In this document: in pieces, positions 1 through 64,000 of the stretch
Layout: every line of letters begins with the position of its first letter
How positions within the stretch are numbered: the stretch's first letter is position 1
From: a virus
Reading direction: 5' to 3' (one strand)
Virus record (IMG/VR): IMGVR_UViG_3300022602_002120
Coordinates: 124,802 to 188,801 of that record
DNA length: 64,000 bases
Notes under the pieces: model-generated
Told to the model about the DNA's origin: nothing
Seen by the model: only the letters and a program-made list of their open reading frames with translations
Database searches by the model: none
Program-made: the position numbers and the translations under genes

Positions 1-358
1 TACCCGTGACTAACTTACCAGTTTTAATAGTCTTCATTAGATGCTTCTTACGTTCCGCATCTTCCTTGGCTGTGCGCTTTGTATTATTAGTAAGTTTAAG
101 TGTCTCGTCATACTTGCGAGCCCACTCAATACCTTGTAGCCAATGATCAATAGCTTCAATAGTACCACTGAAGAAATAAGTGTCACGACTATAGTGCGGA
201 AAGTGATCGTCCTTGGGCTTTACGTAAATATCACTAGTACTACCAATGCTGATCCATGCGCTGGTATTGTAAGGCGTGTCCGCGAACATAAACCCAAGTT
301 GGTTAGCTTTGGCTTCTACGCTCTTCATACGCTGCATGTCGTTCCATGTTAATGCCAT
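1..358 (-). CDS. hypothetical protein (partial, runs off window start)
   Basis: Manually translated open frame MALTWNDMQRMKSVEAK... starting at 358, overlapping the upstream stop (TAATG); no stop before position 1; not in ORF track. Confidence 0.7.
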   Translation of the reverse strand, partial: MALTWNDMQRMKSVEAKANQLGFMFADTPYNTSAWISIGSTSDIYVKPKDDHFPHYSRDTYFFSGTIEAIDHWLQGIEWARKYDETLKLTNNTKRTAKEDAERKKHLMKTIKTGKLVTG

Positions 359-588
359 TATACTACCTTTCCTAATACAGTGCTGATTAATTCATCTACT
401 AGATGATCATAAGGTTGCCCACGAACGTGTTTGGCCATGTAGATATCTTGTACTATCTCGTTACCATTTGGACCAGACCACATAGAGCCAGTGGTAGACT
501 TACGCTTCTTAAGTTCTTCAACTAGATCCTCAGTTTCAAAGTCATCTAGGTCAACCCAAACTTCTTCTTCAACGGTTACGTATGGCAT
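358..588 (-). CDS. hypothetical protein
   Basis: 76 aa ORF with SD GGAG, coupled to neighbours by 1-nt stop/start overlaps. Confidence 0.75.
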   Translation of the reverse strand: MPYVTVEEEVWVDLDDFETEDLVEELKKRKSTTGSMWSGPNGNEIVQDIYMAKHVRGQPYDHLVDELISTVLGKVV

Positions 589-1082
589 TATTTCTTCTCC
601 AATTCTTTTAAAAAGTCTTCTGCTAAAGCCGTGCTAGCACTTGAACCTTTATAGCCAGAATCATCACCAGCAGACCACTTCTTAATATCACCCCAATCTG
701 TTGAACTTGACCAACTTGGACCCCACATAGGCGTTGGTTTAGTTGGATCGTTGGGATTGACCCACGGTGTAGTTGGTGGTTGGTATGGCGGAGTAAATGG
801 CTCAACTTTTTGTTTTTGTTGATTCCACTGTATCTTACGCATATCATCTTCTAAACTACTTAAACGGCGTGCTAGATTGTGATAGTCTTCAAACACACGT
901 GCTAGCGGACCGTTCTTTAGCATTTGATCAGGATGTTCCGCTGTACACAGCACAGTTATAGTCATTAACGCACGTAAGGCGTCCTTAATGCGTTGATCGT
1001 CTGACTCAAGTGCTTGGTCAATAATGCTTACAATCTGTTCAAGATCGAAGTCTTTTTGGTCTTTCATTCTGCCTGTGCTCAT
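588..1082 (-). CDS. hypothetical protein, Pro-rich C-terminal half
   Basis: 164 aa ORF in tightly packed minus-strand array. Confidence 0.75.
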   Translation of the reverse strand: MSTGRMKDQKDFDLEQIVSIIDQALESDDQRIKDALRALMTITVLCTAEHPDQMLKNGPLARVFEDYHNLARRLSSLEDDMRKIQWNQQKQKVEPFTPPYQPPTTPWVNPNDPTKPTPMWGPSWSSSTDWGDIKKWSAGDDSGYKGSSASTALAEDFLKELEKK

Positions 1083-1085
1083 AGT

Positions 1086-1325
1086 TTAGTGCCTCGTATT
1101 GCCTGCTGTTAAAATTGGTAGTAGTTCTAGTACTTCTTCGTCGATGTCTTCGAATTCATCAACTGGTATAGCACGTTCTGCCAATTCACCACTGGCAGCC
1201 ATCTCTTGAATTGTAGCCACAAGCTCATCTAACTCTTCTTGTGTGCCTTCAAAATCATCAAAGCAACCTTCAGCAAAGGTAACTTTCATTGGTTTGTTTT
1301 CATCATTGTTATCTTGTTCGCTCAT
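1086..1325 (-). CDS. acidic hypothetical protein
   Basis: 79 aa ORF, SD GGAGG, ATGA overlap with upstream gene. Confidence 0.75.
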   Translation of the reverse strand: MSEQDNNDENKPMKVTFAEGCFDDFEGTQEELDELVATIQEMAASGELAERAIPVDEFEDIDEEVLELLPILTAGNTRH

Positions 1326-1480
1326 TTTGCCTCCATGTCGTTAAGTACACCTTGTAAAAACTGCTCAATCTCTTTAGCTAACGGGTTATTAGCTTTACGT
1401 AGCTCTTGTTCTGCTTGCGCTAGGAACATACAAGCTACTCTAAATTGTAAACTACTACTCCTCGGATCCATCGCTGGCAT
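1322..1480 (-). CDS. hypothetical protein
   Basis: Start moved to ATG 1480 (GAGGA SD upstream); start uncertain. Confidence 0.6.
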   Translation of the reverse strand: MPAMDPRSSSLQFRVACMFLAQAEQELRKANNPLAKEIEQFLQGVLNDMEAK

Positions 1481-1673
1481 AATTGTCCTCTTGTAAAAAT
1501 TCACGTAATGGTGTTACCAGTAACGGCAAACACAACAAACCAATCCAGGCAAACTGCGCTACTGTAAACCATATAGACTTATAATTAACAGTAGCTAATA
1601 AAACCACAGCTACTTCGAAATAGAATAAAGTAGACCAAAATAACCAAAGTTCAAATGGTTTAAACTTTATCAT
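1455..1673 (-). CDS. small membrane protein
   Basis: 72 aa with two hydrophobic stretches. Confidence 0.6.
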   Translation of the reverse strand: MIKFKPFELWLFWSTLFYFEVAVVLLATVNYKSIWFTVAQFAWIGLLCLPLLVTPLREFLQEDNYASDGSEE

Positions 1674-1968
1674 ATTGATCCTCTGCTAGCTTATTAAAAA
1701 GGTTAAGGGCAACGGCTGTTTCTTTAACCTTCTCGACACCTGCCAATACTTCTTGTAATTGTTTGATGGTTTGGTTCAAATGTTTCCCATCTAAATTACG
1801 CACCCAGAGTGAGGCTTTGATAATACGAGCAAGGTCGATTTCTTCCCCAACTTTAATATCGTCGGAGTCGATATCGTACGCATGTTCTAAACCAACCATT
1901 AGAGCAAGTTCATCGCGACTTAATTCGCAGAAGAACTTGTTCTCGTCTACCTTAGCAATAATTTTCAT
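1660..1968 (-). CDS. hypothetical protein
   Basis: 102 aa, coupled to vWA gene by TAATG overlap. Confidence 0.75.
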   Translation of the reverse strand: MKIIAKVDENKFFCELSRDELALMVGLEHAYDIDSDDIKVGEEIDLARIIKASLWVRNLDGKHLNQTIKQLQEVLAGVEKVKETAVALNLFNKLAEDQYDKV

Positions 1969-3257
1969 TATGCGTATGCTTTCTTTTTCTCAAATTCATA
2001 GTAAGCAGTAATACCAAATGTTGCTTCTTCTTTGTTACCACCGTGTACTACAAACAGTGTGTCGCAGTAGTCTGGATCACCCCAACTGTCGCCGTAGTAA
2101 CCATCTGTAAACATCACAAACTTTTTAGGAACAATGTCGTTATCACGCATGTATTCCCAGTTACACATAAACATAGTACCGCCACCGCCACCTGGTTCCC
2201 ATTCCATGATGTCATCTAAGTTTTCAGGAGTGAACACTTGTGCGTTATACACACTAGTATCAAATGACCAAAGGTGTAAACGGAAACTTGTGTAAATTTC
2301 CATAATACCTTTAATTTCACTTAGAATATCACGCAACATTTCATCTGTCATAGAACCTGATGCGTCAATTGACACACAGATATCAATTTCTTTGTCAAAG
2401 TCGCTACCTGGCATAACAGCATCCATGTCCCAACCTTTACGTGACGCACGTTGCCATGTGTAGTCTGTACGCATTGTGCTTTGGATTTGTTGCTGTAACA
2501 AACTACGCCAATCTAGTTGAGGCGCTGTAAGATCTTTAATTAATCTACGTACACCTGCTGGCAATTGACCTGCTTGGCAAGTCTGAGCCGCAGCCATCAT
2601 AGCTTCTTTGATCTCGTCACGGATCTGTTTCTTTTCTTCTTCAGAAAGTTTAGGACGACCTTTGCCATCTTTGTCGCTAGGTGTGCTACCACCATCTTCA
2701 TCACCATCGCCGTCGCTGTCACCTTCACCGTCTAAGTGTTCGTCGATTAGCATTTTTTCTAAGTCATCAATGCTGATTTTCTTAGCATTTTTCATTAGGT
2801 CATCATATACTTCTTCAGCTGACCAACCTTTATATTTGCTATCAAACAATCCAACAGGAATCTTTTCACCAATGCGTTGATCCAACAAGTCTTGATTTAC
2901 ACAGTAATCGTCGGCAATATTCCAAATACGTGGGTCACGTTCACCTCTACGTCCCATGTGGTCGTATACACAGTGTAGTACCTCATGCCCCATTAAAAAT
3001 TCTACTTGTTTACTAGGCATTTTGTTAATAAATTCACTGTTATAGTAAAACATACGCCCGTCAGTAGCCGCAGTAGGACACCATTCATCTGCGTTTACTA
3101 ATTTTAAACGTGTTGCTAGGTTACCAAAAAATGGCGCCTTAAGTAATAGCGCAATTCTAGCAGTAATAAGTTTTTCACGTACTTTAGCATCAGTTTGTGC
3201 GTTAGTAACCGTACCCTTAAAACCTTTATCTTTTTGTGCTGTAGTGTTAGTTGCCAT
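1968..3257 (-). CDS. vWA-domain protein with N-terminal HExxH metallopeptidase-like domain (DUF2201-type MoxR partner)
   Basis: HEVLH zinc motif, acidic linker, MIDAS-like IDASGSM, GGGGT, FTDGY; start reassigned to MATNTT (3257) downstream of a sigma70 promoter. Confidence 0.85.
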   Translation of the reverse strand: MATNTTAQKDKGFKGTVTNAQTDAKVREKLITARIALLLKAPFFGNLATRLKLVNADEWCPTAATDGRMFYYNSEFINKMPSKQVEFLMGHEVLHCVYDHMGRRGERDPRIWNIADDYCVNQDLLDQRIGEKIPVGLFDSKYKGWSAEEVYDDLMKNAKKISIDDLEKMLIDEHLDGEGDSDGDGDEDGGSTPSDKDGKGRPKLSEEEKKQIRDEIKEAMMAAAQTCQAGQLPAGVRRLIKDLTAPQLDWRSLLQQQIQSTMRTDYTWQRASRKGWDMDAVMPGSDFDKEIDICVSIDASGSMTDEMLRDILSEIKGIMEIYTSFRLHLWSFDTSVYNAQVFTPENLDDIMEWEPGGGGGTMFMCNWEYMRDNDIVPKKFVMFTDGYYGDSWGDPDYCDTLFVVHGGNKEEATFGITAYYEFEKKKAYA

Positions 3258-3285
3258 TTGTTTACCTTTCTCATTTAATGTCTCT

Positions 3286-3314
3286 ATTATACTATCAATT
3301 CTGCTAGTTGTCAA
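3286..3314 (-). promoter_or_regulatory. sigma70-type early promoter
   Basis: TTGACA-N17-TATAAT on minus strand. Confidence 0.85.
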
Positions 3315-3625
3315 GCTGAATTTACTAGTAAAAAGAAGTCTAAGGCCTTTTCTGTTACGTAGATTCTTAAATTATTGTGTTCAGTTTGCCAAGCCCACAA
3401 CGGAGTTTCCTCAACAACCTCTGGCATCTTACCAACCTTACCAAGTTCACAACTTGGACCAAACTTTTCCCAGAACCAAACACGTGCTCGGAGAAAGTTT
3501 ACTTCATTGTTTTGAATACCGCCACCAAAGACACCGCGAGTATAGACAAAAAAGTTTATATAATGCGTGAAAAATTCACGTCCGGTATGTCTACCATCCA
3601 TCTTAGTTACTTTAAAATTACTCAT
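3311..3625 (-). CDS. hypothetical protein
   Basis: 104 aa ORF between MoxR and vWA genes. Confidence 0.7.
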   Translation of the reverse strand: MSNFKVTKMDGRHTGREFFTHYINFFVYTRGVFGGGIQNNEVNFLRARVWFWEKFGPSCELGKVGKMPEVVEETPLWAWQTEHNNLRIYVTEKALDFFLLVNSA

Positions 3626-3630
3626 AATGT

Positions 3631-3654
3631 AAAAAGCCCCTTGCGGGGCTTTTC
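3631..3654 (-). terminator. intrinsic terminator (possibly bidirectional)
   Basis: AAAAGCCCC-GCAA-GGGGCTTTTT hairpin right after MoxR stop. Confidence 0.8.
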
Positions 3655-3659
3655 CTCTA

Positions 3660-4745
3660 CTATGCTACAGCCTGTACAATGTACTTGCCAAAGCGTTTGT
3701 GGAACTCATCAAACGTTTTAAGTTTGTTAGGAACAAACGGCAAGTTGTATACAGTAAGTGCTACACGTGCGCCCATAACTGTTAACTCTGTGGTAAAGTT
3801 CTCCATCATGAACTTGAAGAAGTTATCAGCATAATCATGCCATTTATCTTTGTCTGCTTCTTTGTCTTTTAAGTCTTTCAACTCATAACACATAGAAATT
3901 GTCAAAGAATACATAGCTGAGATTTCTTTAACTTTAAGTTCTTTAACCTTACCTTCAAGTACGTCACGTGGGTTAGGCATTTGTCCTGCTACCTTACGGT
4001 GCGCCATAAACTTAACTGCTGTACCTTCACCTACTGTACCTGCTACTAAGTCAGTTTCAATGTTAGTAGGCAAGTTACCTTCTAGCAATTCACTAACGAA
4101 AGTCCATGAACGAGGTGTAGCAAACGCACGACTTGAATCTTTTGGATCAAAGTTAAACAAGTCTTGTTTAGCAAATGACACATAACCTACAACGTCTTTG
4201 TGTACACCTGCTGTAACAGCCCATTTTTGCCACGCATCAAAGTCTGGACGCATTTCCAAGTGGATGAAACGGTTAGCTAGTGGACTAGGCATTTTAAACG
4301 TAATACCCTTGTCACCTTCTCTGTTACCTGCCGCAATCATAACAACGTTCTTAGGCAATACATACTTACCTACACGACGGTTAAGGATCAATTGGTACGC
4401 TGCAGCCTGTACGCTAGGAGCCGCACTGTTCATTTCATCAAAGAACAATACTACTACAGGATGTTTAGCAGCCATTTCTTCACTTGGCAAGTCAATTGGA
4501 GGTGCCCAATCCATCAAGCCTAAATCTTTATTGTAAAACGGAATACCACGGATATCTGTTGGGTCCATTTGTCCTAGGCGCAAGTCAATCATAGTACCAC
4601 CCATCTCTTTAGTGATGCTTTCTACTAGTTCTGACTTACCAATACCTGGAGGACCCCATAGGAACACTGGGCGTTGTTTGTTAAAGCATTGTAGTAATGC
4701 TACACGTGCTTCTTCTGAGGTTACTGTACGATTTTCTGTTGCCAT
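3660..4745 (-). CDS. MoxR-family AAA+ ATPase
   Basis: Walker A GPPGIGKS, Walker B FFDEMN, AAGN, LANRF arginine finger, TPRSW. Confidence 0.9.
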   Translation of the reverse strand: MATENRTVTSEEARVALLQCFNKQRPVFLWGPPGIGKSELVESITKEMGGTMIDLRLGQMDPTDIRGIPFYNKDLGLMDWAPPIDLPSEEMAAKHPVVVLFFDEMNSAAPSVQAAAYQLILNRRVGKYVLPKNVVMIAAGNREGDKGITFKMPSPLANRFIHLEMRPDFDAWQKWAVTAGVHKDVVGYVSFAKQDLFNFDPKDSSRAFATPRSWTFVSELLEGNLPTNIETDLVAGTVGEGTAVKFMAHRKVAGQMPNPRDVLEGKVKELKVKEISAMYSLTISMCYELKDLKDKEADKDKWHDYADNFFKFMMENFTTELTVMGARVALTVYNLPFVPNKLKTFDEFHKRFGKYIVQAVA

Positions 4746-4790
4746 TTTTGCCCCTATCTCTAATTAAATTAACTTACTAACAAAAAAACA

Positions 4791-4819
4791 ATTGTACTAT
4801 CAAATTTCACTTTTGTCAA
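4791..4819 (-). promoter_or_regulatory. sigma70-type early promoter
   Basis: TTGACA-N17-TACAAT. Confidence 0.8.
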
Positions 4820-4824
4820 CTACT

Positions 4825-4995
4825 TTATGCAGGTGCAAACATTCTAGCACCTTCAGCCATAAACTTTCTATAATCTTCACGCATAGTTTGTGGAAACAAG
4901 CCTAATTCTGTGCCCATTTTATCTAAGCCAACTAACAAATCACCGTTACCTTCGAACCGTGCTTGTTCGATTAAATCAGGTAAATTATTAAACAT
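4825..4995 (-). CDS. small hypothetical protein (56 aa)
   Basis: Manually translated MFNNLPDLIEQARFEG...MFAPA; SD AGGAG; has its own promoter; below ORF-track cutoff. Confidence 0.75.
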   Translation of the reverse strand: MFNNLPDLIEQARFEGNGDLLVGLDKMGTELGLFPQTMREDYRKFMAEGARMFAPA

Positions 4996-5028
4996 TTATT
5001 GCTCCTGTGTTGTTAGTGTATGTGTAAC

Positions 5029-5057
5029 ATTATACACTCAAACTAACCAAAAGTCAA
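5029..5057 (-). promoter_or_regulatory. sigma70-type early promoter
   Basis: TTGACT-N17-TATAAT. Confidence 0.8.
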
Positions 5058-5060
5058 GCA

Positions 5061-5408
5061 CTAAAGGCTCTGATTGTCTAGATATTGTTGTAGATTGTTT
5101 GCGTGTAGGGCTAACATCATAGCGTCACGCTCGCTGACGATGTGTATGGTCTTGCGGTTTTGTACGTAGTAAGGTTCTTTGAACCAACGTTCAAGTTGTA
5201 AAAAGGTCTTGGGTTTTATGTCGTGTATTAATTCAAACTTATGGAACTTAACATGTTTGCGTATGGTTAAGTATGCCTTTTGCGTTAGTCTAAGACTGTT
5301 ATGATTGGTTGGATTATACCACCAACTACTAGGACTTACAGATAATGGCGCTAACTCGTAATACTTAGCATGCCATTCTCCTTGCGGGGTTCCGTCACGT
5401 TTGGACAT
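5061..5408 (-). CDS. hypothetical protein
   Basis: 115 aa ORF. Confidence 0.7.
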   Translation of the reverse strand: MSKRDGTPQGEWHAKYYELAPLSVSPSSWWYNPTNHNSLRLTQKAYLTIRKHVKFHKFELIHDIKPKTFLQLERWFKEPYYVQNRKTIHIVSERDAMMLALHANNLQQYLDNQSL

Positions 5409-5411
5409 GAT

Positions 5412-5699
5412 TTAGGGATAAATCTGATCGCCAGCTTTGAGTAAAACTACTGTAAATTTGTCTGATTTAAATAAGGTATTAAGTTTCTTAGCTAGATTAA
5501 TAGCATGCCCTGGATTACTAAATGATACTTTTTTATATTTAGGTCCTGGATAGGCTACTAGCATGTTCTGTGTTTTAAGGTTAATAGGTTGGTTATCATA
5601 AAACACCGCCCAGATGCCTTCAGAGTTAAGAATCTGATCACTCTTATAGTTTGATTTATTGACGTGCTCTAACAGCACTGTTGGTTTAGGTCTTGACAT
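5412..5699 (-). CDS. hypothetical protein
   Basis: 95 aa ORF, SD AGGAG, late-type ATAAATA upstream (5721-5726). Confidence 0.8.
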   Translation of the reverse strand: MSRPKPTVLLEHVNKSNYKSDQILNSEGIWAVFYDNQPINLKTQNMLVAYPGPKYKKVSFSNPGHAINLAKKLNTLFKSDKFTVVLLKAGDQIYP

Positions 5700-5732
5700 A
5701 ATATATGTGTTCTCCTAATATATTTATGCCAA

Positions 5733-6578
5733 TTAACTACGTAGATAATGTTTACTTTCAATCCATTTGGTTATTATTTCCAATGGGATGTTGTATTTTT
5801 GTAGTTGCATTGCTGTTATAGCTGTTTTATCCATACTAGTTATTCGTCGATGATGTTTCCAAACAGCTGATTTGTAACGGTCAAAATTCTCAACTACTTG
5901 CAATACATTTTGAATAGTATCAGTATCCCATATACCTCCGCTGGGCATGAACGCTTCTTCACTAAATTTTATAGTAGGAGTCGCATCTATTTTATACGTA
6001 TAATAATAGTAACTAGCAATTTCACTGGATGGATAAAATTCAGTCCAATCAGATAAATTATCAGTATATTTTTTGATAACATACGACCAATATCTACCCA
6101 ATTGCTCTACATTCCAAATCCAAGGAGTTATATTTAAAATAGCATTAAATTTATAATCAGTTAGCCCCATTGCAAGATGAACGTTGGGATAAAATTCATC
6201 GAAAAAGTTTGATATTTGTGTAATACAATAATTGTTAGCGTGTTTAAAATAACTTTCATCTATCGGTTTTAATAAAAAGTCTTTGCAGTCGAATACTATG
6301 ACATCTTGTACTGTATTATCTAAACTGTAAATAATTTTATTTAATTGTTGCAGATCAGAGCCGCCAAGATTAGGCATAATAAGACTGGGGATTAAGTTTA
6401 TGATCCAGTCATTGGAGAATGTTGATTCTATTAAATTTAACACACGATCTTTGATATTGCCCTGATAAATTATTGTAATATGTCTGCGCCCTTGCCAATT
6501 TTTATTCAAACAATAAATCATTAATTCAAATTGGGGTAAATCTTGGTCGTAGACTACAACCAACAACTTACTAGTCAT
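5733..6578 (-). CDS. putative glycosyltransferase-like protein (DUF6492-like)
   Basis: 281 aa, AT-rich, DxxD-like FDCKDF motif; family call by resemblance only. Confidence 0.45.
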   Translation of the reverse strand: MTSKLLVVVYDQDLPQFELMIYCLNKNWQGRRHITIIYQGNIKDRVLNLIESTFSNDWIINLIPSLIMPNLGGSDLQQLNKIIYSLDNTVQDVIVFDCKDFLLKPIDESYFKHANNYCITQISNFFDEFYPNVHLAMGLTDYKFNAILNITPWIWNVEQLGRYWSYVIKKYTDNLSDWTEFYPSSEIASYYYYTYKIDATPTIKFSEEAFMPSGGIWDTDTIQNVLQVVENFDRYKSAVWKHHRRITSMDKTAITAMQLQKYNIPLEIITKWIESKHYLRS

Positions 6579-6793
6579 TAAAATCCGCCACCTTTTACTT
6601 GAACACTAATAATCTCAGGTTCAGTTGAGTTAACTTCAGTAAGTGCTTGAATTTGTGTTAACAAGTCAAATATATCCGCTTGTAGTTGACGTGCTTCTGC
6701 GGCACTTAGTACTAGATCACGAGCATTAGTTTGATTTAAAACCTTAACGCGATCGTTAAATTTCCTCAGATGCAGGCTTAATAGTTGTTCCAT
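6578..6793 (-). CDS. hypothetical protein
   Basis: Start reassigned to MEQLL (GGAG SD). Confidence 0.7.
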   Translation of the reverse strand: MEQLLSLHLRKFNDRVKVLNQTNARDLVLSAAEARQLQADIFDLLTQIQALTEVNSTEPEIISVQVKGGGF

Positions 6794-7262
6794 GTAAGGC
6801 TCCGTTGGCAATGCGTAAACGCTCTTGCATTTCTTCAAATGTATCGTAAGGACCCGCGTAAGGATAACGATTTAATGTAATTAGTTTTGGGCAATATGAT
6901 TTGACCCACCCATTGTTAAATTTAACAATATAGTAACCTGCACTAAAGAAACTTTTACTTTTAGCACTTTTGGTAAAGATGGGCAACTTATGACGAACAT
7001 CCCAAAGAACATTGTGTGGCTTATGTTCACACGGATAATCATAGACTGTATATGGTTGTGTAAACGCACGCTTAGGTGGTGCCTTTTCTACTATGATATT
7101 ATAGCGATCACTTAGAAGTTTAAGGCTTTTAAACTGTTCACGCTGTTGATCATGCTGATATACTACCCCCGCTGGGTTAGCCATGATGGTACCAATTTTG
7201 ATACCACCATCCTCTACAATCCAACACTTGTTTTTTACAATTGATTTAGCAAGTAGCGACAT
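6756..7262 (-). CDS. hypothetical protein
   Basis: 168 aa ORF from MSLLAK. Confidence 0.75.
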   Translation of the reverse strand: MSLLAKSIVKNKCWIVEDGGIKIGTIMANPAGVVYQHDQQREQFKSLKLLSDRYNIIVEKAPPKRAFTQPYTVYDYPCEHKPHNVLWDVRHKLPIFTKSAKSKSFFSAGYYIVKFNNGWVKSYCPKLITLNRYPYAGPYDTFEEMQERLRIANGALHGTTIKPASEEI

Positions 7263-7611
7263 AGATAATTCCAATATAAGTTAGATAATGTAGAGCTTGG
7301 TCCAGACCAAGTAATATCCAAAATCTTCGATCAGCAGTGGTTAGATGTTTATTTAGCTGTTGTTTGTAGAAGTCTACATGATAGTGTATAAAGAAGTCCA
7401 CAGCCGCTAGCGCAATAATCTCATTGCCGTTATGGCAGAAGAACACTAGGATTAGGAATGTAAAGCTGGCATGTAGTAAGGCATGATGGATACCACCTGT
7501 AGCACCGTAGATACCTTTTTCTTTCAGCATGTACTCGAACTGCATTAAGAAGTCTGCTAGGAAATGCTTAATGCCAAATAGTGCTAATAGAATAAAAACA
7601 GTTGATGTCAT
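7246..7611 (-). CDS. DUF3307-like membrane protein
   Basis: KHFLADF...HALLH...HYHVD...DQALH His-rich hydrophobic pattern. Confidence 0.75.
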   Translation of the reverse strand: MTSTVFILLALFGIKHFLADFLMQFEYMLKEKGIYGATGGIHHALLHASFTFLILVFFCHNGNEIIALAAVDFFIHYHVDFYKQQLNKHLTTADRRFWILLGLDQALHYLTYIGIIYVATC

Positions 7612-7790
7612 AGTGTTTCCTTTTTGTTATAACAATCTATACACAATGAGTTAAGACCAGGACCGCCTACATGGGATATAGCCTTGCCACATTCGCAACA
7701 ATGTATAAATGCCTGTGTATAGATGTATCCACGAATGGGTGGATATATGGCAGTTCCATCGGCATGGTAACCTAATATTTCATCACTCAT
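7608..7790 (-). CDS. small Cys-containing protein
   Basis: 60 aa, CCECG and CIDC zinc-finger-like pairs. Confidence 0.6.
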   Translation of the reverse strand: MSDEILGYHADGTAIYPPIRGYIYTQAFIHCCECGKAISHVGGPGLNSLCIDCYNKKETL

Positions 7791-8028
7791 TAATTTCTAA
7801 TTCCTTATAAGTTACTTCCTGTGTTTCTGTACGCTTTACAATAACACACGCACCTTCTGCCCAAATAAGTTCTGCTTCAATTTCTTTCTCTAGAACCTTT
7901 TGAAACTCTGGACTAGCACGTCTACATGAGTGTGCGGCATCGAGTAAGCCTAGGACCAGCTCGCCCCAACTGTCGTTGCTTAATTCAGCACACTCATTTA
8001 AGAACTCTAAACGCTTAGGATCAATCAT
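7783..8028 (-). CDS. hypothetical protein
   Basis: Start reassigned to MIDPK just after queD stop. Confidence 0.65.
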   Translation of the reverse strand: MIDPKRLEFLNECAELSNDSWGELVLGLLDAAHSCRRASPEFQKVLEKEIEAELIWAEGACVIVKRTETQEVTYKELEINE

Positions 8029-8029
8029 A

Positions 8030-8578
8030 TTATCTAATGAAAGTGCTACGTGACTTAGGAGTTTCCCACCAATCAATTTGTTTAACAGTAACATCTAATT
8101 TAGACATTTTTGCTTCAACTAAGTTTGCCATCCAAGCACTTAAATTTTCACTTGTAGGAACAAAGTCAACTACTAGGAATCCTTCAAAATATTCGTATTC
8201 GGGTGTGTTTGGTTCTAATCCATCTAGGTTCAAATGCCAACCTGCTACCACATCTGTGTTAGGAACCATCACAGGTACTAGTTCACGATTGTCCACAATG
8301 CTGTCATACAAAGGATCACTCTTATCAATTACAAACTGATGATCAATATATTCATTAATCCATTTCTTTAACCATTCCAAATGACGGAAGTCAGTTACCA
8401 TGCCAGTACTATCTAAGTTACCTGTATTGCTTTGTAAGAATACCTGCATCTTACCTTCATGTCCATGTAAATGACGGCAAGCACACTTTAAATCTGCCGC
8501 ATATTCGCCATTTAGTTGTTGTGTCCACACACGATGCCCGTAGCAAAACTCGAAGGTCTTATCAATTATCCATGCCAT
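8030..8578 (-). CDS. queD: 6-carboxy-5,6,7,8-tetrahydropterin synthase (T-fold)
   Basis: GHRV...CRHLHGH metal/catalytic motif, PTSENL, WWETP. Confidence 0.9.
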   Translation of the reverse strand: MAWIIDKTFEFCYGHRVWTQQLNGEYAADLKCACRHLHGHEGKMQVFLQSNTGNLDSTGMVTDFRHLEWLKKWINEYIDHQFVIDKSDPLYDSIVDNRELVPVMVPNTDVVAGWHLNLDGLEPNTPEYEYFEGFLVVDFVPTSENLSAWMANLVEAKMSKLDVTVKQIDWWETPKSRSTFIR

Positions 8579-8604
8579 ATTTCTTTTCCTTTATCTATAT
8601 TACT

Positions 8605-8633
8605 ATTATATTTAGGTTTTTGTTTAAAGTCAA
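8605..8633 (-). promoter_or_regulatory. sigma70 promoter with nested TAAATA late motif upstream of queD
   Basis: TTGACT-N17-TATAAT; CTAAATA overlaps the -10 region. Confidence 0.75.
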
Positions 8634-8887
8634 GCATATTTTAGCACAAACGCTAAGTAGTCATTTTCGCTAGGAAAAACAATATCTACATCTCCGCCAT
8701 TGTATAAACTTTCACCATCAATGTGTGGAACAAACCGAACATTACATAGCTCTTCCCACATTTTTATTCTGTATTCATGAGGACAGTTTGGGTACTGTTC
8801 GAGCAGTTTATTATTAGCGTTTTGGATCACAGTACGTATTTTTTCAGCATCAATCCGATACTCTGTCCCCGTCTCAATGTTAAACAT
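8630..8887 (-). CDS. hypothetical protein
   Basis: About 85 aa ORF; start uncertain. Confidence 0.65.
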   Translation of the reverse strand: MFNIETGTEYRIDAEKIRTVIQNANNKLLEQYPNCPHEYRIKMWEELCNVRFVPHIDGESLYNGGDVDIVFPSENDYLAFVLKYA

Positions 8888-9464
8888 TCTTAGCATCCTC
8901 AACTAAGTATTCCATCTTGCGTTGACGATCAATTAACTTAAAGAAAAGTGCTAGAGTATTGGCCGCATCAACGTCTGCTCTGTGTGCTGTGCCCTTAAAG
9001 TGTAGTTTGAACGCACCCATAGCACTTGCTAATCCTCCACTGGGTTTTTTGTTCTTAGCAAACATTAGTAGAGTATAGAAGGTTTTAGTATCAATCCAAC
9101 GACGCCCAAAGTGAGGAAAGTCTACACACTTGTTACTGAACTCACTGAGTAGTTCGACACTATCCCCGCCACCCCAAGTAACGGGATTAACAAAACAATT
9201 ATGTTCTTTAATTAGAGCACCTAGCTCACGGGCCACAGTTTCGTGACTAACACTGTTAGCACGTATGTCACTGTCTGTAATACCAGTTAGACCAATGATA
9301 AAGTCGCTGATTGGTTCGTTTGGATCAATATACCATTTCTTAGTCAAATAGTTTTCAAAACGATCATCTGCCTTGCCGATGGCAATACCAACCTGAATGA
9401 TCTTACCACTCGGTTGGTTTAGTTCTAGATCTAATGCTAGGTACTTCTGATTTTTATCTATCAA
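8880..9464 (-). CDS. DEDDh 3'-5' exonuclease (DnaQ-like)
   Basis: ExoI LDLE, TGIT, ExoII WG...D, ExoIII HRADVDA. Confidence 0.88.
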   Translation of the reverse strand: MIDKNQKYLALDLELNQPSGKIIQVGIAIGKADDRFENYLTKKWYIDPNEPISDFIIGLTGITDSDIRANSVSHETVARELGALIKEHNCFVNPVTWGGGDSVELLSEFSNKCVDFPHFGRRWIDTKTFYTLLMFAKNKKPSGGLASAMGAFKLHFKGTAHRADVDAANTLALFFKLIDRQRKMEYLVEDAKNV

Positions 9465-9767
9465 TTATATTCCAAAACTGGCAGGATCTGCCCAAAAGAA
9501 TCCCAAACACATTGCATACACACTAACTTTAAGTATTAACCAAATAAATTTTAAAATAGCAAAATGGTGGTAAGCATCAAACATTAAGAATGTTGTGACT
9601 ATAAACCAACCAAGAGTATTACCTTCAAGACTATCTCCGCCACTATTTGAGCGACTGGATCTGGAACCATTGAGTCTATCAATTGCTTCGATTTGACGAC
9701 ATGTAGGACAAATCATCGGAGCACCGGGAGGTAAATCACAACGACAATTAATACATCTGTAAACCAT
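9465..9767 (-). CDS. zinc-ribbon membrane protein
   Basis: CxxC...CxxC N-terminus, two TM segments at C-terminus. Confidence 0.65.
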   Translation of the reverse strand: MVYRCINCRCDLPPGAPMICPTCRQIEAIDRLNGSRSSRSNSGGDSLEGNTLGWFIVTTFLMFDAYHHFAILKFIWLILKVSVYAMCLGFFWADPASFGI

Positions 9768-9801
9768 AATTAACTATCTTTCTTAATTTTGTATAACTTG
9801 C

Positions 9802-9830
9802 ATTATACACGAAGTTAACCAAAATGTCAA
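9802..9830 (-). promoter_or_regulatory. sigma70-type early promoter
   Basis: TTGACA-N17-TATAAT. Confidence 0.85.
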
Positions 9831-10849
9831 CTATTTCGTAGATGAAACATAGTAGATTCTTGGGCTGGATATTGTGCCTTTAACCATTCGCTGATACTAG
9901 CAGCATTGTCGCTTAGTTTAACTAAGTCGTATTTGCCACAGAATTTAAGGAAATATGCACCAACATTTGGGTTATTTTTAGCCTGAGCATTAGTTTTAAT
10001 TGTTTCAAAGATTTGATCTTTAATATCTTCTGGCTGCGCACTTAAATCTACTAGTGTGCGGTTACGTTCATAATCATCTAATACACGATGTTCTAGACCA
10101 TTATGGTCAGTCCATCTTTGCAGCATTAAGTTATTCCAGTTATAACCCTTTTTATCTTTGTCACTAAATGCTTCTTCAAGTCCGACCTTATTCTTGGTGC
10201 CCTTAGTGCGAACACCTGGATAAGCACTAAAAATATTATCAGTAGGGTCACCACGCATACACTTTTCAAAAAGGATAAACTTTGGGTCGGGTATTTTCTT
10301 AGGTTCTTTAGTTTTTTTATCGACGACTGCATTACCTTTCTTGTCAAATATGCCTTTAATAGTGTGTAGTTCATCTGCTACACCATTGTATTGTACTACA
10401 TTTTCTGCCAACAATTGGTGGAAGTCTGTATCACTACTGATAATAGTGTGATGATCATTTGGATGTGTTTGAATAAATCCAGCAATTAAATCGTCGGCTT
10501 CTAGATTGGGATGTTGTAGTACAGTACAGTTAGTCTTTTCAGCAATAAAGACTTTAAGGGCATCAAATGCTTCCCAGAATAATTGATCTTCTTCAGCTTC
10601 TTTTTCTGTAAGAGCTGCACGTGCTACGGCACGATTAGCTTTATATGGTGTGTAGTAATCTTTGCGCCAGCTACGACCTTCTAAACAGAATACCACATGA
10701 TCGGCCTTTTGATCACGCCATGATTTATTAATGCTGGCTAAGGTAACATGAATAGCGAAACCTAGTTTATCCCAAGTGTCGCTTTGTCTATGTGCGCTGT
10801 GTCTAGCACGGAAAAATGTGTTTGCTGTATCTACAAGTAAGTATCTCAT
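9827..10849 (-). CDS. rnh: RNase H / 5'-3' exonuclease (T4 Rnh, FEN-like)
   Basis: LVDTAN, WRKDYYTPYKANR, EADD, SSDTDFHQL, GDPTDNI motifs. Confidence 0.88.
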   Translation of the reverse strand: MRYLLVDTANTFFRARHSAHRQSDTWDKLGFAIHVTLASINKSWRDQKADHVVFCLEGRSWRKDYYTPYKANRAVARAALTEKEAEEDQLFWEAFDALKVFIAEKTNCTVLQHPNLEADDLIAGFIQTHPNDHHTIISSDTDFHQLLAENVVQYNGVADELHTIKGIFDKKGNAVVDKKTKEPKKIPDPKFILFEKCMRGDPTDNIFSAYPGVRTKGTKNKVGLEEAFSDKDKKGYNWNNLMLQRWTDHNGLEHRVLDDYERNRTLVDLSAQPEDIKDQIFETIKTNAQAKNNPNVGAYFLKFCGKYDLVKLSDNAASISEWLKAQYPAQESTMFHLRNS

Positions 10850-10855
10850 GTAAAC

Positions 10856-10884
10856 ATTATACTTTCAAATTGATTAAATGTCAA
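10856..10884 (-). promoter_or_regulatory. sigma70-type early promoter
   Basis: TTGACA-N17-TATAAT. Confidence 0.85.
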
Positions 10885-11375
10885 CTGAATTCTGCTTTCC
10901 CGCCGCCTATGTCTCGACGTTGTATTGGTTGATTGCGTTTATCTGGATCTGCTTGCTCTTGAGCGTATGTTTCCATCACTACATGACGGCAAACATCTTG
11001 GAACCAATTATCTACAATATCTTGATCTGTTTTGCCTTGGTATCCTGATTTAATTAACCTTGCTACAAAAATATCATTCCAATCCAATTCAAATGCACCT
11101 GCGCCTGGATTATCTTGATCTAATTCAATGCCAAGGACATTCACCCAAGGCTCGCCTGCTGCTGTGGCTTTTGCTTTTGGGCCTTCTTCCTCTTTAGCTT
11201 TCTTAGCTTCTTCAGCTAGTTTAGCTTCTTTCTTAGCTTTAGCTTCTGCACGTTTAGCAGCCTTGCGTTCTTTTTCAATTGCTTCAGCTTCTGCCGCTAG
11301 TTGTGATTGTCGGCGTGCTTCTGCTGCTAGTTCCTCACGACGTGCTTTACCTGTTAGTTTATCAAATAAACCCAT
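10881..11375 (-). CDS. hypothetical protein with Ala/Glu/Lys-rich helical segment
   Basis: 164 aa ORF, AEK low-complexity N-terminal half. Confidence 0.8.
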   Translation of the reverse strand: MGLFDKLTGKARREELAAEARRQSQLAAEAEAIEKERKAAKRAEAKAKKEAKLAEEAKKAKEEEGPKAKATAAGEPWVNVLGIELDQDNPGAGAFELDWNDIFVARLIKSGYQGKTDQDIVDNWFQDVCRHVVMETYAQEQADPDKRNQPIQRRDIGGGKAEFS

Positions 11376-11378
11376 AAT

Positions 11379-12494
11379 TTAATCCTTAAGTGAATCTACT
11401 AGGTCCAACTGTTCCCAAGGTAAATGATCTTTACCAAAGTGTCCGTAGTTAGTAGTACTACTGTATATTGGACGGAACAGCTCAAATCTATTTATAATGC
11501 CACGCGGTGTTAGGTCAATATTCTTATTGATCCAAGCAGTTAACCACGCATCATCACTGTGGTCATTGGTATTAACGTACACGCTCATTGGCTGTTCTAC
11601 ACCAATAGCATAGCTAATCTGTACAGTTGCCTGCTTGGCATGTCCGCTAGCTACAATGTTCTTAGCAAGGTAGCGAGCCATGTAAGCTGCTGAACGGTCA
11701 ACTTTTGTCGGATCCTTACCACTAAAAGCACCGCCACCGTGAGGGCAACTACCACCGTACGTGTCAACGATAATTTTTCGCCCTGTAAGTCCTGTATCAC
11801 CATCGGGACCACCAATGACAAAACGGCCAGTAGGATTGATAAGAAACTCAGTATCAGCATCAATTAACTCCGCGGGTATTACCCCTTCGATATATTCTTT
11901 AACTACTCTGCGTACATCCTCGATGTCAGGTGTTGCGCTATGTTGTGTACTACATACAATTTTAGCAATACGCTTAATAGTGCCATCATCGTTGTATTCA
12001 ACGGTTACTTGACTTTTAGCATCTGGTCCCAACCAAGACTGTCCACCTTTACGTTGACGTGCTAGTTCTTTGACAATTTCATGACTGTAGTAAATTGCTG
12101 GAGGCATGTAGTTGGGAGTTTCATTGCTAGCATAGCCAAACATCAGGCCTTGATCACCTGCGCCAAAATTGTCAGTACCAAGAGCAATATCAGCACTCTG
12201 GCCATGTAATAGGTTAGTAATTTCAACGGTCCTCCAATCAAATCCGGATTGTTCGTAGCCGATGTTCTTGATAACCTTGCGTACTGTACTTTCGACTTCT
12301 TCTGGGTGTAGGATGACATTTTTGTATTCTCCAGCTAGAATTACACGGTTTGTAGTAACTAAAGTTTCGCAAGCACAGCGTACACTTGCGTCTTCACTAG
12401 ACAGGGCCAAATCTAAAATAGCATCACTGATAGCATCTGCTACCTTATCTGGATGTCCTTCACTAACACTTTCACTTGTAAATAGATAACTCAA
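11379..12494 (-). CDS. metK: S-adenosylmethionine synthetase
   Basis: ESVSEGHPDK, GAGDQG, GLTGRKIIVDTYGG, GGGAFSGKD all intact; likely TTG start at 12494 overlapping upstream TGA. Confidence 0.97.
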   Translation of the reverse strand: MSYLFTSESVSEGHPDKVADAISDAILDLALSSEDASVRCACETLVTTNRVILAGEYKNVILHPEEVESTVRKVIKNIGYEQSGFDWRTVEITNLLHGQSADIALGTDNFGAGDQGLMFGYASNETPNYMPPAIYYSHEIVKELARQRKGGQSWLGPDAKSQVTVEYNDDGTIKRIAKIVCSTQHSATPDIEDVRRVVKEYIEGVIPAELIDADTEFLINPTGRFVIGGPDGDTGLTGRKIIVDTYGGSCPHGGGAFSGKDPTKVDRSAAYMARYLAKNIVASGHAKQATVQISYAIGVEQPMSVYVNTNDHSDDAWLTAWINKNIDLTPRGIINRFELFRPIYSSTTNYGHFGKDHLPWEQLDLVDSLKD

Positions 12495-12667
12495 TTTCTT
12501 CCCCAATTAATTTTTAACCAAATTCTTTCATATATATAATGCCATATCATTAGAAAAAAATGAATGGTTAAAGCCTTGCTTAAACCAATCATTAACGCTG
12601 TTATTATAGTGGCTGTAATTCTATATAATACAACTTTTGCTAATGTTCTAGAATGTGAATCGCTCAT
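12491..12667 (-). CDS. DUF2061-like small membrane protein
   Basis: SHSRTLAKVVLYR...WHYIYERIW pattern. Confidence 0.65.
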   Translation of the reverse strand: MSDSHSRTLAKVVLYRITATIITALMIGLSKALTIHFFLMIWHYIYERIWLKINWGRN

Positions 12668-13530
12668 TTGCCCCAACTATTGCCCCAAAGATCAACATGT
12701 AATCTAGGACTGTAATAATAACCACGACGCATAGCTTCATCAGCTACATTAAATTTATTACCATCATAAACGCTAACAACCCCGCCTACTGGCATAATGT
12801 ATACAACTCCTTCAAATCCTTCACTGCGATATTCTGATACAGCATCTTCAACTTCATCAAAGTCTTCTGGGGTCTCAACTACAAACTTCAAATAAGTCCG
12901 GCCTACCTGTTGATAGCTAGCTACAATTTCTGGCTTAATAGCATCTTCCCACTTCTCGCCGCTCGGACTTAGTTTAGCACTAACACTAAATGTAATTTCA
13001 CGCTGTGTGATACTTGGAATACCTACCCAGTTTTGTAAGTATTCCACAAAGTCTGGATGTAGCTCTTGAGTACCGTTAGTTTCGAATGTGATGTTTTTCA
13101 AATCACGCATTTCAATTGCTTCTAACAGCTCTGGATATACTTTTTGCCAACCCAATAATGGCTCGCCACCTGTGATAACAAGATGTACATCATTGCCATT
13201 GTCTTGAGCCCAGCGACCATTTGGAGTTAGGGCTAACATCCGTTCAACGACCTTAGATGTTTCTTGGGTTGGACTTAAACTTTTAAACTTAGGATGCCAT
13301 GACGCATAGCTGTCACAGCCTGTGTTGACTAAAGGCAAGTCTTCGTATTTGTTATATAACTCAACAGTTTTAGCAACTTCGTCAGCTTCCGTTGAACATT
13401 CACCTCTAGGCATACCAAATGATGAGCAAGTGAAATTACATCCAAAAGTTCTTAGAAATACGCTAGGTACACCAACAAATCTACCCTCGCCTTGAGCACT
13501 ATAAAATATTTCACTTACTTTTAGTTTCAT
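12664..13530 (-). CDS. queE: 7-carboxy-7-deazaguanine synthase (radical SAM)
   Basis: SEIFYSAQGEG, FLRTFGCNFTC, VITGGEP, ETNGT, SAKL, PRLHVDLWG. Confidence 0.9.
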   Translation of the reverse strand: MKLKVSEIFYSAQGEGRFVGVPSVFLRTFGCNFTCSSFGMPRGECSTEADEVAKTVELYNKYEDLPLVNTGCDSYASWHPKFKSLSPTQETSKVVERMLALTPNGRWAQDNGNDVHLVITGGEPLLGWQKVYPELLEAIEMRDLKNITFETNGTQELHPDFVEYLQNWVGIPSITQREITFSVSAKLSPSGEKWEDAIKPEIVASYQQVGRTYLKFVVETPEDFDEVEDAVSEYRSEGFEGVVYIMPVGGVVSVYDGNKFNVADEAMRRGYYYSPRLHVDLWGNSWGK

Positions 13531-13798
13531 ATAAATTTGACCATTTCTTTAATTTTTCAACTTTGTTTAATTTAGCTGTATGTAGATTATTTAGGTTGAT
13601 AACACCTTGCTCAACTAAAATATCTACAAGGGCAAGCATGTCACCAACTTCTAACTCTAAATTGGCTCGCTGTGTTAGTCCTGATTTATGTTGATTGTCT
13701 AATCCAAATCTATAACACTTGCTTACTGCTTGAATAACTTCTGCACACTCTTCTTGAAGAATAACCAATGCTTCACGATTCTTTTCGTTCATTGACAA
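13511..13798 (-). CDS. MazG-like NTP pyrophosphohydrolase
   Basis: EECAE...EVGD acidic all-helical motif. Confidence 0.75.
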   Translation of the reverse strand: MSMNEKNREALVILQEECAEVIQAVSKCYRFGLDNQHKSGLTQRANLELEVGDMLALVDILVEQGVINLNNLHTAKLNKVEKLKKWSNLYETKSK

Positions 13799-13873
13799 TC
13801 CATTCTATATAGGTATTCTGTACGTTCATACGCATCCATATAGTTTAACACGGAACTACTAGTCTTGTCAATC

Positions 13874-14401
13874 TTAACATTCCCAAGGGTAGACAATCCA
13901 AACGTCTCGTTCTGCTTTGTTAATTTCTGTTCCACAATAGTTAACCTTTCTACTAAACTCACTACTCAAATTATCAATACACACCGCAAAGCGCACATTG
14001 TTACCCCAAACAGTTTCCCACCATGGATCAGTTGGAAAACATGAACTTTGCCAATCTTGAATGATCCAATCTAAGGTACTACCTGTATCGTTAATATCAT
14101 CAACGATTAATATATTTTTTTTGTTTTTTGGTAACCATTCACCATCTGGTTGCGGATTATAACCAAACGCATCTTCACTCATCCATAGGTTGCTTTCTGT
14201 ATTGGCATGATCACGTAGTTTAACTTCTAAGGTGTGCATAGGAATGTCTAACATATTACTCATAATAACTGCTGGCACTAGTCCGCCGCGAGTTAGGCCT
14301 ACAATGTAATCAGGACGCCAATTGTCCTTGTACATCTGTAGTGCGATTTTAGTTACCCATTCTTGTATTTGGGCATAACTATAGTATACTTTTTCAGTCA
14401 T
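13874..14401 (-). CDS. type I phosphoribosyltransferase (xanthine/guanine PRT-like)
   Basis: IVGLTRGGLVPA, LIVDDINDTGST PRPP loop, YPWE C-terminus. Confidence 0.88.
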   Translation of the reverse strand: MTEKVYYSYAQIQEWVTKIALQMYKDNWRPDYIVGLTRGGLVPAVIMSNMLDIPMHTLEVKLRDHANTESNLWMSEDAFGYNPQPDGEWLPKNKKNILIVDDINDTGSTLDWIIQDWQSSCFPTDPWWETVWGNNVRFAVCIDNLSSEFSRKVNYCGTEINKAERDVWIVYPWEC

Positions 14402-14729
14402 TGTGTAGTTCCTTTATGTATTCTACTTCTTTCATATTATGACCAACAACCAAGTCAGTCCATCTCATTAGCATCATCAGTGCTACACCAGCATCTTCGC
14501 CTCTAAATCTAATTAGGAATTCTGGATTACCTGCTGACTTGTGACTTGATCGCCCAACACCATAGCGTAGTATTGGAGTTTTAGTAACTCGACCTTTAGC
14601 GTCATAGTATTCACCGTACGATATCAAGCCACCAATTTCCTGCCACCAAGCTAGAAAATCTTCAGGCATATCGTGTACTATGACTGTTATTTCATAGTTA
14701 ATAGTACAGCCTGGCGGCAGTCTGATCAA
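14394..14729 (-). CDS. hypothetical protein
   Basis: 111 aa coupled ORF. Confidence 0.7.
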   Translation of the reverse strand: MIRLPPGCTINYEITVIVHDMPEDFLAWWQEIGGLISYGEYYDAKGRVTKTPILRYGVGRSSHKSAGNPEFLIRFRGEDAGVALMMLMRWTDLVVGHNMKEVEYIKELHND

Positions 14730-15064
14730 CGTAGATATTCCATAGTGACAATCTTACCTAGTGATTCTACTAGATCGTCGTTGTCACTGATTACATAGCG
14801 ACCAATAGCTTCGGTATCACGCTTTTCATCATAGCGATTAGTTTCAACAATCATACCACCGTTAGCACCAAACACTTTAAAACTGATAACACTCTTGTCG
14901 TCATAGTTGTGTTCTACTCTGCGCATACCTTTACTGCTTGGTGCTATACCTGTTCTTCCATTTCGACTAAGTCTTGGACTTTCTTCTAGCATAATACTTT
15001 GATTTTCATCACGACTGCGAGCACGATTGTAACAACGTTGGATCCAACTATCAAACCATTTCAT
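14726..15064 (-). CDS. hypothetical protein
   Basis: ORF from MKWFDSW. Confidence 0.7.
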   Translation of the reverse strand: MKWFDSWIQRCYNRARSRDENQSIMLEESPRLSRNGRTGIAPSSKGMRRVEHNYDDKSVISFKVFGANGGMIVETNRYDEKRDTEAIGRYVISDNDDLVESLGKIVTMEYLR

Positions 15065-15230
15065 CGCCACGGTCCTTTTTCTCGTTTAAGAATTCATCTA
15101 GAGCAATTGCTTCTTGTATTTTAGCCCACTGCTCTGGAGTATAACTGTGACTACCATCGCAATCACCACTACGACTGCGACCACAACCACATGTGCCAAA
15201 ACTACCACTTTCTGTTACTCTTACCTGCAT
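15051..15230 (-). CDS. CDGSH iron-sulfur domain miniprotein (59 aa)
   Basis: Manually translated MQVRVTESGSFGTCGCGRSRSGDCDGSHSYTPEQW...; SD AGGA; absent from ORF track. Confidence 0.8.
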   Translation of the reverse strand: MQVRVTESGSFGTCGCGRSRSGDCDGSHSYTPEQWAKIQEAIALDEFLNEKKDRGDEMV

Positions 15231-15233
15231 GAT

Positions 15234-15572
15234 TTATCCTTTGTATGCTCTAACGCTTCTAATTTTATTACCCACAAACTCAATTATATCTACAACTAAT
15301 AATATTGTAGTTGCACCATCGGTATCATATACTTCAATTGAAATCTCAGCTACTACAGTGTTAGCGTCTTGATGTAATACCAACGGAGTAACTGTGATAG
15401 ATTCTACACTGTCAAATATATGTTTATTTGCACTTAACACAGATGACTTGCCAGAAGCAGACATTTCCCAATCACGTAGACTAACATGATCATCAAACAT
15501 CCCAGCAAGTTTATCTAGGTCTTTGTTTGAAAATGCTGTGAAGTATTCCAAACATAACTGTTTTAAATCCAT
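15234..15572 (-). CDS. SnoaL/NTF2-like protein
   Basis: YFTAFSNKDLD..., DW...GK, IVDIIEF...KI..VRAY pattern. Confidence 0.75.
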   Translation of the reverse strand: MDLKQLCLEYFTAFSNKDLDKLAGMFDDHVSLRDWEMSASGKSSVLSANKHIFDSVESITVTPLVLHQDANTVVAEISIEVYDTDGATTILLVVDIIEFVGNKIRSVRAYKG

Positions 15573-15808
15573 TATTTCTTTTCCTTTATATCTCTAAGTG
15601 TATTAGCGCGATGACGCCAAAATTTAACATCTTCTAACAGACTTTCGCTTAAATTGCGATAACGAACAAGATCTTTACGTACTTCTTCATCTATTTGTTC
15701 GTAGGCCTTTTGGCGATCCTTGGCCTTACGATCATTGTAGATGTTAAGTCCAAAAAATATTCCAAATACCAGTCCTACACCAAACCATACTACGTCAGCG
15801 CCTATCAT
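15572..15808 (-). CDS. membrane-anchored hypothetical protein
   Basis: N-terminal TM helix then coiled segment. Confidence 0.7.
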   Translation of the reverse strand: MIGADVVWFGVGLVFGIFFGLNIYNDRKAKDRQKAYEQIDEEVRKDLVRYRNLSESLLEDVKFWRHRANTLRDIKEKK

Positions 15809-16515
15809 CTTGGAGCAAACTCCTGTTGAAGTTTAATGTTGTCAAAGAATTCTTTCTTAGTATTTGGATCGTCCTTAAACGCACCTGTAAGTACAGTTGT
15901 CTGCGTTAAACTGCTATGTGCCATAATACCACGATTCTCACAACAACCATGGGTGGCTTGTATGTATACTGCTACGTTATCTGATCCAGTCGCCTTAGCA
16001 ATTTCTCTCGTGATATCATTTGCAAGCTCTTCTTGTAAAGTACCACGGCGAGCACACCATTGAGCAATTCTAGTGTATTTAGATAGACCGATAAGTTTGT
16101 TAGCGGCAATAATTCCAATGTAAGCGACTCCTGCGACAGGCTGATGGTGGTGTGAGCACATACTACGTAACTCGCTACGAACCACAAGCATACCTTCGTA
16201 TCTATCCGCGCTATCATTTGGAAAAGCTGTTGCGTCTGGTGCTGGTTCATATCTGCCTGCCATAATTTCATTAAAGTACATTTTAGCCAATCTGCGTGCT
16301 GTGCCGTGACTGTTAGGATCTGTTTCGCGATCAATTAACAGCGTATCTAACACTTGTTCAAAAGCTAGAGTTGCTTCGTCGATTAGGAGTTTTTTACTTT
16401 CTTCTGTGATGTATTCTGAGATGTTATCACCTGCCCAGAAACGTTTGTTGTCTTTCTTTAAGTTAGTACGAATGATTTCGCTAACAGGTTTTATAGGACT
16501 GTAGTTTGTTACCAT
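15805..16515 (-). CDS. folE: GTP cyclohydrolase I
   Basis: TARRLAKMY, SMCSHHH, GLSKYTR, LQEEL, HGC..NRG motifs. Confidence 0.95.
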   Translation of the reverse strand: MVTNYSPIKPVSEIIRTNLKKDNKRFWAGDNISEYITEESKKLLIDEATLAFEQVLDTLLIDRETDPNSHGTARRLAKMYFNEIMAGRYEPAPDATAFPNDSADRYEGMLVVRSELRSMCSHHHQPVAGVAYIGIIAANKLIGLSKYTRIAQWCARRGTLQEELANDITREIAKATGSDNVAVYIQATHGCCENRGIMAHSSLTQTTVLTGAFKDDPNTKKEFFDNIKLQQEFAPR

Positions 16516-16520
16516 TTATT

Positions 16521-16550
16521 ACTCCGATGTTGAGCCAGTGGATTGGCAAT
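16521..16550 (-). promoter_or_regulatory. candidate riboswitch-like pseudoknot in folE 5' UTR
   Basis: GCCA-AUCCAC-UGGC hairpin then UCAACAUCGGAG; loop UCC can pair with GGA of the SD. Confidence 0.4.
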
Positions 16551-16559
16551 TGATAAGTT

Positions 16560-16589
16560 AGTATAACATGATTATTTAGGTCATGTCAA
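16560..16589 (-). repeat. promoter direct repeat copy 1 (folE promoter)
   Basis: TTGACA-N18-TATACT with nested CTAAATA; 16562-16589 matches 21506-21533 at 25/28 nt. Confidence 0.8.
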
Positions 16590-17307
16590 TGGTTTCGTGT
16601 TTTAATTTGCCAAATTGGATAATGTTAAATTGCTCTTTAGAAATATTGTCTTTTATGGTATTATTTAAAGTAATCCCTAGTCTAGGCGCCATATACTGTT
16701 CAACAAAATCCCACTGGGTCAACGGTAAAGGATGTGTATCATTTTCACAATAAATGTGTTTTACTCCTATTCGTTGTTTTTTATTATCCATAAATTCGTC
16801 CATCGAATCTTCTAATCTATAATCATTGGATATAGAATATTTGTTATATATTTTAGATATCTCAGGATCAACAGTTGCTTCGCATTCGCCTAGTAAAAAT
16901 GGAAATGCTGCAAAGTTGTAAATTTGATAGTTATTAACCCTGCTATGTTGATCTAATAATAAGGAATAGTCCATAGTAGTCTGGAATCGTTCTACTCTAT
17001 GATAATGATTAACAAAAAATTGTTTATTTGCGTACGGTATGGCACCAGTATGAACCCAATGGTTATTGGGTACACCGTGCATAAACCATTCCTTGTCCTG
17101 ATAAAAAGACCAACGATCAAAACTAGTCCATAACATTACTACTACATCATTTGGCTCTACAATGTCAATAATTCTACGGACATTAGACGCATTATCGGAA
17201 CCGCCTAAGCCAACATTAATGTACGATGGGAAGTGATATCCTAAAATGTCGGCCCAAGTAGTCCAACAATGTCTGGTAAAACTGCATCCTGCTGTGATTA
17301 ATTTCAT
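16576..17307 (-). CDS. SGNH-like hypothetical protein
   Basis: GCSFT start, G.GG..N block, D.HP near C-terminus; paralog of next gene. Confidence 0.6.
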   Translation of the reverse strand: MKLITAGCSFTRHCWTTWADILGYHFPSYINVGLGGSDNASNVRRIIDIVEPNDVVVMLWTSFDRWSFYQDKEWFMHGVPNNHWVHTGAIPYANKQFFVNHYHRVERFQTTMDYSLLLDQHSRVNNYQIYNFAAFPFLLGECEATVDPEISKIYNKYSISNDYRLEDSMDEFMDNKKQRIGVKHIYCENDTHPLPLTQWDFVEQYMAPRLGITLNNTIKDNISKEQFNIIQFGKLKHETIDMT

Positions 17308-17316
17308 TTAATTACC

Positions 17317-18129
17317 CTAACACATTTTTTTATGCCATTTATTGTATCGAAATTCCGGAGTCCAACCGTCGTCTAAGATACAATATGGTTGTTTTGCAAA
17401 TATACGACTGTCCCAATGGGTTGCCCAGTCTTTTGCATCTTCGCTGATTTGTAAAGTTTGTTTTAAGCCGGGCAAGATGATGTCAGTAGCATATTTTAAG
17501 TGTTGACTTGGCGAAGGATGATGATCTATCATGCCAGGATGCTTATCATCCTTAAGCTTCATGTGTATGGGTTTAGGATTTTTATATTGATCTATACCAT
17601 AGAGGTATTCGGTCATGCTTGTAGGATAAATTTTTTCGTAGTATTTACTATAAACACCGAAGATATCACGATAACTTTCATCTGCAAATATTACATTATA
17701 TTGATCTAATCGATCCATTGGAACCATTGACGTAAACAAATATTCACAGCCGGTGGTATCTAATAGATGACTAGCCCCGGCTATTACACTAGAGGTTTTT
17801 AATAATGCGCCACGAAGATCAAACCATTTTCTAACCCAATCTTGCGGGTATATGGTTTGAGTAGACATATTGCCAGCACTGCGCCATTTGCCTTCTAAGT
17901 AACGATCTTCCCTAGAAAAGTTAGTCCAGCAAATAATTACTAAATCATCTTTGTTAATATTATACCTAGCATGCGCTTCAGTTAATCGATGAAACATAAA
18001 TTCATTTCCAGCACCGCACATGGCTAGATTATAAAAATTGTCGCCGAACTCTTGTCCAATTATATCGGCCCATGTAGGCCAATAGTAACTAGTAAAACTG
18101 CAGCCAAAGGCAAAAAATCTTCTATACAT
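17317..18129 (-). CDS. SGNH-like hypothetical protein
   Basis: FGCSFT, GAGN, WTNFSRED, DHHP; start reassigned to MYRRFF. Confidence 0.6.
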   Translation of the reverse strand: MYRRFFAFGCSFTSYYWPTWADIIGQEFGDNFYNLAMCGAGNEFMFHRLTEAHARYNINKDDLVIICWTNFSREDRYLEGKWRSAGNMSTQTIYPQDWVRKWFDLRGALLKTSSVIAGASHLLDTTGCEYLFTSMVPMDRLDQYNVIFADESYRDIFGVYSKYYEKIYPTSMTEYLYGIDQYKNPKPIHMKLKDDKHPGMIDHHPSPSQHLKYATDIILPGLKQTLQISEDAKDWATHWDSRIFAKQPYCILDDGWTPEFRYNKWHKKMC

Positions 18130-18871
18130 ATTGATATTCAAAAAAAGGTTTTTTAATGGTTCTGTAAATATTGTGTTTAAATCTACACTGTATTTCTGGA
18201 TGGATAAATGTTGTATTTGCTGAACTATCACTAGGAGTATAACCATCTGTAAATAGATCAATATATTGTGTATTAGTATTGTTTAGTGCTTGCTTAATTA
18301 AAAATCCATCGTATGGTTTTTCTAGAGTTTTTATATGATCACCATATAAAATTTTTAACTCAGCAACAAACTCGTACTTGTCTTGGTGGCTAGCATCAAA
18401 AATTAGTATGCCGCTTTCAACATGATCTTCATTTCTCCAATCAGTTATACCTTTTTCAATTTGACAGGCTATAAATTTATTATCTAGTAGGTCGGGTATA
18501 AAATTGTTAAAATCAGTAAATGGCTTAAATTCACAATCTCCATCTAACCACACAATGTATCCCTCGGAATATTTTTCTAATATGTCTAAGATTACAAACG
18601 CTTTATGACTAAACTTAATTCCTAATTGTTTATACCCATTTTGACTAACTGTGTCTGACAGGTAAAAATCATCAGCCCATACTTTGTGTTGTGGTATGCT
18701 AGCATTAAAGTCTACTACTGTTATTCTGTTACTAGGTGCAATAAAGTCAAAATCTGTATAGACTATAGCGGTAACATTTTGTGTATTGGAAATAAACCCG
18801 TCTACCCAAGTTTTACCGTAGGCCTCATATCCCTCTTTAGAGAATGTAGTAATAAAAATAGTGTGTTTCAT
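18122..18871 (-). CDS. GT-A fold glycosyltransferase-like protein
   Basis: KFSHK, IVWLDGD DxD motif, ESGILIF, YDG. Confidence 0.7.
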   Translation of the reverse strand: MKHTIFITTFSKEGYEAYGKTWVDGFISNTQNVTAIVYTDFDFIAPSNRITVVDFNASIPQHKVWADDFYLSDTVSQNGYKQLGIKFSHKAFVILDILEKYSEGYIVWLDGDCEFKPFTDFNNFIPDLLDNKFIACQIEKGITDWRNEDHVESGILIFDASHQDKYEFVAELKILYGDHIKTLEKPYDGFLIKQALNNTNTQYIDLFTDGYTPSDSSANTTFIHPEIQCRFKHNIYRTIKKPFFEYQYV

Positions 18872-19449
18872 TTAATAATAATTTTACGTAGATCCGGATA
18901 CTCTTTGTATTTAGGTTCTTGATCTGCAAATGGTAATTTTTCTAGGGCCTTAACAGCTTCTTCTATAGTTGGACGATAGTGATACCCGACTTCGAAAATC
19001 TTTTGATCTTGCCAAGGTAATATATTCAAATCACGCCCGTCGCTACGTTGACGTATTAGTTTTTGATATGCTTGAGTATCATCTAATAGAATAGCGCCTC
19101 CTCGACCTATGTCCAGGGGTTTATCATAGCCGAAGCTTAAACACTGCATCTGTCCTGAGCGATACATGCCCATTCGAAGTAGACGTGCGCTATCCCAAAT
19201 ACGTGTACCTTTTAGTTGGTATTCACCAGTCCATGTTTCATCTAGTAGATCATAGCTAATATCTAGCTTGTGTAAGGTCATGGGCACGCTCAGATATGTA
19301 TAAGCAGTGAGTTGGCAATGATGAATATGATCATAGCGTAGGCATAGCTCTAAGGCATGGGTACAGCAATCAGTCATGACTACATAAGGTGCGCCAGTAA
19401 GCTGACCTAATGCCTGTTCAAACTTGTATATTGGATCAAATGCGTTCAT
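18868..19449 (-). CDS. DegT/DnrJ/EryC1/StrS-like PLP sugar aminotransferase (short form)
   Basis: FE..L...TG, CTHALEL, WDSA, SFGYDKP..GRGG; much shorter than canonical family members. Confidence 0.75.
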   Translation of the reverse strand: MNAFDPIYKFEQALGQLTGAPYVVMTDCCTHALELCLRYDHIHHCQLTAYTYLSVPMTLHKLDISYDLLDETWTGEYQLKGTRIWDSARLLRMGMYRSGQMQCLSFGYDKPLDIGRGGAILLDDTQAYQKLIRQRSDGRDLNILPWQDQKIFEVGYHYRPTIEEAVKALEKLPFADQEPKYKEYPDLRKIIIK

Positions 19450-20099
19450 ACCCAATGTTTTTTTACCTGTATTAATTCTAAATTATTGCTTGGTTTTTGT
19501 CTACTAGTAAACAACAACAATGATGGATCTATAATAGGATCATCTAATAGTTCGTTGTGTCGCCATTCGATGAAGTGTTTGCTAGTATAATCATTGATTG
19601 TATATGGAGTTACTCTGTCAGATATATACACCTGATCTCCAAATCCTCTGGGCCCTGGTGTCCAATACTGTTGAACTATTTCATCTTTATTAGTAATGTA
19701 TTCATCAAATAAGTAACTATAGTCGCCATTCCAAAACATAACACTACTATTAATTTTATTATTTGGTTCTCTAACCATTAAGAATTGATCTTGAGGCAAC
19801 AATAATATATCATCGGTGATGTTCTTGCAGATTACTATATCTAGGTCTAGATATAAGGTTGGCCCTTGCAAAATATCTTTACGAAATAATTCTATTTTAT
19901 TCCAAAAAATATCAGAATTAGTTATTAACGGTATTGTATTGTAATCTGTAGATATGTTTGATAAACACACAAACTCAAATGGTATGTTTAAATTTTTACT
20001 AATTCCGCGATATAATTTGTCAACCCATTCACTTGAATATTTCGGACCGCGTGGATTATCTTGAACATTTAATACACATGCTACATTAATCTTGTTCAC
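19446..20099 (-). CDS. GT-A glycosyltransferase (GT8-like)
   Basis: WNKIELF, LYLDLD DxD, NSSVMFW, GDQ. Confidence 0.75.
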   Translation of the reverse strand: MNKINVACVLNVQDNPRGPKYSSEWVDKLYRGISKNLNIPFEFVCLSNISTDYNTIPLITNSDIFWNKIELFRKDILQGPTLYLDLDIVICKNITDDILLLPQDQFLMVREPNNKINSSVMFWNGDYSYLFDEYITNKDEIVQQYWTPGPRGFGDQVYISDRVTPYTINDYTSKHFIEWRHNELLDDPIIDPSLLLFTSRQKPSNNLELIQVKKHWV

Positions 20100-20445
20100 T
20101 TAAGTGATCTCTTTTGACTTCTCTGACCGGACATTCAAGTAGTTCTGCTATTTTATTCTTTACACCAATTCGTTTGTTGTTCCAATCTCTGATTAAAATG
20201 GCTCTACGTCCAATTTCTGCCAGATCTAATTCTAATTCTTTACCAGATTTTAGTTCTTTCTCTAGTTCCCAAATAGTATTATGAATTTCTTTTAACTCAT
20301 CAAATAAAGTTCGAACAGAATTTAACTCGGATTGACTTACTTGATCTTTATACCATTTTAATTCATCTGAATTGGATTGGGTGCGTTCCCATTTTACTTC
20401 AGCAATAGCTAATCTATCAAAGAACTCAATCACTGGGAATTTCAT
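20086..20445 (-). CDS. DUF6165-like helical protein
   Basis: FDRLAIAEVK...IWELE...N.KR..KNKI pattern. Confidence 0.55.
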   Translation of the reverse strand: MKFPVIEFFDRLAIAEVKWERTQSNSDELKWYKDQVSQSELNSVRTLFDELKEIHNTIWELEKELKSGKELELDLAEIGRRAILIRDWNNKRIGVKNKIAELLECPVREVKRDHLSEQD

Positions 20446-21469
20446 ATGTATTATCCTTAATTAATTGTTTTAATGCTTGTACTAAATCGTTTTTATGTGG
20501 ATCAAACTTCCCAGAGTAAAAATTATCAATATTACGTTGTCTGCGATTGTGTAAAGCTATATTAATACTTAGTAGATCCTTTGATAATAGATCTTTAATC
20601 AGAGTGTGTAATTTGTTAAACCTAGTTTCAAAATCTAACTCGCAATCGTAGTAACTATGATCAATCACATCGTCATATACATCAACCCCTTGCTTGCGCA
20701 ACCGATCTATATAAAATGGATTTGCTAGGGCTACAAACATTTGTCCTGATAAAATAGGTTTCCAGATCTTTTCGGTTTGATGTATACGATTGATAATCGT
20801 AGTTTCGGGTACAATATTAATGTATGCATCAGTAAACGCAGGATGACTTACATCTGTGCCGACATTGACCCAATTTGGCAATCCTTCGGACTCTGCAATT
20901 TGATGCCTAGTGGGTAAAGTTACATTAACAATTTCCCACCATTGTTTATAGCAATCATCTAATTGATAATCTTCGTTAATCCGATGATCTAGATTACCCC
21001 CAAAAATTTGATTTATAACTTTATTAGAAGAATATTCTTGCATTTTAAAATAATTTAAAACTCTATGAGGTCTAGGATTTCCGTGCAGACAAGATATACT
21101 ATAAGATTTTTGATCAACAAGCGGTGGAATAACTACTTTTTCTATAGGGGTTAATGTATAATTAAACCCGTGTACAACCTTCTCGTGATACCAATAAGGG
21201 TGGTGTATTAGTTTAGGTCTTGTTAGATGATTTTCATAGATGTGTGTTAATATTAAAAAATTTACATTAGCACGTTCTAATTCATCATACAAAGAGCCTA
21301 TAAAATTATCAGTGCCCCAATTTTCTAAGCAACAATTAATAAGCACAGCGGATTCTTTTGCCAGGGAATTAATTTTATTGATATCCCATCGCCATTGTTC
21401 ATTGAGTAATGTCAGTGGATTTTCGATATATGTTACAGGCAGCCGTTGGGCTAATAGGTACATAAACAT
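20426..21469 (-). CDS. glycosyltransferase-like hypothetical protein
   Basis: 347 aa; INIVPET...TEKIWKP...F motif typical of phage GT-B-like proteins. Confidence 0.5.
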   Translation of the reverse strand: MFMYLLAQRLPVTYIENPLTLLNEQWRWDINKINSLAKESAVLINCCLENWGTDNFIGSLYDELERANVNFLILTHIYENHLTRPKLIHHPYWYHEKVVHGFNYTLTPIEKVVIPPLVDQKSYSISCLHGNPRPHRVLNYFKMQEYSSNKVINQIFGGNLDHRINEDYQLDDCYKQWWEIVNVTLPTRHQIAESEGLPNWVNVGTDVSHPAFTDAYINIVPETTIINRIHQTEKIWKPILSGQMFVALANPFYIDRLRKQGVDVYDDVIDHSYYDCELDFETRFNKLHTLIKDLLSKDLLSINIALHNRRQRNIDNFYSGKFDPHKNDLVQALKQLIKDNTYEIPSD

Positions 21470-21503
21470 TATTTGATATTTTCTAAATGGGAATTTATAA
21501 ATT

Positions 21504-21533
21504 AATATAACATGATTATTTAGGCGGTGTCAA
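21504..21533 (-). repeat. promoter direct repeat copy 2
   Basis: tataacatgattatttagg...tgtcaa, near-identical to 16562-16589. Confidence 0.8.
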
Positions 21534-21573
21534 ATATTATTTGACATTTTCTGATATTCTGAAAATATAGATG

Positions 21574-22602
21574 TCATAGGTATAGTGTTTCAATTTGGGT
21601 TGGGTTATTTAAGATATTTTGTATTTCAATATTACTTTTGTTTGGTCTACAAGGTTGACAGAATGACACATTAGTTTTGTTATAAATTTCATTGTGACGA
21701 GCATTTAGCCACAGGTCTCTAAAGTCATCCTTGTCCCATGCTCCTAAAGCATATTGCGGATTACCTTTATTTTCACAGCATACGTAGATTTTACCGTCTG
21801 CACAAAATACAGGAAACTGAAACATTTGATGGCATTTTTTATAGTTTCTAGGTAGAGTCTTGTTAATATTAACCCAATGTGGTATTTGGTATTTCTTACT
21901 TAACTCTTCTAGCATTGTAAGTGTTTGCGCTGTAATAGGATGTGCTTGCCCGTTGACTATCACAGGTCTAAAGTATAATCCTCTACCTTTAACTGAGCTA
22001 ACTAGTCTGAATAAATCATCCATTGCCTGCAGATTGTCGTTTAAGGGATTAATCAAACACTTAAAATCAACATTGACTCCGATCTCTATTAGATTCTTTG
22101 CATTGTCGATAACACGGCTGAATAAACTTTTAGCTGTTAAACTATGTCTGATTTCTTCATAAAGATCTTCGGTACCTGCATCAATATCAATGCCAATCCA
22201 CGCAATTTTTTTTAGTTTTTCTATTACAATACTGTCTAATAACTTGTCTAAGTGACTACCGTTCGATGTAATAGCAGTTAAGAATCCTAGATCTATTGTG
22301 TATTCGATTACATTTTCAAACCCTGTTAGTATACTAGGTTCACCGCCACCTGGATAGGTGATTGTGTGGGTAGTGCCGTAACTGTTTGGGCTATGTGTTC
22401 GCCACCCTGCAAGTTTATCTAATAGTATAATGTATTCGTTATATTTCTTTTGGACCGGTTGCTCTTTTCTAAACTCAGCTGAATTGCAATAATAACAATC
22501 TTGATTACATACATTAGTTAGATCAATATCCACTTGCGCAGGTAATAAGATCATCGAATCTTTGTTTTTCATCCAATGCACTACTTCAGCATATTGATAC
22601 AT
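21574..22602 (-). CDS. radical SAM / SPASM-domain protein
   Basis: CNQDCYYC, GGGEP, C-terminal C...CC...CQPC auxiliary-cluster cysteines. Confidence 0.88.
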   Translation of the reverse strand: MYQYAEVVHWMKNKDSMILLPAQVDIDLTNVCNQDCYYCNSAEFRKEQPVQKKYNEYIILLDKLAGWRTHSPNSYGTTHTITYPGGGEPSILTGFENVIEYTIDLGFLTAITSNGSHLDKLLDSIVIEKLKKIAWIGIDIDAGTEDLYEEIRHSLTAKSLFSRVIDNAKNLIEIGVNVDFKCLINPLNDNLQAMDDLFRLVSSVKGRGLYFRPVIVNGQAHPITAQTLTMLEELSKKYQIPHWVNINKTLPRNYKKCHQMFQFPVFCADGKIYVCCENKGNPQYALGAWDKDDFRDLWLNARHNEIYNKTNVSFCQPCRPNKSNIEIQNILNNPTQIETLYL

Positions 22603-22606
22603 TATA

Positions 22607-23680
22607 TTATTTAATGTTTTCTAATAGATTGGTAGCACTAAAGAAATAGTGATGTAAGCCTCGAGCCTGTTGCGGAACATATCTAGCATATTCATCATAG
22701 TTAGACATAAACTCACGAATGTGTGCTATCAGCTCTTGCTTGTGATGTAGGTAATTGCTGTAACTTTCTGTCCACTCGCTAGGATAACGCCATATCTCAG
22801 CATACATTTCCGTGTATGACAAACGATCAGGAACCATTGGAATAGCATCAGTTAAGGCACCTTCATACATGCTAATACCTAGAGTTTCTTGTAGGTTAGC
22901 ACTAAACACCATCTTAGCTTCGCCTAGTAAGGTATGATAACCTTCTTTACTAAGTCCTAGCTCTTGACAAACAATCCATTCATATTCGGGCATTGCTTGA
23001 GCAAGATCTTTAAAGATTTCTACCTGCTTCTCTGGTGCTATACGATGCGGGAATAAGATTAGGTCACGCTTTGCGGTCTTATAAGGCGTAATAGTCTCTG
23101 GCATATATTCCATAGGCCAACCTGTGCGTACAACTTTACCTGAACGTTTTTCTATAGTCTTCCAAAACTCAGTTGCTGAGTCCTTGCCAAATGTTTTAGC
23201 AAACAAATCAATATGAAAGTCCGTGGCAAAGTAGTTGTGATCAATAGCATGATAGAAACTTTGTTCAGCATGTCTAACCCAAGCCGCATCACCAATAAGG
23301 CGTCCTAAGAAGTCCTGTGGATCATAACTGCCAGCGTGCCAAAGTGCGTGTATAGTTACTTTAATACCCAGTAGTTCAGACATATACTTAAGATTAATAA
23401 TCCCAGGGTGCCAAGCATCAGTAAATATGAAGTGGTCCCCCGACTTAACCCTGCCCTCAGTGAAGAGTCTTCCCATTCGCTCCACTTGACTAGCCTTGTA
23501 GATATTAGTACCACCAAAATTAAGGAAAGCACCAGGAGTTGTGGCACTAGGTATATCAGTCGGGCCCGCGATAACATAGACTTCATGGCCATGCTCCTCA
23601 AGTAACTTAGGTACATGAGTCTTCCACTGACCCGTGTACCTAGTTTCAACTGCTTCTAGATCAACTAGATATACAGTCAT
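22607..23680 (-). CDS. GT-B (GT4-like, retaining) glycosyltransferase
   Basis: FPHRIAPEKQ donor-binding segment and ETLGISMYE (EX7E) motif. Confidence 0.82.
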   Translation of the reverse strand: MTVYLVDLEAVETRYTGQWKTHVPKLLEEHGHEVYVIAGPTDIPSATTPGAFLNFGGTNIYKASQVERMGRLFTEGRVKSGDHFIFTDAWHPGIINLKYMSELLGIKVTIHALWHAGSYDPQDFLGRLIGDAAWVRHAEQSFYHAIDHNYFATDFHIDLFAKTFGKDSATEFWKTIEKRSGKVVRTGWPMEYMPETITPYKTAKRDLILFPHRIAPEKQVEIFKDLAQAMPEYEWIVCQELGLSKEGYHTLLGEAKMVFSANLQETLGISMYEGALTDAIPMVPDRLSYTEMYAEIWRYPSEWTESYSNYLHHKQELIAHIREFMSNYDEYARYVPQQARGLHHYFFSATNLLENIK

Positions 23681-23919
23681 TAGCGTGGATTCCGACCTTG
23701 ATAACCGCTAGGCTGGCCGTTGCGTTGTTGCCATTGTTGGCGTTTCTTGCGGCGTTCTTGCCACTCACGATACTCTACTGACTTGTAAAGATCAGCTTCG
23801 TCGAACTTGATCATACGGAAACGACAGTAGTTCAACCATGCGTCCAAGTCGTTATAGATTTTTGTTACTTCTGGGCTCATACGAAGATACTTCTTAAGCC
23901 ATACTGGTTGTGATGCCAC
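23680..23919 (-). CDS. hypothetical protein
   Basis: 79 aa, Gln/Arg-rich C-terminus, coupled to GT gene. Confidence 0.7.
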   Translation of the reverse strand: MASQPVWLKKYLRMSPEVTKIYNDLDAWLNYCRFRMIKFDEADLYKSVEYREWQERRKKRQQWQQRNGQPSGYQGRNPR

Positions 23920-23930
23920 GATAAATCTCC

Positions 23931-24380
23931 TTAAATAGTGACAGTTTGGTAAGGTTGGGTTTGGTTATAAAAGATGGTACACCCGTTTTCACCATCTTCA
24001 CTTACTTCAATGTGAACATCGCGATTGGGATACTTTTGTGCAATCTGCACGTATAGATCATCTGCGATCATCTCGCATGATCTGTAATTTAGTTCTAATA
24101 CGGAACCTTTACCCACATACAGGCTTTCAAGCCATCGTTTGAACTGGATGAACTCGATGTCCCTGTCATTGTGCCACACATCAATTGACACCCTGAAATG
24201 AAAAATGTGGCGGTGAGGATTAGCAAGGAACGATACATCATATTCATCTCCAGTTTTAAGTAATGGGTTAACTGCGGCATCTGGGTAGCAATGAATGCCT
24301 TCCTTCTGGAAAGTAACCCAAATCTTTCTCTTAGCTGCAATTAGAATTCTATCTACTAAGTCACGTTCTGCTTGTATCAT
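23931..24380 (-). CDS. QueD-paralog T-fold protein, DpdL-like
   Basis: LANPHRHIF matches the LxxxHRHxF signature I recall for DpdL; DRDIEF, SCEMIA, V.EDGENG. Confidence 0.7.
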   Translation of the reverse strand: MIQAERDLVDRILIAAKRKIWVTFQKEGIHCYPDAAVNPLLKTGDEYDVSFLANPHRHIFHFRVSIDVWHNDRDIEFIQFKRWLESLYVGKGSVLELNYRSCEMIADDLYVQIAQKYPNRDVHIEVSEDGENGCTIFYNQTQPYQTVTI

Positions 24381-24970
24381 CGGTCATACTCGAAAAGATT
24401 TTGAAAAGTTGATTTACTCATTGATATTACAGTATCCATTCGCCCACTGTCAAGCCTGAAAGCATAACTATTTGAATTATTTACTTGTTCAAGATAGCCA
24501 AAAAATCCTTTGTGCGCACAAGTTTTAATTTTATTATTTTTTAATAACTGTGATCTGCTATGTTCGTAGCTGAGTTTAAAGTGTTCTTGAATATGATCTT
24601 GATCAAAATCAATAATATCGATAGACTCGATAACATTGATTTCAGGCTTATAACCATTTGTAGTAAATCGTAACTGTTTACATATTTTTTTATAAAACGT
24701 AGTGTCAGTCCATTCAGGGGTATTTAAGATATCTTGAATAGTCATCGAGCCTGCTGTCTGCGGACTTGTAGAACGTCGATCTCTTGATTTAACTTCTAGT
24801 TCTAGCTCAGGAATATCCACGGATCCTGTCTTATCAACAGGGACTCCGATAGAAATTAATAAGTCTTCAATTGCTCGCCCAGCTAACCCTTCAAACTTAG
24901 TAGGCAAATGTTTACCTATAAGTTGTTTTCTTAGCATGTCTAAAAATATATTTTCAGCATTGGATATCAT
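24377..24970 (-). CDS. MutH/Sau3AI-like PD-(D/E)xK endonuclease
   Basis: GRAIE...VD...ELEVKS catalytic motif, then W.DT.FYKK segment. Confidence 0.6.
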   Translation of the reverse strand: MISNAENIFLDMLRKQLIGKHLPTKFEGLAGRAIEDLLISIGVPVDKTGSVDIPELELEVKSRDRRSTSPQTAGSMTIQDILNTPEWTDTTFYKKICKQLRFTTNGYKPEINVIESIDIIDFDQDHIQEHFKLSYEHSRSQLLKNNKIKTCAHKGFFGYLEQVNNSNSYAFRLDSGRMDTVISMSKSTFQNLFEYDR

Positions 24971-25494
24971 TTGATAATTTCATCCTTTCCGTACTGATCC
25001 CAGTCAGTAAAAGTTTCTCTAGTAGTTAATGAATGTAAGGTATGACACCAAACTCCTGGATTACTATATTCAAAGTCCAAGTCGTCTAGCTTAATTGTAG
25101 CATTATATCCAAGCTGTGTCAAGTGGGGAATTTTAACTGAAATTTGTGGAATAAATTTACGGTGTCCAATTACAGGCATTTCAAGAACACCTTGTACAAC
25201 ACTGACATCAAAGTCTAAAGTACACCAATAGCCTGCATCTAAACACTGATCGATCATACGTTCCCATGGACGCCATTGATCAGCATCATCTGTAGCTAAC
25301 TGTGGAAAACTTTGATTAGCACCAAAGTAGATGTGTGTACAACTATTTGCCACAGCAAGAGTTTTGATTGCAATGAAATCTTGTACACCTACTACAAACA
25401 ATGTTTTCATATCATAGGCAGGAGTCTTTTCAATTTCTACACCTGTGAAGAATTTAACGTTTTCTTTAGTGCCTGTACTATATTCGCGTTTCAT
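24967..25494 (-). CDS. unknown protein in dpdA cluster
   Basis: Start reassigned to MKREYSTG (ATGA overlap); TLFVVG, HIYFGAN, KLDD.DF..SNPGVW motifs; no family recognised. Confidence 0.75.
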   Translation of the reverse strand: MKREYSTGTKENVKFFTGVEIEKTPAYDMKTLFVVGVQDFIAIKTLAVANSCTHIYFGANQSFPQLATDDADQWRPWERMIDQCLDAGYWCTLDFDVSVVQGVLEMPVIGHRKFIPQISVKIPHLTQLGYNATIKLDDLDFEYSNPGVWCHTLHSLTTRETFTDWDQYGKDEIIK

Positions 25495-25685
25495 TCTACA
25501 CGGCCATTTTCTTCTGACCACAGCGCATCGTTGCGAGCAAGTTGCTCTGGGGTTAATAAACATTCTATTAGAATAAAACGTTTACTCATATATGGAAGTT
25601 TATCTAATTCAGTGGCTAGGGCTACTCTGGCCTGTAGATTAGCCAGACGTTTGCTTTCTAAATATTCTTTATATAATTTAATCAT
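25491..25685 (-). CDS. hypothetical protein
   Basis: 64 aa coupled ORF. Confidence 0.6.
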   Translation of the reverse strand: MIKLYKEYLESKRLANLQARVALATELDKLPYMSKRFILIECLLTPEQLARNDALWSEENGRVE

Positions 25686-25869
25686 TTAATGAATCCAATT
25701 TTTGTTTAGTGTCTTCAAGTTGACGACGTACATGGGCTTTTTCTTGTTTCATTTTGCTCAAACCTGCGTCATCCATATAATGAGTATACCCATCTTTTAT
25801 CTTTTTGTCAAGTGTTTTGTGAGTTTCTTCTAAGTGTTTAATATGGTGTTCTAAACTAAGTTTGTCCAT
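25678..25869 (-). CDS. DUF465/YdcH-like coiled-coil protein
   Basis: L...H..LD.KI...LK..K....D pattern. Confidence 0.65.
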   Translation of the reverse strand: MDKLSLEHHIKHLEETHKTLDKKIKDGYTHYMDDAGLSKMKQEKAHVRRQLEDTKQKLDSLND

Positions 25870-25870
25870 G

Positions 25871-27448
25871 TTATTCTCCTAACCCTTCTTCTAAGTTATC
25901 TAAATTAGCTTCATCAAACCCACTGTCGTCTACATGATGCTCTTCTTCGTCTACTTCAAACAAGTTATTAAACATAGTACTAGCATTAACAGTTTTCTTA
26001 CCTGTAGCCCCGCGAGTACCAATAATGCTCATCCAGAACTTACTGTGATCTTCAATAATCTGTTCAGCACTACTACGATCTGGCGCAGCAAAGATTTGAT
26101 CTACAACGTCACGGAAATAAACACGCTCAAATGTTTCCTGTACTAGCATGTTAGGCACAACGCCTTGGTCATACTGTCTATTAGCTTCTTGTACTGAATT
26201 AATATGACTCCAAACATTATGACCCATTTGAATAGCATAACTAAAACTATCCCAGCTGGTCTTACCCTCTTTACCAATCTTGTTCAAATCACCTGGGGCA
26301 TACTTACAAACATCGTTGATCTGTATACGATTACTAATAGGACTATCTGTAAAGTTGGGGAATATACCATCTTGTAGAACGGCGTCACTGAACTTGCGTG
26401 TGTCTTTGGCATACTTCTTATTGTCTACACTAGGTACCATACGATATACCCATTTCTTACGATCTTCAATTTCAGTTTGAATATAGATCTGTCCGTTAGC
26501 TGACGCTAGGAATGGACTAGCACAGTCAAAGCTAATAGTAAAATTAGGATTAACATACTTACGAACACTACGTTGAATGTCTGTTAATAAACAAGCCCAC
26601 TCTAGTTTACTTGTACCCAAAAAGTGCATCCAATCATGAACGCCTTCTTGTAGCAGTCCATCATAACGAATAGCCACTAGACGTTTAAGCACTAGATGTA
26701 CATCACACATGTTCTGTCCACCCATTGCCCAACCATTAAAGTGACGACCTGGATATTGCGTAGGATCACAGTACTTTTTCATGCGATCATACCAATCATC
26801 TGCGTCTGCGTGATTTTCGCCTTGTAGAACGTTCAAGAACTTACAGTTACCATTACGATTATTAATAAACCAATCATTGTTAATGTAAGTACCTTCAACT
26901 GCTTCGTCGTAGGTATTGATACCAGTGGCCTTACGTCCTGCTGGACTACGAGCCACCCAAGCTGGGATATCTAAACACATACCATAGTCCATGTATGCGT
27001 CCATCCAAGTAAGCACTAGTTCACGTTTCTTTTGTGCTTTGGGACAGTTTGGATCTTTCCAATCACCTTCCCAAACACCCTTACCAATTTGGAAACCACC
27101 ACTATCACCTAAGATAAACGATTTAGTACGATCTCTATTTCTGACCATGTCTTCTTTGGGACTGTGCTTGTTTACATCTAGTTCAGCGTGGCCTGCTGAA
27201 TATAAACTCCAGTGATAGGGAAAGTAAGCTTCAGTTGGATTAAGCCAGTTAAGGCCTTCCATACCGTTTTCAAAGTTTGCTGGAATACGGGTTGACTCTA
27301 CATACAAGTTACCGTTAGCATCCGGAAAACGTTGTTTTCCTACGTAAGTGGCATAGAATCCACTCAATGCTGGAAGAAAAACGGCGTATTGGCTTTGACC
27401 ATCTGTGCCTAGTTGTTTTTCTGTAAGATTGTCTCTTGGTAGTGTCAT
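25871..27448 (-). CDS. dpdA: TGT-fold DNA 7-deazaguanine transglycosylase (DpdA-like)
   Basis: DSGGFQ, LDIP, VLQG, AMGG, HFLG, SFDC equivalents of TGT catalytic motifs; no CxCxxC zinc site; alternative start 27466. Confidence 0.78.
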   Translation of the reverse strand: MTLPRDNLTEKQLGTDGQSQYAVFLPALSGFYATYVGKQRFPDANGNLYVESTRIPANFENGMEGLNWLNPTEAYFPYHWSLYSAGHAELDVNKHSPKEDMVRNRDRTKSFILGDSGGFQIGKGVWEGDWKDPNCPKAQKKRELVLTWMDAYMDYGMCLDIPAWVARSPAGRKATGINTYDEAVEGTYINNDWFINNRNGNCKFLNVLQGENHADADDWYDRMKKYCDPTQYPGRHFNGWAMGGQNMCDVHLVLKRLVAIRYDGLLQEGVHDWMHFLGTSKLEWACLLTDIQRSVRKYVNPNFTISFDCASPFLASANGQIYIQTEIEDRKKWVYRMVPSVDNKKYAKDTRKFSDAVLQDGIFPNFTDSPISNRIQINDVCKYAPGDLNKIGKEGKTSWDSFSYAIQMGHNVWSHINSVQEANRQYDQGVVPNMLVQETFERVYFRDVVDQIFAAPDRSSAEQIIEDHSKFWMSIIGTRGATGKKTVNASTMFNNLFEVDEEEHHVDDSGFDEANLDNLEEGLGE

Positions 27449-27452
27449 TGAT

Positions 27453-28154
27453 TTATTTTGTTCCATTGCGTTTTTGTTCCCATAATTTTTTTCTTGCCTC
27501 AGACATTTTACGTTTAGTTTCTTCTGACATGTCTCTGCCTTTTAACTTAGCACTTATTTTTGCTTTTTGCTCATCAGTGTTCGCTCTACCTTTGTGTGCT
27601 TCACTTAGTTTAGCACGATGTTCTTCTGTAAAGCAACGACCTTTGAGTGATGTTGCGTATTGCTGTACTTTTTCGCTTGTTTCTTTAGACTGACCTTTAT
27701 TCCACGGTATATTGCCCTTACCAGAGTCACTTAACTTTCTTTTGTGTTCTTCTGATTTAGGCTTTCCCTTAAGGGCAGCAGAAATTTTATCACCGTGTTC
27801 TTTTTTAATACCCTTATTTGCTTTACTAATTTTCTCTCTTCCTGCGTCAGTTAAAAAGGAGCCAACTTGCGTATCCTTATTCCACGGAATAATTCCTGCT
27901 GTACCATCTCCACCATCTGTTCTATTATGTAATGTGCCTGTGCCTAAATCTTTTCTACCATACCAGCGTATAAGTCTACGTTCTAAAGCAAATGCCCCAA
28001 GTTCTGATAAATTGGATTCTAATATAACAATCCTATTAAGATCTTTAGGAACAATAACAGAATGTGATTTTTGCCACGCTCTGTCATCTTTACCTTTCCC
28101 AATATAATACGGAGTTAAATCTTTAGTTCTCAAATAAGCATATACATAAAACAT
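27453..28154 (-). mobile_element. free-standing GIY-YIG-type homing endonuclease with NUMOD3 repeats
   Basis: YVYAY...YYIGKG...R, E..LI..YG, YN.T.GGDG, repeated SEEHKRKLS modules; late TAAATA at 28174-28179. Confidence 0.85.
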
Positions 28155-28202
28155 AATAGTTCCTCTATATGTTTATTTATACTTACTTGCGCTATTAGGC
28201 TT

Positions 28203-28379
28203 TTATTTCACATTGTCATCTTTTAATTTCTCGTATGTTTTATGTTTTTCCCAGCGAAGTTTAAGATCTGGGTTTTGTGCTATAAAGCGTTCGTACCAAC
28301 TCCATTCAGTCAGACGTTCTGCTGTGAGTTTAAACTCTCGTCTATCTGGAATAAGTTTTTCAAGATTTGCTAGACTCAT
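28203..28379 (-). CDS. small hypothetical protein (58 aa)
   Basis: Manually translated MSLANLEKLIPDRREF...NPDLKLRWEKHKTYEKLKDDNVK; absent from ORF track. Confidence 0.7.
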   Translation of the reverse strand: MSLANLEKLIPDRREFKLTAERLTEWSWYERFIAQNPDLKLRWEKHKTYEKLKDDNVK

Positions 28380-28543
28380 TTAGTGTCCTTTAGGGCTTTG
28401 AAAGTTTTAAACTGTTCGTACTTTTCTAGTGTCTTAGGATCTTGCAGCATGAATTCTCTAAATATTCTAATTTCATTTAGTTCGTCCATGAACTTCATCA
28501 TAACACTAGTTATAGGATCACTTTTATTAGCTACCAGCGACAT
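28376..28543 (-). CDS. small hypothetical protein
   Basis: Start reassigned to MSLVANK; shares C-terminal motif with neighbours. Confidence 0.65.
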   Translation of the reverse strand: MSLVANKSDPITSVMMKFMDELNEIRIFREFMLQDPKTLEKYEQFKTFKALKDTK

Positions 28544-28874
28544 TACCTTCTTCCCTGGTAAGAATATCCATGACTTGAAACTTCTCATAAGCATCTTTAA
28601 GTCCAGGATGTTTTTCCATACGCTCTTTAAGAGTAGCTTCTTCTCGCTGTTTTTCTATAGCCCAACGGATAGCATTGTCGGCATCCCAGCTTAGACCAAT
28701 AGTCACACCCTGACTCATCAGTTGCCAACTACTACCGTCATAGACTTCTACTGATTGGTTAGCGGGATTGTATCGTAACTGCCCAACATTCAGCATACCA
28801 TTATTGTAAATGTTTGGAGGATAGTTTCCTGTAACGGTTACGTAGGCACTATTTGTTGCTAGGTTTTTAATCAT
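28527..28874 (-). CDS. hypothetical protein
   Basis: 115 aa; C-terminal HPGLKDAYEKF motif. Confidence 0.75.
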   Translation of the reverse strand: MIKNLATNSAYVTVTGNYPPNIYNNGMLNVGQLRYNPANQSVEVYDGSSWQLMSQGVTIGLSWDADNAIRWAIEKQREEATLKERMEKHPGLKDAYEKFQVMDILTREEGNVAGS

Positions 28875-29448
28875 AAAATTTCACACTCTTATATAACTTA
28901 TAGTCTTCGGCAAAATACTCCTCTAATCTTGCTCGATATAGAGGATTTTGATTGATTTCTTCATTAAAACGAACAATAAATTCACGTTTACTACCTGTAC
29001 TAGTGTTATACTCTAAGGCAATCTGAATATTAGTACGATAGTTAAATTGTTTAACCCAACGCTCTAAATTGTCACGTAGGCGTTCATCTACACGTAAAAA
29101 AGTTGCTTTACTTAACTCAACCCCTTGTATAAAGTATACTTGGTGTTCGGTATGATCGTCAAATGTAATTTGCTCAAGTGCTTGATCTACAGTCAGCATT
29201 ATTCCAGTGTTATAACAATATTCTGCTATTCCACTAATCCAACGTTCGATCGGTTCACGTAGCGCAATTAGATATTCATCAGCAGGCACTAGTGTTTCGC
29301 TATGTCGCCACATACCATAACAGCCAATTAAACAGCCTTTGATAAAACTACTAGCATTTTTAGGAATATGTACATAGGTTAGGTGATGAGTATCATCTAC
29401 CCAACATTCACCTAGTCTATGTCCTAAATGTGCCCACTTACCGTACAT
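28867..29448 (-). CDS. sulfotransferase family protein
   Basis: HIPKNASS PAPS-binding loop, LREPIERWISG, H...Q, Y.EDYKL. Confidence 0.8.
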   Translation of the reverse strand: MYGKWAHLGHRLGECWVDDTHHLTYVHIPKNASSFIKGCLIGCYGMWRHSETLVPADEYLIALREPIERWISGIAEYCYNTGIMLTVDQALEQITFDDHTEHQVYFIQGVELSKATFLRVDERLRDNLERWVKQFNYRTNIQIALEYNTSTGSKREFIVRFNEEINQNPLYRARLEEYFAEDYKLYKSVKFYD

Positions 29449-30179
29449 TACTTGCTTTGTGCTGGTAGTAAGTAGTTGTATGTTGCTAGACCTGTGTTTA
29501 CAGTGATCTGCGCAACACCTTCGTCGCTGATACTAAATTTCTTATCGCCTGCTAGATTAAGAATAGCAATTACAGCTGCAACAGGCCATGACCATGCTTT
29601 GGTTAATTTACCACTAACACCTGCTTGGAACACAAAGTTACCAGCATGACTACTGTGATCGCCAAAGAAGAATTTTAAGTCAGTACCTTCTGTTTTAGCT
29701 GTAAAATTTGTTTCTTCACTATTAGCACTTGACATAAACTTCAAACGTTGAATACTTGCTACTGTAGGTTCAAATTCTACGTTCCAGTTAACAGTTTTCA
29801 TTTTAACTGTTTTAAGTTTGTCACTAACAATTTCTTGACTCATAAAACGATAGTCGTTCTTAAAGTCACCCGCGGCATTTTCAAAATGCAGGCCCACTGA
29901 AACAGCTTCGCCATTGCGGTCTTGTGTGGTTAATGAAATCTTAGCATTTTCTTTGTATTCTGGAATGTTAAGAATTGTGTTTAGTTTGCCTAGATTAGGC
30001 ATACCAAATGTGCCAATAAACTCAGCCACAGGTCCATTTAATTTAGCCTGTACAATAACTGAACGATCTTCAGCTAGGGCTTCGATGTTTGTTTCTTTGT
30101 CGGTGCCTGTTACTTTAACTAAATCAATATTGCCTAGGCCATAAGTGTTTTTAACGATGTCTAATAGATGGTCTCTCAT
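29448..30179 (-). CDS. DNA polymerase sliding clamp (gp45/PCNA-like)
   Basis: 243 aa beta-rich protein ending in Y.LPAQ, two genes downstream of DNA polymerase B. Confidence 0.7.
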   Translation of the reverse strand: MRDHLLDIVKNTYGLGNIDLVKVTGTDKETNIEALAEDRSVIVQAKLNGPVAEFIGTFGMPNLGKLNTILNIPEYKENAKISLTTQDRNGEAVSVGLHFENAAGDFKNDYRFMSQEIVSDKLKTVKMKTVNWNVEFEPTVASIQRLKFMSSANSEETNFTAKTEGTDLKFFFGDHSSHAGNFVFQAGVSGKLTKAWSWPVAAVIAILNLAGDKKFSISDEGVAQITVNTGLATYNYLLPAQSK

Positions 30180-30202
30180 GTGTTTCTCCTTGTTGATAAT
30201 AT

Positions 30203-30231
30203 AGTGTATATGATGTATTTAGATCGTGCAA
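30203..30231 (-). promoter_or_regulatory. sigma70-like promoter with nested TAAATA
   Basis: TTGCAC-N17-TACACT, CTAAATA in spacer. Confidence 0.55.
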
Positions 30232-30245
30232 GTCGTTTTGATAAA

Positions 30246-31175
30246 TTATTTTTGTTTTATTTCTCCTAATACAGGATGTCGTTTAGCTGTGGCTAGTGTA
30301 CCGGGTTTCTTAACAGCCAACCAACTGATATATTTTACAGATTGGTCAACATTAGATAAATCGTAATCATATGCTAGTTCATAGCCTAGTTCTTGACATG
30401 CAACTAATAAATGACGTTTAGGAACATAGCTCATACCACCAGTTTCTGCTAATTCACAACCTTCGAGTTGATCACAATTATTATAACTGAATAGGAATAT
30501 ACCCCCTGGTCGCAATAATTCTAACATTTTTTTTAGATAATCTTTAATACAGGTCATGCTGGTATAATTAAATAACATCCAACTAAAAATAAACCCAAAT
30601 TGATTTTGTGGTAACTGTACTACACTGTCGGTGATAATATATTTTTTTAAGCGACCATAATAAACATCGTTAAATTGTCTGGCTATTGTTTCTACATTAT
30701 CTGCATTAAAATCACATAGGTATAACGGATCGCTGGCAACTAGATCATTGGTTAAACGCATACTTGGTGCTGTGCATCCAAACTGTAGTGCAGGATAATA
30801 AAAGTTAGAGTGTTGGCGAATATTTACAGTAATAGCTTCGATTACTTCGTCGCTAATTTGAAAATCAATACGGTGATACTGTTTAAAGAATTCAAGACTA
30901 ACATCAGGAAATTGCGTATTAGCTAGCAGGTCTATAGCATCGTTGATCTTATTAAGAATCTCAGGTAATTGTTCTTTAAGATTAACTGTGTACGGTATTA
31001 ATTTTTCATATTCTGCCTGCACCGACCCTAATATATCATGTCCAACATTATGCGGATGAGTTACTCCTAATTGATGTAGTAATTGGCATACATCTGAGAT
31101 AGCAGGCGTTAGATTGATTTGACTCAATGTCGAAATAACATCGTTACGATATCTTATTAAATCACTGACTAGCAT
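30246..31175 (-). CDS. class I SAM-dependent methyltransferase-like protein
   Basis: LQFGC, FGFIFS, LLRPGGIFLFSY motifs; coiled N-terminus. Confidence 0.7.
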   Translation of the reverse strand: MLVSDLIRYRNDVISTLSQINLTPAISDVCQLLHQLGVTHPHNVGHDILGSVQAEYEKLIPYTVNLKEQLPEILNKINDAIDLLANTQFPDVSLEFFKQYHRIDFQISDEVIEAITVNIRQHSNFYYPALQFGCTAPSMRLTNDLVASDPLYLCDFNADNVETIARQFNDVYYGRLKKYIITDSVVQLPQNQFGFIFSWMLFNYTSMTCIKDYLKKMLELLRPGGIFLFSYNNCDQLEGCELAETGGMSYVPKRHLLVACQELGYELAYDYDLSNVDQSVKYISWLAVKKPGTLATAKRHPVLGEIKQK

Positions 31176-33832
31176 TATTCAAAACTAAACAAACTATCAA
31201 ACGTTGTTTTAATCTGTGTACTAGCCGCAATATCCCAATCTAATACGCCTAATAGGTTTTCTACCTTTTGATCTACGATGCCTGTTTCCATAGCATCATC
31301 ATCAAACGGTAGCTCTTTGAACCAAGCTGGTATATGTGTTTCGTCTGTTGGATAGCCTACACTAGTGTAACCTAGAGGATTATCTTTGAGTTTACACACA
31401 ATAGTTTTCATGCCGTCGACGATCTGCATTGAATAGTTATCTCCCATCATGCGGCGTAGATTATTCCAATTCATTGCAGCTCTAACGTGCCCTGGCATAT
31501 TGGCTTTACCTTCACGAACTTCTGCGGCTGTGTACTTGGTTAAGTTGTTTACACGTTTAGGTGTGCCTTTTTCCCAAGCAGGGCGATCTTGGAATATTAA
31601 CTTGAAATCGCGTATCTTTTCGATAATAGTTTCGCGTTGACTACCAGTTAATACATCTAATAAGATTTCGCTTAAGAAATCCTGCATAAATGCTGGAGTG
31701 TCACTGCGTTTCAAGTCTAAGCCCATGGCCTTTAGTTTACCTGGTTTGTCGTGAGTATCTAGGCGCTTTCCTTCTAGGTCATAGATCAGTACAGCATAGC
31801 GTTTCTTCTTGATAAACAGGCCTTTAAGTGCTACAAGCTCACGCCCGCCTTTGATCAACCCACCCTGTTTGCGTGGAGTGTGGAAAGCACGTTCACAGAA
31901 CTGTGGAAAACTTTCGTTAACTTGATCAGCAATAGTATCATAAAGTTGTACAGCAATGTCTTTTGACCATTCCATACGGCCCGCTTCTACATCTTCTTTG
32001 ACGATAGGCCATGCACTAAAATAACATGAGTCTGTATCACCGTAGATAATAGCCTTACCTACGTGATCGTACTCACCAGTGATGCACTCATTTATGTAGG
32101 CATCCATGTGCTTGGCAATGGTACGACCGGTAAGGGTAGTGGATTGTCCAATACGCTTATCAAAGAAGCGACAACCAGGATTAAGAATAGCACCATACAA
32201 GCTATTAAGGTTAATCTTTTTAACCAGCTGTCGTTTGTCCCAAAACGCAATATCTTCATCTGTAGTTGCTTCCTTCTTTTTAGCCTGCATTTCTTTACGT
32301 TCAGCATACCAACGTTCTAGTAATCCTGGAATAACACCCTTGCGATCATTACTAAAGATAGTACCGTTAGCACTTAGAATCCAGTTCTTACCACTGTCAA
32401 AGATCAATCGCCAAACATCTGCGGCACTTAGGACATCACTGCCACCTTGTACCCAATCGATGGTAATTTCTGTGCCAGCTTGAGTTTCCATAACGGCTGT
32501 GTATTCTAAACTGCCAAACAAACCTTCCCATGCGTCAGCAAAGCTACTGCCACTATCCATTTTCTGTTTGATATAGTGATCAGTCATGATAGGACGTAGT
32601 TGTCCTACAATAGTTTCTGGACCCATGTTTAATGCACGAATTGCTGATGGATAAAGTGAGTTAATATCAACTGCACCGATATAATCGTGCATACCTGCTT
32701 TAGGAGTTGCTACATACGCACCTGCGGCCTGTGTGTTGAACTGTTCTTCACGGTTACGATTAGGTACAACCATACCAAGTTGATGTGCTTCGTTGATAAT
32801 TGCCTGTTCTGTAACAGCTACAGCACCCATAGTTGTTTGTAGTAACACAGTATTATCATGCGCAAGTTCATTGGCTAGATCTAAAAAGCGTAGTTTCTTG
32901 TCTAGCTTGCCTAGCAACATGGTATCCTGTCTATTATAGTCAATAAACTTAGGAAAGTCTTTGTTGTAGAGTTGATCTAAGGTACCTTCATAGGCAACCT
33001 TACGCTCATCTAGTTCATATTCGCCGATGGCATCTAAGCTATAACTATGACGTTCTTCATATGTGTACTTGCGATACAATTGCATATAGTCTAGATGTAC
33101 ACGACCAATCAAGTCAAATGTAATGTTAGTAGCACCAAAGCGTTCAAAATCGCGTTGTTTAGGATATTGACCCCACAAGCACATGCGTCGTGTATCATCT
33201 TTGCTTAAAACACGAATAATACGTCCAATGGTATATGGAATATCATAGCCCTCACTGTTCCAACCACTTAAGATGTCAGCATCATCAATTAGGTTAAGGA
33301 ATGTGTCCAACATATCCTGTTCACGATCAAACAAGAAACAGTTTTCATATTGATTACATATTTCCTGTGCTGACTCCCAACTATAACTTTTAGGAGGAAC
33401 TACTAAGGTGACTAGTTTGTCTAACCAATCTAAGTATACCGAGATAGCTGTAATAGCATTAAATGGATCGTTTGTTGGAGCATAACCTCGTTCAGGGTCA
33501 AAGTCTACCTCAATATCGAAGAACGCTGTTTGCAGTTTAGGGGCAGCCTGTCCTAGGTAGTTTTCTTCAAAACATCGAAACACAGGATTGATGTCACTTT
33601 CCCATATTTTCTTATTACCATTGACTCTGACTTCTTTGTGGAATTCCTTGCCTACACGAGTACTAAAGCGACTTACCGGTGTGTCGTAGATAGTGCGGAA
33701 TTTACCTTTGGGATCATCATAATAGAATACATAGTTTGCTGGGTATTCTTTATATTCTCTTTGACCGTTGTTGCGTTCAACAACGTAGATTCGATCTTTT
33801 GTTCGATCGAATAGTGCGTCTACATAACTCAT
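31175..33832 (-). CDS. family B DNA polymerase (gp43-like)
   Basis: FFDIEV and GWNSEGYD exonuclease; DINSLYPS, KINLNSLYG, YGDTDS, KKRY; no intein. Confidence 0.97.
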   Translation of the reverse strand: MSYVDALFDRTKDRIYVVERNNGQREYKEYPANYVFYYDDPKGKFRTIYDTPVSRFSTRVGKEFHKEVRVNGNKKIWESDINPVFRCFEENYLGQAAPKLQTAFFDIEVDFDPERGYAPTNDPFNAITAISVYLDWLDKLVTLVVPPKSYSWESAQEICNQYENCFLFDREQDMLDTFLNLIDDADILSGWNSEGYDIPYTIGRIIRVLSKDDTRRMCLWGQYPKQRDFERFGATNITFDLIGRVHLDYMQLYRKYTYEERHSYSLDAIGEYELDERKVAYEGTLDQLYNKDFPKFIDYNRQDTMLLGKLDKKLRFLDLANELAHDNTVLLQTTMGAVAVTEQAIINEAHQLGMVVPNRNREEQFNTQAAGAYVATPKAGMHDYIGAVDINSLYPSAIRALNMGPETIVGQLRPIMTDHYIKQKMDSGSSFADAWEGLFGSLEYTAVMETQAGTEITIDWVQGGSDVLSAADVWRLIFDSGKNWILSANGTIFSNDRKGVIPGLLERWYAERKEMQAKKKEATTDEDIAFWDKRQLVKKINLNSLYGAILNPGCRFFDKRIGQSTTLTGRTIAKHMDAYINECITGEYDHVGKAIIYGDTDSCYFSAWPIVKEDVEAGRMEWSKDIAVQLYDTIADQVNESFPQFCERAFHTPRKQGGLIKGGRELVALKGLFIKKKRYAVLIYDLEGKRLDTHDKPGKLKAMGLDLKRSDTPAFMQDFLSEILLDVLTGSQRETIIEKIRDFKLIFQDRPAWEKGTPKRVNNLTKYTAAEVREGKANMPGHVRAAMNWNNLRRMMGDNYSMQIVDGMKTIVCKLKDNPLGYTSVGYPTDETHIPAWFKELPFDDDAMETGIVDQKVENLLGVLDWDIAASTQIKTTFDSLFSFE

Positions 33833-33835
33833 AAC

Positions 33836-33857
33836 TCTCCTGCCACTTATAGCTGGC
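33836..33857 (-). promoter_or_regulatory. hairpin abutting the DNA polymerase SD (candidate translational operator)
   Basis: GCCA-GCUAUAAG-UGGC immediately 5' of AGGAGA. Confidence 0.4.
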
Positions 33858-33895
33858 TAACTTTTCTGCATGTACGTAAGTGTACGATTCTTTTA

Positions 33896-34183
33896 TTATA
33901 ACATTAATATTCTATAAAAACCAATCAAATCGATAGCAAATAATGTTATACTAGTTAATAAAATACCAAAACTACCTCGACTAATAGCTGAGAATATGCT
34001 AATACTTAGTGCAACAAATATAACTGGATAGACAATTAACCAATTAGTGTGTGGTACAGTTAAACTCACACTAAGACTAATGACTATGTTTAGTAACCAA
34101 TTAACAGTCTCTAAACATAGTCTGACAGGATGACTATGCCAATCGTTTTTAATAAAATTAGCTGTCTTGTGCCAATCAATCAA
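33896..34183 (-). CDS. membrane protein
   Basis: 95 aa, three hydrophobic helices. Confidence 0.7.
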   Translation of the reverse strand: MIDWHKTANFIKNDWHSHPVRLCLETVNWLLNIVISLSVSLTVPHTNWLIVYPVIFVALSISIFSAISRGSFGILLTSITLFAIDLIGFYRILML

Positions 34184-34440
34184 AGTGTGCGACCAACAGT
34201 TTCAAGGATATCTTGTAGTGTTTCGTGATCTTGGTTAGTTTCACCAAATTTACTTTTTTGTGCGATTTTAATTGCTTTTTTAAGGATAGCTGGTTTAATT
34301 TCTAATTCTTCTGCTACAGCTTTAATTGTGTCTGATAAGCCTGCGTTTAAGTCCTCTACTTCTTGTAAGACTTGAATACCTTCGTTAACTATTTGTGTTA
34401 ATTTGGCTTTTTGTTCTGATGAAAACATACGTGATGACAT
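34180..34440 (-). CDS. DsbA/GapR-like dsDNA-binding protein
   Basis: E.EDL....D.IK.V.EE.....ILKKAIK pattern. Confidence 0.65.
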   Translation of the reverse strand: MSSRMFSSEQKAKLTQIVNEGIQVLQEVEDLNAGLSDTIKAVAEELEIKPAILKKAIKIAQKSKFGETNQDHETLQDILETVGRTL

Positions 34441-34465
34441 AGATCATTCCTTGGTTGAAAAATAT

Positions 34466-34494
34466 ATTATATGTTATTTAGACTAGTAGGTCAA
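34466..34494 (-). promoter_or_regulatory. sigma70 promoter with nested TAAATA
   Basis: TTGACC-N17-TATAAT, CTAAATA at 34475-34480. Confidence 0.75.
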
Positions 34495-34910
34495 GAGACT
34501 CTACATTTTCTGAGCACTTTACTTGCTGTTTCGAATTGCCAGGCCAGATCATCAAATAGGCCCTCTGCAGGACGTACCATAAAAGCACGTGTTAAATAGG
34601 CATTTTGTCCTAGATCACTATAGTAGTTACCACTAGGCCATTTAAGTTTACCCCATTCCATGCTGTTGATTAACAAGCATTCATCACCGATTTCTTTAAG
34701 TATATGTTTGCGTTGAGATGTAGGCAGATTAACACTAGCTAGTAGTTTAACACCTAATGGTTCTTTATTGACGTTGGGTTTATCTAAATAGTGAGCAAAT
34801 AGATGTACAATGTATGCTTCTATGTTATGTTCTAAATTGACAGTAAGGGCGTTTTCAGCTCGTTTAACGAGTTCATATGACTCTCTAACGTAGATTTCCC
34901 AATTACTCAT
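34491..34910 (-). CDS. hypothetical protein
   Basis: 139 aa ORF. Confidence 0.75.
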   Translation of the reverse strand: MSNWEIYVRESYELVKRAENALTVNLEHNIEAYIVHLFAHYLDKPNVNKEPLGVKLLASVNLPTSQRKHILKEIGDECLLINSMEWGKLKWPSGNYYSDLGQNAYLTRAFMVRPAEGLFDDLAWQFETASKVLRKCRVS

Positions 34911-35440
34911 AGTCTGTGATTAATGACATCCCAGTCAATAATGCGCCAAATGTTAGTTAAATATTTGGCTTTGTCTGCGCCGTAGTCAGTAAACCAAGCA
35001 TGTTCCCACCAATCAATTAATAGGGCAATATCTGTACGCTTTTGGTGATTGTCGATGGTTTTAATAGTGCCAGTTTTGCTTAGATAGATCCAATGGCTGC
35101 CTTGTAGCTTCATGGCCTTAGTAGCTATTTCTTCTTTAAATTTATCAAAGGTACCAAATTTACGTTCAATTAATGCTTTTACAGCGCCAGTTGGTTTGTT
35201 AGTAGTACGTGGCGCACGTAGTTGTGGAAAGAATAAGTTGTGTAGGAAAGCACCAGCGGCGTTAAATGTTTTATCACCCTCGCCCTTGTTGAAACGATCC
35301 ACATAGCCTTTAGCTAGTTTACCATAGTGATTGTCTATGTTTGCTTTACTTAGTACAGGCGCAAGTGCTGATCTAGAGTAAGGTAGTTTGACTAACTCTA
35401 ATTTCTCTTTGCTTTCTGTTAGGAAGTCTCTAGCTCTCAT
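34907..35440 (-). CDS. sod: Fe/Mn superoxide dismutase with N-terminal capsid-targeting-like leader
   Basis: LPY..AL.P, HYGK, LHN.FF, DWWEHAW (all four metal ligands); leader MRARDFLTE. Confidence 0.88.
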   Translation of the reverse strand: MRARDFLTESKEKLELVKLPYSRSALAPVLSKANIDNHYGKLAKGYVDRFNKGEGDKTFNAAGAFLHNLFFPQLRAPRTTNKPTGAVKALIERKFGTFDKFKEEIATKAMKLQGSHWIYLSKTGTIKTIDNHQKRTDIALLIDWWEHAWFTDYGADKAKYLTNIWRIIDWDVINHRL

Positions 35441-36447
35441 TAGCAGTTCCAGCGACGGCGTGCTTTACAAATTGCCTTATCTGGAGTCTTTTGACAGCTG
35501 ATATTGTGCATTTTCATCTGTCCCTTACTGCGACTACAATAGCTCTTACGGCGTTTGCTGGCTTTACTACCTTTCTTTAGTTTACTAGGTTTAGTAGTTA
35601 CGGCTGTTTTTAATTTGCTACCAGGGTGTTCACGACGGTATGAAGCTACTGCTTTCTTGCTCATGCCATCTGTTTTGTCATGTTTATTAACTTTTTGCCA
35701 ATCTTCATTTACTGGGTCTTGTGTTACAGCAAATACATATAATTCATCGTCTGACAATGATTCTAAGTCTTCCCAAACAACTTCACTATCGACATTATTC
35801 TTAGCGGCAATATGCTCGACTATTGTTTCAATCATGTCAAACTCTTGATCTAGTTCTTCGTTAATGCCTGCTTTTTTCTTTTTAGCAATAGCAATAGCGG
35901 CCTGTTGTGCGGCATTAGCGGCTTCATCTACGCTTTCGTTAGGCACACAGTTATTAACTCTGACGCCACCTTTGATCTTAGTGCCTTCTTTGTGTTTGCC
36001 TTTCCAACATTTTGCATCTAAGCGTTGTTTAGTTTCGGGTAACATTACAGGGTCAGCAGCTAAATATTGTGGAAATTTTGCATCAAACATGCGCATCATA
36101 ATACCAGCTTGTTCATGTGCTTGATTTTCTTCTGGACTACCCGTGCGCCAACTACCGCCGGCTAATTCATGCTCTTCGTTTTGTTTGTAGTGTACCATTT
36201 CATGTGCTAAGGTACGGATAATGTCTACAGGATTTCGATTGTCAATTACCACAGTGATAATTCTAGTATCATTTTCAAAACGACCAAATGTAGGCACATG
36301 TGTGCCACTTATTTCTTTTGCTAGTTTAATTTTAGGCATATGATCTAATTTCAAATGCTTAACAGCAATAGGTAAAAAGTCACGTAGCGCATCGATTAGC
36401 GTTAATTTATTAGGACCTTCAGTGTCAAACATTTCAAATAAGTTCAT
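35440..36447 (-). CDS. modular protein: HExxH metallopeptidase-like domain plus basic Cys-containing modules
   Basis: TLAHEMVH; CWKG...NCVP; RRKSYCSRS...RRRWNC (DUF6321-like). Confidence 0.7.
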   Translation of the reverse strand: MNLFEMFDTEGPNKLTLIDALRDFLPIAVKHLKLDHMPKIKLAKEISGTHVPTFGRFENDTRIITVVIDNRNPVDIIRTLAHEMVHYKQNEEHELAGGSWRTGSPEENQAHEQAGIMMRMFDAKFPQYLAADPVMLPETKQRLDAKCWKGKHKEGTKIKGGVRVNNCVPNESVDEAANAAQQAAIAIAKKKKAGINEELDQEFDMIETIVEHIAAKNNVDSEVVWEDLESLSDDELYVFAVTQDPVNEDWQKVNKHDKTDGMSKKAVASYRREHPGSKLKTAVTTKPSKLKKGSKASKRRKSYCSRSKGQMKMHNISCQKTPDKAICKARRRWNC

Positions 36448-39400
36448 TATACTAATCCTGCTAATCTTTTTATTGTATTTAGTGATTCGTTTGTTTGATT
36501 TATAGCACGAATGTCCAACGCACCATTGGCTAATCCTAGATCTCGTTCATGTTCACGTGCTTTTCTTACAGCATATACAACATCGCCTTGACTTACGCGA
36601 CTAACCACTTGACCAGTTGCGGGATTATAAATTTCCCATTCGCTGTGCTCTGGATCAACACCTTGCGGAGTCTCCTCTTCATCACCACCGCCCATAAGGT
36701 CATTGATATCCTCGTCATCATGCGATCGCATATCCTGTGAAATCTGCTCACGCTCGCGACGCATACGTTCACGCTCATCAGCATCATCTGCAAAAGTATT
36801 AGTTGGTGCGTCATCGTCAGGGTTAATACCGTTAGCACGCAATTGACGTTTAAGTAAAATTCTAATGTAGGCTAACTGTTGATCAGTTAGAGTAAGGTTA
36901 CGGCCAGCATCCTCACGCGATAGATTTCTTAACATATTGATAAGATGCATATCTGCGCTATAACTTAGATCATTAGCAATGTAATCTTTCCAATGCTGTG
37001 GCAATGTGTCAAACACTGGATTTCTAGTAGTATCATCGTTATCTACAGCATCATTATTGCTACGACGGCGTAGTTCAGTCTCAATAGCTGTCTTGACAAA
37101 TGCTACTTGATTACTATATAGTCCACTACCAATACCTCTACCTGCTGCAAGGTGATCAAGAGCCTGGCGCAATTCTAAATCATGATGCTCACCTACACGC
37201 TCTAGCCAAGATCTAGTACCTTCTGGTAAACTGTCAAATACTTCTCTAGGACCAGTTTCGCCTTGATCTTGTCTGCGACGTAGTTCATCATCAATGGCTC
37301 TGATCACAGCATCACGTTGCTGTTGTGAAGTCAAGCTATTATTGTGTTGCCCGTTTTGAATATCACGGCGGAAATCAGCAATAGTGGCAGTGCCTCTATT
37401 AGGTAATGTGTCAACCCAGTTACGCCAATCTTGTGAGATAGCATGTACCGCACCAGCATCTTGTGTAGTAGCAATGGCTTCTAAGTCATTGGCATCAACT
37501 GCCAGACCGTGTTCTCTTGCGAACAATTCTACTGCTTTAACTTTGGCTTGACGAGGGCTATCAGCATCAACATATACTGAACTACCACTTTGGGAATTAA
37601 CTCTCCAGCGTGTACTGTTATTGTCTACTGCGCTACCACCTTGGCGGCGTGCTAATTCTTGGCCGAGCAAATTGGTAATGAGGGTTATCTGTTGAGCAGT
37701 TAAAATATTCTCATACGAATCCATTCCGTCAAACTCTGCTTGTAATTCGTCACTTCTGATATTAGCAATATTGGTCAGACGTCGTTGCCAAGCTTCTGGT
37801 AAACTGTCAAATATTTCTCTGCTATTAGATGCGCCACCTTGTCTGCGGCGTAGTTCTTTATCAATTTGTTGGATAATCCAAACATTAGCCGCTTGATCTA
37901 GTCCATCCCTGCCGTCTTTAATTCTCGCTCTAACATCGTTTGCTACGGCCACAGTAACACGTGGTAATGTATCTTCAACCCAACCCTTCCATCCTTCAGG
38001 CACTGAGTCTGGGATTTGTGTACTAGATTCTTTACGGAACTCAATTAGTTCATTGATGTAGTCTAGTAGATACTGTGTACTAGCATCATCTAGATAACTA
38101 AAATTCCCAGCTTTAAGTTCTTGTTCAATTCTAAACAATTCATTTGCGTCTGCTGTTGGTGCTTTATCTTTGATCCAATCTCTCCAGCCACCAGTTAATG
38201 ATTCTGGTGCTGGTTTAGTTGGTGCTGGACCTGGAGGAGTACGTTCAAAAGGCTCAGCTTTGAGTTTAGATATACTGTCCTCACGCTTCATGCCTAATTG
38301 CTTACCACCTTTAATGATAGCATCTGTAGTACTTTGAGCAAAGACCATTTGTTTACCGCCAGTACCGTCTTTGTTCATAACCCAGTACTGTTGTTCTTCA
38401 CCTTTCTTCTCTTTACGTGCTACCTGTGCTTGACGAACATTGCTGACTAATTCGTCTTTCTTAATTTCACCCATAGCATAGCGACTGAATAGAGATACTG
38501 AATTGTTAGGATCAGTCCAATCACCTTCATTTGGACTTACTAACTTGTATAACTTCTTAGCGTATTCTTGTTTGTAAGCATTGTCATCTGTGGCAATGCG
38601 TAAGGCCTGTGCTAGACGTAGAGCAGTACCAGTTAGTTTAGTTAAGTCTTGATCTAAATAATCACCACCTGGGCCACGGAATTCTACATATTTGTCTTTG
38701 GTGTTGATACTTGTATACTTTTGTGTAACGCCGCTGTGTATTAGTTTACTAGCAGCCGCACCAAGATGTTCTTTCATCTTGTTTAATAGGGCTGTGGCAT
38801 TTTCTGGATTCTGTTCAATTTTTTCTTTGACAATCTTCATTGCGCTCTTACAGAAACTATTGTATTGACGACCAAACTCTTTAAGTACGTGTTCATCACC
38901 TAGGAACAATGCTAGTTTAACATAGTCTAGGTTTTCAATAGTCATGTTAGGCACACTGATATTCATGTGCAGGCCAGTTGACTTGTTAGTGTAACAACCA
39001 GCTGCATTAGCCCACTCTTTAACTTTCTTCATCATCTCAAGGCCATCTTTAAGTGGCATTGCTGGACTAATGAACTCTAGGCCTGCGTCACCTTGGTCTG
39101 CGTCAATTGACCCATCTGGTTCAATGATGAAATAACCTTGTCTTTGTTGTTCACTACGACTACCACTGTGGTAGTTGCTGTATCCACGAGCTGGGAATCC
39201 TGTATAGTCTGAAAAATCTTCTGCTACTTGATCTACATCTTGATCGCCACCTTCGCTGTAGTTAGCATCATACATGTGTGGCCAATCTAAGTCCCAACGG
39301 CGATGTGCGTCCTGCATGTCGTCTACGCCAATTGATTCTAACCAATCTGTTTGACTGGCATAGTTGTCACGGTACTCATCTCGCAATTCTTCTTCAGCCG

Positions 39401-39995
39401 CTTCACGGGCACGTTCGTACTCGCGACTGTCTGCTTCTTCAATCTGCTCATCTATCCAGCGATCCATCCATGCTAATGTTAATGCACGTACACGCTCTTC
39501 TATAGCAGCGTCATCATCCGGTAATAGTTCACCTAATTCTTTCTTAGCATCTGCGACAAATTCATCGTAATGATCATTGCTGGCATCACGAGCATCATCC
39601 TGTAGATTCTCACGAGTTTTCTTAATTACTTCATCTGAGTTTTCGTCTACGTAGTTTTGTGCGGCTTCGTATTGCCACTCTAGATATTCGTCATATAATT
39701 GACTGCGTAGACGGCCAGCATCACTGCGACTCATGCTACTGAATTCACCCATACGGAAGAAGTTAATAAGTTCGTCAATGTCAGCAACACTTTCGTTGGC
39801 ATCCCAGTCGTGTTCCCATTCAGGCTCGTCATCACCTGAACTGGCATTTGGTACGCAGAGCTCAAACTCTATTCCAAGCAACATTCCCTCAGCTTCGGGG
39901 CTATTAGCAAATTTTTCCAATGAACTAGGACTCATTGACACTTCGTCAATAATCTCTGCTTCTCGTAGGGCTTGTTTTATTTGACTATAACGCAT
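36447..39995 (-). CDS. giant putative amidoligase (COOH-NH2 ligase) with C-terminal repeats
   Basis: GIEFE, EPDGSI, LEFISP, NKSTGLHMNIS, KYTSIN, VEFRG; 1182 aa. Confidence 0.8.
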   Translation of the reverse strand: MRYSQIKQALREAEIIDEVSMSPSSLEKFANSPEAEGMLLGIEFELCVPNASSGDDEPEWEHDWDANESVADIDELINFFRMGEFSSMSRSDAGRLRSQLYDEYLEWQYEAAQNYVDENSDEVIKKTRENLQDDARDASNDHYDEFVADAKKELGELLPDDDAAIEERVRALTLAWMDRWIDEQIEEADSREYERAREAAEEELRDEYRDNYASQTDWLESIGVDDMQDAHRRWDLDWPHMYDANYSEGGDQDVDQVAEDFSDYTGFPARGYSNYHSGSRSEQQRQGYFIIEPDGSIDADQGDAGLEFISPAMPLKDGLEMMKKVKEWANAAGCYTNKSTGLHMNISVPNMTIENLDYVKLALFLGDEHVLKEFGRQYNSFCKSAMKIVKEKIEQNPENATALLNKMKEHLGAAASKLIHSGVTQKYTSINTKDKYVEFRGPGGDYLDQDLTKLTGTALRLAQALRIATDDNAYKQEYAKKLYKLVSPNEGDWTDPNNSVSLFSRYAMGEIKKDELVSNVRQAQVARKEKKGEEQQYWVMNKDGTGGKQMVFAQSTTDAIIKGGKQLGMKREDSISKLKAEPFERTPPGPAPTKPAPESLTGGWRDWIKDKAPTADANELFRIEQELKAGNFSYLDDASTQYLLDYINELIEFRKESSTQIPDSVPEGWKGWVEDTLPRVTVAVANDVRARIKDGRDGLDQAANVWIIQQIDKELRRRQGGASNSREIFDSLPEAWQRRLTNIANIRSDELQAEFDGMDSYENILTAQQITLITNLLGQELARRQGGSAVDNNSTRWRVNSQSGSSVYVDADSPRQAKVKAVELFAREHGLAVDANDLEAIATTQDAGAVHAISQDWRNWVDTLPNRGTATIADFRRDIQNGQHNNSLTSQQQRDAVIRAIDDELRRRQDQGETGPREVFDSLPEGTRSWLERVGEHHDLELRQALDHLAAGRGIGSGLYSNQVAFVKTAIETELRRRSNNDAVDNDDTTRNPVFDTLPQHWKDYIANDLSYSADMHLINMLRNLSREDAGRNLTLTDQQLAYIRILLKRQLRANGINPDDDAPTNTFADDADERERMRREREQISQDMRSHDDEDINDLMGGGDEEETPQGVDPEHSEWEIYNPATGQVVSRVSQGDVVYAVRKAREHERDLGLANGALDIRAINQTNESLNTIKRLAGLV
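36830..38205 (-). repeat. six degenerate ~65-70 aa helical repeats within the amidoligase
   Basis: Units begin (F)DSLP..W..W and end I..ELRRR; nucleotide similarity e.g. ggtaaactgtcaaata near 37225 and 37798. Confidence 0.8.
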
Positions 39996-40001
39996 AATTA
40001 A

Positions 40002-40007
40002 TATTTA
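40002..40007 (-). promoter_or_regulatory. T4-like late promoter (TAAATA)
   Basis: ATAAATA just upstream of the amidoligase ATG; same hexamer precedes many genes. Confidence 0.65.
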
Positions 40008-40021
40008 TCTTACTTTTATTC

Positions 40022-40095
40022 TTGCTCACTTTTGGCATCCCTCCAGGCCAGCAGCCGGCCACACAACCGTAAGGTTTAACGGTCCTAGGTGTGTT
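40022..40095 (-). ncRNA. candidate structured RNA with pseudoknot
   Basis: GC-rich intergenic island: ACACA/UGUGU and ACCGU/ACGGU stems around CCUAGG bulge, GGCC hairpin with loop GGCUGCU complementary to downstream AGUGAGC. Confidence 0.5.
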
Positions 40096-40097
40096 CT

Positions 40098-40196
40098 TTA
40101 CGACAGTATTACAGTAAAAACAACAGCCCATGACCAAGCAATTAATCCAACTACTATGGTTAGGGGTAAGTTCTCAAATGTAAAATATTCTTTCAT
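40098..40196 (-). CDS. 32 aa single-TM peptide
   Basis: MKEYFTFENLPLTIVVGLIAWSWAVVFTVILS; ATGA overlap with upstream gene. Confidence 0.55.
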   Translation of the reverse strand: MKEYFTFENLPLTIVVGLIAWSWAVVFTVILS

Positions 40197-41368
40197 AAGT
40201 ATCCAACCCACGCAGGACCTTTATATCCTTGTGGGTATGCTTGTAAGTGCTGTATAGTTCTATGCCAGCCTTCTGCTAAATCGTATCCCTGTGCTGTTTT
40301 GAATACAATAATAGGTTCTTGACTAACACCTTGTGTTTGTATCATTGCCTGCTGTGTAGCATGACGTTCAGCATCTTTAGGAACACCGTAAGGGTTAGCA
40401 CTTCCCCCCGCACGAAGTTTAATACGTTGTTGTGTTTCTGGTGTAAAAATATCTAAGGTAATTGGTAATGTTTCTAAACGCCATTGGCTAACTGGATAAT
40501 CTTTTTTAATGCCCTGCATCCAATCTGCCAACTCTGCCGAATCAGTGATGCCTTTGGCATTTTTATATAACCAATCATTAACCACATAAGCTGGCCAGTT
40601 AGGAAACTGTTGCTGTAGATAATCCTGCAACTTGTTTCTTAGTTCGTTAATAACTTGTTCATCTAAACTCAATTCTTGGTCAAACTTTTGTGTTTTTGAT
40701 TTGTACAGCTTGTCCATGTAACCTTTGTTACGTAGGATTTTAAATGCTAGATTCTCTGTTGAGAATTCACCGTTGGCATCTAGGCCAGCTTGACGCATTG
40801 ACTTAATTTTATCTTTAAGACGATCTAGGTCTTCTACACTACCTGATCGAATGGCGCGATTGACCTGTGTGATTAAATCACGAGCCTTGGCATTAACAGC
40901 ACGATCATCAATGCTAGGTTCTTCATGTTTAGGAATACGAACCCATTTATCATCTAAGACATCGTATGTTCCTGAGCTGATGTTTTTAGCATCGACGTCT
41001 TCTACGTAAAGTTCTACTTCATAGCCTTTGATAGTAATGTCATGTTCGTCATTCCATATTTTTTTCTTGGCCATGTAAAACTGTTCTGTGATATCACAGC
41101 CTAGATCAGCATAGTTGGTAACTAGGTGTAGATCAAAGTCACTGTAAGGAGTATAGTTGTAGTTAGCTAGGCTACCACGTAATAAGATACCCGATAGTTT
41201 AAAGTTAGGTACTTCTAGGTATTCGATAAAACGATGTGCTATTTCTAATAGCCTATAGCGTACATCAATACGAAGTTTATGACCCTTGCCAAATACATCA
41301 TCCCATACTTCGGGATTTAGTTGATCATGGTAAGCAATATTACCTTTGACTAGATCCTTGGCTCGCAT
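40193..41368 (-). CDS. Pol-beta-family nucleotidyltransferase fused to ParB/Srx-like domain
   Basis: GSLANY...SDFDLH and VELYVED; C-terminal PIIV...LAEGWHR. Confidence 0.72.
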   Translation of the reverse strand: MRAKDLVKGNIAYHDQLNPEVWDDVFGKGHKLRIDVRYRLLEIAHRFIEYLEVPNFKLSGILLRGSLANYNYTPYSDFDLHLVTNYADLGCDITEQFYMAKKKIWNDEHDITIKGYEVELYVEDVDAKNISSGTYDVLDDKWVRIPKHEEPSIDDRAVNAKARDLITQVNRAIRSGSVEDLDRLKDKIKSMRQAGLDANGEFSTENLAFKILRNKGYMDKLYKSKTQKFDQELSLDEQVINELRNKLQDYLQQQFPNWPAYVVNDWLYKNAKGITDSAELADWMQGIKKDYPVSQWRLETLPITLDIFTPETQQRIKLRAGGSANPYGVPKDAERHATQQAMIQTQGVSQEPIIVFKTAQGYDLAEGWHRTIQHLQAYPQGYKGPAWVGYL

Positions 41369-42489
41369 TATTTTAAACCAGATAGTTTACGAATTGCGTC
41401 TACGCTTTCATTAACGTCGTCTTCACCTGGGAATTTATGCCCACGACCACGAACAACGTATTCGCCGGCGTGTGCGGCTTTTTCAGCTTCACTAGCTTTC
41501 CATGCACGTAGATGTTTTAATCTACTGGTCATTTTAGGATCATCTTTGTGTTTTTCTAAAGTTTTGTCCCAATCACTTTGTTGTTCTGCGTGACGAGCAT
41601 TGGCCGCATCAGCACCCCAACCTTCATCTGTACGGTCTTCCATTTTATCTACAATCTTGTAGTGTTTAGGACCAACCATTTGGATATCATAGTTGTCATC
41701 ATCTGATGCTTTAAATGGACGAATTCCACGAGCACCTTGTTTACTTGGCTTAGTTCCAATTTTTCTTATTTGCAGTGAGCCGTTTGGTGTAAAGCCATCT
41801 GTGGTTAAATCTGCTCGTTCAACATGTCCGCGGGCACCTAGCACATAGCTGTCTACTGTGTTGCCTGCTTTAAGTAGGTTGTCTACAATTTGAACAATGA
41901 GACTAACTTTGCCGCCTTCATCATCACCACGTGGAGTTTCAACAAATTCGTCTAATTCGTCTTTATCTTGACCTAAATGTTTGCCAAAATCTTTAGCTAG
42001 ATCTTTAGTAAATTTTTTAGTATCTTTTACAGGTTTACCTTGAACAGCTTTTTGTCCTGGCTCTAAATCCTGTGATCCCCATGGTTTGTAATCTTCTTGA
42101 TCTCCATGTTCGTTTAATTCGCTCTCACCTAGTCTAGAACGACTAGCGGCACGTGCTGCCATGTTTGCTACTCCTGCTTCGGACTTTTCTTTAGCTTTAG
42201 CAGGATCTTCATTTTTAACTGTTAAGATATCTGTTGAGAACTTAATCTTGCTTGGATTGATGCTGTCGATATAGTGTTGTAGTTCTGGGCTAGCATGGTT
42301 AACTGCCACTAGATCTTTAAGCATAAACGGATGGCCTAAGGCCGCCGATACTTTGGTAGTGATAACATCTGGACTTACTTCTGTATGTCCTTCACCAATA
42401 AGTTTAATAACTTCTGCTACTACAGCATTGGCTTCATCACTGTCACCCATACCTTCATTAACTCTACGTGTAAATTGTTTTGCTCTCAT
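41368..42489 (-). CDS. modular virion-associated hypothetical protein
   Basis: 373 aa; MRAKQF leader, multiple xNE/xDE junctions, C-terminal IRKLSGLK. Confidence 0.7.
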   Translation of the reverse strand: MRAKQFTRRVNEGMGDSDEANAVVAEVIKLIGEGHTEVSPDVITTKVSAALGHPFMLKDLVAVNHASPELQHYIDSINPSKIKFSTDILTVKNEDPAKAKEKSEAGVANMAARAASRSRLGESELNEHGDQEDYKPWGSQDLEPGQKAVQGKPVKDTKKFTKDLAKDFGKHLGQDKDELDEFVETPRGDDEGGKVSLIVQIVDNLLKAGNTVDSYVLGARGHVERADLTTDGFTPNGSLQIRKIGTKPSKQGARGIRPFKASDDDNYDIQMVGPKHYKIVDKMEDRTDEGWGADAANARHAEQQSDWDKTLEKHKDDPKMTSRLKHLRAWKASEAEKAAHAGEYVVRGRGHKFPGEDDVNESVDAIRKLSGLK

Positions 42490-42498
42490 TTTATTTTC

Positions 42499-43245
42499 CT
42501 AGATATCTAAATTTGCAAAAGCTCTAAACCAAGCACCTGTGCCCGGTAATGGACTACTCTCTGGTAATACTAAATTGTCACGAGCAAATGCTTCTTTGGC
42601 ATCTGCTATTAATTGTTCAAAGTCTGTGCGACCTTTTATACTTTTAATTATCGTTTCTACATTGGCTAAGTCTTTGCCTGTATGTCCTTGACCTAATAAA
42701 TGAACAGCAATTTCATTGGGGTCTCGAGTAATAACTTCATTAGTGGTACGATCAACTAGGCCAAACTTTTGACTGAATTTTAAGTTCTGTGCCTTGGCTA
42801 GACTAGCTAATAATATATTACGATGTACACCTTTAAATTGACTACCAGGTGTGCCACCAGCTAGGGCAAAATGTTGCCAGTCTGGCGTATCTGTAAACAT
42901 AAAATCTGTTTGTACATAACCATTAGTTGGATCACCTAAGATAGGAGTTTTTAAATGTACAGCATCTCCGGATTTTTTAATGTCGACATTTTTAATACCA
43001 CGTTTTAATAATTGTTGTATTAGTACATCTTTACTTACTTTAGTAGAATCAACACCAAGGTCTAGATCACCGCTGGTCTCTGCTCGGCCTGTTGAACCTA
43101 GCATATTATCTACTAGATTTAATCCAGTAAGTTGCTCTAACCATTGTACTGTAGGTACAACATTATCTCGGGTAATGCGTTTTGTGTCTGGAAGGCCTTT
43201 GGCATCTTTAAAAACATTGCCGCCTTCTAATAACTTAGTAACCAT
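42499..43245 (-). CDS. Pol-beta-family nucleotidyltransferase-like protein
   Basis: LGSTG...SGDLDL motif, VQTDFM third acidic residue. Confidence 0.7.
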   Translation of the reverse strand: MVTKLLEGGNVFKDAKGLPDTKRITRDNVVPTVQWLEQLTGLNLVDNMLGSTGRAETSGDLDLGVDSTKVSKDVLIQQLLKRGIKNVDIKKSGDAVHLKTPILGDPTNGYVQTDFMFTDTPDWQHFALAGGTPGSQFKGVHRNILLASLAKAQNLKFSQKFGLVDRTTNEVITRDPNEIAVHLLGQGHTGKDLANVETIIKSIKGRTDFEQLIADAKEAFARDNLVLPESSPLPGTGAWFRAFANLDI

Positions 43246-43789
43246 ATGCGTGTGCTAGTCCTCGTGCTACTATATCTAAACTGTCTTCATCTGCTTGATA
43301 TTTAATACCAATGCCTCCACGTGCCTTCCAACGACTAATGTTAGTGCCTCGATCATCAATTAAGATATTAGGACTACCATCTGAGTTTACAGCGTGTGTT
43401 TCTTTTGTGCCTGTGATAACTATATCATTTGGTTGTGGGCTTAGGTGTTGCTTAATCCATTCACGTTTCCAGTGTTCGCTGTTCTTATGGTCGCCACGTA
43501 AGGGGCTTGAACAAATACTGTAATCGGGTACATAACTTAAGACTAATTGTACTAGACTAGGTGCTGTTGGAAACATAGGTAATCGGGCAAAAAAGTCTGT
43601 ACCTACCATTTTATTCAATGTAGGATCCTCTTTTGCTGGAGGAATTGATCTGTAATCATGTTTGCCAAAATTATCTGCAGGTACTCCTGCTAATTTAGCA
43701 TATTCATGAAAGAAATCAGCAAGAACACCATCCATATCTAAATAGATTTTAGTGTGATCTGTTGCTCTAATTAGTTCTTCTGCTCGCAT
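43235..43789 (-). CDS. HAD 5'(3')-deoxyribonucleotidase (NT5C-like)
   Basis: IYLDMDGVLADF, K..W, LIDDR motifs; start reassigned to MRAEEL. Confidence 0.88.
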   Translation of the reverse strand: MRAEELIRATDHTKIYLDMDGVLADFFHEYAKLAGVPADNFGKHDYRSIPPAKEDPTLNKMVGTDFFARLPMFPTAPSLVQLVLSYVPDYSICSSPLRGDHKNSEHWKREWIKQHLSPQPNDIVITGTKETHAVNSDGSPNILIDDRGTNISRWKARGGIGIKYQADEDSLDIVARGLAHAYGY

Positions 43790-43822
43790 AATGTAGTATT
43801 TATCGTAATTTAATATATGAGC

Positions 43823-43851
43823 ATTATACACGATTTTGGTATGTTAGTCAA
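43823..43851 (-). promoter_or_regulatory. sigma70-type promoter
   Basis: TTGACT-N17-TATAAT; late TAAATA also at 43797-43802. Confidence 0.75.
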
Positions 43852-43852
43852 C

Positions 43853-43880
43853 AAAAAACCGCCACTTGGGCGGTTCTTTT
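43853..43880 (-). terminator. intrinsic terminator
   Basis: AACCGCC-CAAGT-GGCGGTTTTTT after HNH gene. Confidence 0.8.
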
Positions 43881-43892
43881 GGGTTGGATTAA

Positions 43893-44333
43893 TTAGTTGT
43901 GCCAATTAAATAAATTAGCTTGGCCTTGTGCTGGAGTAATTTGTCTAGCACAAATTGCTGCATGAGTTTGGTTTTCAACTTGATCTTTAGCGTGTGCATC
44001 ATATAATACACGAGCTGGAAAGTTCGGTGCTAGTTGTGCTCTTGTGCAATATGCTTGTAATTGTAAGTTACTGATATCGTTTGTGCCACCTACTTCTAAA
44101 CTGATACGGTGATCAACTTCGTAGCCTAAACTACATAAACTACGATCTCCATATGGCACACCTGCTAATCTATAAACTTGTTGTTTAGTTGCTTCGCTGA
44201 CATCACGGATAGTACCTGTTTTTGTGCTACAAATATCATTTACATCTTGTGTACGAATACTTGCAGCAGGAATAGCGCCATCAGCTAATGCCACTGTTGA
44301 AACTAATGCTAATACTAATGCTAGTTTTTTCAT
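43893..44333 (-). CDS. secreted HNH-endonuclease-like protein
   Basis: Signal peptide MKKLALVLALVSTVALA; EVDHRISLEVGGTNDISNL HNH core. Confidence 0.7.
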   Translation of the reverse strand: MKKLALVLALVSTVALADGAIPAASIRTQDVNDICSTKTGTIRDVSEATKQQVYRLAGVPYGDRSLCSLGYEVDHRISLEVGGTNDISNLQLQAYCTRAQLAPNFPARVLYDAHAKDQVENQTHAAICARQITPAQGQANLFNWHN

Positions 44334-44359
44334 TGAACTTCTCCTTTAAAATATTTCAA

Positions 44360-46279
44360 TTAATAACTGTCTAAGACAATATTATTTGATTGTGCCACTG
44401 GTTTCCAAATACCACCTTGTCTAATAAAAATGTCCGCAATTGGTTTCCATCCGGTGATCAATGCCGGATATGTATAACTAACTATAAAACTACCCTGTTG
44501 TTGCAGACCAATAGTATAATTATATGTTCCTTCGCTACCACCTGGATCATATACTCTAAACACAGCAACATAACTATTTGCCGCTGTTGGTTGTTGTAAG
44601 AAATATGCGTAACCAGTTGGGCCGTATCTACCACTGTAATATGAGATATAGGCCTGGAAGTGAGATCCCAAGACGCCAATTGGCACTGTGTTAATTGATA
44701 TGCTAGCTGACAAATCACCGTGATATCGTTCATTAGTTTCGGCATAGTAAATGCCTTTTGCGGCCGCACCTGCTGTTAGCACACCACTAGTACCACTACC
44801 TTGATAGCTTGCACCGTTTGTTGTGGCTACACTAAAATTAGTATCATCTAGATCGTCAATATTACCATAGAAACTAAACACATCTGCTTGGAATGCGGGA
44901 ACTGTGAAATCACCAACTTGACTAGGCTGACCATAATCACCTACGGTAATAGGTATCGTACTGTTAGGGATAGCAGGTATAGTTGTGGTTTGAGTTCCTG
45001 TAGCTGTTGCATACGATATATTCAAACTAGTAATTTGTTGTGGAATTTTAAAGTATGTAGTGCCCAAGGTATTGAATGTTGTATTGACTGTTTGTCCACC
45101 TGTTTCTGGTGGGTTTACTCGAACATAAGAATTTGTAACATTTAACCAATTACCTGAATATTTAACTTTTAATCCTGGCAATTTAACTAAAACCATGTAA
45201 ATGTAACCAGCAAATCCAGCATCGCCCATATTAGGTAAATTTGCTGGATAATATGCTGTATTTTTACCAGCCCCTGTTGTTCCACTACCTGGTAATGTAA
45301 CAGTACCGTAGCTTAGACCGCCATTGCCTGCTCCACCGGGGCCGCTATCATCTCCGTAACTAACACCAGCTTCACCGCCAAAATAGCCACCACCGCCGCC
45401 ACCACCTGACGAAAATCCGAGTCCAGCAGATTGACCAATTGTATTGTTAGTTAATCCTGTATCAGTAACTAATGCACGAGTGTCCCATAGTTCTGTAGTG
45501 TCGGGTTTGATAATTTGTAATGCTACTCCACCTGGGCCGCCTGTGTTAGAAGCACTGATATTAACAGTATGATTGCCTGCTGTGATAGATTGTGTAAATG
45601 TGCCGTATGATGTATATGTAGAATATGATCCGCCACCACTGCCATCTATGTTAAAACTACCCGAATTGTCTGTGCTAAAATAGAAAGTATAAGTTCCAGT
45701 AGTAGGGAAATTAATAACAGTCGACGCTGAGAAGCTACTCGCATACGCACTACCGCCATCCCAGATACCGTAGGTGTTTAAGAATGTGCACCAAGCACTA
45801 CCCCATGAAATCGGGAAATATGCTGTTGCATGCCCTGGATAAACACCCCCAGGGTTACCGGGAGTATCTGGACCGCCATCATCTGCGCCACCACCAGCGC
45901 CGCCTGCGCCAGCAGCTACACATACAGGAACGTTGTTAATTAGTACGGCTGTTGCGCCACCACCACCGCCACCACCACCAGTGTCGCCATCTTCGTCGCC
46001 GAATGGTCCACCTGCCCCACCAGCAAAGCGACCATCTTTAAAACCGGACCCACCTGTTTGACCCCTACCAGGCCCGCCTACGCAGAAAGCCACAACATCG
46101 CCTGGATTAATAGTTACAACCGCAGTAGCGTATCCGCCTCCTGCACCAATTGTTCCGTTAGTCGATTGACCACTACCAGCACCCCAACAATATAGTTCTA
46201 CACTAGTTTGATAGCCCTCAGGCATAACAAATGTTTTACCACCTGGCTGTTGTGATTGTATAATAATTTGTTGCGACAT
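44360..46279 (-). CDS. glycine-rich tail fiber / receptor-binding-like protein
   Basis: GGGGG tracts, PA14-like F.TDNSG segment, G.WKP.V C-terminus. Confidence 0.65.
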   Translation of the reverse strand: MSQQIIIQSQQPGGKTFVMPEGYQTSVELYCWGAGSGQSTNGTIGAGGGYATAVVTINPGDVVAFCVGGPGRGQTGGSGFKDGRFAGGAGGPFGDEDGDTGGGGGGGGATAVLINNVPVCVAAGAGGAGGGADDGGPDTPGNPGGVYPGHATAYFPISWGSAWCTFLNTYGIWDGGSAYASSFSASTVINFPTTGTYTFYFSTDNSGSFNIDGSGGGSYSTYTSYGTFTQSITAGNHTVNISASNTGGPGGVALQIIKPDTTELWDTRALVTDTGLTNNTIGQSAGLGFSSGGGGGGGYFGGEAGVSYGDDSGPGGAGNGGLSYGTVTLPGSGTTGAGKNTAYYPANLPNMGDAGFAGYIYMVLVKLPGLKVKYSGNWLNVTNSYVRVNPPETGGQTVNTTFNTLGTTYFKIPQQITSLNISYATATGTQTTTIPAIPNSTIPITVGDYGQPSQVGDFTVPAFQADVFSFYGNIDDLDDTNFSVATTNGASYQGSGTSGVLTAGAAAKGIYYAETNERYHGDLSASISINTVPIGVLGSHFQAYISYYSGRYGPTGYAYFLQQPTAANSYVAVFRVYDPGGSEGTYNYTIGLQQQGSFIVSYTYPALITGWKPIADIFIRQGGIWKPVAQSNNIVLDSY

Positions 46280-46285
46280 GTATGT

Positions 46286-46633
46286 TTAATCCTTAGAGCG
46301 AGCAAGTTGCGCGGCTTTTTGGTGTACACGTGTACTATATTCTGGGCCGTGCTTTTCTCTAATATGTTTGAGGAATTCAAAGTATTTGTGTTTTTGGTTT
46401 AATGGGTCACTGACAGCAGCACCCATTAATCCGCGTGCTGTTACAATATCACTTAATTCATTACCTTCTGTGGTAATCATGTTAGACACAGCCATATCTT
46501 CCGTCATATCACCGCTGGCTTGACCATGCCACTCATCGTTGCCATCTGACCACTGGTCATCATCACTTTGATTGTGCCAGGGATTATCTGGACCAGACCA
46601 AGCATCGTATTCAAATAGATCTTTAACTAACAT
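46286..46633 (-). CDS. hypothetical late protein
   Basis: MLVKDLFE leader; TAAATA at 46651-46656. Confidence 0.7.
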   Translation of the reverse strand: MLVKDLFEYDAWSGPDNPWHNQSDDDQWSDGNDEWHGQASGDMTEDMAVSNMITTEGNELSDIVTARGLMGAAVSDPLNQKHKYFEFLKHIREKHGPEYSTRVHQKAAQLARSKD

Positions 46634-46671
46634 ATGATTCCTCTATAGAGTATTTATCATAAACAAAATGG

Positions 46672-46700
46672 TTGACAACTATAGACAACGATGCTATAAT
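46672..46700 (+). promoter_or_regulatory. consensus sigma70 promoter
   Basis: TTGACA-N17-TATAAT on plus strand. Confidence 0.9.
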
Positions 46701-46738
46701 TCACATATTATCAACAACTCAAAGTGTAGGTTAGATTC

Positions 46739-47173
46739 ATGGCAAATTTAGAACAACTATTAGAAGTTATCTCAGATCCTTACAATGGACGTGAAGAGGG
46801 TGTAGATTTCTGGGTAGATGAAGATGGCTATATTCAAGTTCCAAACATACGTACAGCTGCATTGTTAATGCGTGAAGCTAATACCAGCGGTCAGTTTACG
46901 CAAAATCTAGTCAAAGTTGGCCAAAAAGGTGACAGTATTTTACTAGGATTTGATACATTATTAGATGTTAGTGCTGTGTATAAGACCAAAATTCAAGATA
47001 TTCTGGCAGAAGTCAAGCGTGATGAAGGCGGAAAGTTTTGTGTTTATTTAAACAAGAAACGGTCAGCACGCATGTTCAATAAACTTGCTAGTGCCAAACG
47101 TTTTATTAAAAGTTTAGAAAAAGACCTACAAAGCGTAACTGCTGTTAACACTTACGATGACCTAGACGATTAA
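46739..47173 (+). CDS. hypothetical protein (only plus-strand gene)
   Basis: 144 aa with its own consensus promoter; stop overlaps convergent gene stop. Confidence 0.75.
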   Translation: MANLEQLLEVISDPYNGREEGVDFWVDEDGYIQVPNIRTAALLMREANTSGQFTQNLVKVGQKGDSILLGFDTLLDVSAVYKTKIQDILAEVKRDEGGKFCVYLNKKRSARMFNKLASAKRFIKSLEKDLQSVTAVNTYDDLDD

Positions 47174-48039
47174 GTTGTAGGAGTTTGTTGCTTACCTTGA
47201 ACCTGCTGAATTTGCTGTGCTAGTGTTCTAAACTGTGCAGCAAGTTTAGGGTCTTGGGCTACTGTGGTCATATCTTTCATCATTGGTTCAAGAGCTTTCA
47301 TATCTTGTTGTCCAACAGGTTTACCTTGACTAGCCGAATCAAGTGCTTTGGCAATCTGCGGAGTTGGCGCTGTGCTTTTTGTTCCGGATTTTAATGCCGC
47401 TAATGCTTGAGCTGTTGCAGCTGCTTGTTTAGGATCTTGTTGCATTTGCCCACTAGTTGATTGTGATACTGAAGTTTGACCAGCTGTGCCTTGTGGCTGT
47501 GCAGCACCGAATTCTTTAATTTGTTGTCTACTTTGTTTATATTCTTGAGCTTCTTTGCCAAACTTATCCACTAGATATGAATAAATTGCTTGTTTTTCTG
47601 CTGGGGATTTATCGCTTGCTTGTAATGCTTCTAGTTCTTGGCGAAACTTAGAAATCATTTCAGTACCTTCATCTACAGCTTTTTTGTAGTTATAACGTTT
47701 ACTTGGTTTATCTAAGGAAGTATATTCTCGTGCTGGGCGACTACCTTGACGTTGTGGACGTTTTTCCTCTACACCTAGATTATCTTCTTCCAGTTGCTCT
47801 AAGAATGCTTCAAATGCTTCTGCTAGCTCTTGTTCTTTGGTTTTAGGTTTAGGACCTTTACTTAGGTCTTTAAGTATATTTTCTTCCATACCCCCAACAC
47901 CCATTCCTGGTTTAGGTGGATTCTTATCACTACCTTTCCAATAACCTTTAAACTCAGGACCTTCTGGATTGTGCTCAGCGGCTTTCATGCTAGCACCTTC
48001 AAATAAGTCAATCTTAGCTAGTATTTTTTTAAAATCCAT
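47170..48039 (-). CDS. modular virion-associated hypothetical protein, Gln/Ala-rich C-terminus
   Basis: 289 aa; LFE, LEE, VDE, IKE junctions. Confidence 0.7.
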   Translation of the reverse strand: MDFKKILAKIDLFEGASMKAAEHNPEGPEFKGYWKGSDKNPPKPGMGVGGMEENILKDLSKGPKPKTKEQELAEAFEAFLEQLEEDNLGVEEKRPQRQGSRPAREYTSLDKPSKRYNYKKAVDEGTEMISKFRQELEALQASDKSPAEKQAIYSYLVDKFGKEAQEYKQSRQQIKEFGAAQPQGTAGQTSVSQSTSGQMQQDPKQAAATAQALAALKSGTKSTAPTPQIAKALDSASQGKPVGQQDMKALEPMMKDMTTVAQDPKLAAQFRTLAQQIQQVQGKQQTPTT

Positions 48040-48040
48040 G

Positions 48041-48484
48041 TTATTTTGCCTTTGATGTTGCTCTTAAGAACCAAGCGTGTTTAGCAAATGCATCTTGGCG
48101 ATCTGCTAGGAAGTTACTAAGTCCGTGCTCACCTAATTCTTCTGCACGTACAAATAGATGTTTCATAATTTCTTGCATTTTTTCACTATCGTGTAATAAT
48201 ACTGCTACCATAGATTGCGGAACTAATAATTCGCTTTCGTCGTCAATGGCTGTTAGTACTGAAAAACGATGTAGACTAGCTGGAGTGTAGCCTTTTATTT
48301 TACGGATATTTTCCGCGAAATCATCAATGGCACCATATACTTCGTTGTAGATTGTTTCAAACAATAGGTGTAGTTGATAGAACTCTGGACCTTCTACATT
48401 CCAGTGAAAGTTCTGTGCTTTGATAGCAAAGCTATACTGACTAGCAAATGCAATCTTCAGGCTGTTAATAAACTTCTCGTCCAT
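48041..48484 (-). CDS. dps: Dps-family ferritin-like DNA protection protein
   Basis: NFHWNVEGPEFYQLHLLFE...DDFAENIR...KHAWFL. Confidence 0.92.
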   Translation of the reverse strand: MDEKFINSLKIAFASQYSFAIKAQNFHWNVEGPEFYQLHLLFETIYNEVYGAIDDFAENIRKIKGYTPASLHRFSVLTAIDDESELLVPQSMVAVLLHDSEKMQEIMKHLFVRAEELGEHGLSNFLADRQDAFAKHAWFLRATSKAK

Positions 48485-48870
48485 TATCTCTTTCTCATAT
48501 TTGACTTACGTTTTGCTGTTGGTTTGGTTGATTCTTTGTAGAATTCACTCCAACCAAATCCATCGCCACCACCCATGCTAGTAGCAATACCACCCGCGCC
48601 TGTAGCACCTGATGTACACTCGCCAATAGTAGGTTGTATACCTTGTTCATGTTGGCTAAGAATATAATCACCTACAGCAACGATCATACCTTTGGCTACA
48701 GCAATCTTTTCTTGACACCATTCAGGTAAGTCTTCATTGTCGTCTAGACTTTTAGCTAGCTCTAATGCCATACGAATTGTTGTTAGCAAATTATCTTTAA
48801 CCATGCCTGCCTCGTCACTATATTCTTCATGGCTGTATTCTGATTCGTTAATAAATTCTGATGGTTTCAT
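48484..48870 (-). CDS. hypothetical late protein with capsid-targeting-like leader
   Basis: MKPSEFINE leader; LPEW.QEKI module; TAAATA at 48891-48896. Confidence 0.75.
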   Translation of the reverse strand: MKPSEFINESEYSHEEYSDEAGMVKDNLLTTIRMALELAKSLDDNEDLPEWCQEKIAVAKGMIVAVGDYILSQHEQGIQPTIGECTSGATGAGGIATSMGGGDGFGWSEFYKESTKPTAKRKSNMRKR

Positions 48871-48893
48871 AATATATTCCTAATAAACTATAT

Positions 48894-49205
48894 TTATGCT
48901 ATAGTAAAGGATACGCTATCACTATGGATTTCGTGAGTATATTCAACATCACTGATGTAGAAATTTCTAAGATCTAATTTTGTTAGATATTCTGGTTTGG
49001 ATTTAATAACTTCAACATTGATTATATGTTGTTCTTTGGGGGCAAGTTCTGCAACTATAAGTTCATTAATATAGATATGTCGATCCCATACCCAATCACG
49101 TTCTGTTAATAGTTCGTTATTTAGATAAATTCTATATTTGCTATTTTCTAATTGAACCCATCTAGGCTCGACACAGTGAACTTCAACGGCTATTTCAGCT
49201 ATCAT
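48894..49205 (-). CDS. hypothetical beta-rich protein
   Basis: 103 aa coupled ORF. Confidence 0.7.
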   Translation of the reverse strand: MIAEIAVEVHCVEPRWVQLENSKYRIYLNNELLTERDWVWDRHIYINELIVAELAPKEQHIINVEVIKSKPEYLTKLDLRNFYISDVEYTHEIHSDSVSFTIA

Positions 49206-49912
49206 TATATTAATCTAAGAGCTTTTGCGTTCTTAGTCGGAGTATCTGGGTGTACATCTACAGTTAGAGCATTTGACCAACGTGGGTCTTTGGCTTCTTT
49301 CTTGTTTTTAGGAATGTAGCCACTAGCATCTTCCAATAACATACCTTTGCGTACAGCATCATACAATGGTTTAGCTAGTTTGCCTGCCCCAGTAGCCTGC
49401 GCAAATAGTTCAAAATTGCCTTTTGTGGCGGCTTCACGAGCGCCACTAGCACTAATACCAGCAATGCCGTCCGCATCCGGATCACGTTCGCCGCTACTAA
49501 CAAAATTAATATTAGTAAAATTATAGCCATCTGGTTGTCCGTTGTATTTGGTTAGTAATTCTTTAAATGCTGGCAAACGATCACTGCCTGCTACAAAGGT
49601 AACTGAACGATAACCTTTGTTATATAACCAATTGGCGGCCTGCATGATAGTTTTTATTTCTGGATCGTATACGACATGACCTGCTTGTTGTGGAAATAGA
49701 GCTTTGATGAATTTAACTTTAGTAGCATAGTCCAATGGATTCTTTTTAGGATCTTGGCTTTGACTAGTAAAGATAAAATAGTCACCGCCTTGGGCAGATT
49801 TGGCCACAGTGTCAATTAATTGACCATGACCAATTGTTGGGGGATTCATACGGCCAAAGCAGAAACTAGCGTGCTTGACTGTTTGTTGTTCAAATAGTTC
49901 AGTTAAAAACAT
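49205..49912 (-). CDS. cytidyltransferase-like (HIGH-motif) nucleotidyltransferase
   Basis: FGRMNPPTIGH, KNPL, VAGSDR, SASGAR motifs. Confidence 0.8.
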   Translation of the reverse strand: MFLTELFEQQTVKHASFCFGRMNPPTIGHGQLIDTVAKSAQGGDYFIFTSQSQDPKKNPLDYATKVKFIKALFPQQAGHVVYDPEIKTIMQAANWLYNKGYRSVTFVAGSDRLPAFKELLTKYNGQPDGYNFTNINFVSSGERDPDADGIAGISASGAREAATKGNFELFAQATGAGKLAKPLYDAVRKGMLLEDASGYIPKNKKEAKDPRWSNALTVDVHPDTPTKNAKALRLI

Positions 49913-49941
49913 AGTAAACCTTTGTCGTTACTATATTTATC

Positions 49942-50388
49942 TTAGAGTTTTTCTAATAACCAGATGTAAAATGGACTGGTAAATTTAAGAATATAAGTGC
50001 CATTCCATCCTAGATTGACACAGTTGTCTAATTGTGTAATAGTTTTGCCTTGATATGTTTGCGGAACATCTAGATAGTATTCAGCTGACCAAAGTAAGTT
50101 ACCTAGACTAATATCATCGATTGTAATATCATCAATATTAAGTAATAGATCTTTAACTATTTCGCCATTCTCAATTACAGTGTCAGTTAGTTGATCTTTA
50201 TTTTCTAAACGGATTTTAAGCTCGTGGGCACCTTCGTCGACATTACGTTCAAAGGTAACTGTTTGAGCTGTATTAGCTAGTTCTGTTTGTATTACCGGGT
50301 CGTCATCTAACCAAACGGAAAACTGAGGTTTCTTGTCCCAGTATGTTCCGCTTAGAGAGATTTCAAATTTGAGATTTTCGTTGTTCAA
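49942..50388 (-). CDS. hypothetical beta-rich protein
   Basis: 148 aa; LGWNG...F.SP.Y.WLLE C-terminus. Confidence 0.7.
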   Translation of the reverse strand: MNNENLKFEISLSGTYWDKKPQFSVWLDDDPVIQTELANTAQTVTFERNVDEGAHELKIRLENKDQLTDTVIENGEIVKDLLLNIDDITIDDISLGNLLWSAEYYLDVPQTYQGKTITQLDNCVNLGWNGTYILKFTSPFYIWLLEKL

Positions 50389-50390
50389 GA

Positions 50391-51239
50391 TTATTGCTGT
50401 GCTTTCTTAGCTGCCATTTGGTCTGGGGTAATGTCTGGCATTGTTGGTTGACCACCAGTTAATACTGACAAGTCACCAGCAAACTCATAGTGACCACTGT
50501 GGTTCAATAGTACTTTAGCATGAGCATAGATCTCACCACCTAAAGCCGCCCAGCGACGACAGAATGTCCAGTCTTCACTTAGATAGTGACCTTTCTCATC
50601 GATTACACAATCAAAGATTGCATACATGGTTGGCTCGTATTGTTTGCCTAGACCAACATCATCTACATATTTTGTTTCTGGATGTGCTGCAATTAGTTTT
50701 TCATATACATGACGTTTGAACATCATGAAACCTGTGCCCATTGTGTCTACTGGGAAAATATCGTTGATGATCTGTGTGCCTGGTTTAACATTAATTACAT
50801 AGCTAATTGGCAAGGCTTTCTTAGGATATAATCCACCAATAACATCTTTGTCTGTGGCTAACATCATGAAGATACTTTCTGGCTGGAAGCGAATGTCTGC
50901 GTCGATGAACATAAAGTGTGTAGCCGCTTGATTAGTCATCATCTTAGCCATTAAGTTATTACGAGCACGTGTTACCAGTGATTCGTTAACCATAGTGTCT
51001 AATGACCATTGTAAGCCAGTTTTACTTGCCATTAGAATAAAACGCAAGAAACTAGTGAAACAAGGTTCTGTAATCATGCCACCATAAGCTGGAATACCAA
51101 AGTGAACATGACATTTAGTAAAGTCAAATGGTTGACCTTGCGGTTGTCCTGCACTAGGTAAATTTAATGCTTGCCCTGGTGCGGCTTTAATCATACTAGG
51201 TGCGTTGGGTTTGATACGCTTTGATTGTTTAGTTGCCAT
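50391..51239 (-). CDS. GT-A fold glycosyltransferase-like protein
   Basis: ESLVTRARN, HFMFIDAD DxD, GGLYPKK, GTGFMM, LSEDWTFC, H.G. Confidence 0.75.
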   Translation of the reverse strand: MATKQSKRIKPNAPSMIKAAPGQALNLPSAGQPQGQPFDFTKCHVHFGIPAYGGMITEPCFTSFLRFILMASKTGLQWSLDTMVNESLVTRARNNLMAKMMTNQAATHFMFIDADIRFQPESIFMMLATDKDVIGGLYPKKALPISYVINVKPGTQIINDIFPVDTMGTGFMMFKRHVYEKLIAAHPETKYVDDVGLGKQYEPTMYAIFDCVIDEKGHYLSEDWTFCRRWAALGGEIYAHAKVLLNHSGHYEFAGDLSVLTGGQPTMPDITPDQMAAKKAQQ

Positions 51240-51263
51240 CGAAAATCTCTCTTTTTAATTGAA

Positions 51264-51428
51264 TTATGCTTTTTGAACTTCTACAAGTGTACCAGCACCT
51301 GCTAGTTCTTGTACTACTGCTTCGATACTTGTAACAGTATCGGTGTCTAAGATAACAGATTCATTTTCACTATCTTTTAACAATTTACTTACTTTTACAA
51401 CAATAACTTCTTCTTGTAACTTTGCCAT
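51264..51428 (-). CDS. small hypothetical protein (54 aa)
   Basis: Manually translated MAKLQEEVIVVKVSKLLKD...VEVQKA; SD AGGAG; absent from ORF track. Confidence 0.75.
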   Translation of the reverse strand: MAKLQEEVIVVKVSKLLKDSENESVILDTDTVTSIEAVVQELAGAGTLVEVQKA

Positions 51429-51488
51429 AATTGGCTCCTAATAATATACTACTATTATTTAGCGAGCCAATATACGACTGATAAAAAT

Positions 51489-53792
51489 TTATATTACAAT
51501 AATACCATTTTCATCTACTGTTTTATTTTCTAGTAGATCTAGCACAGGTGCTGTTACTATAAATTTAACAGTATCGTCAGCATAATCTATTGAAATAATA
51601 CTACCGTTTTCGATATGATCAAACAAGATTTTCTTACTCAACGGTACTTTAATCAAGTCATTGATCTTACGATTAAGTGGACGAGCACCCATTGCTGGAT
51701 CAAATCCAACTTCTACTAAATGATCAACTAAGGCTTCTGTTGGGCGTACTTTAATAGACTTTTCTTCAAGTAATGTGTTTAATTCGTTTAGGAATTTAAC
51801 AACAATTTTCTTCATTGCTAGTTTATCAAGTTTAGTAAACTTAACTACAGCATCAAGTCTATTGCGAAACTCTGGTTTGAAGAAACGTTTAGTTGCTTCA
51901 TCATCTGTGCCTTCTTTAGTCTGACTACGTCCAAAACCAATGGCATTCTTTTCAGCATCGGCACTGCCTAGATTACTTGTTAGGATAAGGATGGCATGAC
52001 GGCAATCTGCTTTCTTACCGTTTGAACCAGTAATAACACCTTCGTCCATGATACTTAGTAATAGGTTACTAATATCAGGATGTGCTTTTTCAATCTCATC
52101 TAACAAGATAATACTGTGTGGGTTACGTTCTACTTCGCTGATCAGCAAGCCACCGCCTAGGTTGCCATCTTCGTAACCTACATAGCCCGGAGGTGCACCG
52201 ATAAGTTTAGCCATGCTGTGTTTCTCTTGATATTCACTCATATCAAAGCGGATTAGCTTCATGCTTAGGTTTTCGCTTAATAGCTTACATAGTTCTGTTT
52301 TACCAGTACCAGTTGGACCTAAGAACAAGAAGTTACCCACGGGCTTGTTATGTGATTTCATACCAGCTTTGGCTACATAGATCTTTTCTAATACTTGATC
52401 TACAGCTGAGTCTTGACCATACAATTTATCTTTAATTGTAGTTTCGAGACTAATTAAATTATCTTTGGCCTTTTCGCTTAACAAGTTTTCACGTGGAATA
52501 CCTGTAGCTTTAGCAATAGTATCAACAATTTCTTCCTTGCTGATGATAAAGTCTGGGTTCTTAATCTTAGCTTTAGCACAGCTCATATCAATTAAGTCAA
52601 TGGCCTTATCAGGTAAGCGTTTGTCTGTTTGATAGCGTACACTTAGATCGACAGCAGCTTCTACAGCTTCATCTGCAATAGCACCACCGTGGAACTTTTC
52701 AAAGTGATTACGTAGACCGTATAAGATATCTTTGGCTACTGCTGGTGTAGGCTCGTCTACATTTAATTTATAGAACCTACGCATTAAGGCACGGTCTTTT
52801 TCAAACGATTGTGTGTACTCTTCATAGGTAGTACTTGCAATAACTTTAATACCACCTTTGGCCAATGCTGGTTTAATCATATTAGCAAAGTCTACTGAAC
52901 TGGAACTACCTGCACCTGCGCCTTGCATCTGATGCGCTTCGTCAATAAACAAGATCGACTTGCCTTTTTGTGTTAGTGCATTCATAACATCTTTGAATTT
53001 TTCTTCAAATTCGCCACGATACTTACTACCAGCTAGCAAACTACCAATTTCCAAATTATAAACTGTATAGTCTTTTAGGTATTCTGGTACATCTTTGTGT
53101 ACAATCTTATGTGCTAGTCCTTCAGCAATAGCTGTTTTACCTACACCGGGGTCACCAATCATTAAGACATTTGATTTGTTACGACGAGCAAGTACTTGTG
53201 CAATTTCTTCAAGCTCATATTCACGACCAATTACAGGATCAATCTTACCTTCGTCTACGTGTTTGTTAAGATTAGTACAATATTCTTCTAAAATCTTATC
53301 TGCAAAATCTTTCTTGTTGGCTTCACGTTTAGCTGGTTTATGTCCTAGACGCTCTGCATTGTTTTCTGAGAAGAATTCAACTAATTGCTTGCGGTTAATA
53401 CCGTATTTGAGGAAGAAGTATGCGGCATGACTCTGCGGTTCTTGGCTAATACTTAGGAACAGGTCAATTGGTAGCATTTCTTCACGGGCACTAAACAATA
53501 CCTGTGTAAACGCACGATTGAATACACGCTCTAAGGCATGTGTACGTTGTGGTGTTACGTCATCTTCTAGGCTTACTAGTTCATCACGTTGCCCTACCCA
53601 GTCGTACATGTCACGTAGCATGTTTTCTACGTCCACTCCGTATTCTTCTAATAGCTTATGGAAGTCTGGAAATTCTATTAATGCAATGCTAAGATGTTCT
53701 AAAGTTACATACTGATGTTTGTAATCTTTTGCTAGAGCGGTAGCCGCTGTGATAATTTTTTCAATCTCAGGATTTGAGCGCATTTCTGACAA
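51489..53792 (-). CDS. clpA: ClpA-like Hsp100 AAA+ unfoldase
   Basis: Clp N-domain, GDPGVGKT/FIDEAH, GPTGTGKT/LLDEIEK, IGF loop, no ClpB M-domain. Confidence 0.92.
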   Translation of the reverse strand: MSEMRSNPEIEKIITAATALAKDYKHQYVTLEHLSIALIEFPDFHKLLEEYGVDVENMLRDMYDWVGQRDELVSLEDDVTPQRTHALERVFNRAFTQVLFSAREEMLPIDLFLSISQEPQSHAAYFFLKYGINRKQLVEFFSENNAERLGHKPAKREANKKDFADKILEEYCTNLNKHVDEGKIDPVIGREYELEEIAQVLARRNKSNVLMIGDPGVGKTAIAEGLAHKIVHKDVPEYLKDYTVYNLEIGSLLAGSKYRGEFEEKFKDVMNALTQKGKSILFIDEAHQMQGAGAGSSSSVDFANMIKPALAKGGIKVIASTTYEEYTQSFEKDRALMRRFYKLNVDEPTPAVAKDILYGLRNHFEKFHGGAIADEAVEAAVDLSVRYQTDKRLPDKAIDLIDMSCAKAKIKNPDFIISKEEIVDTIAKATGIPRENLLSEKAKDNLISLETTIKDKLYGQDSAVDQVLEKIYVAKAGMKSHNKPVGNFLFLGPTGTGKTELCKLLSENLSMKLIRFDMSEYQEKHSMAKLIGAPPGYVGYEDGNLGGGLLISEVERNPHSIILLDEIEKAHPDISNLLLSIMDEGVITGSNGKKADCRHAILILTSNLGSADAEKNAIGFGRSQTKEGTDDEATKRFFKPEFRNRLDAVVKFTKLDKLAMKKIVVKFLNELNTLLEEKSIKVRPTEALVDHLVEVGFDPAMGARPLNRKINDLIKVPLSKKILFDHIENGSIISIDYADDTVKFIVTAPVLDLLENKTVDENGIIVI

Positions 53793-53815
53793 AGTACACC
53801 TCTTCTTAAAAATAT

Positions 53816-54679
53816 TTAGTTAATGGTTTTAATGTTTCTAAGGATGTTTAATTGTTGTTCGTTAAGTACAGGTACAACTACTTCAACTACTACAACTAAA
53901 TCACCTCTAACATTGGTATTCATTTGATACAATCCTTGACCTTGTAGGCCAAACTTCATATCATGTTGACAACCTTGTGGTATCTTAACAGCAAAATCAC
54001 GCCCATCAAGTCCATGTACAATAGCTTCTGTGCCTAACATAGCATCAATTGCGTCAACTTGTATACGTTTGACTAGATTAATACCATGAACTTCACAATT
54101 GCTATCATTGTTTACATTAATAATAACATATAAGTCGCCTCTTGTCAATGAGTCAAACATATTATCGCCCATGTTACTATATTTGATCGTAGTGCCCGGA
54201 GTCACACCACGCGGAATATCAACGTCTACATTGTAGCGATCGCCTTTGGTAGTTTGAACGCTGATTGTTTTTCGTTGCTGTACTAGGGTTTCTGATATGT
54301 TTATGTTTAATTGTACACGTAGATCTTTATTACGTCTAGGTTGATGTTGGCGTTGATTAAATGGATTAGGACCACCAAATGGATGACCACCTTGACGGAA
54401 GAATTGTTCAAAGATATCTTGGGGGCCACCGCCTCCAAAGTGAAATTCAAAGTGATTACCTTGTCCGTTGTCAAAACTACTAAACGGACTTGGATTATCG
54501 TGTTGTGCTCTTTTTTGAGGATCTGAGAGAGTTTCGTAAGCAGATTGTATCTCTTGAAACTTAGCAGTATCACCACCTTTATCTGGATGATGCTGTCCTG
54601 CTAGTTTACGATACGCTTTCTTGATTTCTGCTTCAGATGCCCCTTTAGGCACACCTAGTGTTTCATACGCATTAGCCAT
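53816..54679 (-). CDS. dnaJ: DnaJ-class co-chaperone (type II, CbpA-like)
   Basis: J-domain with HPD, G/F-rich linker, C-terminal domain, no zinc fingers. Confidence 0.9.
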
Positions 54680-54686
54680 ATTGTTT

Positions 54687-54715
54687 ATTATACAAGAAAA
54701 GTGTTATATTGTCAA
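54687..54715 (-). promoter_or_regulatory. sigma70-type promoter
   Basis: TTGACA-N17-TATAAT. Confidence 0.85.
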
Positions 54716-54720
54716 GTTAT

Positions 54721-55437
54721 TTATTTCTTACTTTTTGCGGCACGTTTAAGTTCTGCTTCGTACCACTCTTCTTCTGCTACATAGATGTCATTGAAGTGTT
54801 CATCTAGGTTACATTGTTCGTCAATTGCCTGCGGAATAGTAGCAAATCCGCGTTTGACTAGCATACTTACACCAGTACGGCGATCAACCACATTACCATC
54901 ACCATATACCATACTACCGTACGGGAATGTAACAATATCAAATGTACCATCCCATAGTTTAGTGCGTAGTTCAATAATGAATTCACGACAACCATCGATA
55001 CTCATAGTATCATGGAATACAATAATGCCTGTTTCGCTTAGTTGCGGATAGATAGCCTCGAAGTCATTTTTGATTCCTTCGTAACTATGGCAACCATCAA
55101 TAAATGCCAGGTCGATACGTGGGTGTTTGTTTTTAATTAGTTCGTGGAAACCTTTGGTTTTACTATTAATTTTAGTTAATTCAAAATTAAAGTGACCTTC
55201 GCTACGTAAATATTCTTCGCACTTCTCTTGACTTGACCAGTGTTGAAATTGATTTTGTAAACCATGTGTGTCCCAGATGTCGTATCCATATACAACTCCA
55301 TTAACACGGGCAGCACCGCGACACAAAAATGCTGTGGTTTTAGCTTCTGCCACACCCACTTCTACTACTACTTTACACTGATTAAGATAAATCAATGCTT
55401 CTAAAAACGGACTATGTTCTTCTACTGTTACAGCCAT
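54721..55437 (-). CDS. class I SAM-dependent methyltransferase (Methyltransf_24-like)
   Basis: VVEVGV, YGYDIW, DLAFIDGCHSYE, GIIVFHD. Confidence 0.85.
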   Translation of the reverse strand: MAVTVEEHSPFLEALIYLNQCKVVVEVGVAEAKTTAFLCRGAARVNGVVYGYDIWDTHGLQNQFQHWSSQEKCEEYLRSEGHFNFELTKINSKTKGFHELIKNKHPRIDLAFIDGCHSYEGIKNDFEAIYPQLSETGIIVFHDTMSIDGCREFIIELRTKLWDGTFDIVTFPYGSMVYGDGNVVDRRTGVSMLVKRGFATIPQAIDEQCNLDEHFNDIYVAEEEWYEAELKRAAKSKK

Positions 55438-55458
55438 TGTAACTCCTAATTGAATATG

Positions 55459-55498
55459 AAAAAAAGGTAAACTATATGTTATTATAGCTTACCTTTTT
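55459..55498 (-). terminator. terminator-like inverted repeat
   Basis: aaaaaggtaa...ctata / tatag...ttaccttttt after holin. Confidence 0.55.
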
Positions 55499-55525
55499 AT
55501 TTAATGCTAGTACTATGTAGCCAAA

Positions 55526-56071
55526 TTATTTTATTCTACGTACTGGGCGAGTTGGATCTACTGTTGGATCTGGATGTGGAACAGTATCTGGATCAACCCC
55601 TGCATCTACTACTGGAGCAGATGCTACTGGTGGAGTATACGGTGTTGACTGTGCATATGAATTAGCTACAGGTTGTGCCGCATATGATTGTGTAGGTGGC
55701 GGTGTATATGGCGTATTGTTATATGGTTGAGACGCCGTGCTAGCCGGTGGTTGGTACGTTGTGCCCATGCCCGGACCAAAACCTGCTGTTGTAGGAGTTG
55801 TTGTAGCACCACCTAGTTTTTCCTGTGTACGTCCGTACGCACTAATACCAATAATAGCACCCATGGCCATATGGAATAATCCACCGCCTTGTAAGGTTAG
55901 TGGTTGCCATTGGCTGGTTACTGTGCCGTGATCATGTGCTTGTAATAGACTCCAGAGCACTGGAAATCCTATAAAATCCATGAAACAGACTAGCATATAC
56001 AGCCAGCCCATCATTGGGCGCCACTTGGTGGTCATCCAATGTTCTTGTTGTTTTTCATCTTTAGTTGACAT
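55526..56071 (-). CDS. holin (3TM, GTA-holin-like) with Pro/Thr-rich tail
   Basis: KWRPMMGWLY...D, WQPLTL...FH.AMGAI.G..AYGRTQEK; lysis-cassette context. Confidence 0.75.
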   Translation of the reverse strand: MSTKDEKQQEHWMTTKWRPMMGWLYMLVCFMDFIGFPVLWSLLQAHDHGTVTSQWQPLTLQGGGLFHMAMGAIIGISAYGRTQEKLGGATTTPTTAGFGPGMGTTYQPPASTASQPYNNTPYTPPPTQSYAAQPVANSYAQSTPYTPPVASAPVVDAGVDPDTVPHPDPTVDPTRPVRRIK

Positions 56072-56097
56072 TGTCTTGCTCCTTATTGATTTTATTG

Positions 56098-56346
56098 TTA
56101 TGCCGCACTAGATAATGCAATCAGTCCTTCAATAACTGCGTACATTAATTCTTGCGTTTGTAGATCGCTAGCAGCTTCACTGATTGCTGAACTGTCTTTT
56201 AAATCATCTACTAATTCGTTGTATTCTTCAGCTGATAATTCTCCAGCTTGAAATTTTTCTTGATAATCATAAGCATCTGCGGCCCAGTTAGCCACACCAT
56301 CATTTGGGTGTGCATTTAATTGTGTAATTTGGTCTTGTAAACTCAT
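56098..56346 (-). CDS. acidic hypothetical protein
   Basis: 82 aa in lysis cassette. Confidence 0.7.
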   Translation of the reverse strand: MSLQDQITQLNAHPNDGVANWAADAYDYQEKFQAGELSAEEYNELVDDLKDSSAISEAASDLQTQELMYAVIEGLIALSSAA

Positions 56347-56744
56347 CTTGGTTTAGCTCCTATAGCTGTTTGAATTGTTGTTGCGTCTTTCTCAATTGCG
56401 GTTAATTTAAGTTCGCAATATGCTTTACTTACTTCTTTACCTGCGGCATAACGATCATTAAGTTCTACAACAATTTTAGATAACTCAGATGTCATTTTAA
56501 TTGCTGGATCGTTGTGTGGAATAGCTGAACTGTAGTTCTTTAGTTCTTCAGCGTCAAATGCTAGACTACTGGCCACAGCTGGCATACTATCTGTACCACA
56601 TTTAGCTTTGCCTAAACTAGCTAATGTTCTAATAGCATTGATTTGTGCGTATTCATTGTTGTCAAAGTGTGCTTGAAGATATGCGTCAACTAACACACAG
56701 CCGGGCAATGTTGCCAATGTCAATATTAATAATAGTTTTTTCAT
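56343..56744 (-). CDS. lipoprotein
   Basis: MKK + hydrophobic + LPGC lipobox. Confidence 0.75.
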   Translation of the reverse strand: MKKLLLILTLATLPGCVLVDAYLQAHFDNNEYAQINAIRTLASLGKAKCGTDSMPAVASSLAFDAEELKNYSSAIPHNDPAIKMTSELSKIVVELNDRYAAGKEVSKAYCELKLTAIEKDATTIQTAIGAKPR

Positions 56745-57010
56745 TTTATACTCTCATTGATTTTCTTTTGTGTATTATACCATTCAATCCAAGCATCAAC
56801 CTTAACCTGGCATTCGTGGTATTGACTGTAATTGTCTGCTACTACTTCTAATACTTCACTTAGTTTAGTCGTGCCTTCTTTAACTTCTTGTAGGCCGGGG
56901 CATGCTGTTTTTAGTGCATCTGGAATTTCTGGCCATTTAGCTGTAACTGGAATATCCTCTTCACACCCTAATAGGAACAAGAAAGGAATTAAAATTAATA
57001 AACGTTTCAT
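56741..57010 (-). CDS. o-spanin (Rz1-like lipoprotein)
   Basis: LLGC lipobox, Pro-rich segment, NY..YHEC..K. Confidence 0.75.
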   Translation of the reverse strand: MKRLLILIPFLFLLGCEEDIPVTAKWPEIPDALKTACPGLQEVKEGTTKLSEVLEVVADNYSQYHECQVKVDAWIEWYNTQKKINESIK

Positions 57011-57522
57011 TTCTTTTCTCCTTCTACTTCAACAGGCGGAATTGATAAGTTTAATTTAGGTTTCTCACCTCTTGCCGCCGCATTAAGAATAGTAATTGCC
57101 GCAGCATCTACTTTACATTCTCGGTCAATTTCTGTAGCAACTTCTTTAATAACCTGTTGAGTAACTACTTTTGTATCGTGTATTTTTTTAATCTTAGTTA
57201 CGATTTTAGTTTGTATCTGAACATTGGCCTGTTGACTTTGAACAGCTGCGGCATCTACTTTGGCCTGTAGTGCCGCTACCTTAGCACGCCATTCTTCTTC
57301 TACACCATAGCCACCTTTAAAATATGAGCCAGCTACTAGTAATACCAAGCCAATTAACTGCAATGCAAGTTTGTATGGATGCAGGCCAGTGCCCCATTTA
57401 AAGAAAGTTCTTGATATTAGTCCAGCTAATGAACCAACCACAATAGCAATAAATCCAGCTAGGATAATGATGTTAATTACTAATTCTAGAAAACCGTCTG
57501 GAAGGAAATGTAGTAAGAACAT
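57007..57522 (-). CDS. i-spanin (Rz-like)
   Basis: N-terminal TM helices, coiled coil, C-terminal Cys, immediately upstream of o-spanin. Confidence 0.75.
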   Translation of the reverse strand: MFLLHFLPDGFLELVINIIILAGFIAIVVGSLAGLISRTFFKWGTGLHPYKLALQLIGLVLLVAGSYFKGGYGVEEEWRAKVAALQAKVDAAAVQSQQANVQIQTKIVTKIKKIHDTKVVTQQVIKEVATEIDRECKVDAAAITILNAAARGEKPKLNLSIPPVEVEGEKK

Positions 57523-57528
57523 AATTGA

Positions 57529-58140
57529 TTATCCTAATAGTTGTTTGGCTTTTTCATAATGAGCACGTCGTTCATCTAAGCCAATTGTACCACCGTTAAC
57601 ACGTTTAGTCATTGCTACAATATCATCGCGATCACAAATTTCATTTAGGCCATGTGTTTTCCAAAACCACATAGCTGACTCTAGTGCGCCATCTAGGGTT
57701 TCCATATCTGCTACACAGTCATCTAAGTTCATGCCTTGACTTTGAGCAAACTTAGTATAGTTATCACGGCCAGTTAATTGAATAGCACCACGACCACGGA
57801 ATTTGTAGCCATCACCGCTTGACTCAGGGCCATTGCCCATACGATTTGCATAGATCTTGTTGGCAATTGCTTCTGGATTATGTGCGTAAGGTTGTGCTTC
57901 TGCTACTGTTGGAAAATACTTGTGGAAAATCTTATTCAGACCTTCTGCCTTATAGTTTAAGTTTTCTTTAAGGATTGTAAAGCCATTTGATTCATGTCCG
58001 CATTGTGCTAAGAAACCAGCGGCACGATTAACAGTGTTAATGTCAAACTTGTCAAACGCTGAGTTTAGCACTTCTGCTAGGTCATCTGGGTGTTTGTACT
58101 GTGGAAATAATTGTCTTAATTGATCTGCTGTTATCTGCAT
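57529..58140 (-). CDS. GH19 chitinase-like endolysin
   Basis: FLAQCGHES, ENLNY, RGRGAIQLTGRDNY, WFW, TKRVNGG.IGL. Confidence 0.92.
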   Translation of the reverse strand: MQITADQLRQLFPQYKHPDDLAEVLNSAFDKFDINTVNRAAGFLAQCGHESNGFTILKENLNYKAEGLNKIFHKYFPTVAEAQPYAHNPEAIANKIYANRMGNGPESSGDGYKFRGRGAIQLTGRDNYTKFAQSQGMNLDDCVADMETLDGALESAMWFWKTHGLNEICDRDDIVAMTKRVNGGTIGLDERRAHYEKAKQLLG

Positions 58141-58158
58141 AATTGATATCCTCTTTAA

Positions 58159-58728
58159 TTATTTTAGTCCGGCTGCTATGCGTAAGCTCTCCGTGTATTC
58201 GTTTTTTGGTGCTTTTGTATCTACTTTAACATGCGCCGCAGCTTTCATAGCATCAATTTCGTCTTGCTCGCGTTGAAATTTTTTGTTATATGCTTCCGGT
58301 GTTAATGGAATTAGTTTTCTTAACGCATCTTCACTTAGTGATAAGTTATGTTCTGATGATGATTTACGATAACGTACACGCCATTCGGTAGGATCTATCT
58401 CTGTTAGATTTTTAATATCACCTAATAAGCGCATGATCTGTTCTGGTAATTCCGGAGTACGATCTAATTCTACAAATACTAGGTAATCCCCACCTTCTTT
58501 TTCACCCGAACTAACATCCGCATCGAGAATAAAATCGTAACCTTTTTCTAAAAAGTTTACTAAATCCATGCTAGGTTCTTTACCTGACACTTTGAAACTT
58601 AGTACGCAAACATCTGCATCATCGCCCATCTTTGACTTATATTCGTCAATATGTAGTTCGTCATGAACTAGACGTTTTAAATCACCATGTTCTAGATTTT
58701 CATTTAATGTATTAGATTGTGTTTGCAT
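58159..58728 (-). CDS. hypothetical protein
   Basis: Start reassigned to MQTQSNTLNE; C-terminal ESLRIAAGLK. Confidence 0.75.
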   Translation of the reverse strand: MQTQSNTLNENLEHGDLKRLVHDELHIDEYKSKMGDDADVCVLSFKVSGKEPSMDLVNFLEKGYDFILDADVSSGEKEGGDYLVFVELDRTPELPEQIMRLLGDIKNLTEIDPTEWRVRYRKSSSEHNLSLSEDALRKLIPLTPEAYNKKFQREQDEIDAMKAAAHVKVDTKAPKNEYTESLRIAAGLK

Positions 58729-59242
58729 CATTTTCTTGGTTATCATCAAATTGTGTTGCTCGATCATCGCCTTCTTCGTAGGCATTTTCAACATCTTCTA
58801 GATCAAGTGTAGCACTTTCTAAGTCCAAACTACCCTGTTGAATTTCCTGCATTAATTTTTTAGGCATTACAATGGTAACTAACCAGACTGGCTTTTTGCC
58901 CATTTTAGGCATCTTAGTGCCTGGTTCAAAATCGTCTGGAGTTTTAACTTTAATAGGATATTCTAGTTTGTCTTTGCTGTAATAAACTTCACAGTCATAT
59001 TCCATTAGGCGTTCGCCACCGCGTGGATCTGGCATCATTCTATGCGGCCACATAAAAGTACAGGTTACAAAATACTTTTCGTAAATAGGACCTTCAACTA
59101 GTTCGCCTTCTGGCCAATGTTTAAATACATAAAGATCTAACTCGTCTAGTACACGTTCAAAGTCTAATAGACTCACTAGACTACTGTCAGTCATGAATAT
59201 ATCTTTAGTATTTTCAATTACATCTGAGATTGCTTTTGACAT
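58712..59242 (-). CDS. hypothetical late protein
   Basis: 176 aa; TAAATA at 59262-59267. Confidence 0.8.
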   Translation of the reverse strand: MSKAISDVIENTKDIFMTDSSLVSLLDFERVLDELDLYVFKHWPEGELVEGPIYEKYFVTCTFMWPHRMMPDPRGGERLMEYDCEVYYSKDKLEYPIKVKTPDDFEPGTKMPKMGKKPVWLVTIVMPKKLMQEIQQGSLDLESATLDLEDVENAYEEGDDRATQFDDNQENDANTI

Positions 59243-59260
59243 AGTTTAAAACTCTTTTAG

Positions 59261-59914
59261 TTATTTATCAATTCCGCGGGCTTGCTTAGTTTGTACACCA
59301 TGCCAAACTTCTTGATCTAACCAATATTCATCTACATGTTTAACATATTTGGCATTAGGATCAATGTCTAAAAACTTAAAGATGTCTGGGTTAGTATAAT
59401 CAACAGGGAAACATAATATTCTACTGAGGTATTGTAGATAATGCTCTCGGTGTAAAAATAGTGCTTCGTTTGACAGGAAATGTACAGGAAATTCGCCAGT
59501 TAAGAGGTTATTATAGTAATAATCTTGCGCAATTGGCGTGGTTATTTCCTTGCGTACACGTAACTGTTGTTCTGCATTAATATTCTTATCACGAGTGATA
59601 ATAGCAATCTTAACATCAACTTTTAACTTTGTAGCCTCACGTGCTAGTTCAAGTATTTTAGGTACATAGCGTTGACCGTCGTAAAAGAAAGGACAGCTAA
59701 CATTAGCCAGCCAATGGTCTGCGCCTTCAAACTGTTTAGCTGTAAGACGCTCAGGGTAGACCCAATACTCAGCAAAAGGTTCTTCGTCGCTAGGTACCCA
59801 ATACTTGTCTAGTAAACTTTTCCAGCCACCTACGTTTGGGTGTGTGCTTAAAATACGACTGAATAGATGATTGCCACTACCTTGTGGTCCTGTTATGATT
59901 AATAACCTTTTCAT
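59261..59914 (-). CDS. P-loop/sulfotransferase-fold protein
   Basis: ITGPQGSGNHLFS; paralog of 60717-61346. Confidence 0.6.
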   Translation of the reverse strand: MKRLLIITGPQGSGNHLFSRILSTHPNVGGWKSLLDKYWVPSDEEPFAEYWVYPERLTAKQFEGADHWLANVSCPFFYDGQRYVPKILELAREATKLKVDVKIAIITRDKNINAEQQLRVRKEITTPIAQDYYYNNLLTGEFPVHFLSNEALFLHREHYLQYLSRILCFPVDYTNPDIFKFLDIDPNAKYVKHVDEYWLDQEVWHGVQTKQARGIDK

Positions 59915-60720
59915 TTTAATTCCAATAATTTGTTGATCCACATATTATAATATTTGGATATATTAGTTTTGTTAAATCCAGATAGTCCTAAAACAGAATA
60001 TAATTCTCTTATTTGATTAATAGTTTCTTCTTGAGAAAAATACATGTTATTATCTACATATATTGCTCGATTATTATATTGTAGGATATTTTTTTCGTAG
60101 TAATCTAGTATAGCTGACTGCCAAATAAAATGTTCCTTTATTTGTAAATTAAATATTTGTTCCACTTCAAATTTAATAGCATCAGATAATTGATTGTATT
60201 CAATTAAATTGCTAGGGGTTGTAGGCCAATCAGCACCTTTAATCAAATTCCAGTTATCAATAAATGGATTTTTAGTTCTGTGACTAATAAAATTTTGGCA
60301 ATTTTTAAATATAATAACCTGTGCATTAGGCCATACCATTAAAAACTGATCCAGTAATCGTGTGTGATGTGCTATAATGAAGAACTTTTTGTTAGTCTTA
60401 CTTAGGGTAGATATTATAGGATAAAATCTAGCTTGTTTTATTACTTCCGGCGGATAAAACATATATTCATGACTATTGATGCCAAATAATTGCGTGCATC
60501 CTAAATCCAAATCATTCCATACAGTTTTTTGACTTATGGCATTAACTAAGTAGTCGAATTTGTCATCGGGTGTAAATTCTCCGTTAAGTTGTTGAACTAC
60601 AAACTTATCATATTGAAATACAGCATCATCGCTCAACCCCAGTGAGTTGATTAAAAATTTTCCACCAGCATTTCTAGGATAACAAACGATAACTAAATTT
60701 TCTGTATCGAAATCTATCAT
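59911..60720 (-). CDS. sulfotransferase-fold-like hypothetical protein
   Basis: CYPRNAGGKF loop resembles 5'-PSB; AT-rich. Confidence 0.45.
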   Translation of the reverse strand: MIDFDTENLVIVCYPRNAGGKFLINSLGLSDDAVFQYDKFVVQQLNGEFTPDDKFDYLVNAISQKTVWNDLDLGCTQLFGINSHEYMFYPPEVIKQARFYPIISTLSKTNKKFFIIAHHTRLLDQFLMVWPNAQVIIFKNCQNFISHRTKNPFIDNWNLIKGADWPTTPSNLIEYNQLSDAIKFEVEQIFNLQIKEHFIWQSAILDYYEKNILQYNNRAIYVDNNMYFSQEETINQIRELYSVLGLSGFNKTNISKYYNMWINKLLELK

Positions 60721-61346
60721 GGTTTATTTTTTAGAGGTTTACCTGTTTTATTGCATTCATCTAAGAAATATTCTTCAACATAATGCACATACTTGCTATT
60801 ACTGTCCTCGGCTAAAAATTCGTCAATTCTTGGGTCATTATAGGCAATTGGAATATTAAAATTAAGTGTTTTGAGGTAATCTTGACGATATAATTGAAGT
60901 AATTCATAACTGACGAACTTAGGTGCTATGAATGAATCTTTTATCGATTCCAATAACATCGGAGTGGTGTACTCTCCGCGCAGGCGTGTTTGCTGTTTGT
61001 GTAGGACATTTTGATCACGACCACACACTACTAATTCCGGGTGAATGCCAATGCGCATTAGAGTTCTAATAAACATTTCTATGTCTGGAGCCCATTTAGC
61101 ATCACCTATACCTAAAGGTACACTGATACTAGTAAAGTAGTAATCGCTTTGCGTCCAATCAAATTCTTTTAGTAAGTCTAGATTCTTCCAACACTCAGCA
61201 AATGGTTCAGCGTAGCGATGTGCTTCCCAGTAGTTGTCTAATAGACTTTTCCAACCGAATACCTCTGGATGTAAACTAAAAATTTTACTCCAAAGGTGAT
61301 TACCTGCGCCTTGTGGTCCAGTTAACACTAACATTTTTTTAGCCAT
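60717..61346 (-). CDS. P-loop/sulfotransferase-fold protein
   Basis: LTGPQGAGNHLWS, RDQN, SYE; start reassigned to MAKK. Confidence 0.6.
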   Translation of the reverse strand: MAKKMLVLTGPQGAGNHLWSKIFSLHPEVFGWKSLLDNYWEAHRYAEPFAECWKNLDLLKEFDWTQSDYYFTSISVPLGIGDAKWAPDIEMFIRTLMRIGIHPELVVCGRDQNVLHKQQTRLRGEYTTPMLLESIKDSFIAPKFVSYELLQLYRQDYLKTLNFNIPIAYNDPRIDEFLAEDSNSKYVHYVEEYFLDECNKTGKPLKNKP

Positions 61347-61879
61347 TATAGCATCTCCCATATCTCGGGTGGTATAAATCCTTCAGCACGTTCTGGATGC
61401 CACACTGTGCCCCATATAGGTAGTTGACTATGCTTAAATGCTTCAACTGTGCCGTCGTGTGGACAAGTTGCTAAGGGCATTAGATCACGGCCTAATAGGG
61501 CAATACTATTGGTATGAAAACTGTTTACGTAATCTATAGCACCATCAATTTCAATTTTGTGTGCGGTATTCTTATGTCCTTCTATAGGTTTGTTTATCCC
61601 ACCATGAGTTTCATTGATAAAAAACGCACCATGGCAAACACCTAAGATTGGCACACCTTTTAGTAAAGCAATATTATAATATATGGTTTCTGTATGAGTA
61701 CGATTAGGACTAGAGTCTCCACCTGATAAGATTAACATATCAAAATCCGTTTCGGTATTTGAAGTATTAGGAATAGGAACCACTTGATGACTATTAAGTA
61801 GCCCATGCCATCCTTGCTCTAGACAATCATAGGTAATGTTGTTGTGAACTATTTCACGTTGGCTAATAGCTATTTTCAT
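61346..61879 (-). CDS. class I glutamine amidotransferase (peptidase C26 / PuuD-like)
   Basis: LSGG, GVCHG nucleophile elbow, NSFH, WHPE catalytic His/Glu. Confidence 0.88.
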   Translation of the reverse strand: MKIAISQREIVHNNITYDCLEQGWHGLLNSHQVVPIPNTSNTETDFDMLILSGGDSSPNRTHTETIYYNIALLKGVPILGVCHGAFFINETHGGINKPIEGHKNTAHKIEIDGAIDYVNSFHTNSIALLGRDLMPLATCPHDGTVEAFKHSQLPIWGTVWHPERAEGFIPPEIWEML

Positions 61880-62106
61880 TTGAAGTATGCGAAGTAGATT
61901 AATCCAGCAATAATCATAAAGATCTGCGGAAGGAAATTAGTAATTAAACTTTTTTCATTCCATTTGAATCCTACATAGACCCAGCCACAGGCACCTATAA
62001 TTTGTAAGATACTATTCCAAGGAGTAATGCCTAAGATATGTAAAGGCATTGCGCATAGAATCATTGTTGCTGAAAACCACTTAACTATCTTTGTGTAATC
62101 TTTCAT
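61876..62106 (-). CDS. small three-helix membrane protein
   Basis: 76 aa hydrophobic, W.E.SLI.NF pattern. Confidence 0.7.
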   Translation of the reverse strand: MKDYTKIVKWFSATMILCAMPLHILGITPWNSILQIIGACGWVYVGFKWNEKSLITNFLPQIFMIIAGLIYFAYFK

Positions 62107-63110
62107 TTTCTTTCCAGTAAAGGTAAAAAGTCATGTGTATTAGTTGGGAATTCATTTAATCCCCAACATTTAATTTCAATACCTGCTAGCCTTAAATAAT
62201 ATTGAAGGAATGATTCGTCAATTAAAGTCAATTGATTCCAACTAAAATCCACAACATTAATTAAATTATATACAATTTTATGAATAAGTGCATCTTTATT
62301 TTTATATTCTTGAATTTCAATCCATTCAGAATAAATTTCATTAATTTTTTCTTCTCTAACTATTTGACGACCTGTTTTTGTAATAATCTTTTTTAAAGTT
62401 TCTTCGAAATTATCTCTGAGTTCTGAAATCTCGATCATTAAAATATTTGTAAATTTATTTTTAATATTATCAAAAATTTGATTATCGGTATTATCAATAC
62501 GTTCAAGTGGATAGTATAAACTTAGGAATTCTCTTAACTCCCAGAGTTCTAAATCATCAATTGATGATTTACCCCATTGACTTACAAATTTTGATGCACC
62601 ACTATAGATTAATGATTTTTTGATTAATTCAATCCCAGTATATCCGAATATTATATGTTTTTCTTCGGGTATTCTCTTGCTGTTTAAAAATGATATCTTT
62701 TGATTATATGTTAAATGTTTTGCAGATGATACTTTTTCTATATAATTGTTGATACCCCAGATCCAGGACCCGGTAGAAAAATAAAGAAATACAACATTAA
62801 TATTTGTGTTCACGAACTCATTCAATTCTACAGATAACAGATTTTCGTAAGATTTAGGCAATTCTAATAATTTAGAAGCTTCGTTGTTAAACGAACCTGG
62901 GTGCCCTCGCATAAACGATTGAGAATACACAAAGTGGTTAAATTCAAACTCGTTCCATGTAAAATTTCCGTAAAAATTGTGAGAACTACCGGTATTTGTA
63001 AATGGGAGAGTTTCGGAAAAATTTAAGTCAGTGAAATAATTTAAACACCATTCGATAAATGTACCATAGGCGCCTGGTGCATAGTATATTAAAGTTGGAT
63101 TGTTGGTCAT
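62103..63110 (-). CDS. sulfotransferase-fold-like hypothetical protein
   Basis: YAPGAYGTF loop, GSSH; AT-rich; resembles 59911-60720. Confidence 0.45.
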   Translation of the reverse strand: MTNNPTLIYYAPGAYGTFIEWCLNYFTDLNFSETLPFTNTGSSHNFYGNFTWNEFEFNHFVYSQSFMRGHPGSFNNEASKLLELPKSYENLLSVELNEFVNTNINVVFLYFSTGSWIWGINNYIEKVSSAKHLTYNQKISFLNSKRIPEEKHIIFGYTGIELIKKSLIYSGASKFVSQWGKSSIDDLELWELREFLSLYYPLERIDNTDNQIFDNIKNKFTNILMIEISELRDNFEETLKKIITKTGRQIVREEKINEIYSEWIEIQEYKNKDALIHKIVYNLINVVDFSWNQLTLIDESFLQYYLRLAGIEIKCWGLNEFPTNTHDFLPLLERK

Positions 63111-63129
63111 TACTGAATTTTTCCACAAT

Positions 63130-63152
63130 AAAAAAGGGACCTAAGTCCCTTT
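63130..63152 (-). terminator. intrinsic terminator
   Basis: AAAGGGAC-TTAG-GTCCCTTTTTT after ferritin-like gene. Confidence 0.8.
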
Positions 63153-63180
63153 AGTTTGAAACTTATATAATTAATTATGC

Positions 63181-63870
63181 TTAGTAACTAGCATCCATTA
63201 ATTTTACAGCTTCTGTTGTAGCAGTAGTATTCATACAGCTAATGGCAAACAAATCCATACGCATTGTCTGAGCAATAGCTTCAATGCGAGCTTGAGTAGC
63301 TTCATCAGTTGCTAACAATTCTAATGCGCGAGCACCAATTTTACTGTGGAAGCCTTCATCTTTAGCAATCTTAGCGTATGTTGTTGAGATGTATTCATCT
63401 TGAATACATTCAGCCATTTTAGCCCATACACGCTCAGCACGACCTTCAGCAATAAATTGGTAAGCCGCAAGTGCTAGTGGATCGTTTTGTGCTTCGTACT
63501 TAGCTAATAGAGCAGCACCTTTAGCTGTTGGTTTAGCTGCTTCAGCAGCAATAGCCGCTTCAACGTCAACAGTTTTGCCTGTGATGTGTTCAATAACTTC
63601 TTTTACCATACGGAAGTGATTAGCTTCGTCAAGTGCTTGTTTGCTTAGTAATGCTAGAGTTTCTACTGAAGTATCAGCAGGAGCATTTGCTACTTTATTA
63701 GCAATTTCAACCATGTTCATACGTTCGTTAACCATACGACCAACAAAGTGTTCTACTAGTTGTTCTTGGCTAGGGTTACTTGCAAAGTATGCTTCTACGT
63801 TTAATTCACTTGCTTTGAATAATGCTTCATTGTCTTGTGCTAATTTAGCAACAAATTGTTTTGAGTTCAT
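63181..63870 (-). CDS. ferritin-like carboxylate-bridged diiron protein
   Basis: NERM, DEANH, AEGR, DEGFH ligand pattern; strong codon bias. Confidence 0.8.
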   Translation of the reverse strand: MNSKQFVAKLAQDNEALFKASELNVEAYFASNPSQEQLVEHFVGRMVNERMNMVEIANKVANAPADTSVETLALLSKQALDEANHFRMVKEVIEHITGKTVDVEAAIAAEAAKPTAKGAALLAKYEAQNDPLALAAYQFIAEGRAERVWAKMAECIQDEYISTTYAKIAKDEGFHSKIGARALELLATDEATQARIEAIAQTMRMDLFAISCMNTTATTEAVKLMDASY

Positions 63871-64000
63871 TATATTTTTCCTTTAATTATAACGTTATAA
63901 AATAACTAGTATCTTTGGCCAAATACTAATTATAATTTTATTTATCTAAATTTATATTATTGTTGAAGTATTATACTGGTTTACGTCCGCTGATGGCACG

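Follow-up and report, generated by a model that had tools for sequence, protein, structure and literature searches.

In preQ1-I riboswitches, the specificity cytosine directly adjoins the P1 3' strand on its 5' side and follows an A in types II and III or a U in type I (PMC11625349). Type III has the smallest preQ1-I consensus, in which the P1 3' strand comes after AC, with C pairing with the ligand (PMC11625349; PMC10622847). Its short, pyrimidine-rich loop pairs with GGA in the Shine-Dalgarno (SD) motif, and the likeness to preQ1-I pointed out in the initial annotation of the present locus is apt in this respect, type III being the closest subtype (PMC10622847). THF-II riboswitches are longer hairpins with internal loops and not pseudoknots; they occur in Gram-negative bacteria and sense folates (PMC9881143).

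We analysed the leader of folE in a 64-kb stretch of viral DNA (hereafter the window, meaning the whole stretch), which belongs to a 188.8-kb record. The leader is a real, conserved pseudoknot that sequesters the ribosome-binding site, and it is a candidate for the smallest known riboswitch, with a ligand that is probably a 7-deazaguanine-type base. Conservation of the element before folE extends to well over 100 different phage sequences. The promoter -10, stem, 6-nt loop, SD and AUG described in the initial annotation are all correct when read on the minus strand. The features of the locus are as follows.

16584..16589, minus strand: -35 hexamer TTGACA of the folE promoter, from a consensus scan
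16560..16568, minus strand: extended -10 element TGtTATACT, in which TG precedes the second hexamer (TATACT, 16565-16560)
16544..16547, minus strand: 5' strand of stem P1, GCCA, pairing with 16534-16537
16538..16543, minus strand: loop AUCCAC, near-invariant in 139 distinct instances
16534..16537, minus strand: 3' strand of P1, UGGC, covarying with 16544-16547
16526..16533, minus strand: linker L3, UCAACAUC, with AAC and UC conserved and the extra A16528 specific to the subtype
16522..16525, minus strand: SD sequence GGAG, invariant in the alignment
G16525, G16524 and A16523, minus strand: 3' strand of P2, pairing with C16540, C16541 and U16542
16513..16515, minus strand: folE start codon AUG, from the list of open reading frames, 6 nt past the SD with the spacer UAAUAA
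15805..16515, minus strand: folE, coding for GTP cyclohydrolase I of 236 aa (Pfam PF01227, 4.1e-39; NCBIfam FolE, 6e-41)

The folE gene is the first of a tightly packed minus-strand run, and a gap of 60 nt on that strand separates it from an unannotated ORF of 243 aa with its stop at 16576-16578. The folE promoter is strong and of the sigma-70 type, with an 18-nt spacer that contains the TG; it matched the consensus at 11 of 12 positions and was one of the two best promoter matches within 10 kb. Judging from the position of the -10, transcription of folE would start at about 16551-16554. In relatives, the -10 ends 5-12 nt upstream of P1, so the motif occupies the entire 5' UTR. The element consists of a P1 of 3-5 bp, a loop AUCC(A/U)C, a linker WWAAC(A)UC and the SD GGAG, and is about 26 nt long (range about 24-28 nt). 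Within the loop AUCCAC of the window, L1 is the A, the 5' strand of P2 is UCC, and L2 consists of A and the putative specificity C. In relatives, GGAG is followed by the start codon ATG, TTG or GTG at roughly 5-10 nt.

Many related loci have a promoter of the type TTGACA-N-CCTAAATA-N-TAnnnT ahead of the motif, and this TTGACA/CCTAAATA type occurs four times on the minus strand of the window, starting at 16589, 21533, 30231 and 34494. It represents a family of promoters in which part of the spacer is conserved, TTGAC(A)-N-(C)CTAAATA-N-TAnnnT, and CCTAAATA itself was found six times on the coding (minus) strand of the window and not at all on the plus strand. In other loci, the place of the TTGACA/CCTAAATA type before the same motif is taken by a second conserved promoter-like type, (A)GTTGCA-N-...GTTAAAATAA, which lies about 10-45 nt upstream of the motif in L017, L021, L036, L041, L058, L067, L096 and others. 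Since two promoter types precede the same motif, the motif is independent of promoter class.

The comparative data place the motif far beyond chance. A total of 80 IMG/VR loci were fetched through the FolE protein, and the sampling was therefore blind to the leader. By regular expression, the element was present in 60 of these loci, as a single copy on the coding strand that ends shortly (a few bases) ahead of the folE start. With a covariance model derived from 69 sequences, exactly one match was obtained in 58 of the 80 loci and in the window, at 26-49 bits; the best background score was 10.8 bits. From an open pattern scan that covered all of IMG/VR, 120 stretches were obtained, in about 80 of which the loop is flanked by at least 3 complementary bases. 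All but four of the latter precede folE, the exceptions being three at a contig end and one (L161) without folE; none of the stretches with 0-2 flanking pairs was accompanied by folE. The FolE proteins downstream of the open-scan elements are 39-92% identical to that of the window, and a second FolE clade of only about 40% identity also carries the element. The element occurs once per genome in five large related phage fragments and in the 188.8-kb record of the window. Weak secondary matches of the covariance model in related genomes (13-15 bits) were rejected as noise, having no hairpin.

The specific pattern was also run against 185,579 bacterial and archaeal genomes, where 2 instances were real and the other 27 matches were random and lay inside coding sequence. 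The sole cellular instances of the motif are in L615, a 5.5-kb contig of a Crocinitomicaceae MAG, and L616, a 4-kb contig of a Lishizhenia MAG, both of them short contigs with the phage promoter and a folE resembling that of the phages (77-83% identity). The contigs probably represent phage DNA that was binned into Crocinitomicaceae MAGs, and the binning may hint at the host. A blastn search against isolated phages gave only one distant folE match, indicating that there is no cultured close relative; by tblastn, the nearest was Sinorhizobium phage Phosso (64%).

The element is absent from about a quarter of the close relatives, in which the same promoter runs directly into the SD, and it is therefore dispensable. 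On a tree of 214 FolE proteins, its presence and absence switch about 27 times. In five loci, an unannotated ORF of 129-132 aa, without a Pfam family, is inserted between the element and folE. Examples are L064:1947-2345, L138:548-937, L147:1892-2281 (minus strand) and L181:1479-1877. From the arrangement of the sequence, the motif would control the SD of this ORF in such phages, and folE has its own SD downstream. In addition, FolE often starts with TTG (L007, L011, L016, L033, L103 and other folE loci), and in many relatives the conserved FolE core is separated from the motif-linked start by an N-terminal extension that varies and reaches up to about 45 aa.

The initial annotation had made its proposal depend on conservation and stem covariation in homologous leaders; the leaders are conserved, and the stem covaries. 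Pairs were counted in 83 distinct hairpins, and covariation was assessed in 95 model-aligned distinct sequences. The closing pair of P1 is C-G in 57 hairpins, A-U in 24 and G-C in 2; the second pair is U-A in 29, A-U in 27, C-G in 26 and G-C in 1; and the third is G-C in 78 and C-G in 5. The fourth pair is Watson-Crick in 69 of the 83, with four pair types. All 95 sequences (100%) keep Watson-Crick pairing at each of the three inner positions, and each of these pairs shows compensatory changes: both sides were changed in 37, 61 and 6 sequences at the closing, second and third pair, respectively. The covariation score of P1 was reached by none of 500 shuffles, slid controls scored about 0, and RNAalifold independently predicted the same helix. 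The result held when the phylogeny was taken into account, with 9-12 out of 9-12 independent contrasts compensating (p 0.0005-0.004). The loop is near-invariant: among 139 distinct instances, its second base is U in 134 and C in the other 5, its fifth is A in 96, U in 42 and C in 1, and its last base is C in 139. AAC lies 6 nt from the loop in 131 of these instances.

The linker varies together with the stem. Two subtypes were recognized, one with a C-G or G-C closing pair and the linker AAC-UC, and one, to which the window belongs, with A-U as the closing pair and the linker AAC-A-UC. The extra A is present in 51 of 51 sequences with an A-U closing pair and in 0 of 88 others, and on the FolE tree this link was upheld by all 11 of the independent contrasts (p about 0.001). 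Such a dependence suggests a base triple, and by analogy with L3 of compact H-type pseudoknots, the linker may lie in the P1 groove and touch its top pair.

For P2, the loop UCC and the SD GGA are nearly invariant, so that ordinary covariation counting is uninformative. An exhaustive IMG/VR pattern for the subtype of the window (class B) with an ACCC loop gave 15 matches, of which 13 were true motifs, and all 13 carry GGGAG. In this state CCC:GGG restores three pairs, and GGAG is kept for the ribosome. The reciprocal exhaustive IMG/VR pattern, AUCC followed by GGGAG, gave zero matches. The proposed pseudoknot pairing of UCC with GGA is thus borne out by a compensatory CCC:GGG variant, seen in 13 of 13 cases versus 0. 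The 13 motifs belong to three stem families (CGCA/UGCG, UGCA/UGCA and GGCA/UGCC), and the ACCC/GGGAG state has about three origins on the FolE tree; the tree-aware test of P2 gave p 0.25, the contrasts being too few to reach significance. One uncompensated exception, L030 of the other subtype (class A), combines ACCC with a plain GGAG. Broad ACCC-loop scans were abandoned for the specific exhaustive patterns, as random GC-rich matches dominated among the matches listed. Separately, divergent leaders were observed at three loci. L020 and L023 (about 2436-2470) have an 8-nt loop, ACACCCUC, with the SD AGGAA, and L240 (1449-1484) has a 7-nt loop, ACUCCCC, whose CUCC faces GGAG, so loop-SD complementarity is retained in L020/L023 and L240 despite differing loop sequences. 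L350 contains a decayed copy of the leader.

The genes around folE point to 7-deazaguanine synthesis. In the window, the minus-strand run from folE includes genes for a phosphoribosyltransferase (PRTase), a QueE-like radical SAM enzyme (PHROG 3e-55; NCBIfam QueE N-terminal matches) and MetK. Two T-fold proteins are encoded at 8030-8578 and 23931-24380, both on the minus strand; one has the QueD motif CRHLHGH (CxxxHGH), and the other has LANPHRHIF. The latter fits LxxxHRHxF, the signature proposed for DpdL, the decarboxylase of 7-carboxy-7-deazaguanine (CDG) (PMC10516641), and this T-fold protein is thus DpdL-like. The DpdL-like gene lies 2-8 kb from folE in 5 of 5 relatives checked, and so does, in all five, a conserved neighbour of 531 aa that has no Pfam, PHROG or PDB sequence match. 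Across about 358 loci, folE is flanked by a QueE-like gene in 160 and by a PRTase gene in 108. Neither QueC nor a canonical TGT was detected with Pfam in the 188.8-kb record and five relatives, these records being 33-70% complete. Two T-fold proteins without QueC and TGT predict a QueC-less route to 7-deazaguanine. With FolE, QueD, QueE and a DpdL-like protein but no QueC, the pathway would end in CDG or 7-deazaguanine and not in folate or preQ1, which makes 7-deazaguanine or CDG the probable ligand. A guanine-like ligand also fits reading by a cytosine. The pterin ligand considered in the initial annotation looks less probable, since the pathway genes nearby are all part of the 7-deazaguanine route; pterin and THF were ranked low as the neighbours are QueD, QueE and DpdL-like genes and not folate genes.

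These features can be combined into a mechanism. P1 (16544-16547 with 16534-16537) would present the loop AUCCAC, whose UCC would pair with the GGA of the SD to form P2, and the conserved linker (AAC...UC) would run along the P1 groove. In the closed knot the ribosome would be kept from the SD, and the translation of folE would fall. Since P2 has only three pairs and P1 is weak, the closed form would be expected to need added stabilisation. The likely stabiliser would be a small guanine-like ligand that is stacked between P1 and P2 and paired with the last loop C, like preQ1. If this ligand is a product of the pathway, it would exert feedback at the GTP-consuming first step. On balance, we lean slightly towards the view that the whole folE 5' UTR is a cis-acting, ligand-sensing H-type pseudoknot that serves as a feedback off-switch. 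A more specific and tentative proposal, which we consider possible, is that it represents a new phage-only riboswitch class of about 26 nt, the smallest natural one, which would sense 7-deazaguanine or CDG and not preQ1 through a pocket re-wired to have A in L1 and C ahead of the SD, and would throttle the entry of GTP into a QueC-less DNA hypermodification pathway in giant aquatic phages.

The leader might instead be a protein-dependent translational operator, in which a phage protein, either FolE itself or a dedicated repressor, reads the loop and linker and closes the knot on the SD. In T4, gp43, gp32 and RegA act in this general manner on their own messages or on others. A conserved loop on a covarying, variable stem at the SD is typical of phage translational operators such as those of T4 gp43 and RegA and the MS2 coat operator, and an element that is found only in phages and only with folE is what autoregulation would lead one to expect. 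Like the operators of T4 (the gene 32 pseudoknot, gp43, RegA), the element is a small leader structure at or near the SD through which translation would be repressed. However, those operators are bound by protein and have another sequence and layout, and no partner is indicated here. The conserved unpaired bases of the loop and linker hold across FolE clades of about 40% identity and at least 2 promoter types, and the motif persists in varied habitats; any protein partner would need to have been conserved along with the motif in very divergent phages, and none was identified. Moreover, the C after A or U beside the P1 3' strand, the AAC linker and the pairing with the SD reproduce the layout of the preQ1-I pocket. 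We regard a protein operator, the leading alternative, as unlikely.

It is also rather improbable that the leader is a ligand-independent structure, such as an attenuator that fixes folE translation at a low rate, an mRNA-protecting 5' stem-loop or an RNA thermometer, with neither a metabolite nor a protein being sensed. Stem-loops at the 5' end are known to stabilise mRNAs, the hairpin here is at the very 5' end of the transcript, and some relatives do without it and have no obvious replacement. On the other hand, such a structure would need neither the roughly ten near-invariant unpaired bases nor the link between the linker A and the closing pair nor the fixed 6-nt spacing. The P1 hairpin is weak (mean -4.1 kcal/mol), and by nearest-neighbour energies a P2 of three pairs would be too weak for a fixed block.

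An operator or cruciform acting at the DNA level, for a transcription factor overlapping the start, is very improbable. The inverted repeat does lie directly downstream of the -10, a common position for operators. However, its arms vary freely and only their complementarity is kept, whereas operators conserve the sequence of the arms; its conserved parts are asymmetric, confined to the coding strand and include the SD; and compensation between the loop and the SD would be meaningless for duplex DNA. Finally, a chance resemblance without function, for which one could cite the fold of the window leader (minimum free energy -5.1 kcal/mol and z -0.48; 49 of 200 shuffles were at least as stable) and single-sequence folding in general, which was no better than chance (z -0.15 to -0.92), is effectively refuted by the conservation and covariation, and the sequence pattern occurs once in the 64-kb window versus 0.00 expected.

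If the ligand-sensing reading is true, the element would set a new lower size limit of about 26 nt, compared with 30-36 nt for preQ1-I. It would also be one of the rare riboswitches that belong to phages and not to their hosts, and would mean that phages control the synthesis of modified bases by metabolite feedback. The chemistry of the DpdL-type pathway is still only predicted (PMC10516641), and the ligand preference could reveal which 7-deazaguanine intermediate accumulates in QueC-less (DpdL-type) pathways. The small size of the knot and its natural compensatory variants may make it convenient for studying RNA folding, and synthetic biology could use it as a compact part.

Among the known RNAs, THF-II (the folE motif, RF02977) resembles the element in being located in the folE leader and controlling translation (PMC9881143). 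Kinship with THF-II, which the initial annotation had mentioned as occurring in folE leaders, was rejected on account of the lack of an Rfam match, the different architecture and the 7-deazaguanine context. The Rfam 15 cmscan that had been suggested was carried out on the leader of the window and 12 related loci (E ≤ 10) and returned no family at the motif, and a full-text literature search found no description of it. An experimentally validated type III preQ1-I leader of E. coli K-12 (yhhQ, L625:9170-9220) also had no match in Rfam 15 at E ≤ 1. As Rfam misses this type III control, its silence is weak evidence and leaves room for kinship. Annotation pipelines based on RF00522 would likewise miss type III preQ1-I. 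The covariance model of the element gave no match to the yhhQ leader of E. coli.

Types I and II of preQ1-I (the queC leaders of B. subtilis and T. tengcongensis; RF00522) share with the element the pseudoknot and the C preceded by U or A (42 U and 96 A here), and their translational examples show partial occlusion of the SD (PMC10639078). They differ in their loops of about 10-12 nt, a P1 of 5 bp, a P2 of four steps and a long A-rich tail. Type III, represented by the yhhQ leader of E. coli/Shigella, is closer. In both cases, an H-type pseudoknot makes up the whole leader, a pyrimidine-rich loop pairs with the GGA of the SD, a C preceded by A stands directly 5' of the P1 3' strand, and the linker contains UUAA(C/U); by analogy, the translation of a gene related to 7-deazaguanine would be regulated in both. 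The E. coli type III leader reads AUUGGG-UUCCCUCAC-CCCAAU-GGUUAAUCAAAAAGG, and that of the window reads GCCA-AUCCAC-UGGC-UCAACAUC-GGAG. In contrast to type III, the loop here has 6 nt and not 9, L1 is a single A in place of the UU whose U contacts the ligand, a C takes the place of the ligand-reading A before the paired G's, L3 is 6-8 nt long and not A-rich, and P1 has 3-5 bp. The carriers and genes differ as well, large uncultured phages and folE here versus gamma-proteobacteria and a transporter in type III, and since the phages appear to have neither QueC nor QueF, they would not be expected to make preQ0 or preQ1.

With regard to membership in preQ1-I, the H-type topology is present, as seen from the covariation of P1 and the compensation in P2, and so is the specificity C (139/139). 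The ligand-contacting L1 uridine (U6; 'UU') is absent, L1 being a single A (G in one lineage); the U after L1 behaves as a base of P2, since it changes to C together with the change of A to G in the SD. The A-rich L3, whose last adenine, in type III the first adenine of the SD, reads the minor-groove edge of the ligand, is also absent, and an invariant C stands before the paired G's; the two conserved adenines of AAC could dock in the P1 groove. The size of preQ1-I (P1 of about 5 bp, loop of 9-12 nt, aptamer of 30-36 nt) is not matched by the element. As for riboswitches in general, the element is a conserved, structured leader that is tied to one metabolic gene and has the SD built in. Taken together, the comparison of sequences suggests that the element works like preQ1-I, of which it would be at most a new variant and not a demonstrated member.

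Follow-up and report, generated by a model that had tools for sequence, protein, structure and literature searches.

The DpdL/DpdA3 system of Cellulophaga phage phiST yields 2'-deoxy-7-deazaguanosine (dDG) in DNA by a route that runs through FolE, QueD, QueE, DpdL and DpdA and dispenses with QueC (NAR 2023, PMC10516641). DpdL, the proposed decarboxylase of 7-carboxy-7-deazaguanine (CDG), is defined by the motif LxxxHRHxF and is predicted to act on the free base (PMC10516641). In the Pseudomonas jumbo phage PA5oct, the DNA resists cutting at G-containing restriction sites, yet nucleases that recognize hypermodified bases do cut it (PMC12191111). The bacterial Dpd restriction-modification systems (dpdA-K), which make dPreQ0 and dADG, likewise depend on a TGT-superfamily DNA transglycosylase and lie in integrase-bearing islands beside nucleases. 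In these systems, the bacterial DpdA is assisted by the ATPase DpdB.

Sugar decoration of DNA bases has been described for pyrimidines. The T4 alpha- and beta-glycosyltransferases (GTs), which act on 5hmC, and the enzymes of HY126 and RB69, which arabinosylate 5-hydroxycytosine (PMC13326640), are GT-B enzymes that adjoin base-modification genes and decorate the modified base after replication. The sole known sugar-decorated 7-deazaguanines in nucleic acid are galactosyl- and mannosyl-queuosine in vertebrate tRNA (PMC10690763). Our literature search turned up no paper describing a glycosylated 7-deazaguanine in DNA, in agreement with what a sequence-only reading of the present locus had supposed. 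Here, we describe a locus of an uncultured jumbo phage that represents a known 7-deazaguanine system with a new, proposed GT extension.

Results and discussion

A conserved gene run next to the polymerase and clamp genes

We analyzed a 64,000-nt window (positions 124,802 to 188,801) of the viral record IMGVR_UViG_3300022602_002120, which spans 189 kb and is ~53% complete; coordinates below are those of the window. Eight minus-strand ORFs occupy positions 27466-22607, spaced by 0-12 nt or joined by short overlaps, with the genes for PolB (31175-33832) and the sliding clamp (29448-30179) upstream. In the direction of coding, the order is DpdA, s63, s64, unk175, a 197-aa ORF, DpdL, s79 and GT. 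The tightly packed run downstream of the polymerase and clamp genes that the sequence-only reading had reported is thus present with every listed ORF on the minus strand. The DpdA end given there, 27448, is a second ATG, and the ORF extends to 27466.

Conservation of the individual genes was counted in 80 related viral contigs or loci from IMG/VR. In essentially all of these loci that extend far enough, the order DpdA-unk175-DpdL-s79-GT is the same. The arrangement is therefore not due to chance, and these five genes are the core of the module. PA5oct resembles this layout in carrying contiguous genes for DpdA (gp0316, 33-36% identity), GT (gp0317, 43%) and DpdL (gp0318, 56%), which follow the PolB and clamp genes; QueE and a phosphoribosyltransferase (PRTase) are encoded nearby, and QueC is missing. 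It differs in that the order is DpdA-GT-DpdL and that unk175 and s79 are absent. The modified G of PA5oct is supported by restriction digests (PMC12191111), whereas a modification in the present phage is predicted from its genes.

DpdL and the precursor pathway

The QueD-like T-fold protein of 149 aa encoded at 23931..24380 (-) carries the DpdL motif as L52-A-N-P-H56-R57-H58-I-F60, in place of the CxxxHGH of QueD. It is 54% identical to DpdL of Acidovorax phage ACP17 (E 1e-44) and 35% identical to CGPG_00067 of phiST (E 4e-10), and it matches phrog_17812 (1.4e-34). On this sequence evidence, the gene, earlier called DpdL-like, can be firmly assigned as DpdL. The likeness to phiST extends to DpdA, which is homologous at the profile level, whereas phiST lacks GT, unk175 and s79 and has a DpdA3 of 259 aa rather than 531 aa.

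Genes for the steps before DpdL lie elsewhere in the window, all on the minus strand. FolE, the GTP cyclohydrolase I at the entry to the pathway (15805..16515; Pfam PF01227, E 4e-39), comes after GT in 61/80 related loci. QueD, the CPH4 synthase (8030..8578), matches Pfam PTPS (E 1e-26), has QueD as its top NCBIfam match and keeps CxxxHGH (C34-H40). The candidate CDG synthase is a divergent QueE-like radical SAM protein (12664..13530) whose five top NCBIfam matches are all QueE models, with E values from 4e-12 to 9e-9 that all fall under the curated cut-offs; it is homologous to the annotated QueE proteins of PA5oct, ACP17 and Phosso. A purine PRTase (13874..14401; Pfam Pribosyltran, 3.9e-14; top NCBIfam match xanthine PRTase), with a putative role in this pathway, accompanies the module in several lineages (PA5oct gp0321 and the loci L094, L099-L103 and L129).

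QueC was not found in the 189-kb record, which at ~53% completeness is weak evidence by itself. Three complete genomes with the GT-DpdL pair, those of PA5oct, ACP17 and Phosso, also gave no QueC. By comparison, this DpdA family occurs in Vibrio phage 2.275.O together with QueC and QueF, and the tblastn searches returned no GT or DpdL match for that phage. No hydroxymethyl-pyrimidine route was seen in the incomplete 189-kb record, where the sole ThyA-family gene encodes a canonical thymidylate synthase (PFNIASY). In addition, the window has an island of sugar-related genes that is separate and variable.

A distant member of the DpdA family

The first gene of the run (25871..27466, -) encodes a putative DpdA-like DNA guanine transglycosylase that branches distantly within the TGT/DpdA superfamily. 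At 531 aa it is unusually large, roughly double the length of phiST DpdA3. Across 18 diverse members of the family, DSGGxQ (D121-Q126), D166, HxLG (H281-G284) and D314 do not vary. The first of these motifs reads GDSGGFQ in this protein, and D121, S122, G123, G124 and Q126 are invariant in all 18 members, those from bacterial islands included. D166 lies in an LDIP context and D314 in a SFDCASP context. The TGT nucleophile aspartate sits in an FDC-type motif, and we take D166 and D314 to be the probable counterparts of the TGT base-recognizing and nucleophile aspartates, by the hhalign register.

In hhalign, this family aligned with a DpdA3 profile built from the ACP17, BUDD, BCSR5 and phiST sequences at 95.7% probability (E 1.1e-8, 201 columns), in a register that places GDSGGFQ on the DSGG of DpdA3. 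An Atlas search also gave a TGT lead (score 0.93), and one metagenomic member, L092, matches the HMMs of both families. HMM searches do not otherwise join the two families, which are too distant; the protein had no match to the Pfam TGT model (PF01702), and no TGT was found in the PDB by single sequence or by profile. DpdA3 and DpdA4 likewise required HHpred for their recognition (PMC10516641). PA5oct, Phosso and Vibrio phage 2.275.O have homologs within their deazaguanine clusters. The earlier dpdA label therefore stands, as that of a distant relative.

A GT4-like glycosyltransferase with conserved catalytic residues

The last gene of the run (22607..23680, -) encodes a predicted GT4-like retaining GT-B glycosyltransferase of 357 aa. 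The AF2 model is confident (pLDDT 93.7, pTM 0.91) and has two Rossmann-like domains that align with many GT4/GT5 enzymes at Z 20-26 over 280-320 residues. In the VIA search, cellular GT4 enzymes score Z 22-26 (25.8 for sucrose-phosphate synthase, 24.2 for BshA), while the known DNA glycosyltransferases score 17.6-19.1 (19.1 for the HY126 enzyme, 9iqz; 17.6 for T4 alpha-GT, 1y6f) and both rank below ~28 cellular GT4 enzymes. By Z score, the cellular enzymes are nearer matches than the two phage ones. The EX7E motif is E265-x7-E273. In 42 diverse homologs, down to 31% identity, E273 is invariant, conservation reaches at least 90% for E265 and for the predicted donor-diphosphate-binding residues R213 and K218, and the acceptor half is highly conserved. 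The earlier assignment as a GT-B enzyme with EX7E is borne out, and the protein is apparently an intact enzyme, with catalysis predicted from the model and the conserved residues.

The family comprises 1156 clusters at 50% identity. The protein had no match in Pfam (Glycos_transf_1) or NCBIfam, one homolog has a faint PF00534 match, and the family profile reaches one PDB glycosyltransferase (E 4e-5).

The GT gene is linked to dpdA and dpdL in phages and bacteria

In at least 8 phage lineages that differ in polymerase, GT adjoins DpdL or sits within ~3 kb of it. The two are adjacent in PA5oct, Phosso, ACP17 and L092 and ~1-3 kb apart in BUDD, BCSR5 and L094. GT also adjoins this DpdA family in 33/34 genome loci, bacterial islands included. 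The co-occurrence of GT with dpdA and dpdL on which the sequence-only reading had turned is thus positive in both comparisons. Integrase-bearing islands with DpdA and GT, set beside nucleases as in the Dpd systems, occur in Magnetospirillum and Ochrobactrum, and some islands are minimal, with little besides these two genes. In contrast with the bacterial Dpd systems, islands with this DpdA family carry GT and mostly DpdL too, and the PADLOC Dpd models matched none of DpdA, GT, DpdL, unk175 and the 197-aa ORF. Seven bacterial islands have DpdA and GT without DpdL.

Among phage records, no close GT homolog was found without DpdL. Weaker homologs without DpdL (24% identity) form the PhiXhv-12 group; in Xanthomonas phage PhiXhv-12 itself, the distant homolog lies among genes of sugar metabolism, and deazaguanine genes are missing there; one such homolog is found in Paenibacillus. 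The reverse case, DpdL without GT, occurs for example in phiST, whose DNA contains plain dDG, so a place for GT downstream of DpdL in the pathway fits.

A proposed pathway and its alternatives

We propose, with about even confidence, that the run is the core of a QueC-less 7-deazaguanine DNA-replacement system extended by a GT that would glycosylate the inserted base. FolE, QueD and QueE would convert GTP to CDG, as in the known preQ0 pathway, and DpdL would convert CDG to 7-deazaguanine, the role proposed for it in the literature. Judging by its homology to DpdA3 and its conserved aspartates, the divergent DpdA would then swap guanine in the phage DNA for 7-deazaguanine after replication. The linkage and the intact catalytic residues of GT suggest that it would use a nucleotide sugar to glycosylate the deazaguanine after its insertion, most likely at the DNA level. 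The product would be a bulkier base that may block restriction, with unk175 and s79 as presumed conserved accessory parts.

The acceptor would set this enzyme apart from those of T4 and HY126, which act on pyrimidine hydroxyls, whereas 7-deazaguanine is a purine analogue without a hydroxyl group and no hydroxymethylase was seen in the incomplete record. It would also differ from queuosine, in which the sugar is carried in RNA on cyclopentenediol hydroxyls that lie beyond this pathway and is added by enzymes unrelated as far as compared. A candidate acceptor is C7, a nucleophilic carbon that decarboxylation would free and that would face the major groove. To our knowledge, the known C-glycosyltransferases are inverting GT1 enzymes rather than retaining GT4-like ones, and direct glycosylation of dDG would be unprecedented. 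Alternatively, another enzyme, for example unk175, may first create an acceptor group. Since seven bacterial islands have DpdA and GT without DpdL, a base that has not been decarboxylated could also serve as acceptor.

An unlikely alternative to glycosylation in the polymer is that GT acts before insertion, on free 7-deazaguanine or on an intermediate (pterin or CDG), and that the large DpdA inserts the decorated base. A pool of free base would exist if DpdL works on the free base as predicted (PMC10516641). The GT is acidic (pI 5.8) and has only two conserved basic residues in its acceptor half (R14 and K62), which from sequence resembles a small-molecule site more than a DNA groove. BGluT (5zer), a pterin glucosyltransferase, matches the model at Z 20.8 and has the highest identity of all listed structural matches (16%), and the doubled size of this DpdA family also fits this reading. 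However, BGluT is unremarkable among ~30 GT4 matches, and ACP17, BUDD and BCSR5 pair GT with ordinary DpdA3-type enzymes. Moreover, we know of no sugar decoration of a nucleic-acid base that is added other than on the polymer: those of T4 5hmC, of 5-hydroxycytosine by arabinosylation (PMC13326640) and of tRNA queuosine are all made there.

It is similarly improbable that the DNA ends as plain dDG, with GT merely co-inherited and acting on a protein, a pterin cofactor or an envelope component. Full dDG replacement is attained by phiST without GT (PMC10516641), the 24%-identity homologs of PhiXhv-12 and Paenibacillus lie outside a deazaguanine context, and the same window has its separate sugar-gene island. 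Against this stand the adjacency to DpdA or DpdL in at least 8 phage lineages and in 33/34 genome loci, minimal islands among them, and the highly conserved acceptor half of GT, which points to one specific shared acceptor. That GT transfers no sugar and is a structural or DNA-handling partner of DpdA, comparable to DpdB, would accord with a linkage to DpdA that is tighter than that to any biosynthetic gene; we consider this very improbable, since the EX7E glutamates and the R/K diphosphate residues are invariant or nearly so across the 42 homologs, as under catalytic selection.

From the tight association of GT with deazaguanine genes in this phage, in many others and in bacterial islands, we predict a sugar-bearing purine in DNA; if this is true, it would be the first case of a genome with a sugar-decorated purine. 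Glycosylation of the inserted base may be general to these modules, although we hold this broader reading at somewhat below even confidence: the DNA of the cultured phages PA5oct, ACP17, Phosso, BUDD and BCSR5, of related phages and of the bacterial islands would contain glycosylated 7-deazaguanine, possibly a C-glycoside, formed when a GT4-like enzyme acts at the C7 freed by DpdL, and the island module would be the modification half of a restriction-modification-like system.

Small and accessory proteins of the run

The conserved alpha/beta protein unk175 (24967..25494, -; length of 175 aa from an internal Met) is present in 73/80 related loci, and in ACP17 the gene immediately upstream of DpdA3 encodes a homolog (BLAST E 8e-18, HMM 1.7e-44). 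It had no match in Pfam, PHROG, NCBIfam or PADLOC; its AF2 model (pLDDT 84) gave a best Z of 7.1 in structural searches and no Foldseek match past 1e-3. Of its earlier description as an unknown enzyme, the place in the cluster holds, as that of a core gene, while "enzyme" was a guess, given a fold without a clear relative. The basic, clade-specific s79 (23680..23919, -; 79 aa, pI 9.9) is found in 74/80 loci, always between DpdL and GT, and was not found in PA5oct, Phosso, ACP17 or the bacterial islands. The semi-conserved s63 (25678..25869, -; 63 aa), probably a coiled coil with sub-threshold Pfam matches, occurs in 34/80 loci, always between DpdA and unk175. The poorly conserved s64 (25491..25685, -; 64 aa) overlaps both of its neighbors, occurs in 4/80 loci and is possibly not a gene.

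The 197-aa ORF (24377..24970, -) had been counted in the cluster as a nuclease. It matched no family, solved structure or phage record, and a D..ExExK-like string can be discerned only by eye. Since this ORF and a neighboring radical SAM gene each occur in just 2/80 related loci, both are passengers and not parts of the system.

A packed gene run beside the polymerase and clamp genes

The 64-kb window forms the right-hand end of a viral record of 188.8 kb with a CheckV completeness of ~53%, and nearly all of the window's genes lie on the minus strand. Within 27466-22607 (minus strand), downstream of genes for a family-B DNA polymerase (31175-33832) and a sliding clamp (29448-30179), ORFs of 531, 63, 64, 198 (or 175), 197, 149, 79 and 357 aa follow one another with gaps of 0-12 nt or short overlaps, as the sequence-only reading had correctly described. 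The alternative lengths belong to unk175 (24967-25494), a protein of 198 aa, or of 175 aa if read from an internal Met, the start also taken by the Atlas record. Megablast of the 6-kb region against phage records gave no match at the DNA level, and a promoter and terminator scan returned no signal above shuffled controls.

DpdL and a distant DpdA within a pathway without QueC

Judged by its sequence, the QueD-like 149-aa protein (23931-24380, minus strand) is DpdL. It carries L52-x3-H56-R57-H58-x-F60, matching the LxxxHRHxF signature that replaces the CxxxHGH of QueD in the proposed decarboxylase of 7-carboxy-7-deazaguanine (CDG; PMC10516641). It shares 54% identity with the Acidovorax phage ACP17 DpdL that was cloned in the 2023 NAR paper (PMC10516641), and 35% with the family's founding member in Cellulophaga phage phiST. 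The motif and the match to the ACP17 protein thus bear out the earlier label "DpdL-like".

The 531-aa protein (25871-27466, minus strand) had been called DpdA, and we read it as a distant branch of that family. Scans of Pfam (TGT included), PHROG, NCBIfam and PADLOC gave no match, and neither single-sequence nor profile searches of the PDB retrieved a TGT. Among the methods tried, only profile-profile comparison with DpdA3 placed the protein: its family profile matched that of DpdA3 (ACP17, BUDD, BCSR5 and phiST) with 95.7% probability (E 1e-8, 201 columns) and in the right register. The DSGGxQ, D166, HxLG and D314 (FDC-type) motifs are invariant among 18 diverse homologs, and four related phages with complete genomes encode no further TGT-like gene. 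Our placement in a distant branch rests on the invariant motifs, the profile match and the lack of a rival gene in those genomes. HMM searches leave the 531-aa family and DpdA3 unjoined, and one metagenomic member matches both models.

The window also encodes FolE (15805-16515), a QueD that keeps CxxxHGH (8030-8578) and a divergent QueE (12664-13530), adjoined by genes for a SAM synthetase and a purine phosphoribosyltransferase (13874-14401, minus strand; best model, xanthine PRTase). The latter gene accompanies deazaguanine genes in several lineages (PA5oct gp0321, L094, L099-L103 and L129) and could either salvage DpdA-released guanine into the GTP pool or take part in 7-deaza nucleotide synthesis. 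QueC is absent from the record, which is ~53% complete; more telling, it is also missing in PA5oct, ACP17 and Phosso, whose genomes are complete and contain the same pair of glycosyltransferase (GT) and DpdL. Vibrio phage 2.275.O encodes a DpdA of the window's family together with QueC and QueF, and tblastn searches with GT and DpdL found no match in it. Taken together, the locus is very probably a 7-deazaguanine replacement system without QueC, a reading that we consider well supported. The closest characterised system is the FolE/QueD/QueE/DpdL/DpdA3 route of phiST to 2'-deoxy-7-deazaguanosine (dDG), to which the window locus adds the GT, unk175 and the 79-aa protein s79, and from which it differs in its much larger and more distant DpdA.

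A predicted GT-B glycosyltransferase linked to DpdL and DpdA

The 357-aa GT (22607-23680, minus strand) has a predicted GT-B fold (pLDDT 93.7), and its model resembles retaining GT4/GT5 enzymes with Z scores of 20-26 (sucrose-phosphate synthase, BshA, glycogen synthase, PglA and PimA). Its EX7E motif is E265-x7-E273; across 42 homologs with identities as low as 31%, both glutamates and the residues R213 and K218 vary little or not at all. These features confirm the earlier assignment to the EX7E-bearing GT-B enzymes, and the conserved residues fit an active sugar-nucleotide transferase. The model matched T4 alpha-glucosyltransferase (Z 17.6) and the glycosyltransferase of phage HY126 (Z 19.1), whose DNA carries arabinosylated 5-hydroxycytosine (PMC13326640), no better than it matched cellular enzymes. 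No NTP-transferase or UDP-sugar dehydrogenase for sugar activation was found in the record.

Co-occurrence of the GT with dpdA and dpdL, proposed earlier as a check, proved positive, for DpdL in at least eight phage lineages and for the window's DpdA family in 33 of 34 genome loci. DpdA, GT and DpdL are found in that order in the PA5oct group, and in Sinorhizobium phage Phosso DpdL and GT follow PolB and the clamp. The order is unk175 homolog-DpdA3-GT-DpdL-QueE in ACP17 and GT-DpdA3-DpdL-QueE in Xanthomonas phages BUDD and X1 (seen in BUDD; from tblastn coordinates only for X1), while in Burkholderia phage BCSR5 the GT lies ~3 kb from DpdL. Two metagenomic lineages carry DpdL-GT followed by DpdA (L092) and, with a PolA-type polymerase, DpdL and GT separated by two genes (L094).

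The genome scan covered one genome per prokaryotic species and yielded 34 loci; in 33 of them the GT stands beside a DpdA of the window's family, and DpdL is additionally present in 25. The loci include several phage contigs binned into MAGs, and others are chromosomal islands with integrases. The island of Magnetospirillum aberrantis (L116, 8324-15365) encodes an integrase, a CoiA-like nuclease, GT, DpdL, DpdA and QueD, and that of Ochrobactrum sp. MYb379 (L109, 1373-12828) an integrase, Mrr, GmrSD, DpdA, a Vut_1/YhhQ-like transporter and GT, without DpdL. Both look like restriction-modification-type islands built on a GT-DpdA pair. L101, L103, L106 and other genome loci are contigs of the source-phage clade, one of 335 kb, in MAGs labelled Neomarinimicrobiota, Methanobacteriota, Pacearchaeota, Legionellales and Fischerella; these are most likely mis-binned phage DNA.

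DpdL occurs without the GT in phiST, Rhizobium phage RHph_I1_18, Aeromonas phage Ahp1 and others, and the DNA of phiST is proven to contain plain dDG (PMC10516641). Outside a deazaguanine context, we found distant GT homologs in Xanthomonas phage PhiXhv-12 (24% identity) and Paenibacillus (29%). Among phage records, the close GT family is nested within the DpdL/DpdA set, as would be expected of a GT whose acceptor is the product of the pathway.

Core and passenger genes

We mapped the window proteins onto 80 IMG/VR loci, each carrying a GT homolog that is 66-87% identical to the window's. The common order is PolB, (methyltransferase-like), clamp, (sulfotransferase-like), (115 aa), DpdA, (s63), unk175, DpdL, s79, GT, (short DegT-like), FolE. 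The core consists of GT (80/80), DpdL (74/80), s79 (23680-23919, minus strand; 74/80), unk175 (73/80) and DpdA (67/80); loci without a core-gene match were largely short or had the match close to a contig end. Of the two tiny minus-strand ORFs behind dpdA, s63 (25678-25869) and s64 (25491-25685), the latter is poorly conserved (4/80).

The passenger genes are inserts outside the system: a NUMOD3 homing endonuclease directly upstream of dpdA (27453-28154, minus strand; 3/80), a 347-aa ORF (3/80), the 197-aa ORF (24377-24970, minus strand; 2/80) and a radical SAM/SPASM gene adjoining the GT (21574-22602, minus strand; 2/80). The gaps between DpdA, unk175 and DpdL differ by up to ~3 kb among relatives; this module is therefore an insert hot spot. 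The 197-aa ORF had been taken for a nuclease of the system, a claim that we abandon in favour of a passenger given its rarity and the lack of library support for the label: searches of all libraries and of phage records returned no match. The ORF sits between unk175 and DpdL and contains a D..ExExK-like string. The record shows no shortage of GATC (observed/expected 1.15), which is uninformative either way on this ORF; the most depleted 4-mer palindromes are TGCA (0.63) and CGCG (0.66). The radical SAM gene, which scores best against prokaryotic viperins (PADLOC pVip, E 6e-21), was rejected as a system part because it occurs in so few loci.

Other neighbors recur more often. A half-length DegT/DnrJ-like protein of 195 aa (18868-19455, minus strand) keeps the SFxxxK lysine motif, and its gene directly follows the GT in 37/80 loci; in the window, a poorly conserved inserted block (19446-22602) intervenes. 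Between PolB/clamp and DpdA lie a sulfotransferase-like gene (28867-29448, minus strand; 23/80) and a methyltransferase-like gene (30246-31175, minus strand; 32/80).

Neither unk175 nor s79 matched Pfam, PHROG, NCBIfam or PADLOC, and Foldseek returned nothing for unk175 at E <= 1e-3. The best VIA match of unk175 was STAS-like and covered half the protein (Z 7.1), and three QueE structures gave the longest alignments (Z 5.5-6.2). The idea of a stripped-down QueE was dropped after hhalign against QueE profiles gave 0.1% probability, and Atlas feature matches to glycoside-hydrolase fragments fell below trust level. Searches for unk175 homologs came up empty in phiST, PA5oct, Phosso, BUDD, BCSR5 and the bacterial islands.

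The candidate acceptor of the sugar

Gene linkage and the intact catalytic residues suggest that the GT would add a sugar to the deazaguanine base. dDG has no hydroxyl group, and C7, freed by decarboxylation, is nucleophilic and faces the major groove. To our knowledge, the C-glycosyltransferases described so far are inverting GT1 enzymes and none is GT4-like. An acceptor group may have to be created beforehand, and unk175 would be the only conserved candidate for that role.

The proposed logic resembles that of T4 and HY126, in which glycosylation follows an earlier modification of the base, although the window locus does not clearly share the defining features of those families. As far as the sequenced half of the genome shows, a T4-type target is unlikely, since the thymidylate synthase homolog (G000:C1:119835-120686, outside the window) is canonical (PFNIASY; Pfam E 1.5e-108) and no hydroxymethyl-pyrimidine route is visible in the record. 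Alternatively, the GT may work on the free base before its insertion into DNA. The enzyme is acidic, with just two conserved basic residues in its strongly conserved acceptor half, which argues against action on DNA and keeps this alternative alive. Because some GT islands have no DpdL, the acceptor also need not be the decarboxylated base, and this too weighs against action on DNA.

The sugar decorations of DNA known to us are all on pyrimidines, and the 7-deazaguanine DNA bases that we know of bear small substituents only. Full-text literature searches found no description of glycosylated 7-deazaguanine in DNA, in agreement with the sequence-only reading. A sugar on a deazapurine, if real, would thus add a new class to the known DNA hypermodifications. 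In ACP17, dpdL and dpdA are flanked by a GT and a unk175 homolog, and the proposed modification would account for the failure of these two genes to yield dDG in E. coli. The DNA of the therapeutic phage PA5oct resists cleavage at restriction sites that contain G, its genome encodes QueE and PTPS, and the phage is targeted by nucleases sensing hypermodified bases (2025 preprint, PMC12191111); the proposed modification would identify its modified G and explain the attack by such sensors. It would also bear on restriction evasion, nanopore and polymerase behaviour, and new DNA-labelling enzymes. The GT family comprises 1156 clusters at 50% identity and the source phage has thousands of environmental relatives, so that the modification, if real, would be common in nature; several phages already in culture carry the module.

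Follow-up and report, generated by a model that had tools for sequence, protein, structure and literature searches.

The locus analysed here raises the question of why a series of unrelated phage proteins, several of them enzymes, should begin with similar short leaders. The phage is an uncultured jumbo member of the T4 superfamily, whose DNA polymerase is at most 52% identical to that of any cultured phage. It is represented by a 189-kb contig, of which a 64-kb stretch (the window, to which coordinates refer unless stated otherwise) contains the block of interest at 34907-49912, within a replication-gene region. A first-pass annotation had proposed that the enzymes of this block carry T4-like capsid-targeting leaders, and all eleven N-termini that it listed could be located, each starting at the first ATG of a real minus-strand ORF. 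The concentration of leaders in this block was also borne out. An [LI]-x-E motif with its Glu at residues 5-14 is present in 9 of the 16 block genes as compared to 17 of the 196 genes elsewhere (Fisher p = 1e-5); because this test used the block boundaries of the first-pass annotation, we added a scan statistic that took in each of the 212 called genes, and its maximum, the densest 16-gene [LI]-x-E run of the genome, falls exactly at 34907-49912 (permutation p = 0.00065). When all six reading frames of the contig were translated, a stricter pattern, M[RK]xx[DEQ][FILV]x{2,3}E, gave only four hits, and every one of them coincided with the start Met of an ORF. The four proteins are the superoxide dismutase (SOD) and p128 (48484-48870) of the block and two structural-region proteins, and the motif ATAAATA lies just upstream of all three ORFs that were inspected for it, the fourth being 14298-14723. 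Hydrophobic-x-Glu may be common near the N-termini of A+T-rich phage proteins, so that a lucky run was picked, and the background is not negligible, as [LIVF]-x-E is found in ~15% of 10-residue stretches. We nonetheless reject chance as extremely improbable, since the scan statistic is independent of the earlier boundaries, the strict tag is confined to ORF N-termini and is preceded by a late-promoter motif in three of the four cases, and the end of the leader is conserved in 240 of 240 relatives (see below).

Putative late units and leaders of the block

The first-pass annotation had noted TAAATA ahead of several block genes, an observation that holds and sharpens to ATAAATA, with five copies directly upstream of block genes. 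The 64-kb window contains 11 copies as compared to 31.8 +/- 5.8 expected, a roughly three-fold depletion, and all are on the coding strand; of 33 copies, 23 are found no more than 60 nt ahead of a gene start on the same strand, in most cases that of a structural gene. The phage encodes a homolog of T4 gp55, a late sigma factor-like protein (E = 1.3e-6), and the (G)ATAAATA found upstream of structural genes and of the five block units would correspond to the TATAAATA-like form of a gp55-type late promoter. Judged by this motif, five late-promoter-like sites, all on the minus strand, appear to head five late transcription units: unit 1 at 49934-49940 (GATAAATA core, kept in related contigs 29 nt ahead of the orthologs), unit 2 at 48891-48897 (CATAAATA, kept at about -27 in relatives), unit 3 at 46651-46657 (GATAAATA), unit 4 at 43797-43803 (kept at about -13 in relatives, with a sigma-70-like site just upstream at 43823-43851) and unit 5 at 40002-40008 (also upstream of amidoligase orthologs).

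About half of the block is clearly tagged. On some ten products the leader is 5-14 residues long and ends in hydrophobic-x-Glu, the clade consensus being M-R-A-x-[ED]-F-[LI]-x-E, and since the MRA codons vary from gene to gene, this conservation is at the protein level. All block genes described below are on the minus strand unless stated. The Fe/Mn SOD (177 aa, 34907-35440) carries the canonical clade tag, MRARDFLTE. Both SOD domains are matched (PF02777, E = 1.4e-22; PF00081, E = 3.6e-10), the alpha-hairpin domain being shortened, and its leader is, as had been proposed, an extension before the normal start (11 residues, as residue 15 of the phage protein is paired with residue 4 of 1ues). 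Against this solved SOD, the conserved NHYGK, FLHNLFF and DWWEH motifs each align with the corresponding motif, and following the ligand numbering of the E. coli FeSOD we take them to supply the four ligands of the metal (His, His, Asp, His). Among phage homologs of the SOD, 16 of 17 have an extension ending in hydrophobic-x-Glu on leaders that are otherwise dissimilar. The adjacent HExxH and DUF6321 protein (335 aa, 35440-36447; PF19846) starts MNLFEMFDTE, with the leader MNLFE, and gives a weak SprT-like hint (E = 0.028) under the cutoff. It is followed by an Amidoligase_2 protein (1182 aa, 36447-39995; PF12224, E = 3.4e-8) with the leader MRYSQIKQALRE and C-terminal ~65-aa repeats; among the ortholog variants listed, L-x-E/A (the slash marks the predicted cut) is invariant and P2 is R, L, I or V. 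The remaining tagged products are p373 (373 aa, 41368-42489; MRAKQFTRRVNE), the Pol-beta-fold nucleotidyltransferase (NTase) p248 (248 aa, 42499-43245; MVTKLLE), which resembles family X polymerase cores, an acidic protein (115 aa, 46286-46633; MLVKDLFE), a low-complexity protein (289 aa, 47170-48039; MDFKKILAKIDLFE), p128 (128 aa, 48484-48870), whose MKPSEFINE is the most T4-like leader and whose orthologs read MKT[NK][ED]FIKE or MKPSEFIKE, and a cytidylyltransferase-like, HIGH-motif NTase (235 aa, 49205-49912; MFLTELFE).

Not all of the block conforms. The two-domain NTase (NTase1, 391 aa, 40193-41368; phrog_36119) and the 5'(3')-deoxyribonucleotidase (NT5C, 43235-43789; PF06941, E = 3.3e-7; phrog_2643) have the tag-like starts MRAKDLVKG and MRAEELIRAT, in which the Glu-terminated motif is absent; an upstream GTG start for NT5C is ruled out by its orthologs, which place the start at the ATG at 43789. 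Five block genes are without any tag. A 146-aa protein (43893-44333) has the signal-peptide-like start MKKLALVLALVSTVALA and a weak HNH hint (E = 0.0017), a glycine-rich 639-aa protein (44360-46279; MSQQIIIQ, partial phrog_773 match) is probably an external structural protein, the 147-aa Dps/ferritin-like protein (48041-48484; PF00210, E = 1.3e-17) starts MDEKFINS, and the 103-aa protein (48894-49205) that shares unit 1 with the HIGH-motif NTase has no convincing tag. The fifth, on the plus strand at 46739-47173, is preceded by a sigma-70 promoter at 46672-46700 (TTGACA-17-TATAAT with TG, 12/12 matches) and is an early insert, not cargo. The view of the whole block as cargo would hold for about ten tagged products but not for these four untagged proteins and the early opposite-strand gene. 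Of six enzymes named as tagged, the SOD, the amidoligase, the 248-aa NTase and the HIGH-motif NTase are, whereas the 391-aa NTase and the nucleotidase lack the cleavable Glu. The SOD, amidoligase and nucleotidase identities are upheld by Pfam matches above threshold (SOD, Amidoligase_2, NT5C); the cytidylyltransferase-like match was seen as well, but under the curated cutoff, and is only a hint (PF01467, E = 0.0012).

Conservation and portability of the leader

For two of the putative cargo enzymes, all 240 of the 240 relatives compared keep positions P3 and P1 of the leader, its hydrophobic-x-Glu end. In p248 relatives, [LI]-x-E directly precedes an invariant GGN(V/A)FK in 120 of 120 sequences, with many residues at P2 and leaders of 4-10 residues, and in the HIGH-motif NTase family M[FL][LI]xx[LIM][FI]E is kept in 120 of 120 representatives, an alignment pattern that indicates purifying selection on P3 and P1. 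The AF2 model of p248 (mean pLDDT 82.8), whose best Foldseek matches are Pol lambda, beta and mu, leaves the leader predicted as disordered, residues 1-8 scoring below 50. The p248 homologs of the cultured phages PA5oct and Atu_ph07 start MSGNAF and MGGRAF, exactly at the predicted mature p248 start. These homolog starts and the disordered residues 1-8 of the model show that the leader is an add-on to the protein body.

The leader also appears to be portable, as one tag occurs on unrelated proteins both in relatives and in this phage. In related contigs, MRAxEFxxE occurs on at least 15 unrelated protein bodies; 37 strict-tag ORFs fall into 15 unrelated sequence clusters, one of which has a GH19 lysozyme-like domain. 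Moreover, at three split or fused junctions the last Glu of a tag aligns with an internal hydrophobic-x-Glu. In the 335-aa protein, the junction VMLPE/TKQRLDAKC lies at residue 138 (codon 36034-36036), and its C-terminal half is in relatives a separate ORF starting MRAIEFLTE/VKQRLDAKC or MKINEIIVE/AKAVKQRLD. In the 391-aa NTase, QVINE/LRNKLQDYL lies at residue 242 (codon 40643-40645), and the C-terminal half is a separate ORF in relatives that starts MRSKEFITE/LRN[KR]LQDYL. The third case is the reverse, with the p373 leader aligning with an internal KYLGE/G junction of a 659-aa fused form in one relative (L020); the 289-aa protein is likewise fused in relatives to p373-like sequence, giving 650-660-aa proteins. 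Modules that occur both split and fused imply polyprotein-style processing.

Head proteins, virion proteomes and proposed fate of the cargo

A gp21-like protease, which the first-pass annotation suggested should be sought elsewhere in the genome, is indeed encoded at genome positions 47501-48142 (PF03420, E = 8.6e-29). The gp23-family capsid protein (PF07068, E = 5.5e-96) has four hydrophobic-x-Glu sites in residues 1-42 (p = 0.004) and one in its remaining 347 residues (p = 0.02), and the N-termini MALYLKE, MNKYEQLVE and MNLFEILE belong, respectively, to the protease, to a protein resembling a scaffold and to a small protein of the core. At the level of sequence, the capsid, scaffold and protease proteins of the phage bear the same leaders as the putative cargo of the block.

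Virion proteomes have been published for two cultured relatives. In PA5oct, gp261 (SOD, starting MNDSIKKYISIAE followed by A) and gp231 (a p248 NTase homolog) were found by MS in CsCl-purified virions (PMC7318152), and in Atu_ph07 the p248 NTase homolog gp65 is represented by 10 unique virion peptides, its tagged neighbours gp60-63 being detected likewise (PMC6102473). Within the same PA5oct data, 4 of 6 strict-tag proteins are MS-positive as compared to 89 of 455 others (Fisher p = 0.017, in a test chosen after the data had been seen); proteins with the loose hydrophobic-x-Glu motif are not over-represented among the 93 that are MS-positive, and neither gp307 (the HIGH-motif NTase homolog) nor the homolog of a 365-aa head-module protein is among the proteins detected there. 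The positional equivalent of the block in PA5oct (ClpA to DNA polymerase) encodes fibre- or adhesin-like proteins that are untagged and MS-positive. As both proteomes also include enzymes of replication and nucleotide enzymes, which are possibly contaminants (PMC7318152, PMC6102473), and the Atu_ph07 virions are described there as purified by PEG only (PMC6102473), an MS-positive result is no proof of location inside the head. The passages of the two papers that were consulted mention no leader or cleavage motif, and call the proteins 'structural' or 'virion-unrelated enzymes' (PMC7318152, PMC6102473).

The leader could instead be a conserved N-terminal helix with another role, such as recognition by ClpA or DnaJ, regulation or localisation, on enzymes that are late, cytoplasmic and unpackaged. 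Next to the block lie ClpA (51489-53792) and a DnaJ-like gene, two tag-like starts are without Glu, and the loose motif is no predictor of MS detection in PA5oct. We consider this decidedly unlikely, as it leaves unexplained why the motif recurs in the scaffold, the protease and the propeptide of the capsid protein, why P3 and P1 alone are invariant while P2 and leader length vary, why hydrophobic-x-Glu is kept at internal junctions, and why homologs are present in virions; in addition, cleavage is predicted to expose mostly G, S or A as the new N-terminal residue, none of them a ClpS N-degron.

We consider it likely that the block comprises five late units, some ten of whose products carry a leader working like the capsid targeting sequence (CTS) of T4 internal proteins. 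T4-type leaders on late proteins, the central proposal of the first-pass annotation, are backed by the protease, the leaders on the phage's own head proteins, the late motifs, the 240 of 240 conservation and the virion proteomes of relatives. The leader would be a short, protease-cuttable head-loading tag on unrelated late proteins, and therefore about ten such proteins, several of them enzymes, are probably packed into the virus particle. The motif with its clustering, conservation and portability, the late-promoter motifs, the protease gene and the homologs in virions are observations; from them we infer that the leader binds the scaffold and is cut, that the proteins are packaged in this phage and ejected, and that the enzymes act in the host. 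The leader would attach each protein to the scaffolding core during prohead assembly, and the gp21-type prohead protease would cut after the leader Glu to free the mature protein inside the head, and at the internal hydrophobic-x-Glu linkers of fused modules. The predicted cargo, namely the Fe/Mn SOD, the amidoligase, the HExxH/DUF6321 protein, the Pol-X-like and HIGH-motif NTases and several small proteins, would then probably exit with the DNA at infection. That this cargo forms an anti-defence kit, a possibility raised by the first-pass annotation, is a speculative reading.

A cleaved, prohead-targeting leader could also serve cargo whose work is done within the particle, or while it assembles, rather than as an effector directed at the host. 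For example, the SOD and the Dps-like protein, both encoded in the block, could guard packaged DNA from oxidative damage, and small core or scaffold parts could be degraded and expelled; scaffold-like head proteins, whose removal is expected, bear these leaders too, and the PA5oct homolog of the 365-aa protein is MS-negative. However, the T4 internal proteins and Alt, the sole studied precedent, are ejected with the DNA (PMC9026906, PMC5512222), the NTases, nucleotidase and amidoligase need substrates absent from the capsid, the cargo of relatives includes a GH19 lysozyme-like protein, and the Dps-like protein is itself untagged. We consider a purely in-particle role unlikely.

Significance and comparison with known systems

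If the tag works as in T4, a simple sequence rule would list which proteins uncultured T4-superfamily and jumbo phages package, and probably inject, and would account for the "non-structural" enzymes that recur in purified jumbo-phage particles. The activities that might act before phage gene expression (superoxide removal, Pol-X-like nucleotidyl transfer and amidoligation) would be new to the study of phage infection. A short tag could also load foreign proteins into large capsids, a use to which the T4 CTS has already been put. More tentatively, and a little short of an even chance in our estimate, this abundant, uncultured freshwater lineage may rely on a 9-residue tag and the head protease to ship and process cargo quite generally, from at least 15-20 unrelated, fast-shuffling families. 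These would include SOD, Pol-X-like and HIGH-motif nucleotidyltransferases, amidoligase, a zincin-like protease and GH19 lysozyme, in genes freely split or fused because the protease could cut at each boundary between modules; sequence by itself would then reveal which proteins uncultured T4-superfamily phages inject.

The closest likeness is to T4, in which ipII and ipIII start MKTYQEFIAE and gp21 cuts the CTS of IPII and IPIII after I-A-E. The leaders described here are likewise short and N-terminal and end in (L/I)-x-E, and MKPSEFINE in this phage and MKTNEFIKE in relatives have the core E-F-I-x-E in common with the T4 sequence. The phage also encodes members of the gp21 protease and gp23 capsid protein families as well as a gp55-like sigma factor, and the T4 protease has an LIE-9 site near its N-terminus (PMC9026906) where the protease of this phage has LKE-7. 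The variable internal-protein loci of T-even phages also place the tag on unrelated bodies (PMC3012670, PMC9026906), and it is established for these phages that diverse internal proteins have only a CTS in common. In contrast to T4, the leader here is shorter by a single residue and in most cases begins with MRA, the predicted cargo is much larger than the small basic internal proteins and mostly enzymatic (SOD, amidoligase, two nucleotidyltransferase types, HExxH protein), and modules are both split and fused, in a phage that is only distantly related and known here from its sequence alone.

Among nearer relatives, PA5oct (PMC7318152) and Atu_ph07 (PMC6102473) belong to the same lineage, with the same head-gene order. 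Their proteomes place SOD and Pol-X-like NTase homologs among the virion proteins, the NTase homologs there being without leader, and all members of a tagged paralog series, M[RK]WxQLxE, were detected.

Polyvalent proteins combine several effector domains in a single chain, as a rule including an MPTase, a DdrB-like ParB domain or both (PMC5512222). They resemble the present system in their late-gene context, in the predicted packaging and delivery of enzymatic effector domains, in domain shuffling among relatives, in a zincin-like HExxH module and possibly in a ParB-like module (Iyer et al. 2017, PMC5512222). Candidate features of this type here are the two-domain fusions (NTase1 and HExxH with DUF6321) and sub-threshold SprT-like and ParB_N matches, the latter a weak protein-atlas lead. 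However, most modules here are separate genes with their own tags and not parts of one giant polypeptide, and their release would be ascribed to the head protease, not to an in-built MPTase. As compared to these systems, the mechanism is not new, and the advance lies in its scale, the type of cargo and the split and fused architecture.

Leaders and gene content of the block

The first-pass annotation proposed that the 15-kb block at 34907-49912 encodes a packaged, injectable enzyme toolkit on the basis of N-termini, and each of the eleven N-termini that it quoted starts at the first ATG of an ORF on the minus strand. Here, a leader or tag is a short N-terminal peptide ending in hydrophobic-x-Glu, a slash marks the predicted cut, and the last three leader residues are referred to as P3-P2-P1. 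The proposed enzyme functions hold for SOD, the amidoligase, one NTase and the nucleotidase, as Pfam and PHROGs identify on the minus strand an Fe/Mn SOD (34907-35440), a DUF6321 protein (35440-36447), an Amidoligase_2 protein (36447-39995), an NTase (40193-41368, hereafter NTase1), NT5C (43235-43789) and a Dps/ferritin-like protein (48041-48484); the cytidylyltransferase-like call for the minus-strand gene at 49205-49912 (hereafter the HIGH-motif NTase) is a sub-threshold hint only. The claim of a tagged 15-kb block stands in part: only about half of it is clearly tagged.

All statistics rest on 212 genes called with a first-ATG rule. The motif [LI]-x-E, with its Glu at residues 5-14, is present in 9 of the 16 block genes vs 17 of the 196 others (Fisher p = 1e-5). 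Because this test relies on the block boundaries of the first-pass annotation, a scan statistic was added, and among all runs of 16 consecutive genes on the contig the motif peaks at exactly 34907-49912 (permutation p = 0.00065). Genes outside the block that carry the motif include those for the phage's own capsid, protease, scaffold-like, small core and 365-aa head proteins. Six-frame translation of the contig yields just four matches to a strict tag, defined as M[RK]xx[DEQ][FILV]x{2,3}E, and all four begin at the initial Met of an ORF: SOD, a 128-aa protein (48484-48870) and two structural-region ORFs (2477-3838 and 14298-14723 in genome coordinates, i.e. those of the whole contig). ATAAATA lies just upstream of the three of these ORFs that were examined (SOD, 48484-48870 and 2477-3838).

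Pfam gave nothing above threshold for the C-terminal half of NTase1, the amidoligase repeats or the tagged structural-region proteins, and the leads from a protein atlas were limited to DUF6309 and, weakly, ParB_N. In the 1182-aa amidoligase, about six helical repeats of ~65 residues make up the C-terminal half (residues ~600-1060, 36450-38318); F-D-S-L-P-E-[AG]-W and E-L-R-R-R-Q lie at their borders. The SOD (34907-35440) and Dps/ferritin-like (48041-48484) genes form an oxidative-stress pair within one putative late island; of the two, only SOD carries a tag, and related contigs L007-L028 lack the SOD gene here. A small Cys-rich ORF with a CFYC motif (39985-40137) lies between NTase1 and the amidoligase, and its counterpart in L007 runs on into an MRANEFLKE-tagged protein. 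Just upstream of the block, 49942-51239 encodes a 148-aa protein (sub-threshold CBM60-like hint) and an Anp1-like glycosyltransferase, both untagged.

Conservation and portability of the leaders

The same block is found in 22 IMG/VR contigs, and the leaders are kept in the orthologs. Among the amidoligase ortholog variants listed, all keep L-x-E/A, with R, L, I or V at P2. For p248, a 248-aa Pol-X-like NTase (42499-43245), all 120 cluster representatives end a leader of 4-10 residues in [LI]-x-E, with a highly varied P2, directly before an invariant GGN(V/A)FK, and the HIGH-motif NTase begins M[FL][LI]xx[LIM][FI]E in 120 of 120. Both NTase families are very abundant, with more than 1000 and more than 3000 homologs, respectively. 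In 16 of 17 phage homologs of SOD an extension ending in hydrophobic-x-Glu stops 8-12 residues before the LPY motif, and these extensions are mutually dissimilar in sequence. N-termini of distant NTase1 homologs (cyanophage S-CRM01 and Maribacter phage Molly) are unrelated and uninformative. Two other causes of the shared starts were considered. The MRA codons vary among genes, which rules out an RNA-level cause and indicates that selection acts on the peptide, and a ClpS N-degron was ruled out because most N-termini predicted after cleavage are G, S or A.

The leader is added on to the protein body. As first proposed, the SOD tag is a short extension, adding 11 residues relative to a solved SOD in an alignment that matches the conserved His- and Asp-bearing motifs; these motifs we take to hold the four metal ligands, following E. 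coli FeSOD numbering. Homologs of p248 in PA5oct and Atu_ph07, cultured jumbo-phage relatives, start MSGNAF and MGGRAF, respectively, exactly at the predicted mature start of p248. In an AlphaFold2 model of p248 (mean pLDDT 82.8, pTM 0.76), pLDDT is under 50 for residues 1-8 and 227-248, and the folded part is closest to the catalytic core of the family X polymerases lambda, beta and mu (Foldseek E ~5e-6, TM ~0.49). Residues 227-248 form a disordered C-terminal tail that runs from an invariant L-P-E229/S and contains invariant G235 and W239; the tail might be a second, C-terminal propeptide resembling that of T4 Alt.

Judged from aligned sequences, the tag can be seen as an apparent module boundary at three junctions. 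The C-terminal half of NTase1 is internal here (...QVINE/LRNKLQDYL) and a separate ORF in relatives (MRSKEFITE/LRNRLQDYL), as is that of the HExxH/DUF6321 protein (...VMLPE/TKQRLDAKC here, MRAIEFLTE/VKQRLDAKC in relatives); conversely, a 373-aa protein with the leader MRAKQFTRRVNE/G is part of a 659-aa fusion in relatives, with an internal ...KYLGE/G. The related contigs contain 37 distinct ORFs with the strict tag; these share the consensus MRA[KRN][ED]F[IL]xE and form 15 clusters unrelated in sequence, one with a GH19 lysozyme-like domain.

Putative late promoters and head machinery

The source phage is without a close cultured relative. Its B-family DNA polymerase shares no more than 52% identity with that of any phage in culture, and those of jumbo myoviruses of the Rak2, Atu_ph07, Phosso and PA5oct type come closest; a megablast search of 50,697 phage records with the block gave no nucleotide match. 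CheckV places the completeness of the 188,801-bp IMG/VR virus contig, whose last 64 kb are the window, at 53%, so the true genome is probably ~350 kb.

The gp21-like protease that the first-pass annotation expected elsewhere in the genome was found: a Peptidase_S77 (gp21-type) protease is encoded at genome 47501-48142 (E = 8.6e-29; leader MALYLKE/N) within a T4-type head module whose gene order is the same as in PA5oct. The protease gene follows those for the portal protein, the small core protein (MNLFEILE/P) and a scaffold-like protein (MNKYEQLVE/F), and precedes those for the 365-aa protein (MLDAIKPLLE/S) and a gp23-family capsid protein (E = 5.5e-96; MTTQLLE/G). A protein homologous to gp55, the late sigma factor of T4, is also encoded on the contig (E = 1.3e-6).

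By its motif and placement, (G)ATAAATA behaves like a putative T4-type late promoter. Of the 33 ATAAATA copies on the contig, 23 have a same-strand gene start no more than 60 nt downstream, and most of the genes concerned are for portal, sheath, baseplate or fibre proteins. The window holds 11 copies of the heptamer, about three-fold fewer than expected (31.8 +/- 5.8), all on the coding strand. The TAAATA reported ahead of several block genes is borne out, as ATAAATA heads five block transcription units (49934, 48891, 46651, 43797 and 40002), and it also occurs upstream of orthologs in related contigs at unchanged distances. The motif evidence therefore marks the block as a putative late island between ClpA/DnaJ and DNA polymerase. 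In the middle of this island, a conserved 144-aa gene (46739-47173) is taken to be an early insert because it is on the opposite strand and has a perfect sigma-70 promoter (TTGACA-17-TGnTATAAT; region 46672-47173); its orthologs occupy the same position in relatives. A sigma-70-like site is also present at the transcription unit starting at 43789. Outside the block, ATAAATA precedes genes with leaders MSRPKPTVLLE/H (5412-5699) and MSKAISDVIE/N (58712-59242); the PA5oct homolog of the former starts MARPKPTILVE/H and is MS-negative.

Virion proteomes of relatives and likeness to T4 internal proteins

The PA5oct record marks 93 proteins as detected by ESI-MS/MS in CsCl-purified virions (PMC7318152). 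These include gp261 (MNDSIKKYISIAE/A), homologous to SOD, and gp231, homologous to p248, and do not include gp307, the homolog of the HIGH-motif NTase. Of the six proteins whose annotated start bears the strict tag, four are MS-positive vs 89 of 455 others (p = 0.017, in a test framed post hoc). A loose hydrophobic-x-Glu motif shows no enrichment among PA5oct MS-positive proteins (14/89 vs 42/294, p = 0.43), and the form hydrophobic-x-E[GSA] is enriched (p = 0.008). Atu_ph07 gp numbers were matched to ORFs via exact molecular weight, and the NTase homolog gp65 has 10 unique virion peptides with 36.8% coverage (PMC6102473). Beside gp65, gp60-63 carry the leaders MRWDQLTE, MKWHQLTE, MRWHQLIE and MRLFQLLE, and all four are virion proteins. 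MS detection does not prove a position inside the head, because both proteomes hold possible contaminant enzymes. Synteny with PA5oct was rejected as evidence of cargo: its ClpA-to-DNA-polymerase interval is rich in MS-positive proteins that are nevertheless untagged and fibre- or adhesin-like, so the position of the block argues only for a late/structural island.

In Atu_ph07, gp60-62 are a tagged paralog family (M[RK]WxQLxE), and gp55-64 (46.4-53 kb; gp60-64 only were translated) form a run of ~29-31-kDa proteins that are all MS-positive. On our contig, structural-region genes at genome 2477-3838, 10013-12376, 14298-14723 and 17280-17912 encode the leaders MRFYDLVFE/A, MREINKIAE/G, MKINEIITE/G and MKNFLNYLSE/S, respectively, and ATAAATA lies upstream of the three examined (2477-3838, 10013-12376 and 17280-17912). 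PA5oct gp206 and gp202, homologs of two tagged structural-region proteins, are virion proteins, and PA5oct gp150 starts MKINDIITE/G.

Collectively, it is likely that predicted T4-type capsid targeting and prohead-protease processing here serve a large, enzyme-rich and fast-shuffled cargo set. One possible role is the anti-defence kit first proposed; others are protection from oxidative damage (SOD and the neighbouring Dps-like gene) or early DNA or nucleotide transactions (the Pol-X-like NTase and the nucleotidase).

In the T4 record, ipII and ipIII start MKTYQEFIAE/A, and this capsid targeting sequence (CTS) is resembled by the start of the 128-aa protein, MKPSEFINE/S, whose orthologs begin MKTNEFIKE or MKTKDFIKE. 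For packaging, the first 10 residues of the T4 CTS are enough; processing depends on residues 8 and 10, and Asp at position 10 abolishes cleavage while targeting is kept (PMC9026906, PMC3012670). By analogy with this Asp result, one might speculate that the Glu-less starts MRAKDLVKG and MRAEELIRA are uncleaved tags. The internal proteins of T-even phages are themselves diverse, and the CTS is their sole common feature (PMC9026906, PMC3012670).
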